From the NCBI RefSeq assembly GCF_004010195.1, contig NC_057719.1, positions 35,074,264-35,138,263 of the forward strand: a stretch of 64,000 nucleotides of DNA. The letters run 5' to 3'. The position numbers and the translations under genes were made by a program. Below are positions 1-64,000 of this stretch, in pieces; positions within the stretch are counted from its first letter, which is position 1; the number at the start of each line of letters is the position of its first letter. The stretch is from Chiloscyllium plagiosum. Lineage: Eukaryota. The notes under the pieces are model-generated. The model ran no database searches. It worked only from the letters and a program-made list of their open reading frames with translations, and was not told where the DNA came from.

Positions 1-278
1 AAGTTTGTCCAGCAGGGTAAGATAAAAGGTAGGGAGGAGGGACTTGGGGGAGGGGCGTCGGAAATGTGATAGGTCAAGGTGAGGAATCTTCTTCCCCTGA
101 CCTCTCCTCCAACCCCACTCTGACCTATCACCCTCACCTTAACCTCCTTCCACCTATCGCATTTCCAATGCCCCTCCCCCAAGTCCCTCCTCCCTACCTT
201 TTATCTTAGCCTGCTGGACAAACTTTCCTCATTCCTGAAGAAGGGCTTATGCCCGAAACATCGATTCTCCTGCTCCTT
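1..278 (+). mobile_element. Penelope-like element terminus with inverted 5' duplication (truncated by window edge)
   Basis: 1-74 is the near reverse complement of about 152-225; ends in a hammerhead-like motif of the same family as 24456-24554. Confidence 0.7.
231..266 (+). ncRNA. Minimal hammerhead ribozyme-like motif (decayed)
   Basis: ATTC-CTGAAGA-A-GGGC(TTAT)GCCC-GAA-ACAT-C-GATT; ACAT is ACGT after CpG decay. Confidence 0.6.
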
Positions 279-522
279 CAGATAATGGACACCTGCATTA
301 CATAGATTTCATAAATGAGTGACATCTGCCTCAGAGTTTTTCTAGAAAGCTGGAGTAGGTGTAGAAGGAGGAGTAAACAATAGATATGCCCGAAACATCG
401 ATTCTCCTGCTCCTTCAGATAATGGACACCTGCATTACATAGATTTCATAAATGAGTGACATCTGCCTCAGAGTTTTTCTAGAAAGCTGGAGTAGGTGTA
501 GAAGGAGGAGTAAACAATAGAT
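249..522. repeat. 137-bp tandem duplication (249-385, 386-522)
   Basis: Two adjacent copies that read as identical. Confidence 0.93.
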
Positions 523-1510
523 GAAGATGGTGCTGAGAAAGAGAGAGAACAGCAGCTGGACAAAGGAATGGGTAATGCTCAGCCTGGAAGAATCAATAGC
601 TGCTAATGAGGACAATTAATAGCTGACAAGTTGATGGTGGAAGCAGCCTGTGTGATCACAAGGCCTGGTATGCGGGAGTTGGGCGAAGGACTTGGAAGAG
701 GTACTGAGGCCCTACAATTATTGAACTCTATACTGAGTCCTGAAGATTGCTGAAAATGAGATACTGTTTTTCCAGCTTGTGCTGAGCACTGCAGCAAGCC
801 TGAGACAGACATGTTGACCAGGGGACACAGTAGTATGTTGAAGGCACCAGGCACATCTTCCAGGTGAAGCAGCAATTTACCTGCACTTTGCACAATCTGT
901 CTACTGTGCTCACTGCTCACAATGTGGTCCCCTCTACATTGGGGAAACGAAATTCAGACTGGGTAATGACTTTGCAGAACAGCTACAATCTGTCTGCAAA
1001 AAATGTCTCTGAACTTCCAGTTGTCTACCACTTCAATACACCACCATGTTCCCTGGACATCTGTCTCAGTTTTGCTGTAATGCTCCAGCAAAGCTCATTT
1101 TCTGCTTGGGGGCTCTGCAGCCTTTGGACACAATTTAGGAGTAATATTATGCCCCTAGAGCCTTCTTCCATGTTGTTTACTCACCCCCAGTTACCAGCCC
1201 GCCATCACAAATGCAGCTACTGTAACCAACCCACTGTCAACTACAAATGGTTCCCATGAGCAACTACTAATTCTTCCAGGCTGACCATTACTCATTTCTT
1301 TGTCTGCCCAATTGCTGTTCCCTCTCTTTGAGCTTCATCTTCACCTGTTGTTTATTCCTCCCTCCTTCCCACCTTAAACATATATAACCAACCTTTTCCT
1401 ATCTACAATCAATTCTGAGTAAGGGTTACAGGATCCAAAACCTTAATTTTGCTTTCTTTCCACCGATGCTGCCAGAACTGCTGAGTTCCTCCAGCAATTT
1501 ATGTTTCTTC
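523..1510 (+). mobile_element. Penelope-like element 3' part (GIY-YIG endonuclease remnant) with inverted upstream segment
   Basis: 864-980 reads, with a frameshift, KQQFTCTLHNL/YCAHCSQCGPLYIGETKFRLG; degenerate CTGAGTAAGG..AAAAC motif near 1415-1441; 523-830 resembles the same family in reverse. Confidence 0.75.
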
Positions 1511-1756
1511 TTAATCAGAACTACTATTGTACTCTAACTCATTTAAATGGATTATCAAACTCTCAAGTTACAGACTTATTAGAAGGAACTTATTCCATAT
1601 TCAAATAATAAATATTAAGCTCTTTTAGAATAATGAACGTGTTCCTATCTCTTGGTCAAAAGGCCTGGGTTCAATTCACAGCTGCTGTAGAGATGGGTCA
1701 TGATGTGTCTGACCAGGTCAATTAAAAATATCTATAACAAATATCACACAACCCAC

Positions 1757-1845
1757 CAATATACTTTTCTTGCCTTCTGAATTGTAATAACAGTTTGAAC
1801 TTCTTTTAATGTTCTTTTTGTCTTTTTCTCCGCTGATTTAAATGC
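1757..1845 (-). CDS. NEMF: NEMF coding exon 16, [29 protein letters not shown](W)
   Basis: 89 bp, ttttag/GTGGGT; next exon (FEKFLWF...) not found in 1-1756, so the gene continues beyond the window. Confidence 0.96.
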
Positions 1846-2647
1846 CTAAAAGGAAATTAATACATTAATAAAGATTTTTGTTGAAAGAAAACCAATTTAA
1901 CATAGTCATTTTAAGTCAAAAGTGCAAGTAGAGAACATAAGGAAATCAAAAATAAATTTTAAAACAATGAACGTTTCATATTAGAATCCCAAAAAGGAAA
2001 TTAATGAGACAGACAAGATTCTGGGTAACGTCTCTTTTAGATACTCCACAAACATAGAAGCATTTGCTAAAATCAAGAGGTTATCTCAGAATATCCTAAC
2101 ATTTAAAAAAGGAGCGAGATGTTTATACAACAATTAGGGGTAAATAAATGATATCCACTTGAGGCCAAAATTAAATTCTCTGGTACTAATATGCTACATA
2201 AATCAGAAATAAAAATAAAATCTTTTTCAACCCTAATTTGATTTCTTATTCACAGATGCTGGCATTTGAAGACACCTTCCTACCATACAAACAAATCAGA
2301 ACTGATCTTTTCATTTGGCTACTTGCACAAACCACATGGCCAACCCAAAATTGGTAGAGGCCTGGGAATGAATCGCCAGCACCCAAACAAAAAGGTTCAG
2401 GCCCTGACAAAAATGAAGAGAATTACAGGTGTTAAATATAACTTTCTAAAATCAAGATAGAAATTTGTTTGCATTCTCTGCTTCCTGCTTTTTATACTGC
2501 TGCTCTAGACACAATCAGGGAGAAATTAATTAGAAGTGACAGGACACACACATATACCAAATCCCAGGAAAGCAGCATCACAGACCACCTTTCTTCATTA
2601 ATGATATCAGTGCTATCACTTCTCTTTCAATGTGGAATATTTCTTAC

Positions 2648-2711
2648 TTTTTCTGCAGCTTCAACTGTCTTCTGTTCCTTCTTTGCTGCATGCCTTTTGT
2701 GATCATAATAT
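2648..2711 (-). CDS. NEMF: NEMF coding exon 15, YYDHKRHAAKKEQKTVEAAEK
   Basis: 64 bp, gtgcag/GTAAGA. Confidence 0.96.
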
Positions 2712-3284
2712 CTGCACCAGAATATCATTTGAAACATAAAACTAGTGTTAACATATTCAACATCTGTTAACCAGCAAGAAGTGAACATCAAAACAACAGA
2801 TATTACAACAATATGATGCTATTTTCTTTTTTTACTACCGGATTGTTTTTTTATAACTATATTCTTCTATTATTATAATTACATTAACCCTACATACAGC
2901 TACGATGAAATCTGTTTTTCAAACTACAATTTCGTAGCCCCAGCAGTTCAATGAAACAGTATGCAAAACAGGCTGACAGTGCACTATTTTTGCTGCATCA
3001 GTCTTAGCTTGAAAACTGAAGTCGTGAGCAATTCAGAATAACCATTACGATTACAGTCCAGGTTAATAAATCATTCACACATCTTGGTAATGAATTTGAC
3101 CATTAGTGTCAGAATCCCAACCAAGTTATACTAACTGATAAAAAAATATTAACCTTTTTTTGAAAATGTTGGGAAAATGGGAACTTTGAGGCAGAAGAGA
3201 AATTGACAGAAAATTGAAGTTTCTTGTATATTTAATGTACATTGCGACACTTCAGAAAGAGTAAAATCAAGCTTCACACTTCAG

Positions 3285-3560
3285 AAGGCAATGACACAAT
3301 AGTAATGTAAATGGACTAGTAACTGAGAGCATCAGGCTTATCTACTGGGAACATGAAGTTTTGAATCCCACCACGGCATACGGTGAATTATGATTTCAAT
3401 GTTTAAAAATCAGTGATATCAGAAAAAGCACGTTTTTGTTGCCAAAACCACATCTGATTCACTCATGCCCTTACCTGTTCTGGCCTAATCAGACCCACAG
3501 CAATGTGAGTGGGTCTTAAATGCTTTCTGAAATGACCTGGCAAGTCTTTCAAGTGTATCA
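3285..3560 (+). mobile_element. Degenerate tRNA-derived Deu-type SINE
   Basis: Shares GGACTAGTAA, AATCCCACCACGGCA and CAGACCCACAGCAATGTG blocks with the 5383, 14598 and 60305 copies. Confidence 0.6.
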
Positions 3561-4787
3561 AACTGTTATAAAGTCTAAGGAAAGAAATTAAATAAGACTG
3601 ACCAACAGGCATTTACTGAGGCACCAGAAATAACAATAGCTAACCAAACTCTGCCTATCTAGCAAAGGCCTTCCTTACTATATCTGGGGCTTATGTCAAA
3701 ATTGAGAGAACTGTCACACAAACAAGTTGAGCTACAGCTTGACATTGTCTACAAGATGTGATTTTGTGACGGTGACAATGTTCCAACCATCACAATCCTT
3801 TGATAATGATGCATATAATTAGCAAGTCATACCAACCAGAGGTGCCAGGCACAAAAGTATACAAACAGGATGGAGTTAGCTGGAATTCTTCAACATTGCC
3901 TCAGGGCCCCATCAGATCAAACATGGATAAGGAATCATCCTACTAATTAACATCAGCCTCTACCTCCCACCCCTTCATGCTGATGATTCATGACTCTATA
4001 CCTACCACACGGCATTATTTGAATGAAGCACCAAGGGTGACAAGGGCTCAAAAAGTAATGTGTGGAATCTTGAGTCTGCATCCCCAACATCAACGCAGTA
4101 GAACCACTGCTACCTGAGCTGGCCAAGCCTAAAGGGCAATGCTGCTGGACTGAGTATGTCTCCTCATCAACCTTCCTTGGCAAATGCATCTGTCCATAAC
4201 AGTATAACTGGTAATGACCACCACATAATCATTGTGGAGACAAAATACCATTGTCACATTTTGAATATGTTTCAACGTATTTTGTGACTCTATAAATGTG
4301 CTAAGTGTGACACACTTTGGGAGATCTAGGAATTCAAGACTGACCATCCATTAGGCAGTGAGCAACCAAAAGCAGCGGAATCATGGCCAGAAGCAAACCA
4401 ATGGCCTGACATGTTTCCAATGCTACCATTACCTTCCAGATGGGAGATCAACTTTAATTCAATGAAGAATGCAGAAAGGCAAACTAAGTATATCCAAAAA
4501 TGAGGTGATAACCTAATGAAGATGTGGCACAGGTCCACTTGTTTGTCAACTGGTAGGGCAGCATGCAATAGACAGAACTGAGCCATTCCACATAAAAAAA
4601 AATCAAATGTAAGCTCTGTAGTTTTGCCACATCCAATTATGAACGGTGATAAGTTAAGTAAATAACAGGAGGCGGCTCCACAATTTTCCCCTTTCCCAAT
4701 TATTAGGAGCCCAGCTCATCAATACAATAGGTAAGGCTAAAATATTTGCCTCCAACATCCCCACCAACCAGATGCGTTAAGTAGATC

Positions 4788-5170
4788 AGAAACAAAAACT
4801 GAAGTTGCTGGAAAAGCTCAGGTCTGGCAGCATTTGTGAAGAGAAATCAAAGTTAACGTTTTGCATTTGGCAAACCTTCCTCAGAACTAATGGTAGCTAG
4901 GAAATGTAGGTTTATATGCAGAAGATATGGTGGGGGGAGGGAGCAAGGAGTGTGGATAGAGCCCAAAAAAAAAGAACATTTGGACAAAGGAACCAATAAC
5001 GATCTGGCTGGGAGAATGAATAGCTGTTAATGGAGACTGTTGGTGGCTAACGATAGGTAGTGTATAATGGCAGACTATGTAATAAAAAGGCCTAGTGTAT
5101 AGGATAGGGGGCTAAGACATGGAAGATTTCAGATCCTAAAATTATTGAACTCGATATCGAGTCCATAGGG
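4788..5170 (-). mobile_element. Penelope-like element 3' terminal fragment
   Basis: Minus strand ends CTGAGGAAGG...AAAACGTTAAC...CTTTTCCAGCAAC; similar to 523-740 and 1200-1510. Confidence 0.65.
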
Positions 5171-5382
5171 CTAAGCAGTTCATCCATTTTGGCCTCCTTC
5201 AGAGGTTGCAGAGCAGCACAGGTGCCAGTCACCAACCAATTTGATTGACTCTGTGACATCATGTTATTCTACACAAGTTATTGGACACTGAAAACATTCC
5301 GGCAGCAACACTGAAGACCTGAGTTCTGGAACAAGTCACACCTCAAACAAAAATGTTCAGTACAGCTATAACACTGCTAACT

Positions 5383-5698
5383 GGGAGGTAGTGGTAAAGT
5401 AGAAATATCAGTGGACTAGTAATCCAGATGAATTTTCTGGGAACGTGGGTTCAAATCCCAACATGGCAGATGGTGAAATTTTAATTCAGTAGAATCTGGA
5501 ATTAAAAAGCTAGTTTAATGGTGAACATGTAAGCAATGTCGATTGTCGTAAAAACCCATCTAGTTCATGTGTGTCTTTTAGGAAAGGAAATCTGTCTTCC
5601 TTAGCTGATCTTGCTTAACAATTGACTGCAGACCTATGGCAATGTGGTTAATCCATAATTGCTCTCTGGGCAATTAGGGATGCGGAATAAAAAAAAAG
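5383..5698 (+). mobile_element. tRNA-derived Deu-type SINE (SacSINE1-like)
   Basis: B-box GGTTCAAATCCC at about 5448, conserved central block, tail GGGCAATTAGGGATG and an A-run. Confidence 0.75.
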
Positions 5699-6224
5699 CA
5701 CCTGACCTCATTACTGCCTTGGTACAAACATGGACAAAACAGCTGACCTCCTGAACCACGGTGAGAGTGACTATGTTGAAATCAAGGTAGCACATAAATG
5801 ACATCAAGGAACCCGAACAAAACTAGAGCCAATGAGAGTCAGGGGAAAACTCTCTACTGGTTGGACTCATACCTAGTACAAATAGAGTCATAGAGATGTA
5901 CATTGGTGGTTGTTGGAAGTCAATCATCTCAATCCCAAGATATTTATGCAGGATCTCCACTGGGTGGTGCTCTAGGGCCAAGTATCCATCATCAAGGACC
6001 TTCCCTCCACCACAAGGTCAGAAATAAATGGTTACAGATCATTGCACAATATTCAACACTATTCATGACTCCTCAGATACTAAAGCAATCCATGTCCAAT
6101 TGCAGTAATATGTGGACAACATCCAAGCTTGGGCTGACAAGTTGCAAGTAACATCAAGTGACACAAATGTCAGGCAGTAATAATGTCTGAGAAGAAAGAA
6201 TTCAACCACTGCTCCTTGCAACTC

Positions 6225-7335
6225 ATTTATTTATTCATGAGTTATGGGCTGCACTGGTTGGGCTAGCATTTATTGCCCATCCCTAGTTGCCATTGGAGGT
6301 GGTGGTGGTGAGCTGCCTTCTTGAAATGCCACGGCCCGTTTGCTAAATTACATCCACAATGCTGTTAAGAAGGAAGTTCCAGGATTTTGATCCAGTGACA
6401 GTAAAGGATCAGCAATATTTCCGAATCAGGATAAGGGGGTTCGTGCTGATTGTTTTTCTTCTGCATGACCTTGGAGGTCCGTGCGCAGCAATGACTACTG
6501 GAACCAAGCGACCTATGGACAGTTGCAGTGGCTGCTCACATGTGCAACTTAGAGGGAACATTGATCAGGACAGCTTGCAGCTCGGAGGGCAAGTTGCAGG
6601 TGGTGGTGTTCCCATGTATCTGCTGCCCTTGCCTTTCCTAATAGTAAGTTGGTTGTAGGTTGGAAGGTGCTACCTAAGGACCCTTGGAGAATTTCTGCAG
6701 TACATCTTGTAAATAGTATACACTGTTGCTACTGAGCATCAGTGGTAGAGGGAGTGGATGTTTGTGAATGTGCTCCCAATCAAGTGGGCTGTTTTGATCA
6801 AGCTCATGACAAGTTTTGAGTGTTATTGAAGCTTCACTCGAGACAAATGGAGAGTATTCCACCAGACTCCTGACTTGAGGCTTGTAGATAATGGTCAGGC
6901 TTTGGGAAATCAGGAAGTGAATTGTCTCTCACTGCACTATTCCTAGTCTCTGACCTGCTCATGTAGCCACATTATTTAGCTCCTAAGTCCAGTTCAGTTT
7001 CCGGTTAATTGTAATCTCTAGGATGTTAATAGTGGGGATTCAGTGAAGGTAATGCCACAGAATGTCAAAAGGTGATGGCTAGATTCTCCCTGTTGGAGAT
7101 TAATGTTGCCTGACACCTACGTGAATGTTACTTGCCACTTGTCAGCCCAAACCTGGATAATGTCCAGGTCTTGCTGCATTTAGACATGGATGGTTTCAGC
7201 ATTTGAGAAGTCACTACCAGTGCTGAACATCATATAGTCATCAGCAAACATCCTCATTTCTAACCTTATGATGGAAGGAAGGTCACAGGTGAAGCAGCTG
7301 TATATGGTTGGGCCTAGGTCACTACCCTGAAGGGT
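6225..7335 (-). mobile_element. L2/CR1-clade LINE 3' part
   Basis: ORF 7180..7443 contains QGSDLGP...MFADD; 3' tail GGATGGGCAATAAATGCT is shared with the SINEs; appears to continue at 10225-10735. Confidence 0.75.
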
Positions 7336-7344
7336 AGAGCAGGA

Positions 7345-10222
7345 ACAGGATTGGTTATTGCAGAAACCCGGATTTAGATGTTTCTGTAAGAACAGAGAAA
7401 ATGGTAAAAGAGGGGTAGCACGGCACTGTTGCAGAAAGGACATTTGAGGACTCGTCTACTGAGGTAATATGGGCTGAGATTCGAAACAGGAAAGACGAAG
7501 TTACCCTGTTGAGGGTTTTCTATAGGCTTCCAAATAGTTCCAGAGAGGTAGAGGATAGGATAGCAAAGATGATCCTCAATAGGAGTGAGTGTGACAGGGC
7601 AGTTGTTATGGGGGATTTTAACTTTCCAAATATTAACTGGGAATAGTACAGCTCAAGTACTTTAAATGGGTCAGTTTTTATCCAGTGTGGGCAGGAGGGT
7701 TTCTTGACATAGTATGTAAAACAGGCCAAAAAAGGGCGAGGCCACGTTAGATTTGGTACTGGGTAATGCACCCAGCCAGGTGTTAGATTTGGAGGTAGGT
7801 GAGCACTTTGGTGATAGTGACCATAATTCGGTTGTGTTTACTTTAGTGATGGAAAGGGATAGGTATATACTGCAGGGCAAAAGATATAGCTGGGGGAAAG
7901 GCAATTACAATGCGATTAGGCAAGATTTTGGATGCATGGGTTGGGGAAGGAAAATGTAGGGGATGGACACAGTTGAAATGTGGAGCTTACTCAAGGATCA
8001 GCTACTGCATGTCCTTGATAGGTATGTACCGGTCAGGCAGGAAGGAAGTTGTTGAGAGTGGGAGCCGTGGTTTACTAAGGAAGTTTAATCTCTTGTCAAG
8101 AGGAAGAATAAGGCTCATGTTAGGATGAGATGTGATGGCTCAGTTAGGATGCTTGAGAGTTAAAGGTTAGCCAGGAAAGACCTAAAAACAGAGCTAAGGT
8201 GAGCCTGGAGGGGACATGAGAAGTCATAGAGATGTACAGCACAGAAACAGACCCTTCGGTCCAATCCATCCATACCGACCAGATATCCCAACCCAATCTA
8301 GTCTCACTTGCCAGCACACGGCCCATGTCCCTCCAAACCCTTCCTATTCATATATCTTTCCAGATGCCTTTTAAATGTTGCAATCATACTAGCCTCCATC
8401 ACTTCCTCTGGCAGCTCATTCCATATATGTATCACCCTCTGTGAAAAAGTTGCCCCTTAGGTCTCTTTTATATCTTTCCCATCTCACCCTAAACCTATGC
8501 CCTCTAGTTCTGGACTCCCCCATCCCAGGGAAAAGACTTAGTCTGTTTATCCTATCCATGCCCCTCATGATCTTATAAATCTCTATAAGGACACCCCTCA
8601 GCCTCCAACACTCCAGGGAAAACAGCCCCAGCCTGTTCAGCCTTTTCCAATAGCTCAAATCCTTCAACCCTGGCAACATCCTTGTAAATCTTTTCTGATT
8701 CTTTTCAAATTTCACAACATCTTTCCAATAGGAAGGAGACCAGAATTGCATGCAATATTCCAACAGTGGCCTGACCAATGTCCTGTACAGCCACTCAGTA
8801 CTCTGACCAATAAAGGAAAGCAAACCAAACACCTTCTTCATTATTCTATCTACCTGCAACTCCACTTTCAAGGAGTTATGAACCGGTACTCCAAAGTCTC
8901 TTGGCGATAGAAGTCGTTGGTGGATAGGATCAAGGAAAACCCTAAGACTTTCTGTAGGTAAATTAGGAATAAAAGAATGATTTAGAGTAAAATTAGGTCC
9001 AAACAAGCATAGCAGTGGGAAGTTGCACATGAAGTCGGGAGAGATAGGGAAAGTACTAAATGAATACTTTTCGTCAGTATGCACACTAGAAAAAGACAAT
9101 ATGGTCGAGGAGAATATGGAGATACAGGCTACTAGACTAGATGGAATTGAGATGCAAAAGGAGGAGGTGTTAGCAATTCTGGCAAGTGTAAAAAATAGAT
9201 AAGTCCCCTGGGCCAGATGGGATTTATCCTAGGATTTTCTGGGAAGCCATGGAGGAGATTGCGGAGCCTTTTCTTTGATCTTTATGTCGTCATTGTCTAC
9301 AGGAATAGTGCCAGAAGACTGGAGGATAGCAAATGCTGTTCCCTTGTTCAAGAAGGGGAAAAGAGACAACCCTGGAAATTATAGACCTTTGAGCCTAACT
9401 TTGGTTGTGGGTAAAATGTTGGAAAGGGTTATAAGAGATAGGATTTCCAATCATCTAGAAAGGAATAAGTTGATTAGGGATAGTCAACACTGTTTTGTGA
9501 AGGGTAGATCGTGCCTCATAAACCTGATTTTGTTCTTTGAGAAGGTGACCAAACAGATGGAGGAGGGTAAAGCAGTTGATGTGATGTATATGTATTTCAG
9601 TAAGGTGTTTGATAAGGTAGGCTATTGCACAAAATACAGAGGCATGGGATTATGGGTGATTTAGCAGTTTGGATCAGAAATTGACGAGCTGAAAGAAGAC
9701 AGAGGATGGTGGTTGATGGGAAACATTCATCCTGGAGTTCAGTTACTGGTGGGGTACCACAAGGATCTATTTTGGTCCACTGTTATTCATCATTCTTATA
9801 AATGACCAGGATGAGTGCAGAGAAGGATGGATTAATAAATTTGCGGATAACACCAAGACTGGTAGAGTTGCGGATAGTGACGAAGGATGTTGTAGGTTAC
9901 AGACAGACACAGATAAGCTGCAGAGCTGGGCTGAGAGGTTGCAAATGGAGTTTAATCCAGAAAAGTGTGAGGTGATTCACTTTGGAAGGAGTAACAGGAA
10001 TGCAGAGTACTGGGTTAATTGTAAGATTCTTGGTCGTGTAGATGAGCAGAGAGATCTCAGTGTCCAGGTACATAGATCCATGAAAGTTAACACCCAGGTT
10101 GATAGGGTTGTTAAGAAGGCATACAGAGTGTTAGCTTTTATTGGTAGAGGGATTAAGTTTTGGAACCATGAGATCATGCTGCATTTGGAGTATTGCATAC
10201 AGTTCTGGTCACCGCATTATAG
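7345..10222 (+). mobile_element. CR1 LINE (HER1-like) ORF2 remnant, endonuclease plus RT
   Basis: [50 protein letters not shown] motifs with stops and frameshifts. Confidence 0.92.
8226..8908 (-). mobile_element. CR1 3' fragment nested antisense in the 7345-10222 CR1
   Basis: ORF 8416..9099 ([23 protein letters not shown]); CTCTATGACT tail; AGAAGTC direct repeat at 8219-8225 and 8909-8915. Confidence 0.92.
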
Positions 10223-10224
10223 GA

Positions 10225-10735
10225 ACCACAAACATCTTTCTTTGTGCTAGGCATAACTCCAACCAGCAAATGGATTTCCCCTGACTCCCACTTACCTCTG
10301 TTTTGCTCCAACTCTTTGATGCCACACTTTGTCAACTGTGGCTTTGATCTCATGGGCTCTCTCTTTCACCTCACATCTGAAATTCAGCTCCTGTGTCCAT
10401 GTTTGAACCAAAGCTGTAATGAGGTCAGGAACCGAGTGCCCCTGACATAACACAAAGAGAGCATCACTGAACTGGTTACTGCTCAGCCAATGATGCTTGA
10501 AAGCACAATTGTCGACACCTTTCATCACCTAATGCTGATCGAGAGTAGGCTAATAGTGCAGTGATTGGCTAGGTCAGATTTGTCCTGCTTTGTGTGTATC
10601 GAACATACCTGGGCAATTTTCCACATTGGTGGGTAAATGCCAGTGTTGTATTGTACTGGTACAGATTTGCTAGGAGTGCAGCAAACTCTGAAGTACACGT
10701 CCTCTGTAGTATTGCCAGAATGCCAAGGACAACAG
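10225..10735 (-). mobile_element. L2/CR1-clade LINE RT fragment
   Basis: ORFs 10525..10743 (YPPMWKIAQV..ISLLS) and 10292..10528 (PDLITALVQTW..DKVWH). Confidence 0.78.
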
Positions 10736-11204
10736 CAGTTCAAGGAGGCAGCTAACCAGAACCCTCTCCAGGGTAATTAGGGATAGACAATAAATGCTAA
10801 CCTAACCAACAAGATCCATATCCCATGAACAAATTAAAAAATGTTCAAGTTATCATTGTTCAATAATTCAGTGTTCTACAATTCCTTAGAACATAATTCA
10901 AAATTCTGTTGATTTCTTCAAACAGAAATTAAAGTCTAAGCAACCATAAACAGTAAGGTACAGAGGTTTTTCCTCTTACACCACTTTTACTAAAGAAATA
11001 TTCTGTGATTTCAATAACAATCAAGAAATTATTTAAGTGGAAAATCATTTTTCGCAATTATAGCTTAATTATAGACATCAAATTTAAATTTTGAATTTGT
11101 ATTCTATGCAGATTTAAAGTTAAAACAACTATGTGTATATACTCCATTTATGAGAAAGCACCCAACTATCACAGATATATTAGGTTTTCTTTGTGAATAC
11201 TTAC

Positions 11205-11390
11205 TTTTTTGCATTAGCATAAGCAGACAGACTAAGATCCACATCCACTAACACTGGTCTGCTTTTTTGTAGCATTTTCTTTTGCTGTTTCTTTTTATCC
11301 TTTTTCTTTTTGGCCTTTGCTTGTTCATTTTGAACATCTTCATCCAGATCAATATCATCTTGATCTTCATCATCACTTATATATGGGTTT
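11205..11390 (-). CDS. NEMF: NEMF coding exon 14, NPYISDDED...[14 protein letters not shown](K)
   Basis: 186 bp, gttcag/GTAAGT; within ORF 11201..11398. Confidence 0.97.
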
Positions 11391-12027
11391 CTGAACAAAG
11401 TACAGAAATATATATTTATATTAAATTATTTAAGCAGTGGTTACCTCACAATTATCCAATGGGGAATCATACATAGTAATACCAGCACCTGCAAGTAACT
11501 CTTCAAGCCACAAGCATCCTGGCTTAGAAGGAATGACAATTTATGGTTCTCTGTGCAACAGCAACAGCATGTGTGTGCGCGCGCGGGAAATCCTACATCA
11601 TACAGACTGGAGCAATTCAAGAGTAACTACCAACTTCTGGAAGGCACCAAGGGATGGGCAACAAATGGAGGCTTTACTAGCGACACTCACATCCAACAAG
11701 AGTTCAAAAGTATACCTGATCACCTCAATTTCATGTTGTTTAAAGGTATGAGGCAAGAGGATTCAGAAATAGGATAGGAAGAATAAATCAAGATGCACAG
11801 CCACCAACACCTTATTTTCTATTCAATAGAACTTGAAAGATTTTATCGATATGAACAAAAGAAGAATCGAGAGAGAGAGATAAGGTTACTATCCATCAAA
11901 GATCTTCTAGTGAATAAGATCATTTTAAAACGACTTCCTAAAATCAAAATCTTAAAAAGTTATGAATATTATGGCAAATGTAAGGGATGCAGATTTCTCT
12001 GTTTGATGGGCAGTTCCAATCAGCTGG

Positions 12028-12093
12028 TAAAAACAATGACTGCAGATGCTGGAAACCAGATTCTGGATCAGTGGTGCTGGAAGAGCACAGCAG
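12028..12093 (-). mobile_element. Short PLE-terminus fragment
   Basis: Near-identical to 41247-41312 (AAAAACAATGACTGCAGATGCTGGAAACCAGATTCTGGA). Confidence 0.75.
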
Positions 12094-12272
12094 CTGTTAC
12101 ACAAATGCAGAATATCCTTGAATCAGTAGGAACAGAGTGGTACAGGTGCTAAAATCAAATCAGACAATGTGACACTAAACAACTAACATTACTGTCCAGC
12201 TCAGCTAACAGCCTCATCTATTTATCATAGACTGGAGACCTATCATGCCCCACTAAACACGGAATCTATTGT

Positions 12273-12800
12273 AGTGCAATTCTGGTCTCCCTGCTATAGA
12301 AAGGATGATGTTGTGAAACTTGAAAGAGTTCAGAAAAGATTTACAAGGGTTTTGACAGGATTAGAGGGTTTGAGCTTTACAGAGAGGCTGAATAGACTGG
12401 GGCTATTTTCCCTGGAGTGTCGGAGATTGAGGGGTGAACTTATAGAGGTTTATAAAATCATGAGGGGCATAGATAGGATAACTATATAAAAGGTCTTTTC
12501 CCTGGGTAGGGAAGTCCAAAACAAGATGGCATAGGTTGGCAGAGCCATCAGCTCAGGGATCTAAGGGGCAAAGGTTTCACACAGAGGGTGGTGCAAGTAC
12601 GAAAGGAGTTGCCAGGGAAAGTGGTGGAGGCTGGTACAATTACAGCATTCAAAAGGCATCAGGATCGATATAGGAGTCGGAAGGGCTTAAAGAGATATGG
12701 GCCAAATGCTGGCAAATGGGGCTATATTTATTTATGATACTTGGTTGGCATGTATGAGTTTATCCGAAGGTTCTGATTCTGTGTCTCTATCACTATCACT
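12273..12800 (+). mobile_element. CR1 3' fragment
   Basis: ORF 12274..12489 QFWSP..LERVQKRFTR..RLRGELIEVYKIM. Confidence 0.9.
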
Positions 12801-13500
12801 CAAAGCTTTACTCTGTAGAAGCTGTCACCACTGGAGCAAAGATATACAATGACTCATATTCCTCCAAGCTCCACGAACATAATTTGGGCCACTGCAGTCA
12901 CTTATTCCCCATTCTGCATTCCCAAGACCTTTGTGATAATCTGCCTTGTTGCTGGCTGGACGGCCTCCAAGCTATCCCCAAACTTTAAATAAGGCTAAAG
13001 TTAACATGGACTCACAATAAACGGAGCTAAAACTTCACACATACTGCTGCCATTGTATACATTCTACAAGATCCTACTTACCAAGGGTCCTGCGCCAGCA
13101 CCTTCCAAACTTGTGATCTCTATCACTTAGAAGGACAGCTATTTTTAGGGTTTTCTGTTTCACCTCAACACTCAGTCGTCAGTCAGTTTGTTTTTTCTCA
13201 CTCAAGGTTTGGCAGAGCCATCAGCTCAGGAAGACCTTGCGCTTGCAGACTAGAAGATCCTGGATTTTCTGATCGAACCAGTCTTGGTGTTTTCTGGTCA
13301 ACAGGCTGAGTGGCTCAATGCAAGACTTTCTTCTGAGGTTATTTGAGTCTAGCCACAGCAGTGACGTCTATCTACGGCTTTCTCCAATCTCACAAAGGCC
13401 TAGGCCTACGTCTATATCTGTCAACTGCGAGGGACTGTGGGACATTCTCAAATTCGACTGCCTGCAGAAATGTGTCACCATTCTCTGCCTATTTATCACA

Positions 13501-13826
13501 GAATCTTTGAATCCCTGCAGTGTACTCAAGGCCATTCAACCTATCAAGTCTGCACCAACTCTCCAAAACAACATCCAACCCAGACTTGCCCTCCTAGCCT
13601 AGACCTTAACCATGGTTAATCCACCTAAACCTGCACATCCTTGCACTCTACAGAGCAATTTAGAATGGCCAATCCACCTAACCTGCCTATCTTTGGACTG
13701 TGTGAGGAAACCAGAGCACCCATACAGACACAGGGAGAACCTGCAAATTGCACACAGACCCAAAGCTAGAATCAAACCTGGGTCCCTGACATTATTAGGC
13801 GGCAGTACTAACTACTGTGCCACCAT
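13501..13826 (-). mobile_element. HE1-like V-SINE
   Basis: Minus strand begins GGTGGCACAGTAGTTAG (A box)...GGTTTGATTC (B box); central block shared with 20110 and 25238 copies. Confidence 0.82.
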
Positions 13827-14597
13827 GCTTGACACGCAAACTATGGTCCTCATCAACAGATTCACTACAGACCCAATATGAATGTAAACTGGGGTCAGGT
13901 AGGGCCGTACTATTGCACCAACACTCTTCTTCACCTTCCTGCTGGAATATTCCACCCCCTGTGAAGCTCCCCACCAGAGTGGAGCACCCGGAGTGCCTCC
14001 CTAAACAAACATAACATTTCCACCAATCCCAACAACAAGTTGGAGAAGAAGCATCCACAAAGGCATCAATCACTTTAAGCATCATTGAGTGGAACACATG
14101 GATGCCAAATAGAAACAGCACATAGAATCTATAGCATCCCACCCACATGCCTCATCCGTGGCAGAGTCTGCAGTTCTAAGATTGAACTATTCAGCCACCA
14201 CAGAACTCATCCCCCCATGGAGTGGAAACAAGTTATCCTCGATCCTGAGGGACTGCTAAAGAATAATGGACTCTTCTATTTTACTAATAACAGATTTTAG
14301 GCTAACTGATCTAAAGTTTCCCACTTTCTGTCTCCTTCCCTTCATGAAATGAGGGGGGGGGGCGGGGGGGGGAAGAGAAATCACATTAGCAGACTTCCAC
14401 TCTGCTGGAACCCTCCAGTGAGTTCTGGAATATTTAGACTAATGCCTCCATTACCTTTGCAGCCACTTAATTAAAATGCTTAGATTCTGGCCATCAGATC
14501 CTGGCAACTTGCCTGCTTTCAGGTTAAATAATTGTGGTTAGGGATGGGCAATACATGTTAGCCTTGCCAGTGAAACTTACATCCTGTGAATAATTGA

Positions 14598-15118
14598 GGG
14601 GAGGCAACGGCATAGTGGTAATGACACTCAACTAGTAATCCAGAAACATGGGTTAATATATTAGGGACATGGGATTTAAATCCCATCATGGTCCATTGTC
14701 TGAATTCACTGGAATAATCAGCAAGCTTCATGAAAATCATGTAACCACTGTTGACAGTCATAAAAAGCCATAGGGTTCACTAATGTCCTTTAGGGAAGGA
14801 AACTGCTATCCTTACCTGGTCTGGCCTACACGCGACTCCAGACCCACAGCAATGTGGTTGACTCTTAACTGCCCTTTGGACAATTAGGAATGTGTAATAA
14901 ATGCTGCTAGCCAGTGATGCCCTCATCCTGTGAATGAATAAATTAAAAAGAAAATCCTTCAGGGAAGGAAATCTGCCACCCTTACCTAGTCTGACTTACA
15001 TAGGACACCAGGTCCACAGAAATGTGGTTAACTCCTAACCACAACCTGGGCAATTTGAGAGAGGCAATAAATGATGCTTTAGCCAGCGAAGACCATATCC
15101 CATGAATGAGTAAAAAAA
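14598..15118 (+). mobile_element. Deu-type SINE followed by a second 3'-half copy
   Basis: Full copy about 14598-14945; repeat of AGGGAAGGAAA..CCTTACC..CCACAG..AATAAATG block at 14955-15115. Confidence 0.78.
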
Positions 15119-16279
15119 GTCAATGAAATTAAATGTGCTCTGTCAACACACTGAATCCTATATTCAATTCTAGTTAGCACAGCGCAATGGAGATATTCAT
15201 TCAGCAGAGAAGTTATTATGAATTACTGGAGAAACACAGTCTTCTAGTCCAGAAAGGAAGAGTCTAAGAAGTGACTCAATATAGTAAACTCAAGACACCA
15301 CAGTCTTACCAGACCAGAGGACTGCTCAAATCATTACTGAGAGACAACTGGTGTAGTTTAACCTGAGGATTACCATACCTCAGACTTGATCACCACTTCA
15401 TGCCTTAGGTACAGAACACAACACTTACATTTAAGATTTAAATAAGATTATGCATGTCCCAATGCTTAGTCTTATAGTGTTGCCAAATTGGGCCATCACA
15501 CATTTTTATAAAGTATCCACTGATGGATCTTTATGTCTGATGTTATCTTTAAAGCTCTAGTAATTAGAAGTTAGCCATTCAAGAGTGCATTATGTCCTTT
15601 CTGTAATTACTTTGGTTATCTAATAGCTAATACACAATATGCAATGCAAAATTATTAAAATGTCAACTAAATTTAAAGTACCCACAATCCAATAGGAATG
15701 TAGTTGCAATCCAGTTCCAGACTTATTATTTCGATTCCTCACAAGGGATTTAGACTGAAAAGTCACCAGCTCCAAGAGTATATTTCATATGTACAGATAT
15801 GTTCTACCATGTATACAGAATCTTATACAGCTTTTACACAAAAACACCCAGATTAGTATTTCAGCAAGTTTGTTATTGTGGAACAACAAATACAGCAACC
15901 AAAACAAAAGTCTCACACATGGATCACAGACCCCAAAGACTTGGCTGTATATAACAATTGCTGTTATTGTATATGGAGGAATTTCAAGGTCTTTTGTTAT
16001 TACTGAAAAACAAAGCATAAGTTACATACTCATTGGGGAATTCTACTTCATTCTCTGATGTAAATGACGCTATTTGCAACAGGAAAATTCTACCTGTCAC
16101 AATGTAAATTTGAAATGTGCAGAGCAGTAGTCATGCATTTATCTAACTCCTGAAAACACTTCTCAGAAAACAATTTTTCAAGAAATTTACAAGAGCTCAA
16201 AAACATACTTTTTTCTTATATTTGTTAGTAGTTTGTTGATACCATAAATCATTAGATTTAACAAGTCATACATCTTGAG

Positions 16280-17415
16280 AATTTGACAAGAACCCACGTG
16301 GAAGGCTGGTCCAAAAGGTAAGAGCCCATTGAATCCAACAAGTTGACAAACTGGATCTAAAATCAGCTTACAAATAGGAGACAAAGGGTGATAGTGGAGA
16401 TTGTTTTTGTAATTGGAAGCCTCTGACCAGCAGTGCACCACAGAAGTAGGTGCTGGGACTCTTGCTGTTTGTTACGTACATTAACAACTTGAATACGAAT
16501 GCAGAATGTTTGATTGGTAAATTTACAGATTACAGAAAAATTGGGATGTCGTTCATAGTGAGGAAGATGGTCTCAGGCTACAATTTGATATTAATCAGCT
16601 GGTAAATTGGGCAAAGCAATGGCAGATGGAATTTAATCCCAATCAGTGCAAGATGACACACTTTGGGAAGTCTAATAAGGGAAGCATGTACACAATGAAT
16701 GGTAGGTCCCTAGAGAGTACTGTGGAACAAAGAAATCTTGGTGTACAAGTCCATAGATCCCGGAGGGGTGTCAGCACAGTTAGACAGGATGCTGGAGGAA
16801 TATGGAATGCTTGCTTTCATGAGCTGGGGTGTAGAATATAGGAGCAAGGAAGTCTTGTTACAACTTCATAAAACATTGATTAGGTTACAGATGCAGTTCT
16901 GTATGCAGTTCTGATCATTACACTATCAGAAGGATGTGCTTGCACTGGAGAGGGTGCAGAAGAGATTCATGAATATGTTGCCTGGGATGAAAAGTCTCTT
17001 ATGAGAGACTGGATTTCCTTGGAGCAGAGGTGGTTGAAGGGGAAATCTAATTGAGGTATACAAAATTTTCAGAAACATAGACAGAGTAGTTCATGAGAAT
17101 CTTTCCCCCATGGGAGATGTGTCTAATACCAGAGGGCACAAGTTTCAGGTGAGGAATAAGTGATTTAGGGGAGATCTGAGAAAAGGTTTTTTCACCCATA
17201 GGATGGTAGATACACGGAACATGCTGCCTGAGGGGGTGGTGGAGGCAGATATTCTTGCAACATTTAAGATACATCTGGATGAGTACTTAAAATGCCAGGG
17301 TACAGTAGGCTATGGACCAAGTGCATAGGTAAGTGGGATTAATGTAGCTTGGTGTTTGTTAGTCAGCATAGAAATGATGGGCAGAAGTGCCTGTTTCTAT
17401 GCTGCATGACTGGAT
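16280..17415 (+). mobile_element. CR1 RT/3' fragment
   Basis: MEFNPNQC (ORF 16626..16841), LERVQKRF-like and TRGH-like remnants. Confidence 0.88.
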
Positions 17416-17777
17416 GAGAATTTGAATGACAGATTCACATAAACAGTTACAAAAGCAGAAACTGCTAAGGGTCATAGAACTCAATGTTAAATCTGTTTTC
17501 CTCTCCATGGATGTTATCAGACCTGCTCAGTTTTTCCAGCAATTTGTTTCTATTTCAGATTTAGAGTATCCGTAATATTTTACTTTTATCACATCAGCAA
17601 GTATTATATTAATATTTTCCAATTCATCACAAATTAGAATTAATATGCAATTTTTCATAACTGTAAACCAATTATATTATGTGCTATATTGTGCACTGAA
17701 ATCCTTCTTCAAAACTGAAAATGAAAAGTTATATTTTTTGGATTAAGAGCTTACATTGATTGAAATAAAATGCTTAC

Positions 17778-17986
17778 TTCAGCAACATAGTAATGTGGTT
17801 GGTGTTCAGTTTCAGCTCTTTAATGGAACAAGCTACTGCATCTTCTTGTTCCTGTGCTTCTTTTACAATGCTCCCAATTTCTGTCCAGTCAATCTGATTA
17901 GCTAAGGCACTGCGTATCACTTCAATAGCTTTATCAACAGCATTCAGATTCATCTCAATTAGCTCTCCTTTCAACTTGTCATATTC
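17778..17986 (-). CDS. NEMF: NEMF coding exon 13, [13 protein letters not shown]...[12 protein letters not shown]...NHITMLL(K)
   Basis: 209 bp, caatag/GTAAGC; overlaps ORF 17774..17974. Confidence 0.97.
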
Positions 17987-19929
17987 CTATTGAAACAAAA
18001 ACATGGATAAAATTTAATTGCACTTGAAATAAATGTCATTCAAAGTAATTTATAACAAATATATGAATAAACAATATTTATTAATACAAATATATCACAT
18101 TAATGTAGAAAAACATTATTTCAGGAGTATACTAAAAAAGGTCACCTCACCAATGAATAATATAGACAGAAGGGAAATCAAGTTTGTGAATTTTAAGGCG
18201 TGCTTAAAGGAAGAAATCAAATTAATGACGTAGGGAACAAATTTCACAGCAAGAGCCTTAGCTGAGTATTTGGGAGGAGAGGAAGGTGTGTAGGTCACAG
18301 TAGATGGGCTAAGATAGGAGGAGAGATGCATGATCTAATAGAGGTGGGAGTAAATGGATTCTCTGATGGAGAAGATATGGTGTCAGAAGACCAAGAGCAC
18401 CCACTCTTTCGGACTTACAGGTATTACCTCAAATCGAAATGGTGTTTACAGACTTTTGTTAATTATGCTGAACACCCTCTTGGGCAAGGGCATAGGTCCA
18501 GCCGATGTCTGCAGACAGTATGCAAACAAAAGGCAGATAATGACATTAATCTGTTGATGCCAGCACTGCCAATTTGGAGCTCAATGCTTCAGCCATCAGC
18601 CTCTCTGAACCTTTCATTATCAAACATGCATTAAGCAGGACAGGCCTTCACCAGTGAAAATTAAAGGCATCATCAACCACTTAAAAGATGAGTTACTAGT
18701 GCTTTCCATCATCTTCCAAATTGGTGTAATGGGTGGTGAAGGATTTCTCATTGACTTCAAGGCACCTGCAGAAACTAGAAGAGCAGACAGCTGCTAGAAT
18801 GGGAAGGAGAAGAGTTCTCATCCATAGACTAAAAATGTTCAGAAAGTAACATTCCTTCCTAAGTCTCAGCAAGGAACAGTGTGAGATGTCTGCACTTCAG
18901 TAAAGGAAGTTTGCCATTTACTGCACCTGCAATGCAAAGCAAAACAAGAACCACTATGTCAGTGGCTAAGGTGGCGGCCACGGCCATGAAATTTTCACAT
19001 GGATGGCATCCTGCACATTGCATCCACTATTGCAGAGAGGAGATGACATAACAACATTTCAGGCAAAGAGCACACATGCTTTTGTCTGTGCACACTGCAT
19101 GTAATACCACCCCCCCCCTCCACCACATCACTTTAACTGATCCTCCAAAACACAGTCAGCGAGCCACTGGATTTTTCCTCCAATTGTCCTGTGACACAAA
19201 CATCATTGGCAAGGACAGCGTATATTGCTCATCCATAACAGCCCTGCAGAAAGTGATGGCGAGACAGACGCTTGGGCCCCTGCAGTCCACGTAGTGTTAG
19301 CATATCCACAATGCGGAGGGTGAGAAATCAAAACAGCGCTGTGCTTTTCAACATCCCATTAACTTTTACCAGTTTAGCCTCAGTCCTTTGGGCAGGGCAG
19401 AGCACCCTGAACAGGTAAATACATGGGACTATGGCAAGGAGGAACACAAAGCTAGGTACCAACAATGCAATGACAACTGAGAGGAGCATATAAAAGTCAG
19501 TTGGAGGCTAATTATAGGATTTTGAAAAGGGATAACAGTTGTTTCTATGGGGAAAGAACTGGAGTGCAGTGATGGTCATTAATGATGTCAGTGAGTACTG
19601 CAGCAAGGAGGCGTGATTGAGTGGTCAGGAGTGTGGTGTGAAGTAGATGATTCCCACAGAGTAAAAAATCCAGTAAAAAGACTAGGGAAAGGGAGATGAG
19701 AAGAATAACTGATAGAGATGCTGCAAAATGAAAGGTGATAACTGCTGCAGCTATCCAGTTCATCTCAATCTGAAAGATGAAAATCATCAGGTCTCCAATC
19801 CAAACTAAAGAAAGTTATGCACACAATATCATCAAAAGGTCTACTGTACTTAAATTAGCATTCACAGCAGCAAGTTTATATTTACCCTTCATACTCTCGA
19901 AATCGTTACACATTTATAACTAGTCTTAC

Positions 19930-20007
19930 CTGATTTGCTTGTAGTGCATCCAATCTTTTTTCATGGTCTTTACGAACATTTTCCAGTTTCTTCAATGCTT
20001 GTTTTTC
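19930..20007 (-). CDS. NEMF: NEMF coding exon 12, EKQALKKLENVRKDHEKRLDALQANQ
   Basis: 78 bp, ttcaag/GTAAGA; coiled-coil region. Confidence 0.96.
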
Positions 20008-20109
20008 CTTGAAAGATGAAATGGAAGGCATGATGTATACCAAGCATTTTGTCCACCCTAATCATCAATGGATGCAACCTTTCACTTGTAAAATTTCAAA
20101 ATAGATTAA

Positions 20110-20390
20110 TAGAATCCCTATAGTGCAGAAAGAAGTCATTCAGCCCATCAGTCTGCAACAACCCTCCAAACAGCACCTGGACCCAACCCCACACACCAAC
20201 CCTGTAACCCTGTGTAAGGTTTTAACCATGGTCAATCCACTAACCTGCCTATCACTGGATGTGGGAGGAAACTAGAGCATCCATGCAGACCTGGAGAGAA
20301 CATGCAAACTTCACACAGACAGATGCCCAAAGCTGGATTGAACCCAGGTCCTTGCGCTTTGAGGCAGTAGAAACCACTGTACCACTCAGC
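20110..20390 (-). mobile_element. HE1-like V-SINE
   Basis: Minus-strand GGTTCAATCC B box; same body as 13501 and 25238 copies. Confidence 0.8.
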
Positions 20391-20730
20391 AAATCACGTT
20401 CTGGATTTAAAGACCAACTGGACAATAGTTCAGAAATCAAAGCTTGAAAGAATGTGCTACTGCAGATTAGTTTCAAGCTTGAGAATACCTCTTCCAATCT
20501 GCATTAATTGTGATCTCATGTAAAGTGCTCCAATAAAATATCCAGGTGACCTTGGAATGAAGTGGATACCAGAACGATCTCTGTTGCCACCAGGAGCACC
20601 CTAACCCTCCCCAAACTCCAAACCTAGCTCAGTAACCCTATCCAGGAGCCTTTGTTTTCAAAGAGATGATATGATACCTGCTCTCAGTCCTAAAGACCAC
20701 ACGTCAACGACTACTTAGCCAATGAAGCAT

Positions 20731-21500
20731 TGTTATGAAGTTGAAGACATGCACTGTACCTTTAAAAGAGAGAATGCTGTTCTGAACTGACAGATTACAG
20801 GCGCCTGTGTATCTGCCTAGATGGCAGTTTCAGAGTGTACTGGAAAATTGAAAATATGTAACACTGGCTGTGAAATGGATACCAGAGTTTTGGTTGCTGT
20901 TTTGACAATTCGAATTTAACCAGTTTAAACTATGCCCCGGGATACTAAAACCCAATCACGTTTGATGTTATTGTTTTGCCAACATCAAACTAATGAGATG
21001 ATCTGATGTGGGGAGTATAAGAATGCAGACATTTTGAAATTTAGTCAGAGAGCAACCGCCATAGAGAGATGAATTCCCGTAGAGCTAAATGCACATCTAA
21101 TAACATGCTCTTTATGAAATTAAGAAAAAAAACCTTTTTAATCAAAGGTATCTTTTCACGCTAAGCCTATTTACAGCGAAAAGAAAGACAACAACCCAGG
21201 GAGATCAGCAGTAGGAAAACTGAAGAGAGCCGGGAAGACAAAGGCGGTGTAGTTTTGAGATTAAATGAATGTAATTTTAATATGCTGTCATATTGGAACA
21301 GCATATTTTATAGAATGGGGTCAGATAGTAAGTAGTTAAGAAAAGGGAGGCTTGGGTTTGTAAATCGTCGTTGTTTAGTGTTCACTATTAGAGTTAAGAT
21401 AATAAAGAAAAGAAAATTTCTTTAAATAGTGGAATTTAGGAGTTCTCGGTCACTCACATTTTAAAAGGTGTTTGGTTTAATTAACAGGGACTTTGTAACA
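20731..21500 (+). mobile_element. Probable solo LTR
   Basis: Starts TGTTA, ends TAACA; TATA-like GTATAAGA near 21016, AATAAA at 21401; no clean TSD (GCAT vs GTTT). Confidence 0.5.
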
Positions 21501-22419
21501 GTTTTGAGTGAATGTATTTTGCTTCATTGACTCAGATTAGAAGATACTAATCTGGACACAATGCACTCTCAATCAGTCTTTCATGAAATTAGGTCAGAAT
21601 TTAATGATACAAGTGTAAAAAAAAAATCAACATTTCTGAACACATTATGTCACATCTCCATGGTCATCACATCATTCAGAGGTGAAACTTAAACCCAGCC
21701 AAACCTTTTGGGCCAGGTGTAGAGGTACTACACTGTGCCACAAGACCATTTATAATTGAAGTTCCTGCAGTTGACATGGTAGCACATTCTGCTCTGTGTA
21801 CTGAAGACAGACAAACACTATGTAATCACTGTACCATGATTATTGGATTAGCTTTTGAGAATGCCTCACATTCCAGTCCTGAACTCCATTCTCTTTCAAA
21901 AGGTCAGTTATTCATTCCTTCCACTTTGAGAACTGCTTTGTTGACATCGAAACCAGTTGCAGTTGATTTTTGGATCCATGTGGTGAGGTCAGTGCAGTAA
22001 CTTGAATCCATCTACAACACCCCAAAAACCCTATTCTTCATTGCTCCTTTTATGTAGTACCCCCTTTTCCCCTAGAATCCCTTCTCCTTGTTTCAGATGA
22101 GCTGCTTTAAGTGACTATCAACATCTCAATTTTACTCGTACCAACATGCAAATACTTTTGCTGGCTCTGCACCTTTACATATAGAGACAAGAATATAACA
22201 AATTGCCTTTACCTCCAAACACCCCACTTCATAACTGTGAAGTATCCCTCTCGCTCCCTGTGACTGTGCTCAATGACTGAGGGACTAGCACAATTAGCCC
22301 AGTTCTCAGACATGAACTGCCAACACCACAATATGGATGTCAGTTGGACCCAGTTGAATGACCAAGATTAATTTTGTTTGACTGCCAGGACTAACCCTGG
22401 CCCGAATCAACAGACTGAA

Positions 22420-23292
22420 GCAGATGACACAAAGATAGGTGGAAGGACAGGTAGTGTTGAGAAGGTGGAGAGGCTGCAAAAGGGTTTGGACAGGCTAGAA
22501 GCATGAGCAATGAAGTGGTAGATGGAATACAATGTGGGAAAGTGTGAAGTTATGCACATGGTCAGTAGAATAGAGATACAGACTATTTCCTAAGTAGGGA
22601 AAGGCTTCAGATATCTGAAGCACAAAGGGGCTTGGGAGTCCTGATTACGGTTAACATGCAAGTTCAGATGGCACTTAGGAAGACAAATCCAATGTTAGCA
22701 TTCATTTTGAGAGGGCTAGAACACAAGAGCTGCTGAGGCTGCATAAGGCACTGGTCAGACCATATTTAGAATATAGTGAGCCATTTTGGGTCCTATATAG
22801 GAAGAATGTGCTGGCCTTGCAGGGGTCCAGAGGAAGTCTACATGAATGATCCCAGAGATATAGGACTTGTTATATGAGGGACAGTTGAGGACTTCTCATC
22901 TGTACTTGATGGGAGTTTAGAAGAATGAGGAGGGGATCTCACTGAAACTTACAGAATACTAAGAGGCCTGGATAGAGTGGGCATTGAGATGTTTTGACTA
23001 ATAGGAGGCTAGGACCTAAGGGCGCAGCCTCAGAATGAAGAGATGATCCTTTAGAATTGAAAAGAGGAGGAATTTCTTCAGCCAGAGGGTGGTGAATCTG
23101 TGGAACCCATGGCCACAGAAAGTTGTGGAGGTCAAGTCACAGTGTATTGAAGACAGGGTTAATAAGGGGGATCAAAGATTATGGGGAGAAGGCAGGAGAA
23201 TGGGTTTGAGAAACAGAGTAGCCATGATCAAATGGTAGAGGGGACTCAATGGCCCAAATGAATAGTCTGCTCCTTTATCTTATGATCTTGTG
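22420..23292 (+). mobile_element. CR1 3' fragment (second subfamily)
   Basis: ATGGAATACAATGTGGGAAAGTGTGAAG (MEYNVGKCE), LVRPYLEY and FFSQRVVNLWN remnants. Confidence 0.85.
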
Positions 23293-24455
23293 GAAACTGC
23301 TTTCATGTGGCCAAAACCCAAACTAGAAATAGCCCAGCTCTTGGACTGAATGTGGCATATTCCCTGGCTGATGGGAGTCTGTATTTGACTCACTAAGCAC
23401 ACCTGGCTTTTCCCATGCACACATTGTCACACTCTTCAAGCATATACAACATGTTTGCCACATAAGCTGATGTTAACACATCACAATGCTGTAAAGCAAC
23501 ATGTAAGAGCTTTCATGGTCTCCTATAGCCACAAGTTATTTATCTTTACTTCTGTGTAGAAGCTTCCTGTTTAGATACAAACTGCTTGGTTTGTCTTGTG
23601 CTAATTTGTCACTTGAGAAGCTAACGCTGCTGTCTCAAGCACCACTGTGAAAGAAAAGCTGTAACCTCATTATGCCCAAAGTGGCATCTAAAAAACTGAT
23701 GCTGGCATTGTGATTTTGCCCCGATGGCTGGAGTTATACTTCAGAGATCCATTGTGCCTTAGGCATTATAGAGGTACTTATATAATGTCTAAGGCACAAT
23801 GAGCACAGTGAAGGTGTCAGAAGAGGCGGTGGAAACTGTGTTCTCACCTGGACTAGAGGCAGAGTACCAAAAAGTTACCAGGTATGCACTTAGTTTTTGC
23901 AGTCAGATTTCTGAAATGTCAAGAATCTCAACTGGACAGAAATTATTTGAAAAGGTAAAGTTAATTAATGTTAATTAATGCTGTTGAGTAAGGTAATTAA
24001 TGAGATGCAAATACATGAATACAGACTTCTCATTACCTGATAGTGAGAAGGTGATCTAGCCATGGAAGGAGGGAGGACTGAATTGCAAAAGGTCTTCTCA
24101 ATAGCAGGAATTTTATTTTTGGGTTTTCACTCATTTAACTCATCACACTCGCCAAAGTTTGCATTCTCAGAGTGCAAAATTGCCCAACTGATTGCAGCCC
24201 TTTCAACTGTTGGTCTCTTGCCAAAGTTTGAACATTTTGGTTACAACAGCAATGGGAAGAAGCATTCTCATTTGAACCCCACAAAAGAGAAACAATAAAT
24301 TGCACTTATCAGGTTTATCAATTGAAAGATGCTTTAAGCAGAAAATCTTGATAAAATTTTCTCAATATTATATAAAGAAAGAAAGACTATTAAACTGAAT
24401 TTAGGACATTATGAAACAAATTTAGGGGAAGCGCATACAGTTATCAACATTTCAT

Positions 24456-24554
24456 AGATGGAAATGTGTTGCTGGAAAAGCGCAGCAGGTCAGGCAGCAT
24501 CTAGGGAACAGGAGAATCGACGTTTCGGGCATTAGCCCTTCTTCAGGAATCTCC
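24456..24554 (-). mobile_element. 99-bp PLE-derived mini insertion with 14-bp TSD
   Basis: TATCAACATTTCAT at 24442-24455 and 24555-24568. Confidence 0.9.
24511..24554 (-). ncRNA. Minimal type-I hammerhead ribozyme motif, core intact
   Basis: GGAGATTC-CTGAAGA-A-GGGC(TAAT)GCCC-GAA-ACGT-C-GATTCTCC; stem I 7/8 pairs, GUC cleavage triplet. Confidence 0.75.
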
Positions 24555-25121
24555 TATCAACATTTCATCCTCAGCCACATGATAGCAAAGGAAGATATGG
24601 GAACTTGACCCACAAAACAAAACACAATCCGGTACAAGGAAGAAAGATTTACCTTGATGGGTGCTGCATATTTCTAGGATAAACGGGAGCTATTCTGCAA
24701 GGAATTGCTATATCTTAAAATGGAAGGGCTTTAATTTAATGGCTGAGGATCACTTTCTTTCTAGACAACAAAAAAATTGAAAAATAAAAATATTTCTGTA
24801 AATGTAATCATGAATGTTTAGTGTCACTACAACCACAATGCCTCAAAGATGAACAAGAGAGAAGTCGCAACAAATTTGGCAAAATCTCACAGGATATAGA
24901 TCACATGGCTAAACTAGCTCATGCTAGTATTTATGCCCCACTTACGCCAAAACAATCATAAGTTAGAATGCTAAAGGTATATCTTCAACATGGAAAACTG
25001 CATGGAATGACTGTGCAGCTAGCTGCTGAGAGAAGACACAGAGAAATATCAATAATGCGCAATTACAGAATTTAAAATAAAACATAACTTTTCAGGGCTG
25101 TAATAACCAGTCAAATCTTAC

Positions 25122-25184
25122 CTGTTGCAAAGCTTTTAAGTCTATTTTCTGGCTTTCTAGCTTTGAGTAAAACTCATCAACTGC
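25122..25184 (-). CDS. NEMF: NEMF coding exon 11, AVDEFYSKLESQKIDLKALQQ
   Basis: 63 bp, gttcag/GTAAGA. Confidence 0.96.
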
Positions 25185-25237
25185 CTGAACAAAAATAGAT
25201 TTTACAATGTCAGTACAAAAAATTAAAAATTAGAATT

Positions 25238-25520
25238 AGAATCCCTACAGAGTGCAAACAGGCCCTTCGGCCCAACAAGTCCACATCGACCCTCCGAAGA
25301 GTAACCCAGACCCATTCCCCCACCCTATGTTTACCTGACTAATGCACCTAACCTATACATCCCTGAACACTAGGGGCAATTTAGCATGGCCAATTCACCT
25401 AACCTGCACATCTTTGGATTGTGGAAGGAAACTGGAGCACCCGGAGGAAACCCACGCAGACACAGGGAGAATGTGCAAACTCCACACAGTCGCACAAGGC
25501 TGGAATCGGTCTTTGAACAC
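25238..25520 (-). mobile_element. HE1-like V-SINE, 5'-truncated
   Basis: GTGGAAGGAAACTGGAGCACCCGGAGGAAACCCACGCAGACAC core; (AGAATT)n-like tail at left. Confidence 0.83.
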
Positions 25521-26089
25521 TGAGTGTTAGTGAACTATTTAGCTCAGAATGTACACTAAACCCAAGCCCAATCCTGCCTTTACCTGTACTTCCAACAGAT
25601 GCTGTTTCGTAACTATTAAGAACAGAAACTCTGTAACCAATAGACACCAAAACCAGCTCAGTAGTCCTGTCTGCATCCCAATCGACATAAAAAAACGCAA
25701 TACGGACCAAGCTGGCTTTTATGGCCCAGCTTTCATGGATTTATTATTGGAGTAATACTTATGTGAGTTTTGTTTCCACTTCAAAATGAATCACAATTTT
25801 GTCAAGGATTTTATTCTCTGGTATTAGACAAATAATTCAAAGATTTTTCCTTCTATATCAAACTCAAAAATAAGCAACCTGCAAAATTAATAATTTTCCT
25901 TTCATACTCAATGTTTAATGGCAACAATTTTTCACTGAAATTTTATTTACAGCACATACGGTAATCTATTATCTATAACATCCCATTAAATGTAATTATA
26001 AATGCCATGTATTTCCAGTAATGATTATAGTACAACAAATGGAACAAAATGCCAGTCATTGTTTTATATCATTTCACCTGTTAAGTAAT

Positions 26090-27115
26090 ATATGGAATGT
26101 AGGGAGAACTAGCCATTTGGATACAGAACTGGCTCAAAATGTAGGAGACAGAGGTTGGTGGTAGAGAGATGCTTTTCAAACTGGAGGCTTGTGACAAATG
26201 CTGTGCCGCAAAGATTGATGCTGAGTCCACTGCTTTTTGTCATTTATATAAATGATTTGGATGTGAACTTAGTACATATGGTTAGCAAGTTTGAGATAAC
26301 ACCAAAATTGGTGATGCAGTGATCAGCCAAGAAGGTTACCTCAGCGTAGGATCTTGATCAGATGGGCCAATGAAATAATTGAGATAAATATGAGGAGCTG
26401 CATTTTGGAAAGGCAAATCAGGGCAGGACTTACACACTTAATGGTAAAGTCCTGGGGAGTGTTGCTGAACAGAGAGACCTTGAAGTGTAGATTCACAATT
26501 CTTGGAGTCGCAGGTAAATGGGACAGTGAAAGTTGTATTTGGTATTTTTGCCTTTACTGGTCAGTGCATCGAATATAGGAGTTGGGAATAGGTTTTGAAA
26601 TAGTGTGCGCAATTCTGGTCTCCCTGCTATAGGAAGAATGATGCAAAACCTGAAAGGGTTCAGAAAATATCTACAAGGATGTTGCCAAGATTGGCAGATT
26701 TGAGGTATAGGGAGAAGCCAAATAGGCTGGGGGTACTTTCTCTGGAGTGTCAGAGGCTGAGGGGTGAGGTTTTACGGAATTTATAAAATCATGACGGTCA
26801 CAGATAGAGTGAATAACTAAGGTCATTTCCCAGGGCAGTAGAGTCCAAAACTATAGGGCATAGGTTTTAGGTGAGAGGGGAAAGATTTAAAGAGGGACCT
26901 CAGGAGAAACATTTTCATGCAGAGGATGGGTGCTTGTATGAAATAAGCTGCCACAGAAAGTGGTCGAGGCTGGTATAATTACAACATTTAAAAGGCCTCT
27001 GAATGGATGGAAGAGTTTAGAGTGATATGAGTCAAATGCTAGCAAATGGGACGAGATTAATTTATGATATCTGGTCAGCATGGACAAGTTAGACCGAAGG
27101 TTTCCATGCTTTCCA
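26090..27115 (+). mobile_element. CR1 RT/3' fragment
   Basis: Similar to 41440-42500; YINDLD and QFWSP remnants. Confidence 0.9.
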
Positions 27116-27928
27116 GCTTTTTGAGTCATAGGGATCAAACAAAGAGATAACTGCAGTTAACAACAGTGTACATAATCAATCCCCATGACAGAACACATAC
27201 GAAAGGGAACATTCACCTTATATTTTGAGCAAGTATATTTAAATCCTAGATATTTCTTTCCAGTTACTTTATTTAAGCATATGATTAGACGACTGATTTC
27301 TTTTAAATACAGAATTAATGATAAACGTGTTACTGGCAACGAGGAAGTGCTCGTATTTTTTTAGCTTTTTTGCAAGCATGTAAGCCAGATGCTCTCAACA
27401 AAAAGGTAATTCAAAGAGAGTTGTTGGAACTCTTGTGTATATCACAGCCAAATAATCCCACTAGAAAACAGAACTGCTGTTTAGTCTTTTGCCTTCATTT
27501 TTGCTGGAGTAGTTACTCTGATACTGAAAAGCTAATCTATATCAAAACTATATATTAACATTAATCCAAAATGCAGAGTGCAAAAAGAATTTTGAAAGAA
27601 TAATGAGGACAATGGAATAATAGTCAAATTATAACTAAAATCATACAATTAGGGTCCATGTAAGATAGTGCATTTCTCATGAGAAGCCTTGATCCAAACA
27701 ACTTCCTTTCTCCTGCAATGTGAACATGGATTTGTAACAAAACCTTCTGTTTGATCGTGTTACTGCATGCACTTATTGAAGAAGTTATCCTATTTGTACG
27801 TGTTACAAAATCAGTGTTAGAAACTGACATTTTCTAACCAGGCATCCCACAACATACCTAAATACGACTGAATAGCTAACAAAATAAAATTAAGAACAAA
27901 AAAATAAAATCCAGAAGGGTATTATCAC

Positions 27929-28004
27929 CTTATCAAATGAGTCGAACACTATGCAAGAATACTTTGCATGCTGTTCATAAAGAAACGGATGAAATTCCTC
28001 ATAG
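27929..28004 (-). CDS. NEMF: NEMF coding exon 10, YEEFHPFLYEQHAKYSCIVFDSFDK
   Basis: 76 bp, ttgcag/GTGATA; separated from exon 9 by an 86-bp intron. Confidence 0.96.
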
Positions 28005-28090
28005 CTGCAAAAGAGAAAAACATGTGTTTTTTTCAAAAAAAAGGACTTTCATCTATCGTTATAGTTCAAAGCAAGAGATATGACACTTAC

Positions 28091-28161
28091 GTTAATAACT
28101 CCTCAGGTGGTTTGTCTGGATCCAAACTTGGCTTTCTGTCTTGTTTCTGTATTATATAACC
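28091..28161 (-). CDS. NEMF: NEMF coding exon 9, GYIIQKQDRKPSLDPDKPPEELL(T)
   Basis: 71 bp, ggttag/GTAAGT. Confidence 0.95.
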
Positions 28162-28499
28162 CTAACCAAAAATACCAAAAAGGAAAATATGTTGTTGTAA
28201 GTCTTTTAAAATTTTAATAGCTGTCTTCTTTAAAACTCTCAACAAATCAGCATGAAATTTACCAAAAACTGGCAAAAGTCTCAATTTCAGAGAGTTCCAT
28301 AGAAGTTTCTTTGAGCTCTAATGAGTTATCTCACCCTTTTCTCCACTGTTGACCTCATTGCATACACACTATGCCTCAGTCATATTCACCACTGCCAGGA
28401 ACTTCTGAGATTCCTATTCCAGCCCCACTTTAACACCACCAAACGTGGTGCACACAAGTGTACTAGGTCACGCACTGTGAGTCACGAACTACCCTTTAC

Positions 28500-30620
28500 A
28501 GTTGCAAGGTTTGAAGAATTAGTCCAGAGATGGCCAATGAAGGCAGGTTAGCATCTCACTTTGCCATCAGGGACCTGCAGGACCTAGTGGATGGGGTGAT
28601 GAAATGGAAGACCATCTTATTTTCTCAGGATTTTCAGAAACCATGGCACCAGACCCCCCATTCTAAAGTTGTCATCTGGTTCATGCAAACACAAGAATCA
28701 AAAAGGAATTGGCTGTTCAGCTACTCAACTCTACTCCATCATTTAATAAGATCATTGTTGATCTGATTGTAACTTCAAATCCTTATCTCTGCCTACCTCT
28801 GATAACCTTTCAATCCATTGCTGTACACAAATAGTGTGGTGTCCATGGCAAGTATGTACTGTAATTAAGTGTCACCTATCTCTTTGCTATCTCACATTCA
28901 CTCTAATTCTGCAACTACCTCCACCTCCCACTAAAGCTCATGGTCTACCATTCTCAATACTATATGCAATATCTACCCTCACAGCCCCCAGTGCACCTGA
29001 CTCAGGATGCCTCATCACTTTTCCTACCTGCGTCAACACTAACAGTTGTGCCAGCTACTTTTAGCTCACTGAAATCTTCCATTTGTCTCATTCCAGAAGA
29101 AACTGTCCTACAATAGGAGAGAGTGCTTGAAGGTGGGTGGTGATGTGCTCAACATCCATATTCACATTCCTTACAAAGGAGAGAATTCTTGCCCCACCAG
29201 AGGACTGTGACAGCTGACATGGTGATGCTGAGGCCTCCATGTCCCAAAAATGAAGAAAGATCACTGTCAAGTGTGATGCAGCTCTCTCATTATTGCCACT
29301 GCAACTATATTCTTAACATGGCCGAATCTCTACTTCTATTTTGCAACTCATTCCCTCTTTGGTCTACCAGTGGCATCTTTACATTCTCCCCTTTGAAAAA
29401 AAGAAGCACCTCTGGACAACCCACAGCTTCAGTACGCCTTCCAATTGTGTGGAGCAGAGGCTCCGACGATCAAACTGCATTCTGCATGGACAGTACCAGT
29501 ATGAATCCCAATATATCACCTGCATGAAATGCTGATGTGGAGAAGCCATACTATGGTTTTTGGTGGCCACAGTGGAAGACAGTGTTTAATCGCAAATACT
29601 CCGGATAACACATGGCATTCTGACCTCTACCTCTGGAAGGAGTAAAGCTCCACCACGTCATTCTGGGCTTCATGGCATTTTAGGGAAGACAAACAATTTG
29701 TCCCTTCTGCATCTTTGTCACATCATCAGGACACCAGTAGATGGAAGCACTGCACTAGTGGGAAGGGGCTGCTGGAGGTTGATGATGATCCTGAGCTTTC
29801 AGATGCATGCGCTTCTCATCCATTCACATAAAGTCATACAGTCACAGCCCTTAGCGCAGCGGCCACAAGGATGACAATAGCTTTTGCACCGGGATCTACT
29901 CAGCACAATCCAAACACCCTATATGGGTAATATTAGAAACAAAGTATCACCTTGCTAATATGATTATTCAGCAGTCTCTGGACATACAAAGACATTGTCT
30001 TCCAAGCATGGAGATATAAAGGTCCCTAACAAGGCGGCCAGGGAGCTGCCTCTTGATGGATGTTGCACATCATTGCCCTAATATAAATCTGTACTGCACA
30101 GGTGTCTGTTTAATTCTATTGCCCTTTGAATGGCATCATATCGCCTCTCCCTCAGAAATGCGCTCTGAAGTGGATGTTTGCCCCCAACGTACCAATGGCA
30201 TGGCAGAAGGATTACAATGAAAACATTCACTGCATTCCAAAGTGCAGCACTGAAGTGGAGGGATGTATTCTAAGTGAATAAGATAGGCCATAATGATGTG
30301 ATAAGGCCAGTATTTGTTTGATGCCATGCCTCATGGACAAGGGGATGCAGTGCTCACTGCTCATGGAACCAAACCTGAGACGTTAAGGACTAGTGTCCAA
30401 GATCAAGGCCAGAGCAACATGTGGAGATGTGCGTCAGGGACCTCACATAATTCTGGTGCCAGGAACTGACACCATCTAGTTTATTTCCGATGTGTGGGAG
30501 AATAGGAAAACAAATATAAATGAGGGACATTTGAGTCATGGTAAGATGTAAAATTATGCAAATAGGTTTTTCACCACTCACCAGTGAAATTCTCACCTCA
30601 CCTTTCCAAACCTGGTTGTA
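28500..30620. mobile_element. Possible ancient Harbinger-type DNA transposon remnant
   Basis: ORF 28530..28766 begins EGRLASHFAIRDLQDLVDGVMKWKTILF, reminiscent of the Myb/SANT-like helper protein; extent is a guess. Confidence 0.3.
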
Positions 30621-31134
30621 AAAACAAATCAGGCTTTATTTTCCTCTGTCAACAATGTCACTTTTCTGATCTTACCATATTTTCCCCAACAGACTCACCA
30701 TTACCCACATGCTTAGGTACTGGGAAAATTTAGTCCATCTTTTGTTTTACTTCTTCCAGTGCCATCTGCTTTGGCCTTGCACCGTGAAACATTTTGTCAT
30801 TTAATCTCTCCTGTCCTCCAACATAATGCAGCCTTTTCGTTTTTGCACCATACTTCTCCTTCCACTCAAAAACTATTAAAATGTCAAACTGATCCTAATT
30901 CTGATAAAGGTCACAAACTTGAAATGGTAATACTATCACTTTCCATGAATGGTGCTAGATTGGATTTCCAGCAATGTCTGTTTTCATTTCATATTTCTAG
31001 CATAGGCAGTTTTTTTTTGAAAGACAATCACATCCCGACTCTCAAAAATTAACTGCAGAAAGCAATGCCAGAAAAAGCTGGTTAATTATTCATACCACTT
31101 TGTAAGTTTTAACTGCTACTATGTAGTAGAGACA

Positions 31135-32535
31135 CAAGAGACACCTCAGCATCAAGTTTGCATGGTGAACAAATGGCTCGCATCATATTTGAGAGATTTC
31201 CGGTAAGGCCAATCTCGTAGCATGTGGAACTGTAGGAACTCAACGTATACACTGACCAGTGAAAGTAGGTTTGACAGTACTGGAGAACCCCTGGCAGATT
31301 TCTCATGTAAGAGATCAAATAAAGGTAGCTCATTTGATTGCTCCATTTCAAACATGCTTTAGGATGGAGCCCATGAAATATGCAAGAGATAGGAGTGCAG
31401 GTATCATTCCATCAAACACACTTTTCTCATGGAATCCAACAAAGACACTTGCAAGAGCGGGCCAAGGGTTCCCACGCCCACATTATCTATTTTGGCAAAC
31501 ATAGTATCATTGAAACTTAACTCAACTGCAGCATTAGTGATGCTGAAATAAGAGGCATCAAAGCCACCTTACAAGATAATGGCTACCTCATGCATGTAGT
31601 TTCCCACTGTATATGGCATAGATTCATGAAAGTTCTTCAGGCAGCAACTCTTGGCCTTGAAAACTGCCCACTGTACCTCACATTATAATTTAACAGATGA
31701 AACTCGCTGTTTCACTCTGCTGTCATAAAATCACAAATGGACTAACACGATACTGCTACAAAGTTACACTCTGTGCTGTATGAATTTCAGTAGCAGTGTA
31801 ATGCCAACTACACAGGCCATACACCTCAAAAACTGGCAGATCAAATCAAACAGTGTGGCCCTTTAATTATTCACTACAAGCAAGGTACTGACTAAATCCA
31901 ACCAGGAGAAAGTGAGGACCGCAGATGCTGGAGATCAGAGTCAGGTTTGTGATGCAGGAAAAGCACAGCAGGTCAGGCAGCATCCTGACCTGCTGGCAGC
32001 AGAGAGCAGGAAAATTGACGTAACTTACAACATAGCATTCAAGAATAATTGTGAATCTGTACTTGGGCAACATTTGCTGGATAATCTCATCTGCAAAGAA
32101 TTGCACTGACAACCAATTTATTATTGTCACTCAGGATCATTGCGCTGTGCACGTACACATACTGGAAGCTACATATATTAACCCCTGTCCTTTGAAGGCA
32201 GAAAAAAAATGTACATGCACTGCATCTGTTCCAACTCAACAAAATAAATGACAGCCATTTGCTGATTCATTTCTTAGTGTACTGTCCTAGCTAATTAGAG
32301 TCAGAGTCAATCTCCTGGTTAAAATGTAAACCAAGTCTGGCGGTTACATGTCAATCAGCATCAATGGGTGCTTTTCAACAGCAAAACGTCCACCACAGTC
32401 TGTCTGGCAACCAGTAATCACTCTCCTCTCACATAATATAAATGTAAGTTTATTTTTCTTTGGATTGGTACTTTTGCAAGTTGTCTCAATGAGTGCAAAA
32501 TGAAAGGCAAAATAAAAAGTCTTTTTTCAGCATTA
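31135..32535 (+). mobile_element. Penelope-like element remnant with inverted 5' piece
   Basis: 31773-31855 reads VLYEFQ*QCNANYTGHTPQKLADQIKQ (GIY-YIG-like); 31135-31370 is a minus-strand RT remnant (EMEQSNELPLFD). Confidence 0.68.
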
Positions 32536-33027
32536 TTCAAGAAGCAAGTTAGTGAGCCTGCATTTTAATCTCTCTAAAATCCTCAATACTACATTTGGTA
32601 CAATAAGTGGCACCTTATTAATATTTAATTTGGTTCATCATTGCTGTTAGCTTGTAAATTGCATACTAAAACCTAGAATTTATTCACTTCTCATTTTGTT
32701 AACCTGATGTGCAGCCTGAAATGTTCTGTGAGCTTGCACTCTGCCTCAAAATCACTGAGCTTTTCCAAAACATTAAGCCCATTTCCATTCAGAATCTGTT
32801 CACTACCATAATATTATTTTAACCAAGAAGTATTTTCCCACATATTTTAAAATCAACTACATATTTTTACATTACTTTTCCTAGCTATATCCAAAATTAG
32901 CAATGAGCAAAGCAGACACTAGACCACAATGGTATCTGAGACAGAGATATCCAATTACAGAATGGAAAATAACTTGCAGAAAAGAGGGCAATTTAGTAAC
33001 ACCAAGGAAATGATTCCACATGACTAC

Positions 33028-33101
33028 CTGTCCTTTAAAGTTAGCCGTCATCTCCATAAAATCCTCAGCCGAGTGTAGAGCAGCCAAAAGTTTCACTCCA
33101 T
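33028..33101 (-). CDS. NEMF: NEMF coding exon 8, (D)GVKLLAALHSAEDFMEMTANFKGQ
   Basis: 74 bp, ttctag/GTAGTC; overlaps ORF 32881..33096; restores phase 0. Confidence 0.93.
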
Positions 33102-33369
33102 CTAGAAATAAAAAATTAAACCTAATATGATCAAAGAAGAATTTAACGTGAAAAATGAAGCAGAAAGAGAAAATATGTGCAATTTCAAAAAAAATGAATT
33201 TTTGCTTTTATTAATCAAGTGATTACAATTTTTACTATAATGTGTAATTAATTTTAAAAAGTCATGAATTTAAATGCTAAAATACACTTTATAAAAATAG
33301 TTTGAATAGCACTACAAAAACAAGCAAAATTCAAAAAATGGAGATATTGCATTGCTCCTACAAACTTAC

Positions 33370-33459
33370 CTTTAGACAAATCAAAATCTTCGCCTACTTT
33401 TGTGTTACTCGAGAATCCAAATTTCATCAGGCAATGTTCAATGAGTGTTGCTCCACAAG
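33370..33459 (-). CDS. NEMF: NEMF coding exon 7, (T)CGATLIEHCLMKFGFSSNTKVGEDFDLSK
   Basis: 90 bp, tttaaag/GTAAGT; LIEHCL motif; phase 1-1. Confidence 0.94.
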
Positions 33460-33674
33460 CTTTAAAAAAAAGTATTTTGATAGATTGAAAAATATTTTGA
33501 TCTGGAATGTGAAATTTTCTATGTCGAATTTCTAAAATTGTTGGCCACTTTAAATATACTTAATTGCAGGTTCAATGCTGAATAGTACATTAATCACATG
33601 TTACACAGAGTTAAAAATGGCATTCTAGAATTATTACATACAGGTGTATCAGTCCAAATATTCTGGAAAGCTAA

Positions 33675-33885
33675 ATAAAACAAAGAACTGTGGATGCTGG
33701 AAATCTGAAACAAAAACAAAAAGCGCTGGCAAAGCTCAGTGGCTCCAGCAGCACGCATGGGAAGAAAGCAGAGTTAATAATTTAAGTCCAGTGACTCTTC
33801 ATCAGAACTGAATTACAACATGTTAATTCTGCTTTCTCCTCACAGATGCTGCCAATTTCACCAGCAATTTCTGTTTTTGTTTCTC
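33675..33885. mobile_element. Two PLE terminal fragments in inverted orientation
   Basis: GAAACAAAAAC..GCTGG..AGAAAGCAGAGTTAA mirrored by TTAATTCTGCTTTCT..CCAGC..GTTTTTGTTTC; minus-strand CTGATGAAGAGTC near 33795-33805. Confidence 0.65.
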
Positions 33886-34049
33886 TGGAAAACTGATGCT
33901 TTCTTGCACTGTTTAGATGTATCTGGGAAGCCAGCATTCTGCCCTGGTATCTAACATGACATAATTATAGTTTATAAAAAGGTAAAGTTCTTGGGATACA
34001 GTGCAAAGCATCTCTCTCTCTGAGCCAGAAACTCTGGGTTTGAGTCCCA

Positions 34050-37000
34050 GTTCAGGTTTTGATGGTCATGAAAGGCACACGGTAGACAAGGGGAAAGAGG
34101 TGCTTTAAATAAAGTCCAATGCAGCAAGTTAAGCTTGCTTAAGGTGGAGGAGGGATTCCTTCCCGAGCAGTCACTGTTAAGGACTGATGACAATCGGGAG
34201 ACTTTGAAGAAACAAACAAATAACAGCAAGAACATTTTAATTGTATAGCAAATAGTATACAAGTATGACATGGCAGCACAACTATGTAGAATGCCCAACC
34301 TGTGACATGTGGTAAGCTGTGGACAGTTCACATGATCTAGACAAGCACATGTCACTAACTACAGATTTTGGTGCTTCATCAACAGCTGGAATCTCGATGG
34401 TGCATCCATCAGGCACAGAACTATGTAAAGTAGTGCATCCAGAAAGATGGTCACTCAATTGGGTAGGGGTGTGCAGGGAATGGGTGACCACAAAGTACTC
34501 CAAAAGAAGCTGGGCAGAAAGAAGAGTGCACAGCCAGAGGTCATGATCCACGCTGGCGTCCATGAAATTGATAGGACTGGCTATGTGGTCCTGCAGTCAG
34601 AATTTAGGCAGCTGGATACAAAATTAGTAAGCCGTACCCCAAATTATTACCCCAGCAACCATGCAAGTGAGTAAAGATAAACAAAGGATAAAACAGATCA
34701 TTGTATATGTAGCTGGAAAGTTAGTACAAGAGGGAGGGCTTTGGATTCTTGGGGCATTGGAAACAATCATACCTGTACAGGCCAGACAAGTTGCACCTGA
34801 ACCTAGCCTGGGACTCAACTCTGGCAGCGTGCTTTGCTTACGCTGTTGGGGGGAATTTAAACTAACTTGGCAGGGCTGTGGGAATCAGAAAATATATAAG
34901 CGAGTAATACCATGGCGCACAAAAAAGGATAACAAAATTAAATCTGGTCAGCATGGAAGAATGGGACTGAAGGGTCTGTTGCTGTGCTGTACATCTCTAT
35001 GACTCTATAACTCTAAATATATATGAATTCACAGAGTATAGTCAATAAGAGAGATAAGTTTCAAGTGCAGAATTATAATACTTAAACAGGGACATGACTC
35101 AAGTAATGATAGGTCTGGGTTTACATATTCCCCACTGGCCTTTGATAAATTATATAAAGCTAATTTTGTGCAGTCACTAGATAAGACAGGACCTTAGGCA
35201 CTTGGAGGATCTTGGGCTTGGGGGCTTGGACTTCCTAGATTTTGGATAATATAAATTAAGTTCCTTACTCTCTTATATCGCTGATTGGACTTGCCAGGAC
35301 CAATGGTCAATCTGGTTGGACATCAAGGCCTCCCAGACAAAATTCCCCCTCGTCAATTTGTTGCTCATGGACGGGATGGGAACTGTTGTGGACCACTGAA
35401 AAAATCAGATTGCCCTTGGCAAGGTTAAAGCATGGACAATGATGCAATAAGGTGAGGACAACCTACAAGGAACTCCCCCTTTCACTCCCATAGTAGAGCG
35501 TTGAGATTCCAGCTGGGATTGATGGACTCTGGCTTTGGGCTCTGGGAATCTAGGGGAGTCTCCTGTTTGGGACATTTGTTTGACCGGGGGGAAGGGGAGG
35601 GGGTCATGATGTCTTTCGAGCAGCTGAGTCAGAGGTATGGGCTATGTAGGAGGAACCTCTTTCATATCCTTCGGATTGGAGACTTTGTACAGAGGGGAAG
35701 TACATTGATGGTTGGTCCCTGTGGGTCAGGTATAAAGGGGAGTGTGCTTCGGTCTATGGGTGCTCTCTCAGTCAGCACCCTCTGTCATTTGTTGGGAGGT
35801 GGTGTTCCGAGAAACATTGGGTGGTTATGTGGAATCTGGATTTGGGGGGTTGGGGTGGGGGGTCTCGTCAGAGGTGTGGGAGAATGTTTGGGAGAACATA
35901 AGGAGGATTTTTGATTTGTAGTGGCCCACAGGCTGGGCGATTGAGGGTAACCCAGAGGTCATTTGGCACCGGAGCAGCTTGCAAAGTTTGGTTCAGGAGC
36001 ATCCCCAATGTGCCCCAAATGTAAAACAGATGTTAGCACTCTTGCTCATTGCTTATGGTCATGCCACAAGCTTCGTAGGTATTGGGGGGCCATTGAGCGT
36101 GTTTTGCAAGTGGTCTTGGGAACTGAGGTTGGGGTGGATCCGGTGTTCCTCCTTTTGGGCTTGCCTGGTCTCCCTTCTTTGGGAGGAAACTGTTTAGTGT
36201 TCTTTCATTCTGTGTGAGGAAGGGCATTCTGGTGAGCTAGGTGTCGGAGAATCCCCCAGGATTCTCAGGGTGGCGTAGATTAGTTGTGGAGCACATCCCC
36301 TGGACCACCTTGCAATTGTGTGCACCAGAAAATGGAACTCTTTTATAGAGCATGGCAGCCCTTTCTGAACTACATAGCTGCAGACTTGTCAGCTAAGCTG
36401 GTCAGGGCCTTGTGTAGTCATGAGGGCTAAGTCTGACAGCCTGGGGACCACTGGGAGGAAGAATCCTGAACAAATATGGGTATACCTACTGATGCTCCTG
36501 GTGGTGGGGAGCTTTAGTGGGATTGCACTGAGTGCGGTAACTTAACTGAACGTAATTTAATTTACTTTGGTTTAACTTGGTTTAATTTAGTTTTCTTTTA
36601 GTTATTTGTTGTACTTTGTAGGTTTTTTCTTCTTTCCTCAATGGTTTGTGGAGTAGAGTAGTAAAAGGTTGTTATGATGTTTTGTTATGATTTTGTAGCT
36701 TTGTAAAAAATTTAAAATCATTTTTCTTCATAAAAATATTTACAAAAATAAATTCCCCACTCTATATGGTGTGTAGAAAAGATAGGAAAAGAAAAAGGAG
36801 GCATGATTTATTTTTGATTCAGGAGAGTATTGTAGTGTCGCAGAAAGAGGATTTCTCAGAGTATTCACAGACAGAGTTGATTTTGCAGGAACAAAGGGGC
36901 AAGAAGGGCGCAATCATAATGCACAGCATAGTCAACAGACCACCAATTAGTGGGAAGGGTGCAGAGGAAGATATTTGCAAGAATATTATAGAAAGGTGGA

Positions 37001-38780
37001 AATAACATACAGTAACTGCAATGATGAGCTTTACTTACCCAAATACAGACTGAGGTAGTGGTAGTGTAAAGAGCACAGAGGGACAAACATTCCTAAATTG
37101 TTGTCATGAGAATTTTCTACAGTAGTACTTGTTTACAATAAATAAAGAATACAATAAAGAAGGCACGCTAGACCAAACTCTTGGGAACAAGGTGGGCCAG
37201 ATACAGCAGGTGTCAGTGGGAGCAGCACTTCAGGCATAGAAATCACAGCATCATACAGTGCAGGATGACAGTGGGATAGGTCAATCCAAATTAAAATAAT
37301 TCACTGGAAGACAGCTGACTTTAAATGGGGTTGGAACAATGGGTTGGATGCACTGGAACCAAGGGGGAAATACCTTTAGCTAACAAATGAATTACCTTCA
37401 AAGAGATGGTTCAGGCATGGTTGAAACAAAGGTGGGACAAACAACCAGAGCTCCCTGCTTGAAAAGGGGGTAGAAATTAAGATCGAAAGAAAAAAAAAGT
37501 GTGCTAATGACAGGTGCCAGGTACAAAATACAATAAGAACCAATCTGAATACAGAAGGTTCAAAAGGGAAGTGAAAATGTAAATAAAAATAGGAAAGATA
37601 GATTCAAAAAGACTGTCAGCAAGCAAAGTGAAATCTCAAAGTCATCTGCAGGCACATATGCAGGAAAAAGGAGTACAGTATGATTTGAGATGAAAAAGAG
37701 TATTTACACATGGCTGAGGTGTTAAATTAATACAATGCGTCATTCTTATAAGGAAAGTGATACTACCCAAGTCAGTGTGACAGAGAAGGACATTCAGTCA
37801 TTAGGACAGTTTAAAATTGATAAGATGAAGTTAACATATTGAATATGCTGTTTGTACTTAAATTTGGTAAAGCACAAAAGCTACACAAGATGCATCCATT
37901 CATATTGAAGAAAATGAAAGCAAAAATTGAAGATGGCTGCAATTTTTCAGTATTCCTGGAGTACTGCTGGAGAACTGCAAATGTCACACCTGCATTCAGA
38001 GAAATATTACATGATAAGCCTAGCAATTATAGACTAATCAGTTTAACTTTAGAGGCGGGGAAATTTCTTGAAACAATTATTCAGGGTAGAATTAATAGTA
38101 ACATGAAAAAAGGTGGGTTAATTAGGAAAAGTCAGTATAAATTTCTTGAGCAGAAACTGTATTTAACTAACTTGGAGTTTTGAGAGACATAACAGAGAGC
38201 GCCAATGAGGGCAATGCTGTTGATGTGGTGTCTATGGACTCCGAACAGGTGTTCAATAATAGTGCCACATAACAGACTAAGAAAAGTTATAGCTCATGAA
38301 ATTAAAAGGGGCAACAGCAACTGGGATTTTAAAAAAAAAACTGGTTGAGGGATAGGAAACAAAGCACAACAACCAATTGATATTTTGAACTGGAGAAACA
38401 TTCATAGTAGAGTTTCCCAGGGGATAGTTTTCGGATGCTTGCTTTTCCTAATATATGTTAACCATCTAGATCTCGATATTGTGGGGATATTTTTCATAAA
38501 TGATATGAAACCTGGAACCACTAAATTGTGAGGAGGAGGAGGACTGTGTAAACGTGAAGTGATACTGACAAGTTGCTGCAGTTGGCAGATAGGTGGCAGA
38601 GAGATTCAGCAAAAAACAAAAGTATTCACTCCTGAAGGGTGTGCAGGAACAGAGAAACCTTGATGTATACGTTCATAAATCACTAAAGGTGGCATGGCAG
38701 TTCAAACGTTTTACATCAATGGATCTAGGGGTGAGAAATTGCAGTTATGAAGATAGATTGTCAAAGAGAAGACGAGGATA
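34050..38780 (+). mobile_element. Old near-full-length CR1 (ORF1 esterase-like plus ORF2), split by an L1-type insertion
   Basis: QPEVMIHAGVHEID..LQSEFRQL (ORF1 SGNH-like), RKDR, VNRPP and WRTANVTP..NYRLISLT remnants. Confidence 0.8.
35137..36751 (+). mobile_element. 5'-truncated L1/Tx1-clade LINE with 10-bp TSD
   Basis: ORF 35963..36217 has C-terminal CCHC knuckle CPKC-x8-HCLWSC; A-rich 3' end; ATTCCCCACT at 35127-35136 and 36752-36761. Confidence 0.82.
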
Positions 38781-39866
38781 TCTGACAGAAACATTGAACG
38801 CTGGAACAGGTTATTCAGCCCATCAAGCCTGCTCCCTGATTCAACATGATCATGGCTGTTACCCGATTCAAGTCTCACCCTCCTGCCTGCTCCCCATACC
38901 TCTTGATGATTTAATTTGCAGAAATCTACTGTCTTCTTAAACCTATTCAATGACTTGGCCTCCAAAATCTGGTAGACTCTTCACCCTCTAACTAAATTCC
39001 TCATCTCAGTCCTAAATGGTCTACCTCATATCCAAAGACTTTGATCTCTTGTACTAGACATTCCCGCACAGCTTTATAAGCATTTTATAAATATCATGAT
39101 ATTCCCAGGACTTCACTGAATTCAGGCATAGCCAATTCAATCTCACCTCCATGATAATCTTACCATCCCAAGAATTAGTCTGCTCAACCTTCACTGCAGC
39201 CCTCTTTTGGCAAGTATATCCATTCTTAGTTAAGAGGACCAAAATTGCATACAGTACTCCAGTCGGAGCCTTATTTCAGCTCTGTACAACTGCAGTAAGG
39301 TATCCTTGCTCCTCCATTCAATCACTTTTGCAATGGAGGCCAACAAACCATTTGCCTTCCCAACTGCTTGATGCACTTAAAGTTTGATTTCAGTGACTGG
39401 TGTACAAAGCCACCCAGTTTCTATTGTAATCGATAATTCTCAGTCTATCACTGTTATATAACAATCTGCCATTTCATTTTCCTATCAAATTGGATAACTT
39501 CACACTTACCCACGTTATACCAGCATCTGACATGTATTTGTCCATTTTGCTCAGCTTATCCAAGTTGCATTTAAGCTTTATTACATCCTCTTCACCACTC
39601 ACAATCCCACCTAGCTTTGTGGGTAACAAACTTGGAAATATTGCATTTGATTCACAAATCAAGATTGTTGATATGAATACAAATAGCTGTAGCCCAAGCA
39701 CTGAATCCTGTGGTACCCCATTAGTTTTCGACTTCTATTCTGGAAAAGACCCATTTCTTCCGACTGTTTCTTGTCTGATAGCCAATTCTTAATCCTTGCA
39801 AGTATATTACCCCAAACCCATGTTCATTAATTTAATCTGGTTGTATGTTTGCTCTCTGAGCGTGTT

Positions 39867-39908
39867 CTCAGACATTTCGTCACCATGCTAGGTAACATCA
39901 TCATTGAG
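39867..39908 (-). ncRNA. Hammerhead motif, core mutated (C3 to A)
   Basis: CTCA-ATGATGA-T-GTTACC(TAGCAT)GGTGAC-GAA-ATGT-C-TGAG. Confidence 0.6.
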
Positions 39909-40932
39909 CCTCCAACAAAGTACTGTGTGCTGTCCCGCTTTCTATTTAATGTGTCTAAAGGTGTGGTGGGCGATATCACTTCTGGTTCGGTTTCTGAGAC
40001 ATCAGTAAATGAGGTCCAAATCTATATGTTTGTTAATGGAATTCCAGTTTGAATGCCAGGTCTCTAGGAATTCCCATGCGTGTCTTTCTTTAGTCGGTCC
40101 CACAACTGATGTATTGTCCCAATAGAATTAGTGTCTCTCTTCGCCTGTGTGTGTGGATACCAGTGGAAGCTGGTCATGTCTTTAGTGGCTAATTGGTGCT
40201 CATGTATCCTGGTGGCTAGTTTCCGGCTCGTCTGTCCAAACTAATGTTTGTTGTAGTCCTTGCAGGGTATGTTGTATATGGCGTTTGTTTTGCTGGTTGT
40301 TGGTACAGGGTCCTTTAAATTAATCAGGAGCTGGTTCAGTGTGGTGGTAGGTTTGTGGGCTACCATGGTGCCTAGAGGTCGGAGTAGTCTGGTCATCATC
40401 TCTGAGATGTCTTATATATGGCAGTGTGGCGAGAGTCTCTGGGCATGTTGTGTCTTCCTGTTTAGGTCTGTTGTGCAGGAATCAAAAGGGCTGCGCTAAT
40501 TGGATACCTGTTGTTCCTAAATCCGTATAAGTGTTTTTCTTCGGCTTCTCATAGTTCCTGGGTGCTGCAGTGTGTTGTGGATCCTAAATAACGTCCTGAT
40601 GCAGGTCCATTTGCGCATGTTGGGATGATTGCTCCTGCTGTTGAGTATCTGGTCAGTGTGTGTGGCTTTCCTGTAGATGCTGGCCTGCAGCTCTCCATTG
40701 GCTTTTCATTCTACTATGACGTCTAGGAAGGGGAGTCTGCTGTTATTCTCTTCCACTTGGGTGAACTTTACATCAGTAAGGATGTTGTTTATGCATATGC
40801 GGGTTTCTTCTAATTTGTTGTGTTTCTTGATGACAAAGATGTCATCCACAGAGCAGACCCAAAGCTTGGGCTGAATCGAAGGAAGACAGTAGCACTAACA
40901 CTAAGCAGAAAGAAAGAAGAGAACACCCTCAA

Positions 40933-42524
40933 CATATTTGTATCATCAGCCGTCACAGGTGAGGTGCCAGAAGACTGGAGGTTGGCTAATGTGGTGCCAC
41001 TGTTAAAGGAAGGTGGTAAGGAAAAGTCAGGGAACTATAGACCAGAGACCCTGACGTTGGTGGTGGGCAAGTTCTTGGAGGGAATCCTGAGGTACATGAT
41101 GTACATGTATTTGGAAAGGCAAAGACTGATTAGGGATAGTCAACATGGTTTTGTGCGTGGGAAATCGTATCTCACAAACTTGATTGAGCTTTTTGAAGAA
41201 GTAACAAAGAGGATTAATGAGGGCAGAGCGGTAGATGTGATCGAGATAAAAACAATGACTGCAGATGCTGGAAACCAGATTCTGGATTAGTGGTGCTGGA
41301 AGAGCACAGCAGTTCAGGCAGCATCCATGGAGCTTCGAAATCGACGTTTCGGGCAAAAGCCCTTCATCGATATAGACTTCAATAAGACTTTGACAAGGTC
41401 CCCCATGAGAGACTGGTTAGCAAAGTTACATTTCATGGAATACAGGGAGAACTAGCCATTTGGATACAGAACTGGCTCAAAGGCAAAAGACACAGGGTGG
41501 CGGTGGAGAGTTGTTTTTCAGACTGCAGGCCTGTGACCAATAGAGTGCCACAAGCATCGGTGCTGGGTCCACTACTTTTCATCATTTATATAAATGATTT
41601 GGATGTAAGCATAACAGGTATAGTTAGTAAGTTTGCAGATGACACCAAAATTACAGGTGGACTGCGAAGAAGGTTACCTGACTACAATGGGATCTTGATC
41701 AGATGAGCCAATGGACTGAGGAATGGCAGATGGAGTTTAATTTAGATAAAATGCGAAGTGCTGCATTTTGGGACAGCAAATTTTAGCAGGACGGAAACAC
41801 TTAATGGTAAGGTCCTAGGGAATGTTGCCAGACAAAGGCACCTTGGAGTGCAGATTCATAGCTCCTTGAAAGTAGAGTCGCAGGTAGATAGGATAGTGAA
41901 GGCATTTGGTATGCTTTCCTTTATTGGTCAGAGTATTGAATACAGGAGTTGGGAGGTCATGTTGTGGCTGTACAGGACATTGGTTAGGCCACTTTTGGAA
42001 TATTACGTGCAATTCTGATCTCCTTCCTATCAGAAGGATGCTGTGAAACTTGGAAAGGTTCAGAAATGATTTACAAGGATGTTGCCAGGGTTGAAGGATT
42101 TGAGATCCAGGAAGAGGTTGAATAGGCTGGGGCTGTTTTCCCTGGAGCTGTGGGGTGAACTTATAGAGGTTTATAAAATCATGAGGGGCATGGATAGGAT
42201 AAATAGACAAAGTCTGTTCCCTGGGATTGGGGAGTCCAGACCTAGAGGGCATAGGTTTAGGGTGAGAGGGAAAAGATATAAGAGAACCAAGGGGAACTTT
42301 TTCCACGCAGAGGGTTATATGTGTATGGAATGAGCTGCCAGAGCAAGTGGTGGAGGCTCAAACAATTGCAACATTTAAAAGGCATCTGGACGTGAATATG
42401 CATAGGGATGGTTTGGAGAGATATAGGCTGGATACTAGCACTAGATTGGGTTGGGATATCTGGTCGGCATGGACAAGTTGGACTGAAGGATCTGTTTCCG
42501 TGCTGTACGTCTCTATGACTCTAC
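40933..42524 (+). mobile_element. Younger CR1 (RT to 3' end) inserted in the PLE ORF
   Basis: ORFs 40820..41290, 41497..41706 (YINDLD, KFADDTK), 41758..42018; CTCTATGACTCTA tail. Confidence 0.93.
41245..41365 (-). mobile_element. PLE-derived mini insertion inside the CR1 RT, with truncated hammerhead motif
   Basis: Interrupts AVDVI|..DF; ATCGA at 41240-41244 and 41366-41370; minus strand GATGA-A-GGGC(TTTT)GCCC-GAA-ACGT-C. Confidence 0.85.
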
Positions 42525-44208
42525 GACACTGGAAAGGAAAACTCTGAAGGTCTCAGAAAAGACAGAAATATCGTAATCCTACTGGCAGACAAAGGGCGCA
42601 CGACTGTCATCCTGACTAGAGCACAATATGTTGAAAAACCAAACACACTATTCGCAGGTACCAATACCTACCAACAGGTGGCGATGGACCTGACTCCACA
42701 GCTATAAAACTGTATTACAATAATCCCTGAAAAAAACTACACAATACAGGTGAAATTAACAAGGCAGACCTCCAAAAGAATGAAATCTTAAGGATCCAAC
42801 ACCCTGTTTCGACAGATTACTGAAGGTACACAAACAAGGGACCCACCTCAGACCCATAGTCTCACTTCCCGGTATACCAACATACAGATTAGCAAAAGGA
42901 ACTGCAATGTAAACTGAAAAACCTAGCAGAAGACTCAACCCACTCCATCCACTCCATCCAGAAATTCCTTAACAAAGACACCACGGTAGAGGACACGGCC
43001 ATGGTTTCCTTCGACGTGAGAGCCCTATTTACATTAATAAAAATTACCTTAGTTAATGAAACATTGGCCTCATTGCTCGATGGATAAAGGACACAAACAC
43101 CTCTCAGCACCAACTCCATCAGCAAGGACAGCATCCTTAAAATAGTAGACTTGTGTCTCACTACCCACTTCACCTTCAACGACAAGATCTACAAACAAAT
43201 CAATGGGATGCCTATGGAATCACCAATATCAGGACTCTTAGCAGAAGCAGTTATGCAGAAGTTAGAATGAACAGCCCTTCCTGCGATCCAGCCAAAGCTT
43301 TGGATCCAATATGTCGATGACATCTTAGTCATCATGAAACACAACAAATTAGAAGAAATCCACAAACGCACAAACAACATCCTTACTTATAAAGTTCACC
43401 AAAGGGGAAAAGAACAACAACAGACTCCCCTTGCCGGATCTCACAGTAGAGTGAAAAGCCAAATGGAGAGCTGCAGATCAGCGTTTACAGGAAAGCCACA
43501 CACACTGACCAGATATTCAACTATAGAAGCAATCATCCCGACACGCACAAATGAAGCTGCATAAGGACATTATTTAAATGATCCATAACACACTGCAGCA
43601 CCCAGGTATTATGAGAAGCTGAAGAAAAACACCTATAAAACGTATTCAGAAACAACGGGCACCCAATAAGCACAGTCCACCAATTCCTGCACAACAGACC
43701 TAAACAGGAAGTCAGAGACTCTAGCCACCCTGCCATACGTCAAAGACATCTTGGAGACGACGACCAGACTACTCTGGCCCCTTGGCATAATTGTAGCCCA
43801 CAAACCTTACATCACACTGAACCTGTTCCTGATTAAAGGACCACGTACCAACAACCAGCAGAACGAACGCCATATACAAAATACCATGCAAGGACTGCAA
43901 CAAACATTACATTGGACAAACGGGCAGGAAACTAGCCACCAAACGACATGACCAACTTTCATTGGTATCCATACACACAGAACAAGAGGGACACCAGTTC
44001 GACTGGGACAATACATCCATCCTCAGACAAGCTAAACAAACACACACACTGAACTCCTAAAGGCCTGGCATTCAAACTGGAACTCTATTACATCAAATCG
44101 GACCCCATTTGCCAACCTCTCAGAAACAGAACTGGAAGAGTTATCACTCACCATAGAGCAAGGCACATAAATAGTAAGTGGGGCAGAACACCAGTGTTTC
44201 ATTGGAGA

Positions 44209-44250
44209 CTCACTGATGATGTTACCTAGCATGGTAACGAAATGTCTGAG
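44209..44250 (+). ncRNA. Minimal type-I hammerhead ribozyme motif at PLE 3' end
   Basis: CTCA-CTGATGA-T-GTTACC(TAGCAT)GGTAAC-GAA-ATGT-C-TGAG; 4-bp stem I, 6-bp stem II. Confidence 0.75.
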
Positions 44251-46467
44251 AACAAATCTACCAGCTCAGCGAGCAAACGTACAACCCGAGCTACAAATCC
44301 TCTCCAAAATCGCATTAAATTAATCGCTTAAATTGGATTTTATTAAAGGCTTTCAGAAAATCCAAATACACTGCATTCATTGATTTTTCCTTTTCAGTTC
44401 TATTAGTTTCATCCTCAAAAACCTTAATAGGTTTGTCAAACATAATTTTCCTCCAGAAATCCATGCTTTGTCTAATCCCTTTAATATATTCAAAGTGCCC
44501 TGTTATCACACTTTAAAAAAGATTCTAGAATTTTCCCTACTATGTATGTTAAGATAATCAGAGCCTGTAATTCCCTATTTTTCCCTCCGTCTTTTTGACG
44601 ACCAGCATATCCACTATTTCCAGTACTCTGTGATGCAGGTTCTAAAGTTCTGGAGGTTTATCAGTTTTAAGTACTATTAATTTCTCTAGCACCACCTTTG
44701 TATTGATTCTATTTGCCTTTAAATCCTCCTTATCATGAGACCATTATTTCTTTCAGAAAGACAGAACTAAAATAGTTGTTTAATTGTTTTATCATTTTTT
44801 TTGCTCCATGTTATCAATTATACTGTTCCAGACTATACGGGACCTGCACTTGTCTTTTTTTAAAAACATACTTATACAATCTATCACAGTTCACGTTTAT
44901 GTTCCTTAACAATTTACATGTTTTGTGTCTTACATTGTTTGGTTCTTCTTTACTGAATTCTAATTTGCACCCAATCCCAGGCTAACTAAATTTTTCAGCA
45001 ATTTTATATGACTCTGCTTTGGACTGAATACAATCCTTAATTTCTTTTGTTAACCATATTTTTCCTGTTGTGTTTTTGCATAAGCAAGCAATATATAACT
45101 GTCGCAATGTATGCATTTGTCCTTTAAATGTTAGCCACTGATTGTCATGACTTTCAATGAAGTTACCCAATCAACCATAACCAACTCACCCTCATACCTT
45201 TGTAGTTTCCTATGATTGGATTTAGGAGTTTTGAATTGGGCAACTTCACTTTCTGACTCAATGAAGATTCAAATGTTTTGGTCCCTCTTCCGTAAGGAAC
45301 CCTTCACAACAGGATTAATTAATTAATTAATGCCTTCTCATTGCACAATGCCAAATCTAGGATAGTCTATTACTAATTGATTCATTGAAGTACTGTTCTT
45401 AAAAAGATATTGCACACAATCCAGGAATTCATCTGCCACAATATTATTGCTAATTTAGTTTGCCCAGCCACATGCCGATTAAAATCATCCATGATTATTA
45501 ACAGTTACCTTAGTTGGAGGCTTCTCTAAGTTTCCACTTAATGTTGAGCTCTATGTTACCTCTATTGTTTGAAGACCAATAGATAATTCCCAATGTTTTT
45601 CATTCCTTGCTGCTTTTTAGTTCCACCAAAACCATTTCTAAATCTAGGTTTCTGTGTCAACATCCTTCTCGTTGCACTGATTTCATCCTTTAGTAACAAT
45701 GCTACCCACCTCCTTTACCTTTTGGCCTGATCTTCCAAAAGACTGAATAGTCTTGAATATTCAGCTCCTAACCTTGGTCACCAGGCAGCCATGTCTTGGT
45801 ATTCACAATTACATCAAACCCATGTACAACTATTTGCACTGTTAGTCTGTCCACTTTATTGCTAATGCTGTACATATTCAGATACAATGCCTTTACATTT
45901 GTCTTTTACACATCTTTGCATGAGGAGGGAAGGATAGAATAGAATAGGATAGAAGGATAGAAATAGAATTTCCATAAAAGAATTGAGAATGTGAAAGTAT
46001 AAGATAAAAAAATCATTTGCAAAAGAAGCAAATGTGATGCTGAAAATCTTTTTTTCACAGAGTAATTAGTCTGCAAGTATGGCAGAGATAGGTTGAAATG
46101 AGGCATTAAATAGGGTGTTAGATGATTGTATGAATACAAAATGTGGAAGACTATGGCAAAATGGCAGGAGAATGTCACCAAGTCATAATATTCATCAGTG
46201 CACCAGTGTTGTCCAAATGGCTTCCTTCTGCACCATAACAATTCTGCATTCAAAATATAGTCAAATTAGTTCATTATTGACCTGTAAATCCTTCCAATAC
46301 ATTTATAGTTGATAATGGAAGTGGGAAAATCTCCTCATCAGTTATGTTTAATGTAGAGTAGTGCCCCCAACCTACAGCTTTTGGTGACAGGCTGGTGTCC
46401 TGCTCTAGGAAAATACACTTTAGGAAACAGACCCAGATGCTTTATTTGCCTCATAAGCCACTAGGTA

Positions 46468-46990
46468 TAGAGTCATATAGATGTAAAGCACAGAAACAGA
46501 TCCTTTGGTCCAACTCATCCATTCCAATCAGATATCCTAAATTAATCGAATCTCATTTACCTGCACTTGGCCCATATCCCTCTAAATCCTTCTTATTCAT
46601 ATACTCATCCAGATACCTTTACATGTTGTAATTGTACCAGCCTCCACCACTTCCTCTGGCAGCTCATTCCAAACATTCCACCACTCTCTGCATGAAAACT
46701 TTGCCCCAAGGTTTTCTCTTTCACCTTAAACCTATGCTCTCTAGTTTTGGACTTCCCTACCCTGGGGAAAAAACCTCGGTTATTCACTCTGTCCATGCTC
46801 CTCATGATTTTATAAACTGCCATAAGATCACCCCTCAGCTTCCAACACTCCAGGGAAAATAGCCTCTCACTTTTGCTCAAACCCTTCAATACTGGCAACA
46901 TCCTTGTAAAACAACATCTTTCCTATATCTGGGAGACCAAAATTGAATGCAGTATTCCAAAAGTGGCCTAACCAATGATTTGTACAGCCA
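46468..46990 (-). mobile_element. CR1 3' fragment
   Basis: ORF 46605..46901 LRGDLMAVYKIM..KTREHRF. Confidence 0.9.
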
Positions 46991-47589
46991 CAAACAATCT
47001 GACATATTTTAGATATATTTTTAAGCTATTTTACATTAATGTGGCCCATGAGAAGTAATCAACTTGCTATGAACCTTTGAAACAAAAACTTAACTTCCTC
47101 ATAACAAATTCTTATAACATGGGAAGCTATCTTCTCAAAATACAGAATGAATTTGAAGAATAAATAGGAGAAAACTTAGGTGACCAATACACACCAGCAG
47201 CGAAAATTGGGCTAAATGGTTATTTCTGTTATGTGTATTTTATGTAACTCAACTTAGTTTACTTACTGGCCTCGAATGAAACACGATATCAATCATATGA
47301 GAGAAAATAAAAAGAAAGCACCTAAATTAGCCCCCAAATTATTAAAGCTCAACTGCTTATTGTAGTTTCTGATTATAACACAGCTTCTCAGCTCAATTGT
47401 TCAGCATAAACCATTGAGAGTCATCAGTCACTTGTACTATCTATATGGCAACATATCTGTACCTAAAGCTCACTTGGCCAACCATTCAGCACTCTTCTTT
47501 CATGCAGTATGAATGTTGTTTCCCTTTACACTGGCATTTCTTGCAAATTGTCCTGATGAGTTCAACATTAAAAACTTCAACAAATTTGT

Positions 47590-48210
47590 TTTTTAAATTC
47601 ACTCATAAGATGTGGACGTCACTTGGGGGCCAGCATTTATTGCACATTCTTAGTTGCCTTTGAGAAGCTGGCGGTCAACTTCTTTCTTGAACCACTGCAA
47701 TCAATGTACAGTACATTGACCCACAATGCCCACGAGAGAATTTTGACCTAACAATAATAAAAGGAACAGTGATATATTTCCAAGGTGGCAGTGACTGGCT
47801 TGGAGGGGAACATGCATGTGGTGGTATTCCCATGTATCTACTACACTTGTCCTTCTCAAAGGAAGTGGTTGCAGGTTTGGAAGATGCTGTCAAAGGATCT
47901 TTGGTGAATTTCTGATGCGCAGCTTGTGGACAGTAGCAGCAGTTGTACTGAGTGTCAGTGGTGGAGAGAGAATATGTTTGTGGATATGGTGCCAAACAAG
48001 CAGGCTGCTTTGTCCTGAGGAGTATGCTTCTTGACTGTTGTTGGATCTGCAAATCAAGCAGGTGGACAATATTCCATCACATTCATGACTTGTGCCTTGT
48101 AAACAGATGATGCATAGGCTTTGGGGAGTGAGGAGGAGAGTTACTCTCTGCATTATTCCTCAGCTCTTACCTGCTCTTGTAGCTACTACATTTATATGGT
48201 GAGTCCAATT
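47590..48210 (-). mobile_element. L2/CR1-clade LINE 3' fragment
   Basis: Colinear similarity to 6225-6990. Confidence 0.75.
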
Positions 48211-48606
48211 GACCAAGTATTAATTTGTTAAAGGGAAATAATTTTTGAATAATCTAAATGAGGTACCCAGAGGGTTTGATTTAAGGACCACTAATTGTTA
48301 TTTATAATTGACCGAATTGTTTGGGCAGTACAATTTAGAACTTTATGGATTGTATAAAACTTGATAATGTCATAAATATGACAGAGTAACAGACTTCAAG
48401 AGAATGTCGAAATAGGCAGACACAATTTAGTGTAGTGAAATGTGTGACTGTCTTTATTCTGATACCCACCTTGGCAAGGAAGGAATGAGAGGAAATGCGG
48501 AGATATTTTCAGCAGCTAACATCTCCATTTACAGGTCAAGCACGCCTTTGGACCACCACCTGCCCCTCCACCAACTGATCCAACGGATTCAATCAGTTCC
48601 TCAGTC

Positions 48607-48915
48607 ATGAGCACGCAAAGTGAAGAAGCTAACAATGGTGAAGAGGAGGTCAGTGGCCTTCCTCTGGACATTAAACCACGTGAGCTTTACCTTGTCTTTC
48701 GATCAGTTAAGGGATGTGAAGGTTCACTGATCAAGCTAAAATCAAAGCAGCAAGTTGGCTTTGTTACATTTGACAGCAGAGCGAGAACAGAAGCAGCAAA
48801 GAGTGCTGCATTCACCTAGCCTGCTGCTGTAGCTGCAGCACTTCACGCTCAGATGCACTGGTATCCTCCATCTGAAGCATCTCCACAAGGATGGAAGTCT
48901 CGTCAGTTTTGTTAA
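48607..48915 (+). pseudogene. RBPMS2: Processed pseudogene of the RBPMS family (RBPMS2-like RRM protein), antisense within NEMF intron 6
   Basis: Single frame reads [101 protein letters not shown]. Intronless, in-frame TAG at 48817-48819, two in-frame deletions. The Ala-rich tail and WY favour RBPMS2 over RBPMS, but the paralogue call is less certain than the family call. Confidence 0.88.
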
Positions 48916-49732
48916 GTATTTAACTGCCCTTATCAAAGAATTCCGATTTCTCCGTGGCATGATGCAGAAGGACAGACTGGATTTTGTTTTCTGGTTGGAC
49001 TTTACTGAAGGAGATTTTGGATAACTGGCTCGTTTCTACTCGACTTGGAGGGAGTGGAGTGGTCACTAAGAACTTTACTGGTGAACACATTTTTCCACGT
49101 GGGAGGATCCTGCAGCTCCTGTCTATTGCATGGACTAGTAATATTTGTTGTTATAATCACTGTATGTTGTGTATCAATAACTTGCTTAAATATGGGCTGA
49201 CAATCTTCTGAAAGCTGGTAGTGCCAATGGTTATCATGAAATGATAAAGGAGGGAATGAGAATATGTACAAGGTATGAACAGGTAGGGAAAGAGTTAAGT
49301 TTAGGGTTCTGAGACAAAGGCTCAGCCAGCATGACTTTGACCAGATAAGAACTTGCAGTAAACAACGAGGTGCTGGAGGTAAGGGTAGTGGTTTAACAAG
49401 GTGAAGAACATCTATTGTGTAATGCCAGATGCCTAATTCTTTACTGTTGATGCTTGCTGATTGTAACGGTCACCCAATCCATATAAATGTTGCCTTATTT
49501 TCATGCCACTTCCTGTAAGTGACTATACAATTCCTGAAGAATCTGCTGTTTGAGAGAAGACTGAGAACTCATATCCTTGTGTACATGGGTGATCGCTTTC
49601 TCTCCATCGCTTGGAAAAAAGGTGAAGAAGGTAGAGCCATACTGTGTCTGAGTGTTTGTTTCGACTGATAAGGAAACGGGACAAGAGTATGAGTCAAACT
49701 AGAGAGTTGCCCCTTGATTTTTCCTTTGAAAG

Positions 49733-49950
49733 TTCATTCACAGGATGAGGGCATCACTGGCTAGGCCAGCATTTATTGCCCATCTCTAATTACCCAGAGG
49801 GTAGATAAAAGTAAATCACATTGCTGTGGAATCACATGTCGGCCAGACCAGGTAAAGATGGCAGTTTCCTTCCCGAAAGGACTTTAGTGAAACTAATGGG
49901 TTTTTCCAATAATCAACAATGGATTTGGATTCATTGTCATTACCAGACAC
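49733..49950 (-). mobile_element. Deu-type SINE 3' part
   Basis: Reverse complement of about 14740-14940. Confidence 0.75.
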
Positions 49951-50619
49951 TTATTTTCCAGCTTATAAGGCTATAAAGGTCACCCTTCAGCTTCCTACAC
50001 TCCAAGGAAAAAAGTCCCAGCCTCTCCTTATAACTCAAGCCCCACAGTCTCGGTAACATTCTTGTAAATTTTTATTTGCACCTTTCCACTATAATAGCAT
50101 CCATCCTAGAACACAGCAACCAGAATTGTAAGCAGAATTCCAAAAGTGTCATGTATACTCATACCATGATGTCCCAACTCCTGTACTCAATGATCTGACC
50201 AATGAAGGCAAGCATGTCAAATGCCTTCTTCACCAGCCTGTCTGTCTACCGGTGACACCACATTCAAAGAACTATGTATCTGCACCCCCTAAGTTCCCCT
50301 GATTGACAACACTCCCCAGGGCCCTACCATTAATTGTATAAAGTCTTGCCCTGGTTGTCTTACTAAAATGCAACACCTCAAATTTATCTGCGCTTAGCTC
50401 CATCTGCCATTCCTCAGCCACTGGCCAGGCAGATGAAGATGCCATTGAACTCTTAGATAACCTTCTTCATTGTCCATTATACTACCAATTAGGGGGAAAA
50501 AAAAAGATCTTACCATATGCTGTTTGCCCTCCTCAAAAAAGCCCAGTATTCATCTACTGGTGATGTCAGGCTCACCACTCTATAGATCCGTGGTTTTTCC
50601 TCGCAGCCTTTCTTAAATA

Positions 50620-50826
50620 CAGTCGGTTCTGCTATAACGCGTTTCTTCAACGTGAAATAACTTTAACGCAATTGAAGAATTTAGACTGTTATTTGGAGAA
50701 TGTGAAATTTTCGTACCTGTATTGGCTATAACACAATACCAGCCACATTAGTTTAAATGGCGCAGCTATTGCACGATTTTCTTATAACACGAGAACAGAT
50801 CTATCGCATTATATCAGAACCGACCA
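50620..50826. mobile_element. Tc1/mariner (Tigger/pogo-like) MITE
   Basis: Imperfect TIRs CAGTCGGTTCTGCTATAACGC / GCATTATATCAGAACCGACCA; TA at 50618-50619 and 50827-50828; host CR1 is continuous across it. Confidence 0.82.
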
Positions 50827-50952
50827 TAATGGCAAATCATTAGGCAACCTCCAGATTTCCGGCAACTCAGACGGGGCTGTCAATGATACAAATATCTCAG
50901 CCAGGGGCTCCATAATTTCTTCTCTAGCTTCTCAATGTCCTGGGATACACTT

Positions 50953-53075
50953 AGAGTCATAAGAAATGTACAGCATGGCAACAGACCCTTTGATCCCACT
51001 CGTCCAAGCCGCCCAGATATCCCATCCCAATCTAGTCCCACCTGCCAGCATATGGCCTATATCCCCCCAAACCCTTCCTAATCATTTGCCTTTTAAATAT
51101 TGCAATTATACTAGCTGCCACCACTTCCTCTGGCAGCCCATTCCACACACGCACCACCCTCTGCATGAACAAGTTGCCCCTTAGGTCTCTTTTATGTATT
51201 TCCCCTTCTCACCCTTAACCTATGCCCTCTACTTCTGGATTCCCCCATCCCAGTGAAGAGGCTTTGTCTACTTACCTTATCCATGCCCCTCATAATTTTA
51301 TAAACCTCTATAAAGGTCACCCCTCAGCCTCCGATTCTCCAGGGAAAATCTGTCCCTATGGGTCAAATCCTCCAACCCTGACAACATCCTTGTCAATCTT
51401 TTCTGAACCCTTTCAAGTTTCACAACATCCTTCCGATAGGAAGGAGACCAAAAGTGTACGCAATATTCCAAAGGTGGCCTAACCAATGTCCTGTATAGCT
51501 GCAAACCTCCCAACTCCTGTACTCAATACTCTGACCAATAAAGGAAAGCATACCGAACACCTTCTTCACTGTCCTATCTACCTGTGACTCCACTTTCAAG
51601 GAGCTATGAACCTGCACTCCAAGGTCTCTTTGGACAACAACACTCCCGAGGACCTTACGATTAAGTGTATAAGTACTGCCCTGATTTGCCTTTCCAAAAT
51701 TTATCTAAATTAAACTCCATCTGCCACTCGTCAACCCATTTGCTCATCTGATCCAGATCCTGTTGTAATCTGAGGTAACCTTCTTCGCTGTCCACTACAT
51801 CTCCAATTTTGGTGTCATCTGCAAACTTACTACCTATACCTCCTATGTTCATATCCAAATCATTTATAAAAATGACAAAAAGTAGTGGACCCAGCACCAA
51901 GCCTTGTCGCACTCCACTGGTCACAGGCCTCCAGTCTGAAAAAATCCCTCCATCACCACCCTCTGTCTTCTACCTTTGAGCCAGTTCTGTATCCAAATGG
52001 TGAGTTCTCCCTGTATTCATGAAACGTAACCTTGCTAACCAGTCTCCCATGGGGAGCCTTGTCGAATGCCTTACTGAAGTCCATATAGGTCACGTCCACC
52101 ATTCTGCCCTCAGCAATCCTCTTTGTTACTTCTTCAAAAAACTCAAATCAAGACACGATTTCTCATGCACAAAGCCATGTTGACTATTCCTAATCAGTCC
52201 TTGCCTTTCCAAATACATGTACATCCTGTCCCTCCAAGGACTTGCCCACCACCGACATCTGGCTTGTCCTTACCACCTTTCTTAAATACTGGCACCATGT
52301 TAGCTAACCTCCAGTCTTCTGGCAAGTCATCAGTGACTATCAATGATACCAATATCTCAACAAGAGGCCCAGCAATCACTTCCCTAGCTTCCCACAGAGT
52401 AATAGGTACACCTGATCAGGTCCTGCATTTCAAGATATCCAGCACTTCCTCCTCTGTAATCTGGACATTTTTCAAGATGTCACCATCTATTTCCCTACAT
52501 TCTATATCTTCCATGTCCTTTTCCACAGTAAACACTGATGCAAAATACTCGTTTTGTACCTCCCCCATTTCCTGCGGCTCCACACAAAAGCCGCCTTGTT
52601 GATCTTTGAGGAATCTTATTTCTTCCTAGTTACCTTTTTGTCCTTAATGTATTTGTAAAAACCTTTTGGATTCTCCTTAACCCTATTTGCCAAAACTATC
52701 TCATGTCCCCTTTTTGCCCTCCTGACTTCCCTCTTAAGTATACTCCTACTGACTTTTTACTTTTCTAAGGATTCACTCAATCTATCCTGTCTATACCTGG
52801 CATATACTTCCCCCTTTTTCTTAACCAAACCCTCGATTTCTTTAGTCATCTAACTTTCCCTAGAACTACCAGCCTTTCCTTTCACCCAGATGGAATTTAC
52901 TATCTTTGGACTCTCGTTATTTCATTTCTGAAGGCTTTCCATTTTCCAGCCAACTCTCTACCTGCGAACATCTATCTCCAATCAGCTTGAGGGTTCTTGC
53001 CTGATACTGTCAAAATTAGCCTTCCTCCAATTTAGAGCTTCAACTTTGAGGCCTAGTCGATCCTTTTCCATCTAA
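50953..53075 (-). mobile_element. Younger CR1 ORF2/3' fragment
   Basis: ORFs 51661..51924 (GPLLFVIFINDLD, KFADDTK), 51298..51513, 52194..52379. Confidence 0.92.
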
Positions 53076-53984
53076 TTGATCAGGTCTTGGGGATTTATCT
53101 ACCTTTATGCATTTTAAGACCTCCAGCACATCCTCTGCTGAAATGTGTACTCTCTTGAAGACATCATCATCACTATTTATTTACCCAAGTTCCCGAACTC
53201 CCATGTCTTTCAAGATGGTAAATACTAAAACAAAATATTAATTTAGGGTCTCACCCATCTATTGTCGTTCCGTACATAGATGGCCTCGATCTTTAAAGGG
53301 GTCCTATTCTCTGCCTAATTACTCTTTTGCCCTTAATACACGTGTAGAATCTCTGCTTCCTGTATACTCCTCAATGCTTCCTACTGCCACTCCAACTAAT
53401 CCATGTGCTCTGAGAGGAGCTGTAGCCTGACACATTTCATTCAGACATAGTCACCAAGGAAACTCAACTGCTCCCTCATCTCCCACATCTGACAGGAGGA
53501 ACATGTCACTCCACTCACTGCCATCTCTGCCCCTTTAACGACTAGCATACTTGGCGGGGAGGGGAATGATTGGAATGTTACCTTATTGCTGTTCTCAACA
53601 AAGCCCCGTATTCATCTTGACCCACTCGCAGATGTAGCCAGCAGCTCATCTCAAAAATAGTCAGAACAAGACACGGCAATGCCTTCCCTCTCTCACTTGG
53701 CTTAACTCCACACTAACTTAATTCTCAGTTGTCAACTATGAAGGCCAACACAAAATATTGACATCTGAGCCATTTCCTTATTCCTTGTCATAAATTCTCC
53801 TTTTAAGCACTAATGGGACTCGCATTTTCTTCCGTTACAGTTTTCATTTCTTTCCTACTTCTACAAAGTCTTATAATCTATTTTCACTTTAATATTAATT
53901 AATGTTATACTTTCTCATAATATTGATTATTTGGTCTTTACTTGCTAATTTATAAAACTGTCCTAGTCCTCAAACTTACCATTA

Positions 53985-54325
53985 GGAACACAAACAGAAT
54001 TAGGTCTTTAAGCCCTTGAGCCTGTTCCACCATTCAATGAGATCATGGCTGATCTGTAGCCTAATTCCATATACCTGACTTTGGCCTATATGCCTTAATA
54101 CTGTTGCTTCACAAAGGGATCTAATTCAGATTTAAAACTGACGATTGATTCAGCATCCACTGCCATTTGTGGAAAAACTTCCAAACATTTTCCACCCTTT
54201 GTTTATAGAAGTGCTTCCTAACATCTCTCCTGAACAGTCTGGCCCTGATTCTCAGATCATGCCCCCTACTTCCAGAATCGCAAACCTGCAGAAATAGTTT
54301 ATCTATTCCGTCTTTTCCTGTTGAA
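53985..54325 (-). mobile_element. CR1 3' end
   Basis: GATCAGCCATGATCTCATTGAATGG tail motif and FYKQRVENVWK-like remnant on minus strand. Confidence 0.75.
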
Positions 54326-54938
54326 GATTTCTTGGCAATATTATAAAGCTCTTTCCTAATAATATTTTAAGTTCTTTAGTTATCTACATATGGAATACTT
54401 CCCTGTGGACTTTTTAATTGAAATATCCATTTTTAAGTCATATGAAATATTTTCTTAAGTGTTTACCATCACTAATCCACAATCATACCTTTTGAGCAAG
54501 TACAAAAGCTTTTATATTCATATTTAATTCATTCATACTCCTCTTTCCAGAATGCTCATCTTGAAGAAGTTCTGCTCTTCTCTCGGACAAAAGTTCTTGC
54601 TTTTCTCTTTTCCATTCTTTCTTTCAGTCTTTCAACTTACTTAAAATCTGTTACAACAAAACCTTTTTCCAATTCTATTGAGACTGCAACATTAACTCTG
54701 ATTTGACCTCCACATATGCTGCCTGACCTGCTTCTTTTCCAGCATTTTCTGATTTTTAAAATTCTATTTCCAGCACCTGCAGTACTTTGTTTTATATTGG
54801 CAATACTTGAATACTTACTTTTCCTGATTTTATTCCACAACATTGAGAATATTATAATGCAATTAGTATATTGACATCTCAGAGATTTCTTGATTTTGAT
54901 CATTTATCTACTGTACTTATTTTTTTAAAAAAACTCAC

Positions 54939-55006
54939 TAAGGTGGGGATTGAGTACTTTCTTTATTTGTTCTCCTTTTGGTGTATTAGCCAAGACCTCG
55001 GTCAAC
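54939..55006 (-). CDS. NEMF: NEMF coding exon 6, (R)LTEVLANTPKGEQIKKVLNPHL
   Basis: 68 bp, ctatag/GTGAGT; phase 2 in, phase 1 out fits both neighbours; not in the ORF track, read manually. Confidence 0.94.
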
Positions 55007-57230
55007 CTATAGAACAATTAGAAATTTCAACAATTACAAAGAATGGCAACTTTAATTACTTCAATATATAGATGCATTAATCAGAAATTGAAAATTATGT
55101 TATGCAGGAATTTTCTACTGCATTAAATCTGGTTAACTCAGTTCCTGAGATCAAAAGAAAGGTCCCCTCTTTCATTTTGTGTTCACTTACCGCCTCAGAA
55201 GTGGTCTTATTGAAATAAAATGTAAATGGGATTGATTTCAGAAAGTTTTCCTTGGAGGTTTGTTTTGCTGTGGAATGCGCTTCTTGCTACAGCACAAAGA
55301 AATGTACAAAGAAATATATGCCAAGGTTGCCACCAGTCCTCTCAGATTCAAGCTGTCAATAACTTTATCGCACTTCTGGAAAAGTAATCACTACCTTTTC
55401 AGGACAGGCAAACAGGATCACTGGAGTGAGGTATCTATTGGCTCATGTTAGATAACAACCAAAAAGAGATGCTAGGCCATTTGTCATTACCACTCCTGTA
55501 GTCCTGCAGCATCAGAATACCTTCCTCTGATTCTGGATGAATTTCTGTTCTAAAGGGTTTATCTTTGCTAGCATCATTTCAAGCCTCAGCAGTCAACAAA
55601 ATACTGAAATACAACTGAATTAAGTTCTATTCGAGATGTGCTTTGACCAACTTTTGACTGGGAACAAGGAAGGAAATTCAATCCAACACCATTTAGCTAA
55701 TGACAATCTGAAATGCACCTGAAAGAAATGCTGAATATATCATCCATTAATATTTAAATAAGCATGAAAAGGACACTACTGCACTTTTGTCATCTATCAC
55801 CAAGTCGACAACAATACAAACTACTGAAACAAATAATAAATAAGTGCATGAAAATTTGTTGAGGTGTTCATTCTATAATTTATGAGGGGTACAGCCAGTC
55901 ATTTTCAACACAAAAGATGAAGAAGTTTAAAATCAATAGAAACAGTATCACAGACTTTAAATTTACAAAAGTGGGACAGATATTTGCTTTACTCATCTGG
56001 GGCAGTATTCTTACAAGGTCAAAACTATGGGATTATTTAAAAGAGGCTAACTTTAAATAATTTGGGCCTTCCAACTGTGGTTTTAGATAGATGATAAGGT
56101 GCTCGGTCAAACATATGCCCATTGTACACCGGATTGAAAATCTTCTTGTAACTTTGTTTGTTGTGCTCGGTTTCTTTCCAATATTAAACGAGATATTTAG
56201 TCAGCGTTTTTTTTAAAAGAAATTCCTGATGCAAATCTCCAGTATCATGTACCAATATGCAGCTATATAAATCCTTTCGTAATGCCATAAAATGTTATTT
56301 AATGCACATTCATAACAAGAATCTGAAACAACCAACAAAATAAAAATTGCCAGACAATGATTTCAGAATTGATAGTCAACTGTTTGGTCAAAGAGAGAGA
56401 GGTGCACCTTAAATGAGGAGAAAAGAGGAAGAGCAGAGAGAAGAGGAAAAGTGGATTGAAAAGGAATTGGATAGTCGAATTTTGTACCGCTGTGTCAGAA
56501 GTATGAGCAAAGGTTTTTAAAAGGTGGAAAATGGGATGTTGACCAGGAGAGCATCAGAATAATCAAAATCTAGATATCGCATTGGTGTGAATAAGGGTTT
56601 CAATAGCAGATGATCAAGACAAGGTTAAAGGTTAAGGTGGAAACAGGCAATCTTGGTGATGGTGAATACGTATTGGAAGGTCATTACAAGGGTCAAACAT
56701 AACTGCATGGACAGGGAACAGGCAGGTTGTAAGAAATATATGAAAAATAAAGACAGAGGAAGGTTTAAGGTGGTAATTCTAGAACTCAAGACCCAGGCAG
56801 TTGAAGGCACAACCACCATCGATGGAGCAAGTAAAATCAGAGATATGCAAGAAGCCAGAGTTGGAGCAATGCAAAGATCTCAAATAATTCTAGGGGCTGA
56901 AAAGATTACACAGAAGAGAACAATAGTTCATTATTTACAAACTGATAATCAATCTGGACAATCCCAAGTTGTTTCAACTTTATGCAAAGCACTTAAATGG
57001 GCAGGGAAAATGTGGTTTAATGTTGAACACCTGATTTCCTAAACAATAATAAAATTTAGGTATTGAAGATCTTAACAAATTTAATTGAAAATTAATTTCA
57101 ATTGAAAAGTAAAGTATCACTCAAGGCAAAGTATAACACTTCATCCACCAGAAACATTATAAAGTTAAAGGCAATGTCATAAATATATTTAGATTTCATT
57201 AATTTCAAATGATTCGTATGATGACAGTAC

Positions 57231-57379
57231 CTCTCTAAAGATAGTGGAGGCTCTGGATGTTTAGCACGATCAACAGGATATCGTTCACGAACAGCAAACT
57301 TCACATCTTGCACCTCATCAGTACGGAAACGCAGGAGATTTAGAATTGTATACTCATTGTCAGTGAGGATTATGTTACC
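57231..57379 (-). CDS. NEMF: NEMF coding exon 5, [49 protein letters not shown](R)
   Basis: 149 bp, ttgcag/GTACTG; within ORF 57098..57391. Confidence 0.97.
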
Positions 57380-58099
57380 CTGCAAATACACAGGTAGAAA
57401 ATATTAAAATCAAAAATCCTGGCAGAAACTAAGAATCACAAGCAGATTTAAATTTCATGAAAATATCAAGTACACGCACCCATATTTGCATTTTTACAGC
57501 TTCAATTTAATTATATGACATGAAGAACGGAGAAGTTAATGTCCTTTGTACCTATCAGCATTAAGGAAGCGGATATCAACTAACTGGAAAAAGGTGAAGA
57601 TTCATGTAGAAAAAACATCACAAAGACAGGTCCATTTGGACAAAGAAGTGTAAACTGATTTTATTGCCACACAAAGTTCGTCCATTCCATCTAGTCTACC
57701 TCAGCTCGTCTCAGGTATTCATCTGTTTTCTTCTGAAAGTAGCCTCGTCATTTGTTTTAAGCACTAACTTGAAAAAGAATTTTCTTATTTCCCTATTGAA
57801 CTGAGTAGGAATAATGTGTATTTAACTGCCTCTAATTTTGCATTCTCCCACAAGTGGAAAAATTGTCTCCACATCTACCCTGTCCAACCTATAATTTTAA
57901 ATACTTCTACCAGGTCTTGCCAAATCTCTTTTTCAAATAAATAAAACCTATGTTTCCTTTTTCTCCCCAGAGTAAAAAAAGGTAAAAAGAAAGAAGGAAA
58001 GGAAAAAAAGGAAGGGAAACAGAAAAAGGGGAAGGAAAAAGGATGGAAAATGACAGACAAAGGGAAGGAAAGGACATACATACATACACAGCCAACAAA

Positions 58100-59765
58100 G
58101 CCAAAATCCCACAAATGAAAAGAAAATTAACCATCCTTTTCCATGTTACCAGAAGCTCTATCCTGAATAATTGTTTCTAGAATTTTCCCCACACTGATGT
58201 GAACAGGTTGGTCTGTAATTGCTAGGCTTATCATTGCAACCTTTTTTGAACAAGAGTGATGTTTGCAATTTTCCAGTCTTCTGGCACCCCTCCGGAATCG
58301 AAGGACAACCAAAAGGTTAAAGCCAGGGGCCCTGCAATTTCCAGTCATTTGCTTCAATATCCTTGGATGAATCTCATTCAATCCCAGTGCTTTGTCAAAT
58401 TTAAGTGCTAAAAGTCTATCCAACACTTCTTCCTTAGCAATTTTAGACTGTTCCAGTCACAGTGTTTCTATTTCTGTCACCATAGCCTTGCTATTACTTA
58501 CTTCATTGGTAAAGTTAGGTGCAACAATTTAATTTAATCAGCCATGACTCTTGCCTCCATGCGTAAATTCCCATTTTGGTTCCTAATCAGATCTATTCCT
58601 CTTTTTACTATTTAGACTTCAAGATTTTAGACTTTTCTCAGAATTCCTCCTTGCCTTTTTAACATTTCTTTCATGTCCCCTCTGAACCTTCTATATTTCT
58701 CTTGGTTCTCAATTCTGTTTTCTACCTGGCTTGCCAAAGCTTACTTTTCTTTTCTTTACCTCAATTTATACCTTCTTTGTGTGATGCAAGTGTAATGATT
58801 TATATAGATTTTAATATCATTCGTTTTTGAATTTTGAATGAATGTTTTATGGCAGTTTATGGGTGTCTTAATAAGTAAGTAGTTTTGTAGCCATGGTGAT
58901 TTCTCTAAAATAGTTTGGAGGAGACATCTTAAAGAACTAAGCGGTTTTTGTTTACATCGGGAGAGTTTACAAGTGACATACAATCTATTGTAATATATCA
59001 GGTTCTCCGTTTGAAGATTCTGACTATGATTTAAGCTTCAGGTGAACCACCAATACCTTAGAAAGAAACCTTTCAGTGTTATTTTCAGTTTAGGGAATTC
59101 TGAAGGGTTCTTGGAAGATGAATGCATAAAGCATTGCTCCCGATAAAGGGAGAAGATAACTTAGATCTCTAAAACAAAAAAACAAACACCTCAGCAAGGG
59201 ATTTTGTTACAAATCCAGACCAAAGAATTGGGTAAAACCCTAAAGGGATTATCTGTTGCTGAGAAAATTGAAACTCAGGTGTACAAAGGCCCAAGGAAGA
59301 GGCTGTCAGATTCTCCAGACTGAGAATTGAAGTCAAAAGTTAAAAAAGCTTTCAGAGGTAATAGAGAAGGAGATTCTCTCTCATGTGAGCATTTGGGATC
59401 AGTGAAGAAGTGCTTTTTTGCAATTAATGGGAATATATTTTGAAATAATTTGTTTTGAAATCTTTAAACATGGCAGACATTAAATAGTTTGGTTTCTTCT
59501 AGTTTATCTTCATTTCTTTTGCAAGATGAATTTTTTGCATAAATGACTGTCAGCAATATTGTGTTTATAATTTATAGAGAGACACTCTCATTAAAACCAA
59601 ATGAAACTGCTCTATGAAGCCAGATTTCAGCCAGAGATGAGAGTTGGCCAGAATAACATCAGCTAGAATCATAACAATTGTCATCCAGGGAGTTCTGGGT
59701 TTGTTTGTCCTACCTTTCCCTTTTGAGGAAATATACCATGACTGTTCTTAACATTGCTCTTTAAA
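58100..59765 (-). mobile_element. CR1 ORF2 fragment split by an LTR
   Basis: ORF 58127..58426 (DKALGLNEIHPRILK, VGKILETII). Confidence 0.75.
58780..59676 (+). mobile_element. Probable solo LTR
   Basis: TGTGA...TAACA ends; flanks TTTG/ATTG (3/4); CR1 sequence resumes across it. Confidence 0.58.
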
Positions 59766-60304
59766 GTGCAGGGGGCTCCATCTATAAGAATGACCCCAAC
59801 CTTGCCATTTCGATAAACCATCTTACTTCCAGGCCCACTACAATGTTCCAACAAAACTCAATGCAATACAGAATACCACCTCATCTTTCCACTTTAGCAC
59901 CTTACAGACTCACACTCAATATTAAGTTCAACAACTTCAAAGCATGACCTCTATCCTCCATTTGATTACAACCACCCCATCTTGTTAAGTTTTGCTCTCA
60001 GCTGAGCAGACCCATTTTCTTGTTTTCACAACTATAAATGTACCTATTTTATATCTCCTTTACTATCCTACTATACACTAAAACAACAATGTAAATGCAC
60101 CATTTTTGTTCCTTAGCTCTAGCCTAATTGATCCTTGAATCCTTCAACACAGCCTCATTCTTCAGCGCTGCAAGGTACTCCTTATAATATATTAGAGGCC
60201 ACACATTCCACTCAAGGCAAAGCAGTGCAGCTTAGCCAACTTTATTTTCCTTACATTTACTTTATCTGCTTTGAATTGCTTATAATACTTTATTGTACTG
60301 CGAA

Positions 60305-60657
60305 AGACAGTGGTCAAGTTGTATTATCCCTAGACTATTAATCCAGAGATAAGGTAATGTTTGGGAACCTGATTCAAGGTCATCTGCCATGGCAGATTGT
60401 GGAATTTGAATTGAATAAGAATCTGGAAATACGAGTCTAACGATGACTATGAAACCATTGTCAATTGCCAGAAAAATACCCATCTGGTTCACTAATGTCC
60501 GTTAGGAAAGGAAACTGCCATTCTTGCCTGATCTGTACTATGTGTGACTCCAGACCCACAGCAACGGTTGCCTCTTAAATGCCCCATGGATAATTAGGAA
60601 TGGGCAATAAATGCTGGCCTAACCAGCAATGCCCACATCTTGTGAATAAAAAAAAAA
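60305..60657 (+). mobile_element. Deu-type SINE
   Basis: Colinear with 14598-14945; ends in an A-run. Confidence 0.78.
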
Positions 60658-61644
60658 GTGATCCTCACTTCCCTGGTGTTTTCAGTTAGCTACTGAAAAC
60701 TGAAATTTACAGCCATTTAATTTTCTATTTACAGCCTTTTAAAATCAGTCCCTAATAAATTTACTACCAACAGTTAACTTAAATGAAAACGTGTAGAGCA
60801 CTTCCTCCCCACACTTCACCAAACTCCTCACTCAGTACACTACTTCCTACAGAAACCTCTATAACACCTCTTTCCCGCTCTGCACCTAATTCGCAGATAT
60901 ACTCACTCAGCCCCCATCTCAATCAGGCAAAACCTCCTTCACACTGACCATATGGTGGATCAGTTATCCATATCTCCTCTGAACAATTAATGTCTGAACA
61001 ATTAATGAACTGAGTAGAGCTGTATTATATAGCCATTTCGGCAGACGGGGAGTTGAGGCTATACAAACAATTGTACGCACAAAAAAGGTTTCAGCCATCT
61101 GATACGGAAATAGTTAACCTATTAACCTGGACTTCATTTGTACCAAGTTGCTAGATAATGTGCTAACCACTGTACTAGTTATTTCTCAGACTGATGAACT
61201 AATGTCCCAATTAAAAAAAAGCAAAACAAAACAAATTGGCAAAGACAGTGAAGAGTTGTAGAGAATCCCTGCACAGTACCTACTGAGATATACTGAAATA
61301 TTGTGCATTATTTCCAAATTCCAAAAATCTTAAAAGATAGAGAATGCACAGATGAAAGAATTGTAGTTTAGAGTATTTTATTCTTCAAATGAGAATGTAT
61401 ATATTCAAATTAAATAAAGAACTACTGGTGTACAATAAAATTCTCTTTGGTCTGACTGCACAACCAATGGCAGTATTATTGACAGAATCCAGAGATTTAT
61501 TCCAAGAAACATGGAACATAAAAGAATGAGGAAGAATGCCCACATTTCAGATGCCATGCAAAAAATACTATTAAATGTTGTCAACTTTGTACATTAATGA
61601 ACCTGTTCAAAACATGCAGACGAAAGTGAATTTGAGTGACTTAC

Positions 61645-61770
61645 TCGGTCGTATAGTTCAACAATCACGTGGTAAGCTGCTTGATCTGAGCCAAATTGAA
61701 AATCAACTATCCTATCAACACCAAGTTGCTTAATGTGGATCAATCTTCGTGATTTTAAATGTTTACGGCA
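61645..61770 (-). CDS. NEMF: NEMF coding exon 4, [42 protein letters not shown]
   Basis: 126 bp, ttacag/GTAAGT, phase 0-0; within ORF 61594..61785; contains conserved [11 protein letters not shown]. Confidence 0.97.
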
Positions 61771-62699
61771 CTGTAACCAAAACAAAAATCACAGTTTTAG
61801 CAAAGATTCTCTCTCAATCAAACAGTGACAACAAAGTGAGACGGACAGGAGAAAGGGGATGTTTTATGACTGAATCAGGACTAGAGGAAACAGGAAGATC
61901 CGCCATATTTCAACTTAGTTACAAAATAGACACAGCATATCTAACATAGATTCAGTGACCAGGGAGTTTTTTTTAAAGCTAAAGCTATTTTAGCAAACAG
62001 TGTAGAAGCAATTAAAAAAGGAAGCCAATCAATAATGCCTGTGCCAACTCTCTGTAAGAGCAAATTTACCACACACAACTGCGTTCTTTTTCTGTTGCGC
62101 TGCATACTCTCTTCAGGAGCTAATCTAATGCCTTTCTGAATTTTAGAACTGAATTAGCCTCCACCACATTCCCAAGCATTGCAGTCTAGCTCCATTGGTT
62201 AGATAAGTACTTGTTGCCATTGCTTCTTTTGCCATTCACCTTAAATTGGTGTCTTGTAGTTGTGAAGCTTTCTGCCAAGGGGAATTAATAAAATTACATA
62301 GAACAAACCATTCTTGCAGTTAAAAAGCACTGTTTCGAAGTCTCTCCCAAAACAATCATTTATCACAACAACAGTAAAATTAATTCATGTGACTGGTTCT
62401 AATACTTTGTGTTTCCCGTTTCACAGATGTTATCATTTTAAGGCTCATATCCACAAAGTTAATGAATATAGAAATTCTTTTTGGGAAAAAAAACTCAATT
62501 CAAACTTTTACTAAATTACCACCTGTACATTCAATTATTGCTTGGTAGATAGTACAGACTTGAACAAGATGCAAAATGCAATTATATATTAAGGAAACAG
62601 ATGTTCAATATACTGTGCAATTGTCAAAGCTTACTAAAAATGTGTTAAAATTATAAAATTATTCTAAGAATTCTGCAATGGGTGACGGTCACTTTCTAC

Positions 62700-62802
62700 C
62701 TTCATTGCAAAGCCTGAAGGCATCATATTCTTTGGCCATTCAAACTCAGTTGTGTGGATCCGGATGCCAGATTCAACCAAAAGTACAGCTTTTGATTCTG
62801 GC
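62700..62802 (-). CDS. NEMF: NEMF coding exon (exon 3 by human analogy), [34 protein letters not shown]
   Basis: 103 bp between ttttgcag acceptor and GTAGAA donor; translation matches recalled NEMF N-terminal NFACT-N sequence ([27 protein letters not shown]). Confidence 0.96.
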
Positions 62803-62996
62803 CTGCAAAATGAAAAAAAGACAGAATGGAAACAAGCTAATTATACAATGTGGGAGTCTGTTAATATGGGGCACAGTAAACTAACTTTGCAATTACATTA
62901 CATACTGCAAACTTTGTCATTGCATTATAATGACAAACACATACGAATTAAAAATCACACAACACCAGGTCATAGTTCAACAGGTTTAACTGGAAG

Positions 62997-63031
62997 CACT
63001 AGCTTTCGGAGCGCTGCGCCTTCATCAGGTG
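62997..63031 (-). ncRNA. Minimal hammerhead motif (left arm), AGCU palindrome, CUA triplet
   Basis: CAC-CTGATGA-A-GGCGC(AGC)GCTCC-GAA-AGCT-A-GTG. Confidence 0.68.
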
Positions 63032-63036
63032 ACAAC

Positions 63037-63071
63037 CACCTGAAGAAGGAGCAGCACTCCAAAAGCTAGTG
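63037..63071 (+). ncRNA. Minimal hammerhead motif (right arm), G12 mutated
   Basis: CAC-CTGAAGA-A-GGAGC(AGC)ACTCC-AAA-AGCT-A-GTG. Confidence 0.55.
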
Positions 63072-63337
63072 CTTCCAATTAAACCTGTTGAACTATGACC
63101 TGGTGGTGTGTGATTTTTAACTTTGTACACCCCAGTCCAACACCGGCATCTCCAAATCATGACATACGAATTATGAATTTAGAATCATACAGTACAGCAG
63201 AGGTCCTTTGGCTCACCAAGTCTAAGTCCAAAATGAGAGTAGGCCCCTCAAAGCTGCTCCTCCATTCAGAAAGTGTTGGCTGAACTGATTTTTTCACATT
63301 CCTTCACATCCACGATAAAGATCACCCTTTTGATTAT

Positions 63338-63961
63338 TGTTATGGACCAGACTAAACTCACTACAACTATATCAAGGCGATAGTGTAGACCGAATTTTTA
63401 ATCTTATTTAAAGGCAAGTGTAAGGTGCTGTGTTCCAGATGCAATTCAATTAGATACACTACTTGGCTTTAAACAAAGTACAATATAAAACCTAGTTAAG
63501 ATACCAAGAAAAGAAAGAAGAATTGGTATACCTTTAACTCAATTGGAAAACTTAACAGAATAATAGATTAATTTAACTAAACAGCAACTGTCCCAATATA
63601 GTAACATTCCACAAACACAACTATGGCAAAGGCAAAGTGAGTAAAATGGATCATTTCACATGTAATTCTGGCAGCAGAGAGAACTCCAGCCTTTCTCTGT
63701 GGCAGAGAGAGATGTAAACGTTTCCACCGCCACCTTCATAACCCAACAACTACTGACAGCTAAACTAAAGCCCTAGCTCTGTAAGACCCTGACTCCATCC
63801 ATTCATGCAGCTTCTACTGTTCTAACTTTAAAAAAATCCAAAACCTCACAATCTGTTTACTTTATTGACTTCGAGGAGACAGCTCATTACCTATGGCTCA
63901 AAACCTCTCCTTGATAAAAATTAAGACAAAATACACCTCTTAGAGCCATAGAATCGTCACA
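63338..63961 (-). mobile_element. Solo LTR (Gypsy-like) with 4-bp TSD
   Basis: TGTTA...TCACA ends; TTAT at 63334-63337 and 63962-63965; orientation inferred by comparison with the ends of 58780-59676. Confidence 0.7.
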
Positions 63962-64000
63962 TTATCAAACATCCACCCTAATATTCAAACATAATTCTTC

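Follow-up and report, generated by a model that had tools for sequence, protein, structure and literature searches.

We are confident that the ribozyme-like motifs in the NEMF introns of the shark Chiloscyllium plagiosum belong to 5′-truncated, mostly decayed end-pieces of Penelope-like elements (PLEs) carrying a known minimal hammerhead ribozyme (min-HHR). The ribozyme probably cleaves the element's own RNA in the germ line, with low efficiency, and is predicted to have no role for NEMF. The window, by which we mean the whole stretch analysed, is 64,000 nt long (GCF_004010195.1, NC_057719.1:35,074,264–35,138,263, forward strand). The motif class has been known since 2014, which makes the window by itself ordinary. 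The founding paper gives no in vivo evidence of cleavage (Cervera & De la Peña 2014, PMC4209133), and for the one reconstituted PLE, the Anolis carolinensis Poseidon element PAc, cleavage was dispensable for insertion in vitro (Frangieh et al. 2024, PMC11167929). The shark genome is a very large natural sample in which joins to U6 show the cut site, piled-up 5′ ends the probable RNA start, and the poly(A) site where the RNA ends.

A preliminary description had placed the motifs in NEMF introns of a shark. Both points hold: NEMF occupies 1756–62801 on the minus strand, from coding exon 3 (62801–62700) to coding exon 16 (1845–1756), each listed motif is intronic, and nearly all exons in the window are 95–100% identical to a protein labelled Hemiscyllium ocellatum. 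The description had also listed seven clear motifs and four decayed traces, all of them correctly placed. The seven are all present, with core C3 at 235+, 24546−, 39904−, 41370−, 44213+, 63028− and 63040+, but not all are clear: a strict descriptor is passed by three (235+, 24546− and 44213+), and the rest are damaged by C3>A (39904−), by 5′ truncation at G5 with loss of C3 and U4 (41370−), by a mismatch in stem II (63028−) or by G12>A (63040+). The stem III tetramer is decayed to ACAT or ATGT in two of the three passing motifs, leaving 24546− as the only fully intact one.

The family A (subfamily A1) motif at 231–266 (+; C3 at 235) has an intact core, a tetramer decayed to ACAT and a cut predicted to follow 262; it is antisense to NEMF and ends the forward arm (about 118–276) of a fold-back PLE stub, the inverted arm of which (1–74) continues beyond the window. 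The fully intact motif lies in an A1 stub of about 99 nt at 24452–24550 (−) that begins 4 nt before C3; it is sense to NEMF, sits in the intron after coding exon 11 and has a 14-bp target duplication at 24442 and 24555, and an RNA look-up for 24000–25300 listed no RNA. Family B is represented by an inverted arm at 39835–40888 (−), with a decayed RT-thumb/GIY-YIG frame, a pseudo-LTR (pLTR) and a hammerhead at 39867–39908, and by a forward arm at 42527–44311 (+), with a decayed RT and GIY-YIG open reading frame (about 42527–44140), a TATA-like box at 44166, a hammerhead at 44209–44250 (tetramer ATGT) and a 3′ tail. Between the two arms sits a LINE fragment in which an A2 stub (41240–41368, −), the copy truncated at G5, is nested. 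The family C copy is a fold-back stub of two arms at 62948–63160 with a 12-bp target duplication at 62939 and 63162. Its short arm (62948–63032, −) is sense to NEMF and combines the stem II mismatch with a change of the poly(A) signal ATTAAA to GTTAAA; its long arm (63032–63160, +) carries G12>A and retains both ATTAAA and the tail.

Families A, B and C, the three originally described, stand; the four traces belong to two further families. Traces 1415+, 4884− and 33805− come from a fourth family (D), older than A and tied to it by its 3′ part, which is present as decayed stubs at 1413–1523 (+) and 4792–4888 (−) and as a decayed fold-back stub at 33709–33881. Trace 47553+ belongs to an old fifth family (E; 166 exact 19-mers); the decayed copy spans 47538–47592 (+). 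The piece at 12026–12093 (−) comes from the 3′ part of the A2 pLTR and lacks a hammerhead, as do similar pieces at 17497–17590 (+), 31904–31985 (−) and 54693–54757 (+).

The preliminary description had called for a genome-wide descriptor search, and across 960 kb, sampled as 96 evenly spaced stretches of 10 kb, we obtained 70 matches against 1 in reversed sequence, with the paired stem II holding. Two features it had reported also recur: exactly one extra base follows CUGANGA in 69 of the 70 matches, and the self-complementary tetramer is an exact palindrome in 50 and a CpG-decayed ACAT or ATGT in 14 more. Exact patterns found at least 49,325 copies of family A, at least 379 of B and at least 17,348 of C. 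The single extra base, between A9 and G10.1, is shared by families A to D and by a sister family (F) with a U3–A8 core; relatives of family E lack it, and they have a stem II of 2 bp and, in stem III, the longer palindrome AAGCTT. In the commonest A subfamilies stem I is merely 2 bp.

The attribution to PLEs, already made in the preliminary description, is borne out by what lies upstream. A GIY-YIG domain is followed on the same strand by a motif of the same family at 15 of 15 loci for B, 13 of 15 for C and 12 of 15 for A; Pfam identified RVT_1 and GIY-YIG in the PLE open reading frames, and the B copy in the window retains a decayed RT and GIY-YIG frame. A CX2-5CxxC linker separates RT from GIY-YIG in A (CHRRNCKTC) and C (CHGGRCKTC), and B has none. 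By this linker motif, and not by a tree, A and C would be Neptune-type PLEs, the linker also being reported in Nematis (PMC8557442). Family B appears to be of Penelope/Poseidon type, with a C-terminal GIY-YIG, no cysteine linker and an open reading frame that starts in the hammerhead; its closest non-shark named proteins are from flatworms, at 46–52% identity. Both clades, as described by Craig et al. (2021, PMC8557442), likewise have RT followed by GIY-YIG and show 5′ truncation, an inverted arm and a one-sided tail. Families D and F are tied to PLEs by pLTR similarity to A alone, and no PLE open reading frame was found in the flanks examined for D, E and F.

Judged by their sequence, the motifs are min-HHRs of metazoan PLEs. 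They share with the consensus in PMC4209133 a short stem I, CUGANGA followed by one extra base, G10.1–C11.1 and GAAA-palindrome-UH; the extra base is thus not special to sharks. Family A is similar to the Acropora Neptune motif, and subfamily B3 to the Clonorchis motif (Fig. S3 of PMC4209133). No chondrichthyan appears among the 40 species as given in that paper. Copy number here, extrapolated from 960 kb with a different descriptor, is about 2.6 × 10^5, far above the value of about 9,000 for Xenopus (PMC4209133). The canonical type I hammerhead of the Rfam families was considered and rejected: an Rfam scan of the window returned no hammerhead family at E ≤ 10, its best matches being miRNA models on fold-back arms.

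Evidence on cutting comes from outside the window. We found U6–PLE chimeras at eight loci, all joined exactly at the predicted cut: the six joins to family A, the one to family C and the one to B3 all fall at the first base past it. Among all 26 exact U6 3′ ends, six join a PLE pLTR and none does so off the cut. In the chimeras a complete U6 3′ end, with five T's, is joined directly to its partner and was copied together with it, and at two loci (L347 and L353) the join is present on the inverted arm too. The U6–family A search gave 1 unrelated match (control, 1) and the U6–B3 search 2 (control, 1). No join to D or F was found, though the family A search pattern could reach both. These joins are indirect evidence of cleavage in vivo and likely a record of real cutting. 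They may have arisen by RtcB ligation of a 5′-OH end or by template switching onto U6; either route presupposes an RNA whose 5′ end lies at the cut, and hammerhead cleavage leaves the 5′-OH that RtcB ligation requires. U6/LINE-1 chimeras formed via RtcB (Moldovan et al. 2019, PMC6789731) similarly join a full U6 3′ end with five U's to retroelement RNA, but L1 partners are variably truncated, whereas here the PLE partner is joined at one fixed site. A literature search found no paper on U6–Penelope chimeras.

Copy ends bear on where the RNA starts. With inverted arms masked and true-upstream references used, 104 of 225 A and C copies begin at −15 to +5 of C3, just before the core and not at the cut; the 5′-end hazard is 0.03–0.07 per nt in this pile-up and 0.003–0.011 on the flanking sides, and TATA-like boxes lie at about −35 to −40. 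By a by-eye tally, ordinary copies may show a weak excess at the cut: some 6–11 per 100 start there, compared with 3–5 at neighbouring positions. Six of seven family C copies beginning at −8, a subset picked after looking, have an extra G, and over all copies there is no cap-G excess (23 of 79, 21.8 expected). Most copies are 100–140 bp long. A fold-back layout occurs, and 3′ ends fall at two positions separated by about 35 nt. Family B, which has a clear TATA box, shows no pile-up (8 of 52 copies within 25 nt), so a run-off reading does not cover it.

RNA was sampled from about 2% of one run of one sample, in which short cut products would be under-sampled. Family C RNA was sense-biased, with 833 poly(A) reads at +57 to +60, that is, polyadenylation about 30 nt past the cut site. 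Read depths flanking the cut were 1296 and 1213, which means that much of the RNA is uncut; no transcription start site was seen in the reads. With a working poly(A) signal in tens of thousands of its stubs, family C could truncate host transcripts.

We propose a broader reading, which we hold to be about evenly balanced between right and wrong: that cutting in the germ line is recorded by U6 sequences which, in three unrelated families, are attached at the scissile bond; that the ribozyme, in the first 35–45 nt of the mRNA, is a self-decapping off-switch, which in family B also takes off the start codon; and that uncut capped RNA gives rise to run-off stubs by the hundreds of thousands, which spread functional poly(A) sites through host genes. 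In the main account given at the outset, the putative order along the pLTR is a TATA-like box, a transcription start lying a few bases ahead of stem I, the hammerhead, in family C the poly(A) site, and reverse-transcription starts near +90 and +125. Copying primed within the 5′ pLTR of RNA that was not cut would continue to the RNA 5′ end, run off there and produce the abundant 100–140-bp stubs. Now and then the RNA would be cleaved, as a dimer formed through the palindromic tetramer and probably with help from the element's protein; this would strip off the cap and leader, in family B the start codon too, and leave a 5′-OH end that could be joined to U6 by RtcB-type ligation. Dimer cleavage of the shark motifs is suggested by the literature: Lünse, Weinberg & Breaker (2017; as titled in the reference list of PMC6765202, and in a review passage) treat small PLE hammerheads with diminished stem III, like those here, that cleave as dimers.

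PAc is a close comparison. Its open reading frame also starts in the hammerhead, at stem II, and its cut follows the start codon by 26 nt, compared with 28 nt for the predicted cut of family B; as proposed here, two internal reverse-transcription starts give a 30–40-bp tail and uncut RNA is the main template (PMC11167929). Family C differs from PAc in that its poly(A) site lies upstream of the inferred reverse-transcription starts. No RNA ends at the cut were reported for PAc in vivo in that work, whereas here U6 chimeras mark it.

The strongest alternative, which we nevertheless consider improbable, is that active PLEs keep the hammerhead for a non-catalytic job (as promoter or initiator, for protein binding or for coding an N terminus) and never cut in vivo. 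The U6 joins would then stem from a protein nuclease, or from a point at which the reverse transcriptase switches, falling on the predicted cut by coincidence. Much family C RNA does pass the site uncut, the majority of copies come from uncut templates, activity in vitro is low (PMC4209133), and PAc core mutants insert normally with no reads ending at the cut (PMC11167929). The family B motif also doubles as coding sequence: its extra U is part of the start codon, the AUG (44219–44221 in the window copy) being A9, the extra U and G10.1, and this AUG opens the PLE N terminus. Cutting is favoured by joins at the scissile bond in three families that differ in sequence around it, and by the PAc hammerhead, which cuts with protein present and shows C3/G8 rescue (PMC11167929). 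The replacement of C3–G8 by U3–A8 in family F likewise preserves a pair known from the catalytic core and reported in Schistosoma (PMC4209133); 1,264 exact copies have it, 107 have a different base at position 3, and A8 is kept in 97 of the 100 copies listed.

In 38 family B copies, related to one another and chosen without regard to stem sequence, the stems covary between subfamilies: a stem I pair is CG in 21, UA in 8 and GC in 6, a stem II pair is UA in 24, CG in 7 and UG in 7, and the score is 0.244, whereas shuffles give 0.155, with 0 of 500 reaching the real value, and slid partners no more than 0.081. Three of five measures on this set exceeded all shuffles and two did not. The compensatory changes lie between subfamilies, not among inserted copies, and inserted family A copies decay neutrally (63 of 870 core letters changed, 151 of 1914 in the flank, p = 0.59). 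Neither monomer nor two-copy folding favoured the hammerhead over alternatives, and in cofolding the stem III dimer was not the minimum-energy form.

Adoption by the host, with the motifs as ribozymes regulating NEMF pre-mRNA, is very unlikely. All the motifs do lie within NEMF introns, one sense copy (24546−) is fully intact, and in the family C stub the arm that is sense to NEMF no longer has a poly(A) signal, which could reflect selection on the host transcript. However, the evenly spaced genome samples hold about 75 descriptor matches per Mb, so about five per 64 kb is background; motifs in the NEMF region show no orientation bias (14 sense, 18 antisense); and neutral decay of inserted A copies also speaks against a host function. 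The nearest other intact sense A motif found there lies about 52 kb from 24546−, probably too far for easy dimer formation.

We give equally little credence to the short copies being non-autonomous retrozymes spread through circular RNA and not truncated PLE ends. Their usual length of 100–140 bp would suit this origin, and PLE pLTRs gave rise to animal retrozymes according to a 2026 preprint (bioRxiv 10.64898/2026.07.22.740005), which screened one chondrichthyan for tandem retrozymes and may include the shark motifs in its species list. Against it, copies in the window are single or head-to-head with no head-to-tail tandem units, 5′ ends fall before the core and not at the cut, longer copies extend into PLE open reading frames, and the paired 3′ ends fit a PLE 'tail'.

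Chance resemblance, to which the missing Rfam match and the weak folding z-scores of individual A and C motifs might point, has practically no probability and is refuted by three controls: 300 dinucleotide shuffles of the window gave a strict-descriptor mean of 0.013 and a maximum of 1 against 3 real matches, reversed sequence gave 1 against 70 in the 960-kb sample, and the exact patterns found tens of thousands of copies and 0 in reversed sequence.

The hammerhead motifs belong to the pLTRs of Penelope-like elements (PLEs) and are numerous in the genome. Exact patterns retrieved 49,325 copies of family A, 17,348 of family C and, with a strict 34-nt pattern, 379 of family B; the reversed controls retrieved none. 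A looser descriptor, run on evenly spaced stretches of large contigs (960 kb in all), gave 70 matches compared with 1 in reversed sequence. Extrapolation from this sample yields a genome total of about 2.6 × 10^5 motifs, so the density in the window is that of the background. Exactly one extra base follows CUGANGA in 69 of the 70 matches, and 64 have a palindromic or CpG-decayed tetramer; both features, singled out in the preliminary description, thus hold genome-wide. Its assignment of the motifs to PLE termini was upheld by a search from the protein side, in which GIY-YIG matches had their own family's motif downstream on the same strand at 15 of 15 loci for B, 13 of 15 for C and 12 of 15 for A, and long copies contain both RT and GIY-YIG. 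Families A and C have a cysteine linker, as PMC8557442 gives for Neptune and Nematis, and B has none. Copies terminate at two positions ~35 nt apart, which we equate with the PLE 'tail', traced in PMC11167929 to a pair of internal reverse-transcription starts. Among the 120 of 281 matches listed for the family B protein (L128:1795–3192), the closest named relatives other than sharks were flukes and tapeworms, at 46–52% identity, and no bony fish or tetrapod was named. The B3 hammerhead also resembles the Clonorchis motif in Fig. S3 of PMC4209133. Horizontal transfer of family B is possible.

The stems covary between subfamilies. We compared 38 family B copies whose stem sequence played no part in their selection, taken from the 65 distinct copies listed and the window's two, with pattern-selected copies excluded. 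Stem I exchanges CG, UA and GC, and stem II UA, CG and UG; the score of 0.244 exceeded that of shuffles (0.155) and of slid partners (at most 0.081), but two of five measures were not above shuffles, and the copies are related to one another. A compensatory-type change also occurs in the core. Family F, a sister family that resembles A and D in its 3′ pLTR and is absent from the window as an intact motif, has the core UUGACAA, in which the C3–G8 pair is swapped to U3–A8 (1,264 exact copies, compared with 107 in which position 3 has a different base); here the swap is in a vertebrate, and PMC4209133 reports it from Schistosoma. Family F was found at loci L254–L273 of the genome searched (for example, C1:1906011–1906041). 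In inserted family A copies, letters had changed as often in core (7.2%) as in flanks (7.9%; p = 0.59), so selection acted on active lineages and not on inserted copies. Stem I of the commonest A subfamilies (A1 and A2) has only 2 bp ahead of a U–U mismatch, and that of A3 has 4 bp; several A copies (for example, G000:C1:12915131) have lost stem II or the entire hammerhead between short homologies such as GAT...GAT or GAA...GAA.

In a near full-length family B copy, A9, the extra U and G10.1 form an AUG whose frame opens directly into the conserved PLE N-terminus, 38–40% identical to full-length flatworm proteins; 28 nt of this ORF precede the predicted cut, compared with 26 in anole PAc. Among 225 A and C copies, 104 begin at −15 to +5 of core base C3 (0.03–0.07 ends per nt, compared with 0.003–0.011 either side). 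Families A, C and F have TATA-like boxes at −35 to −40; the 5′-end peaks of C (−8) and F (−4) follow ~30 nt later, and six of seven C copies beginning at −8 carry an extra G. Transcription may start immediately upstream of stem I. Counting against such a start site, an overall excess of G at copy starts is lacking, and 5′ ends do not pile up in family B (8 of 52), though it has a TATA box at −47/−50. D. virilis Penelope has an internal promoter without TATA (PMC2377424). We read ~2% of one single-cell poly(A) run carrying the same species label. In this sample, family C reads over the motif were ~9:1 sense, and 833 had poly(A) at +57 to +60, 12–15 nt past ATTAAA; family A reads lacked strand bias. 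Depth was flat over the predicted cut (1,296 compared with 1,213), so much family C RNA is uncut. ATTAAA or AATAAA was present in 32 of 38 sampled C copies. In one case, at 62948–63160, the signal on the NEMF-sense arm has become GTTAAA and the antisense arm is intact.

Hammerhead cleavage leaves a 5′-OH. RtcB ligates the U6 cyclic phosphate onto 5′-OH ends (PMC6789731), and joins of U6 to PLEs outside the window provide indirect evidence of cleavage in vivo. Eight chimeric insertions were found (L345–L349, L351, L352 and L353): six with family A, one with C and one with B3. A pattern in which the 3′ end of U6 and the pLTR of family A could be separated by 0–30 bases had seven matches, one of them unrelated; all six joins fell exactly at +28, the base that directly follows the cut, with U6 pieces of 25–100 nt and six different downstream sequences. 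The same pattern test placed the single C join exactly at +29; the single B3 join is exact to within a T run and can be read clearly from the inverted arm alone. L347 and L353 also carry the join on the inverted arm. When every exact U6 3′ end was surveyed without bias (26 in total), six joined a PLE pLTR, none of them off the cut. Ordinary copies begin at the cut in 6–11 per 100, compared with 3–5 at neighbouring positions (tallied by eye), an excess that is weak at most; were joins distributed like ordinary 5′ ends (~0.11 at most at that base), the chance of six in six would be ~2 × 10^−6. All six family A joins are to A1/A2-type ends, despite the 2-bp stem I of these subfamilies. By eye, another nine of the 26 lead into an abundant SINE-like repeat, taken to be a tRNA-derived SINE, at its 5′ end (L360–L362, L365, L367, L373, L374, L376 and L379).

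On uncut RNA, reverse transcription would be primed near +90/+125 and run off the 5′ end, leaving stubs; the family C RNA end at +57 to +60 lies upstream of these putative starts. A minority of RNAs may be cut, as dimers and probably aided by protein (PMC4209133, PMC11167929), and would lose cap and leader. The consensus in PMC4209133 already has the same motif, extra base included, and the species it lists include no chondrichthyan; a 2026 preprint screened one for tandem retrozymes. Neither PLE hammerheads of sharks nor U6–Penelope chimeras were the subject of any paper in the literature searched. The preliminary observation is borne out in part, with its PLE interpretation supported, and the main value lies in the pLTR anatomy now mapped and the indirect signs of cleavage in vivo, rather than in the window's own copies.

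In the window, a hammerhead-like core was present at all 11 places initially named. Of seven motifs described as clear, three (235+, 24546− and 44213+) pass a strict descriptor (CUGANGA, 0–1 extra base, stem II of at least 4 bp, GAAA-NN-U-H and stem I of at least 2 bp), which matched a mean of 0.013 times in 300 dinucleotide shuffles; among these, 24546− alone retains the palindrome. The other four are damaged: 39904− by C3>A, 41370− by truncation within the core, 63028− by a stem II mismatch and 63040+ by G12>A. The four described as traces represent families additional to A–C, namely the older D (1415, 4884 and 33805) and E (47553), in whose relatives the extra base is missing and the palindrome is longer. 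No Rfam hammerhead model matches the window. Duplications of 14 and 12 bp accompany the 24546 stub and the C pair at 62948–63160, respectively; that pair is a single fold-back stub. At 39835–44311, family B is represented by a fold-back insertion whose ORF has decayed and which is split by a LINE fragment that contains an A2 stub. This fragment (40930–42520) is among many decayed LINE fragments (8200–10250, 12200–12800, 16500–17300, 26100–27100, 46400–47000 and 50900–52600), presumably CR1-type by their motifs. A perfect 137-nt tandem duplication (248–384 and 385–521) begins within a hammerhead and replaces the 3′ part of its stub; it could be a recent event or an assembly artefact.

The whole window falls within NEMF (minus strand), and two exon translations match NEMF in PDB. 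Mapping with a shark NEMF protein placed coding exons 3–16 within the window, exons 1–2 past its right end and later exons past its left end; all motifs are intronic, as first described. An effect on NEMF is unlikely, given a single intact sense copy and the absence of orientation bias, with 14 copies sense and 18 antisense to the gene.
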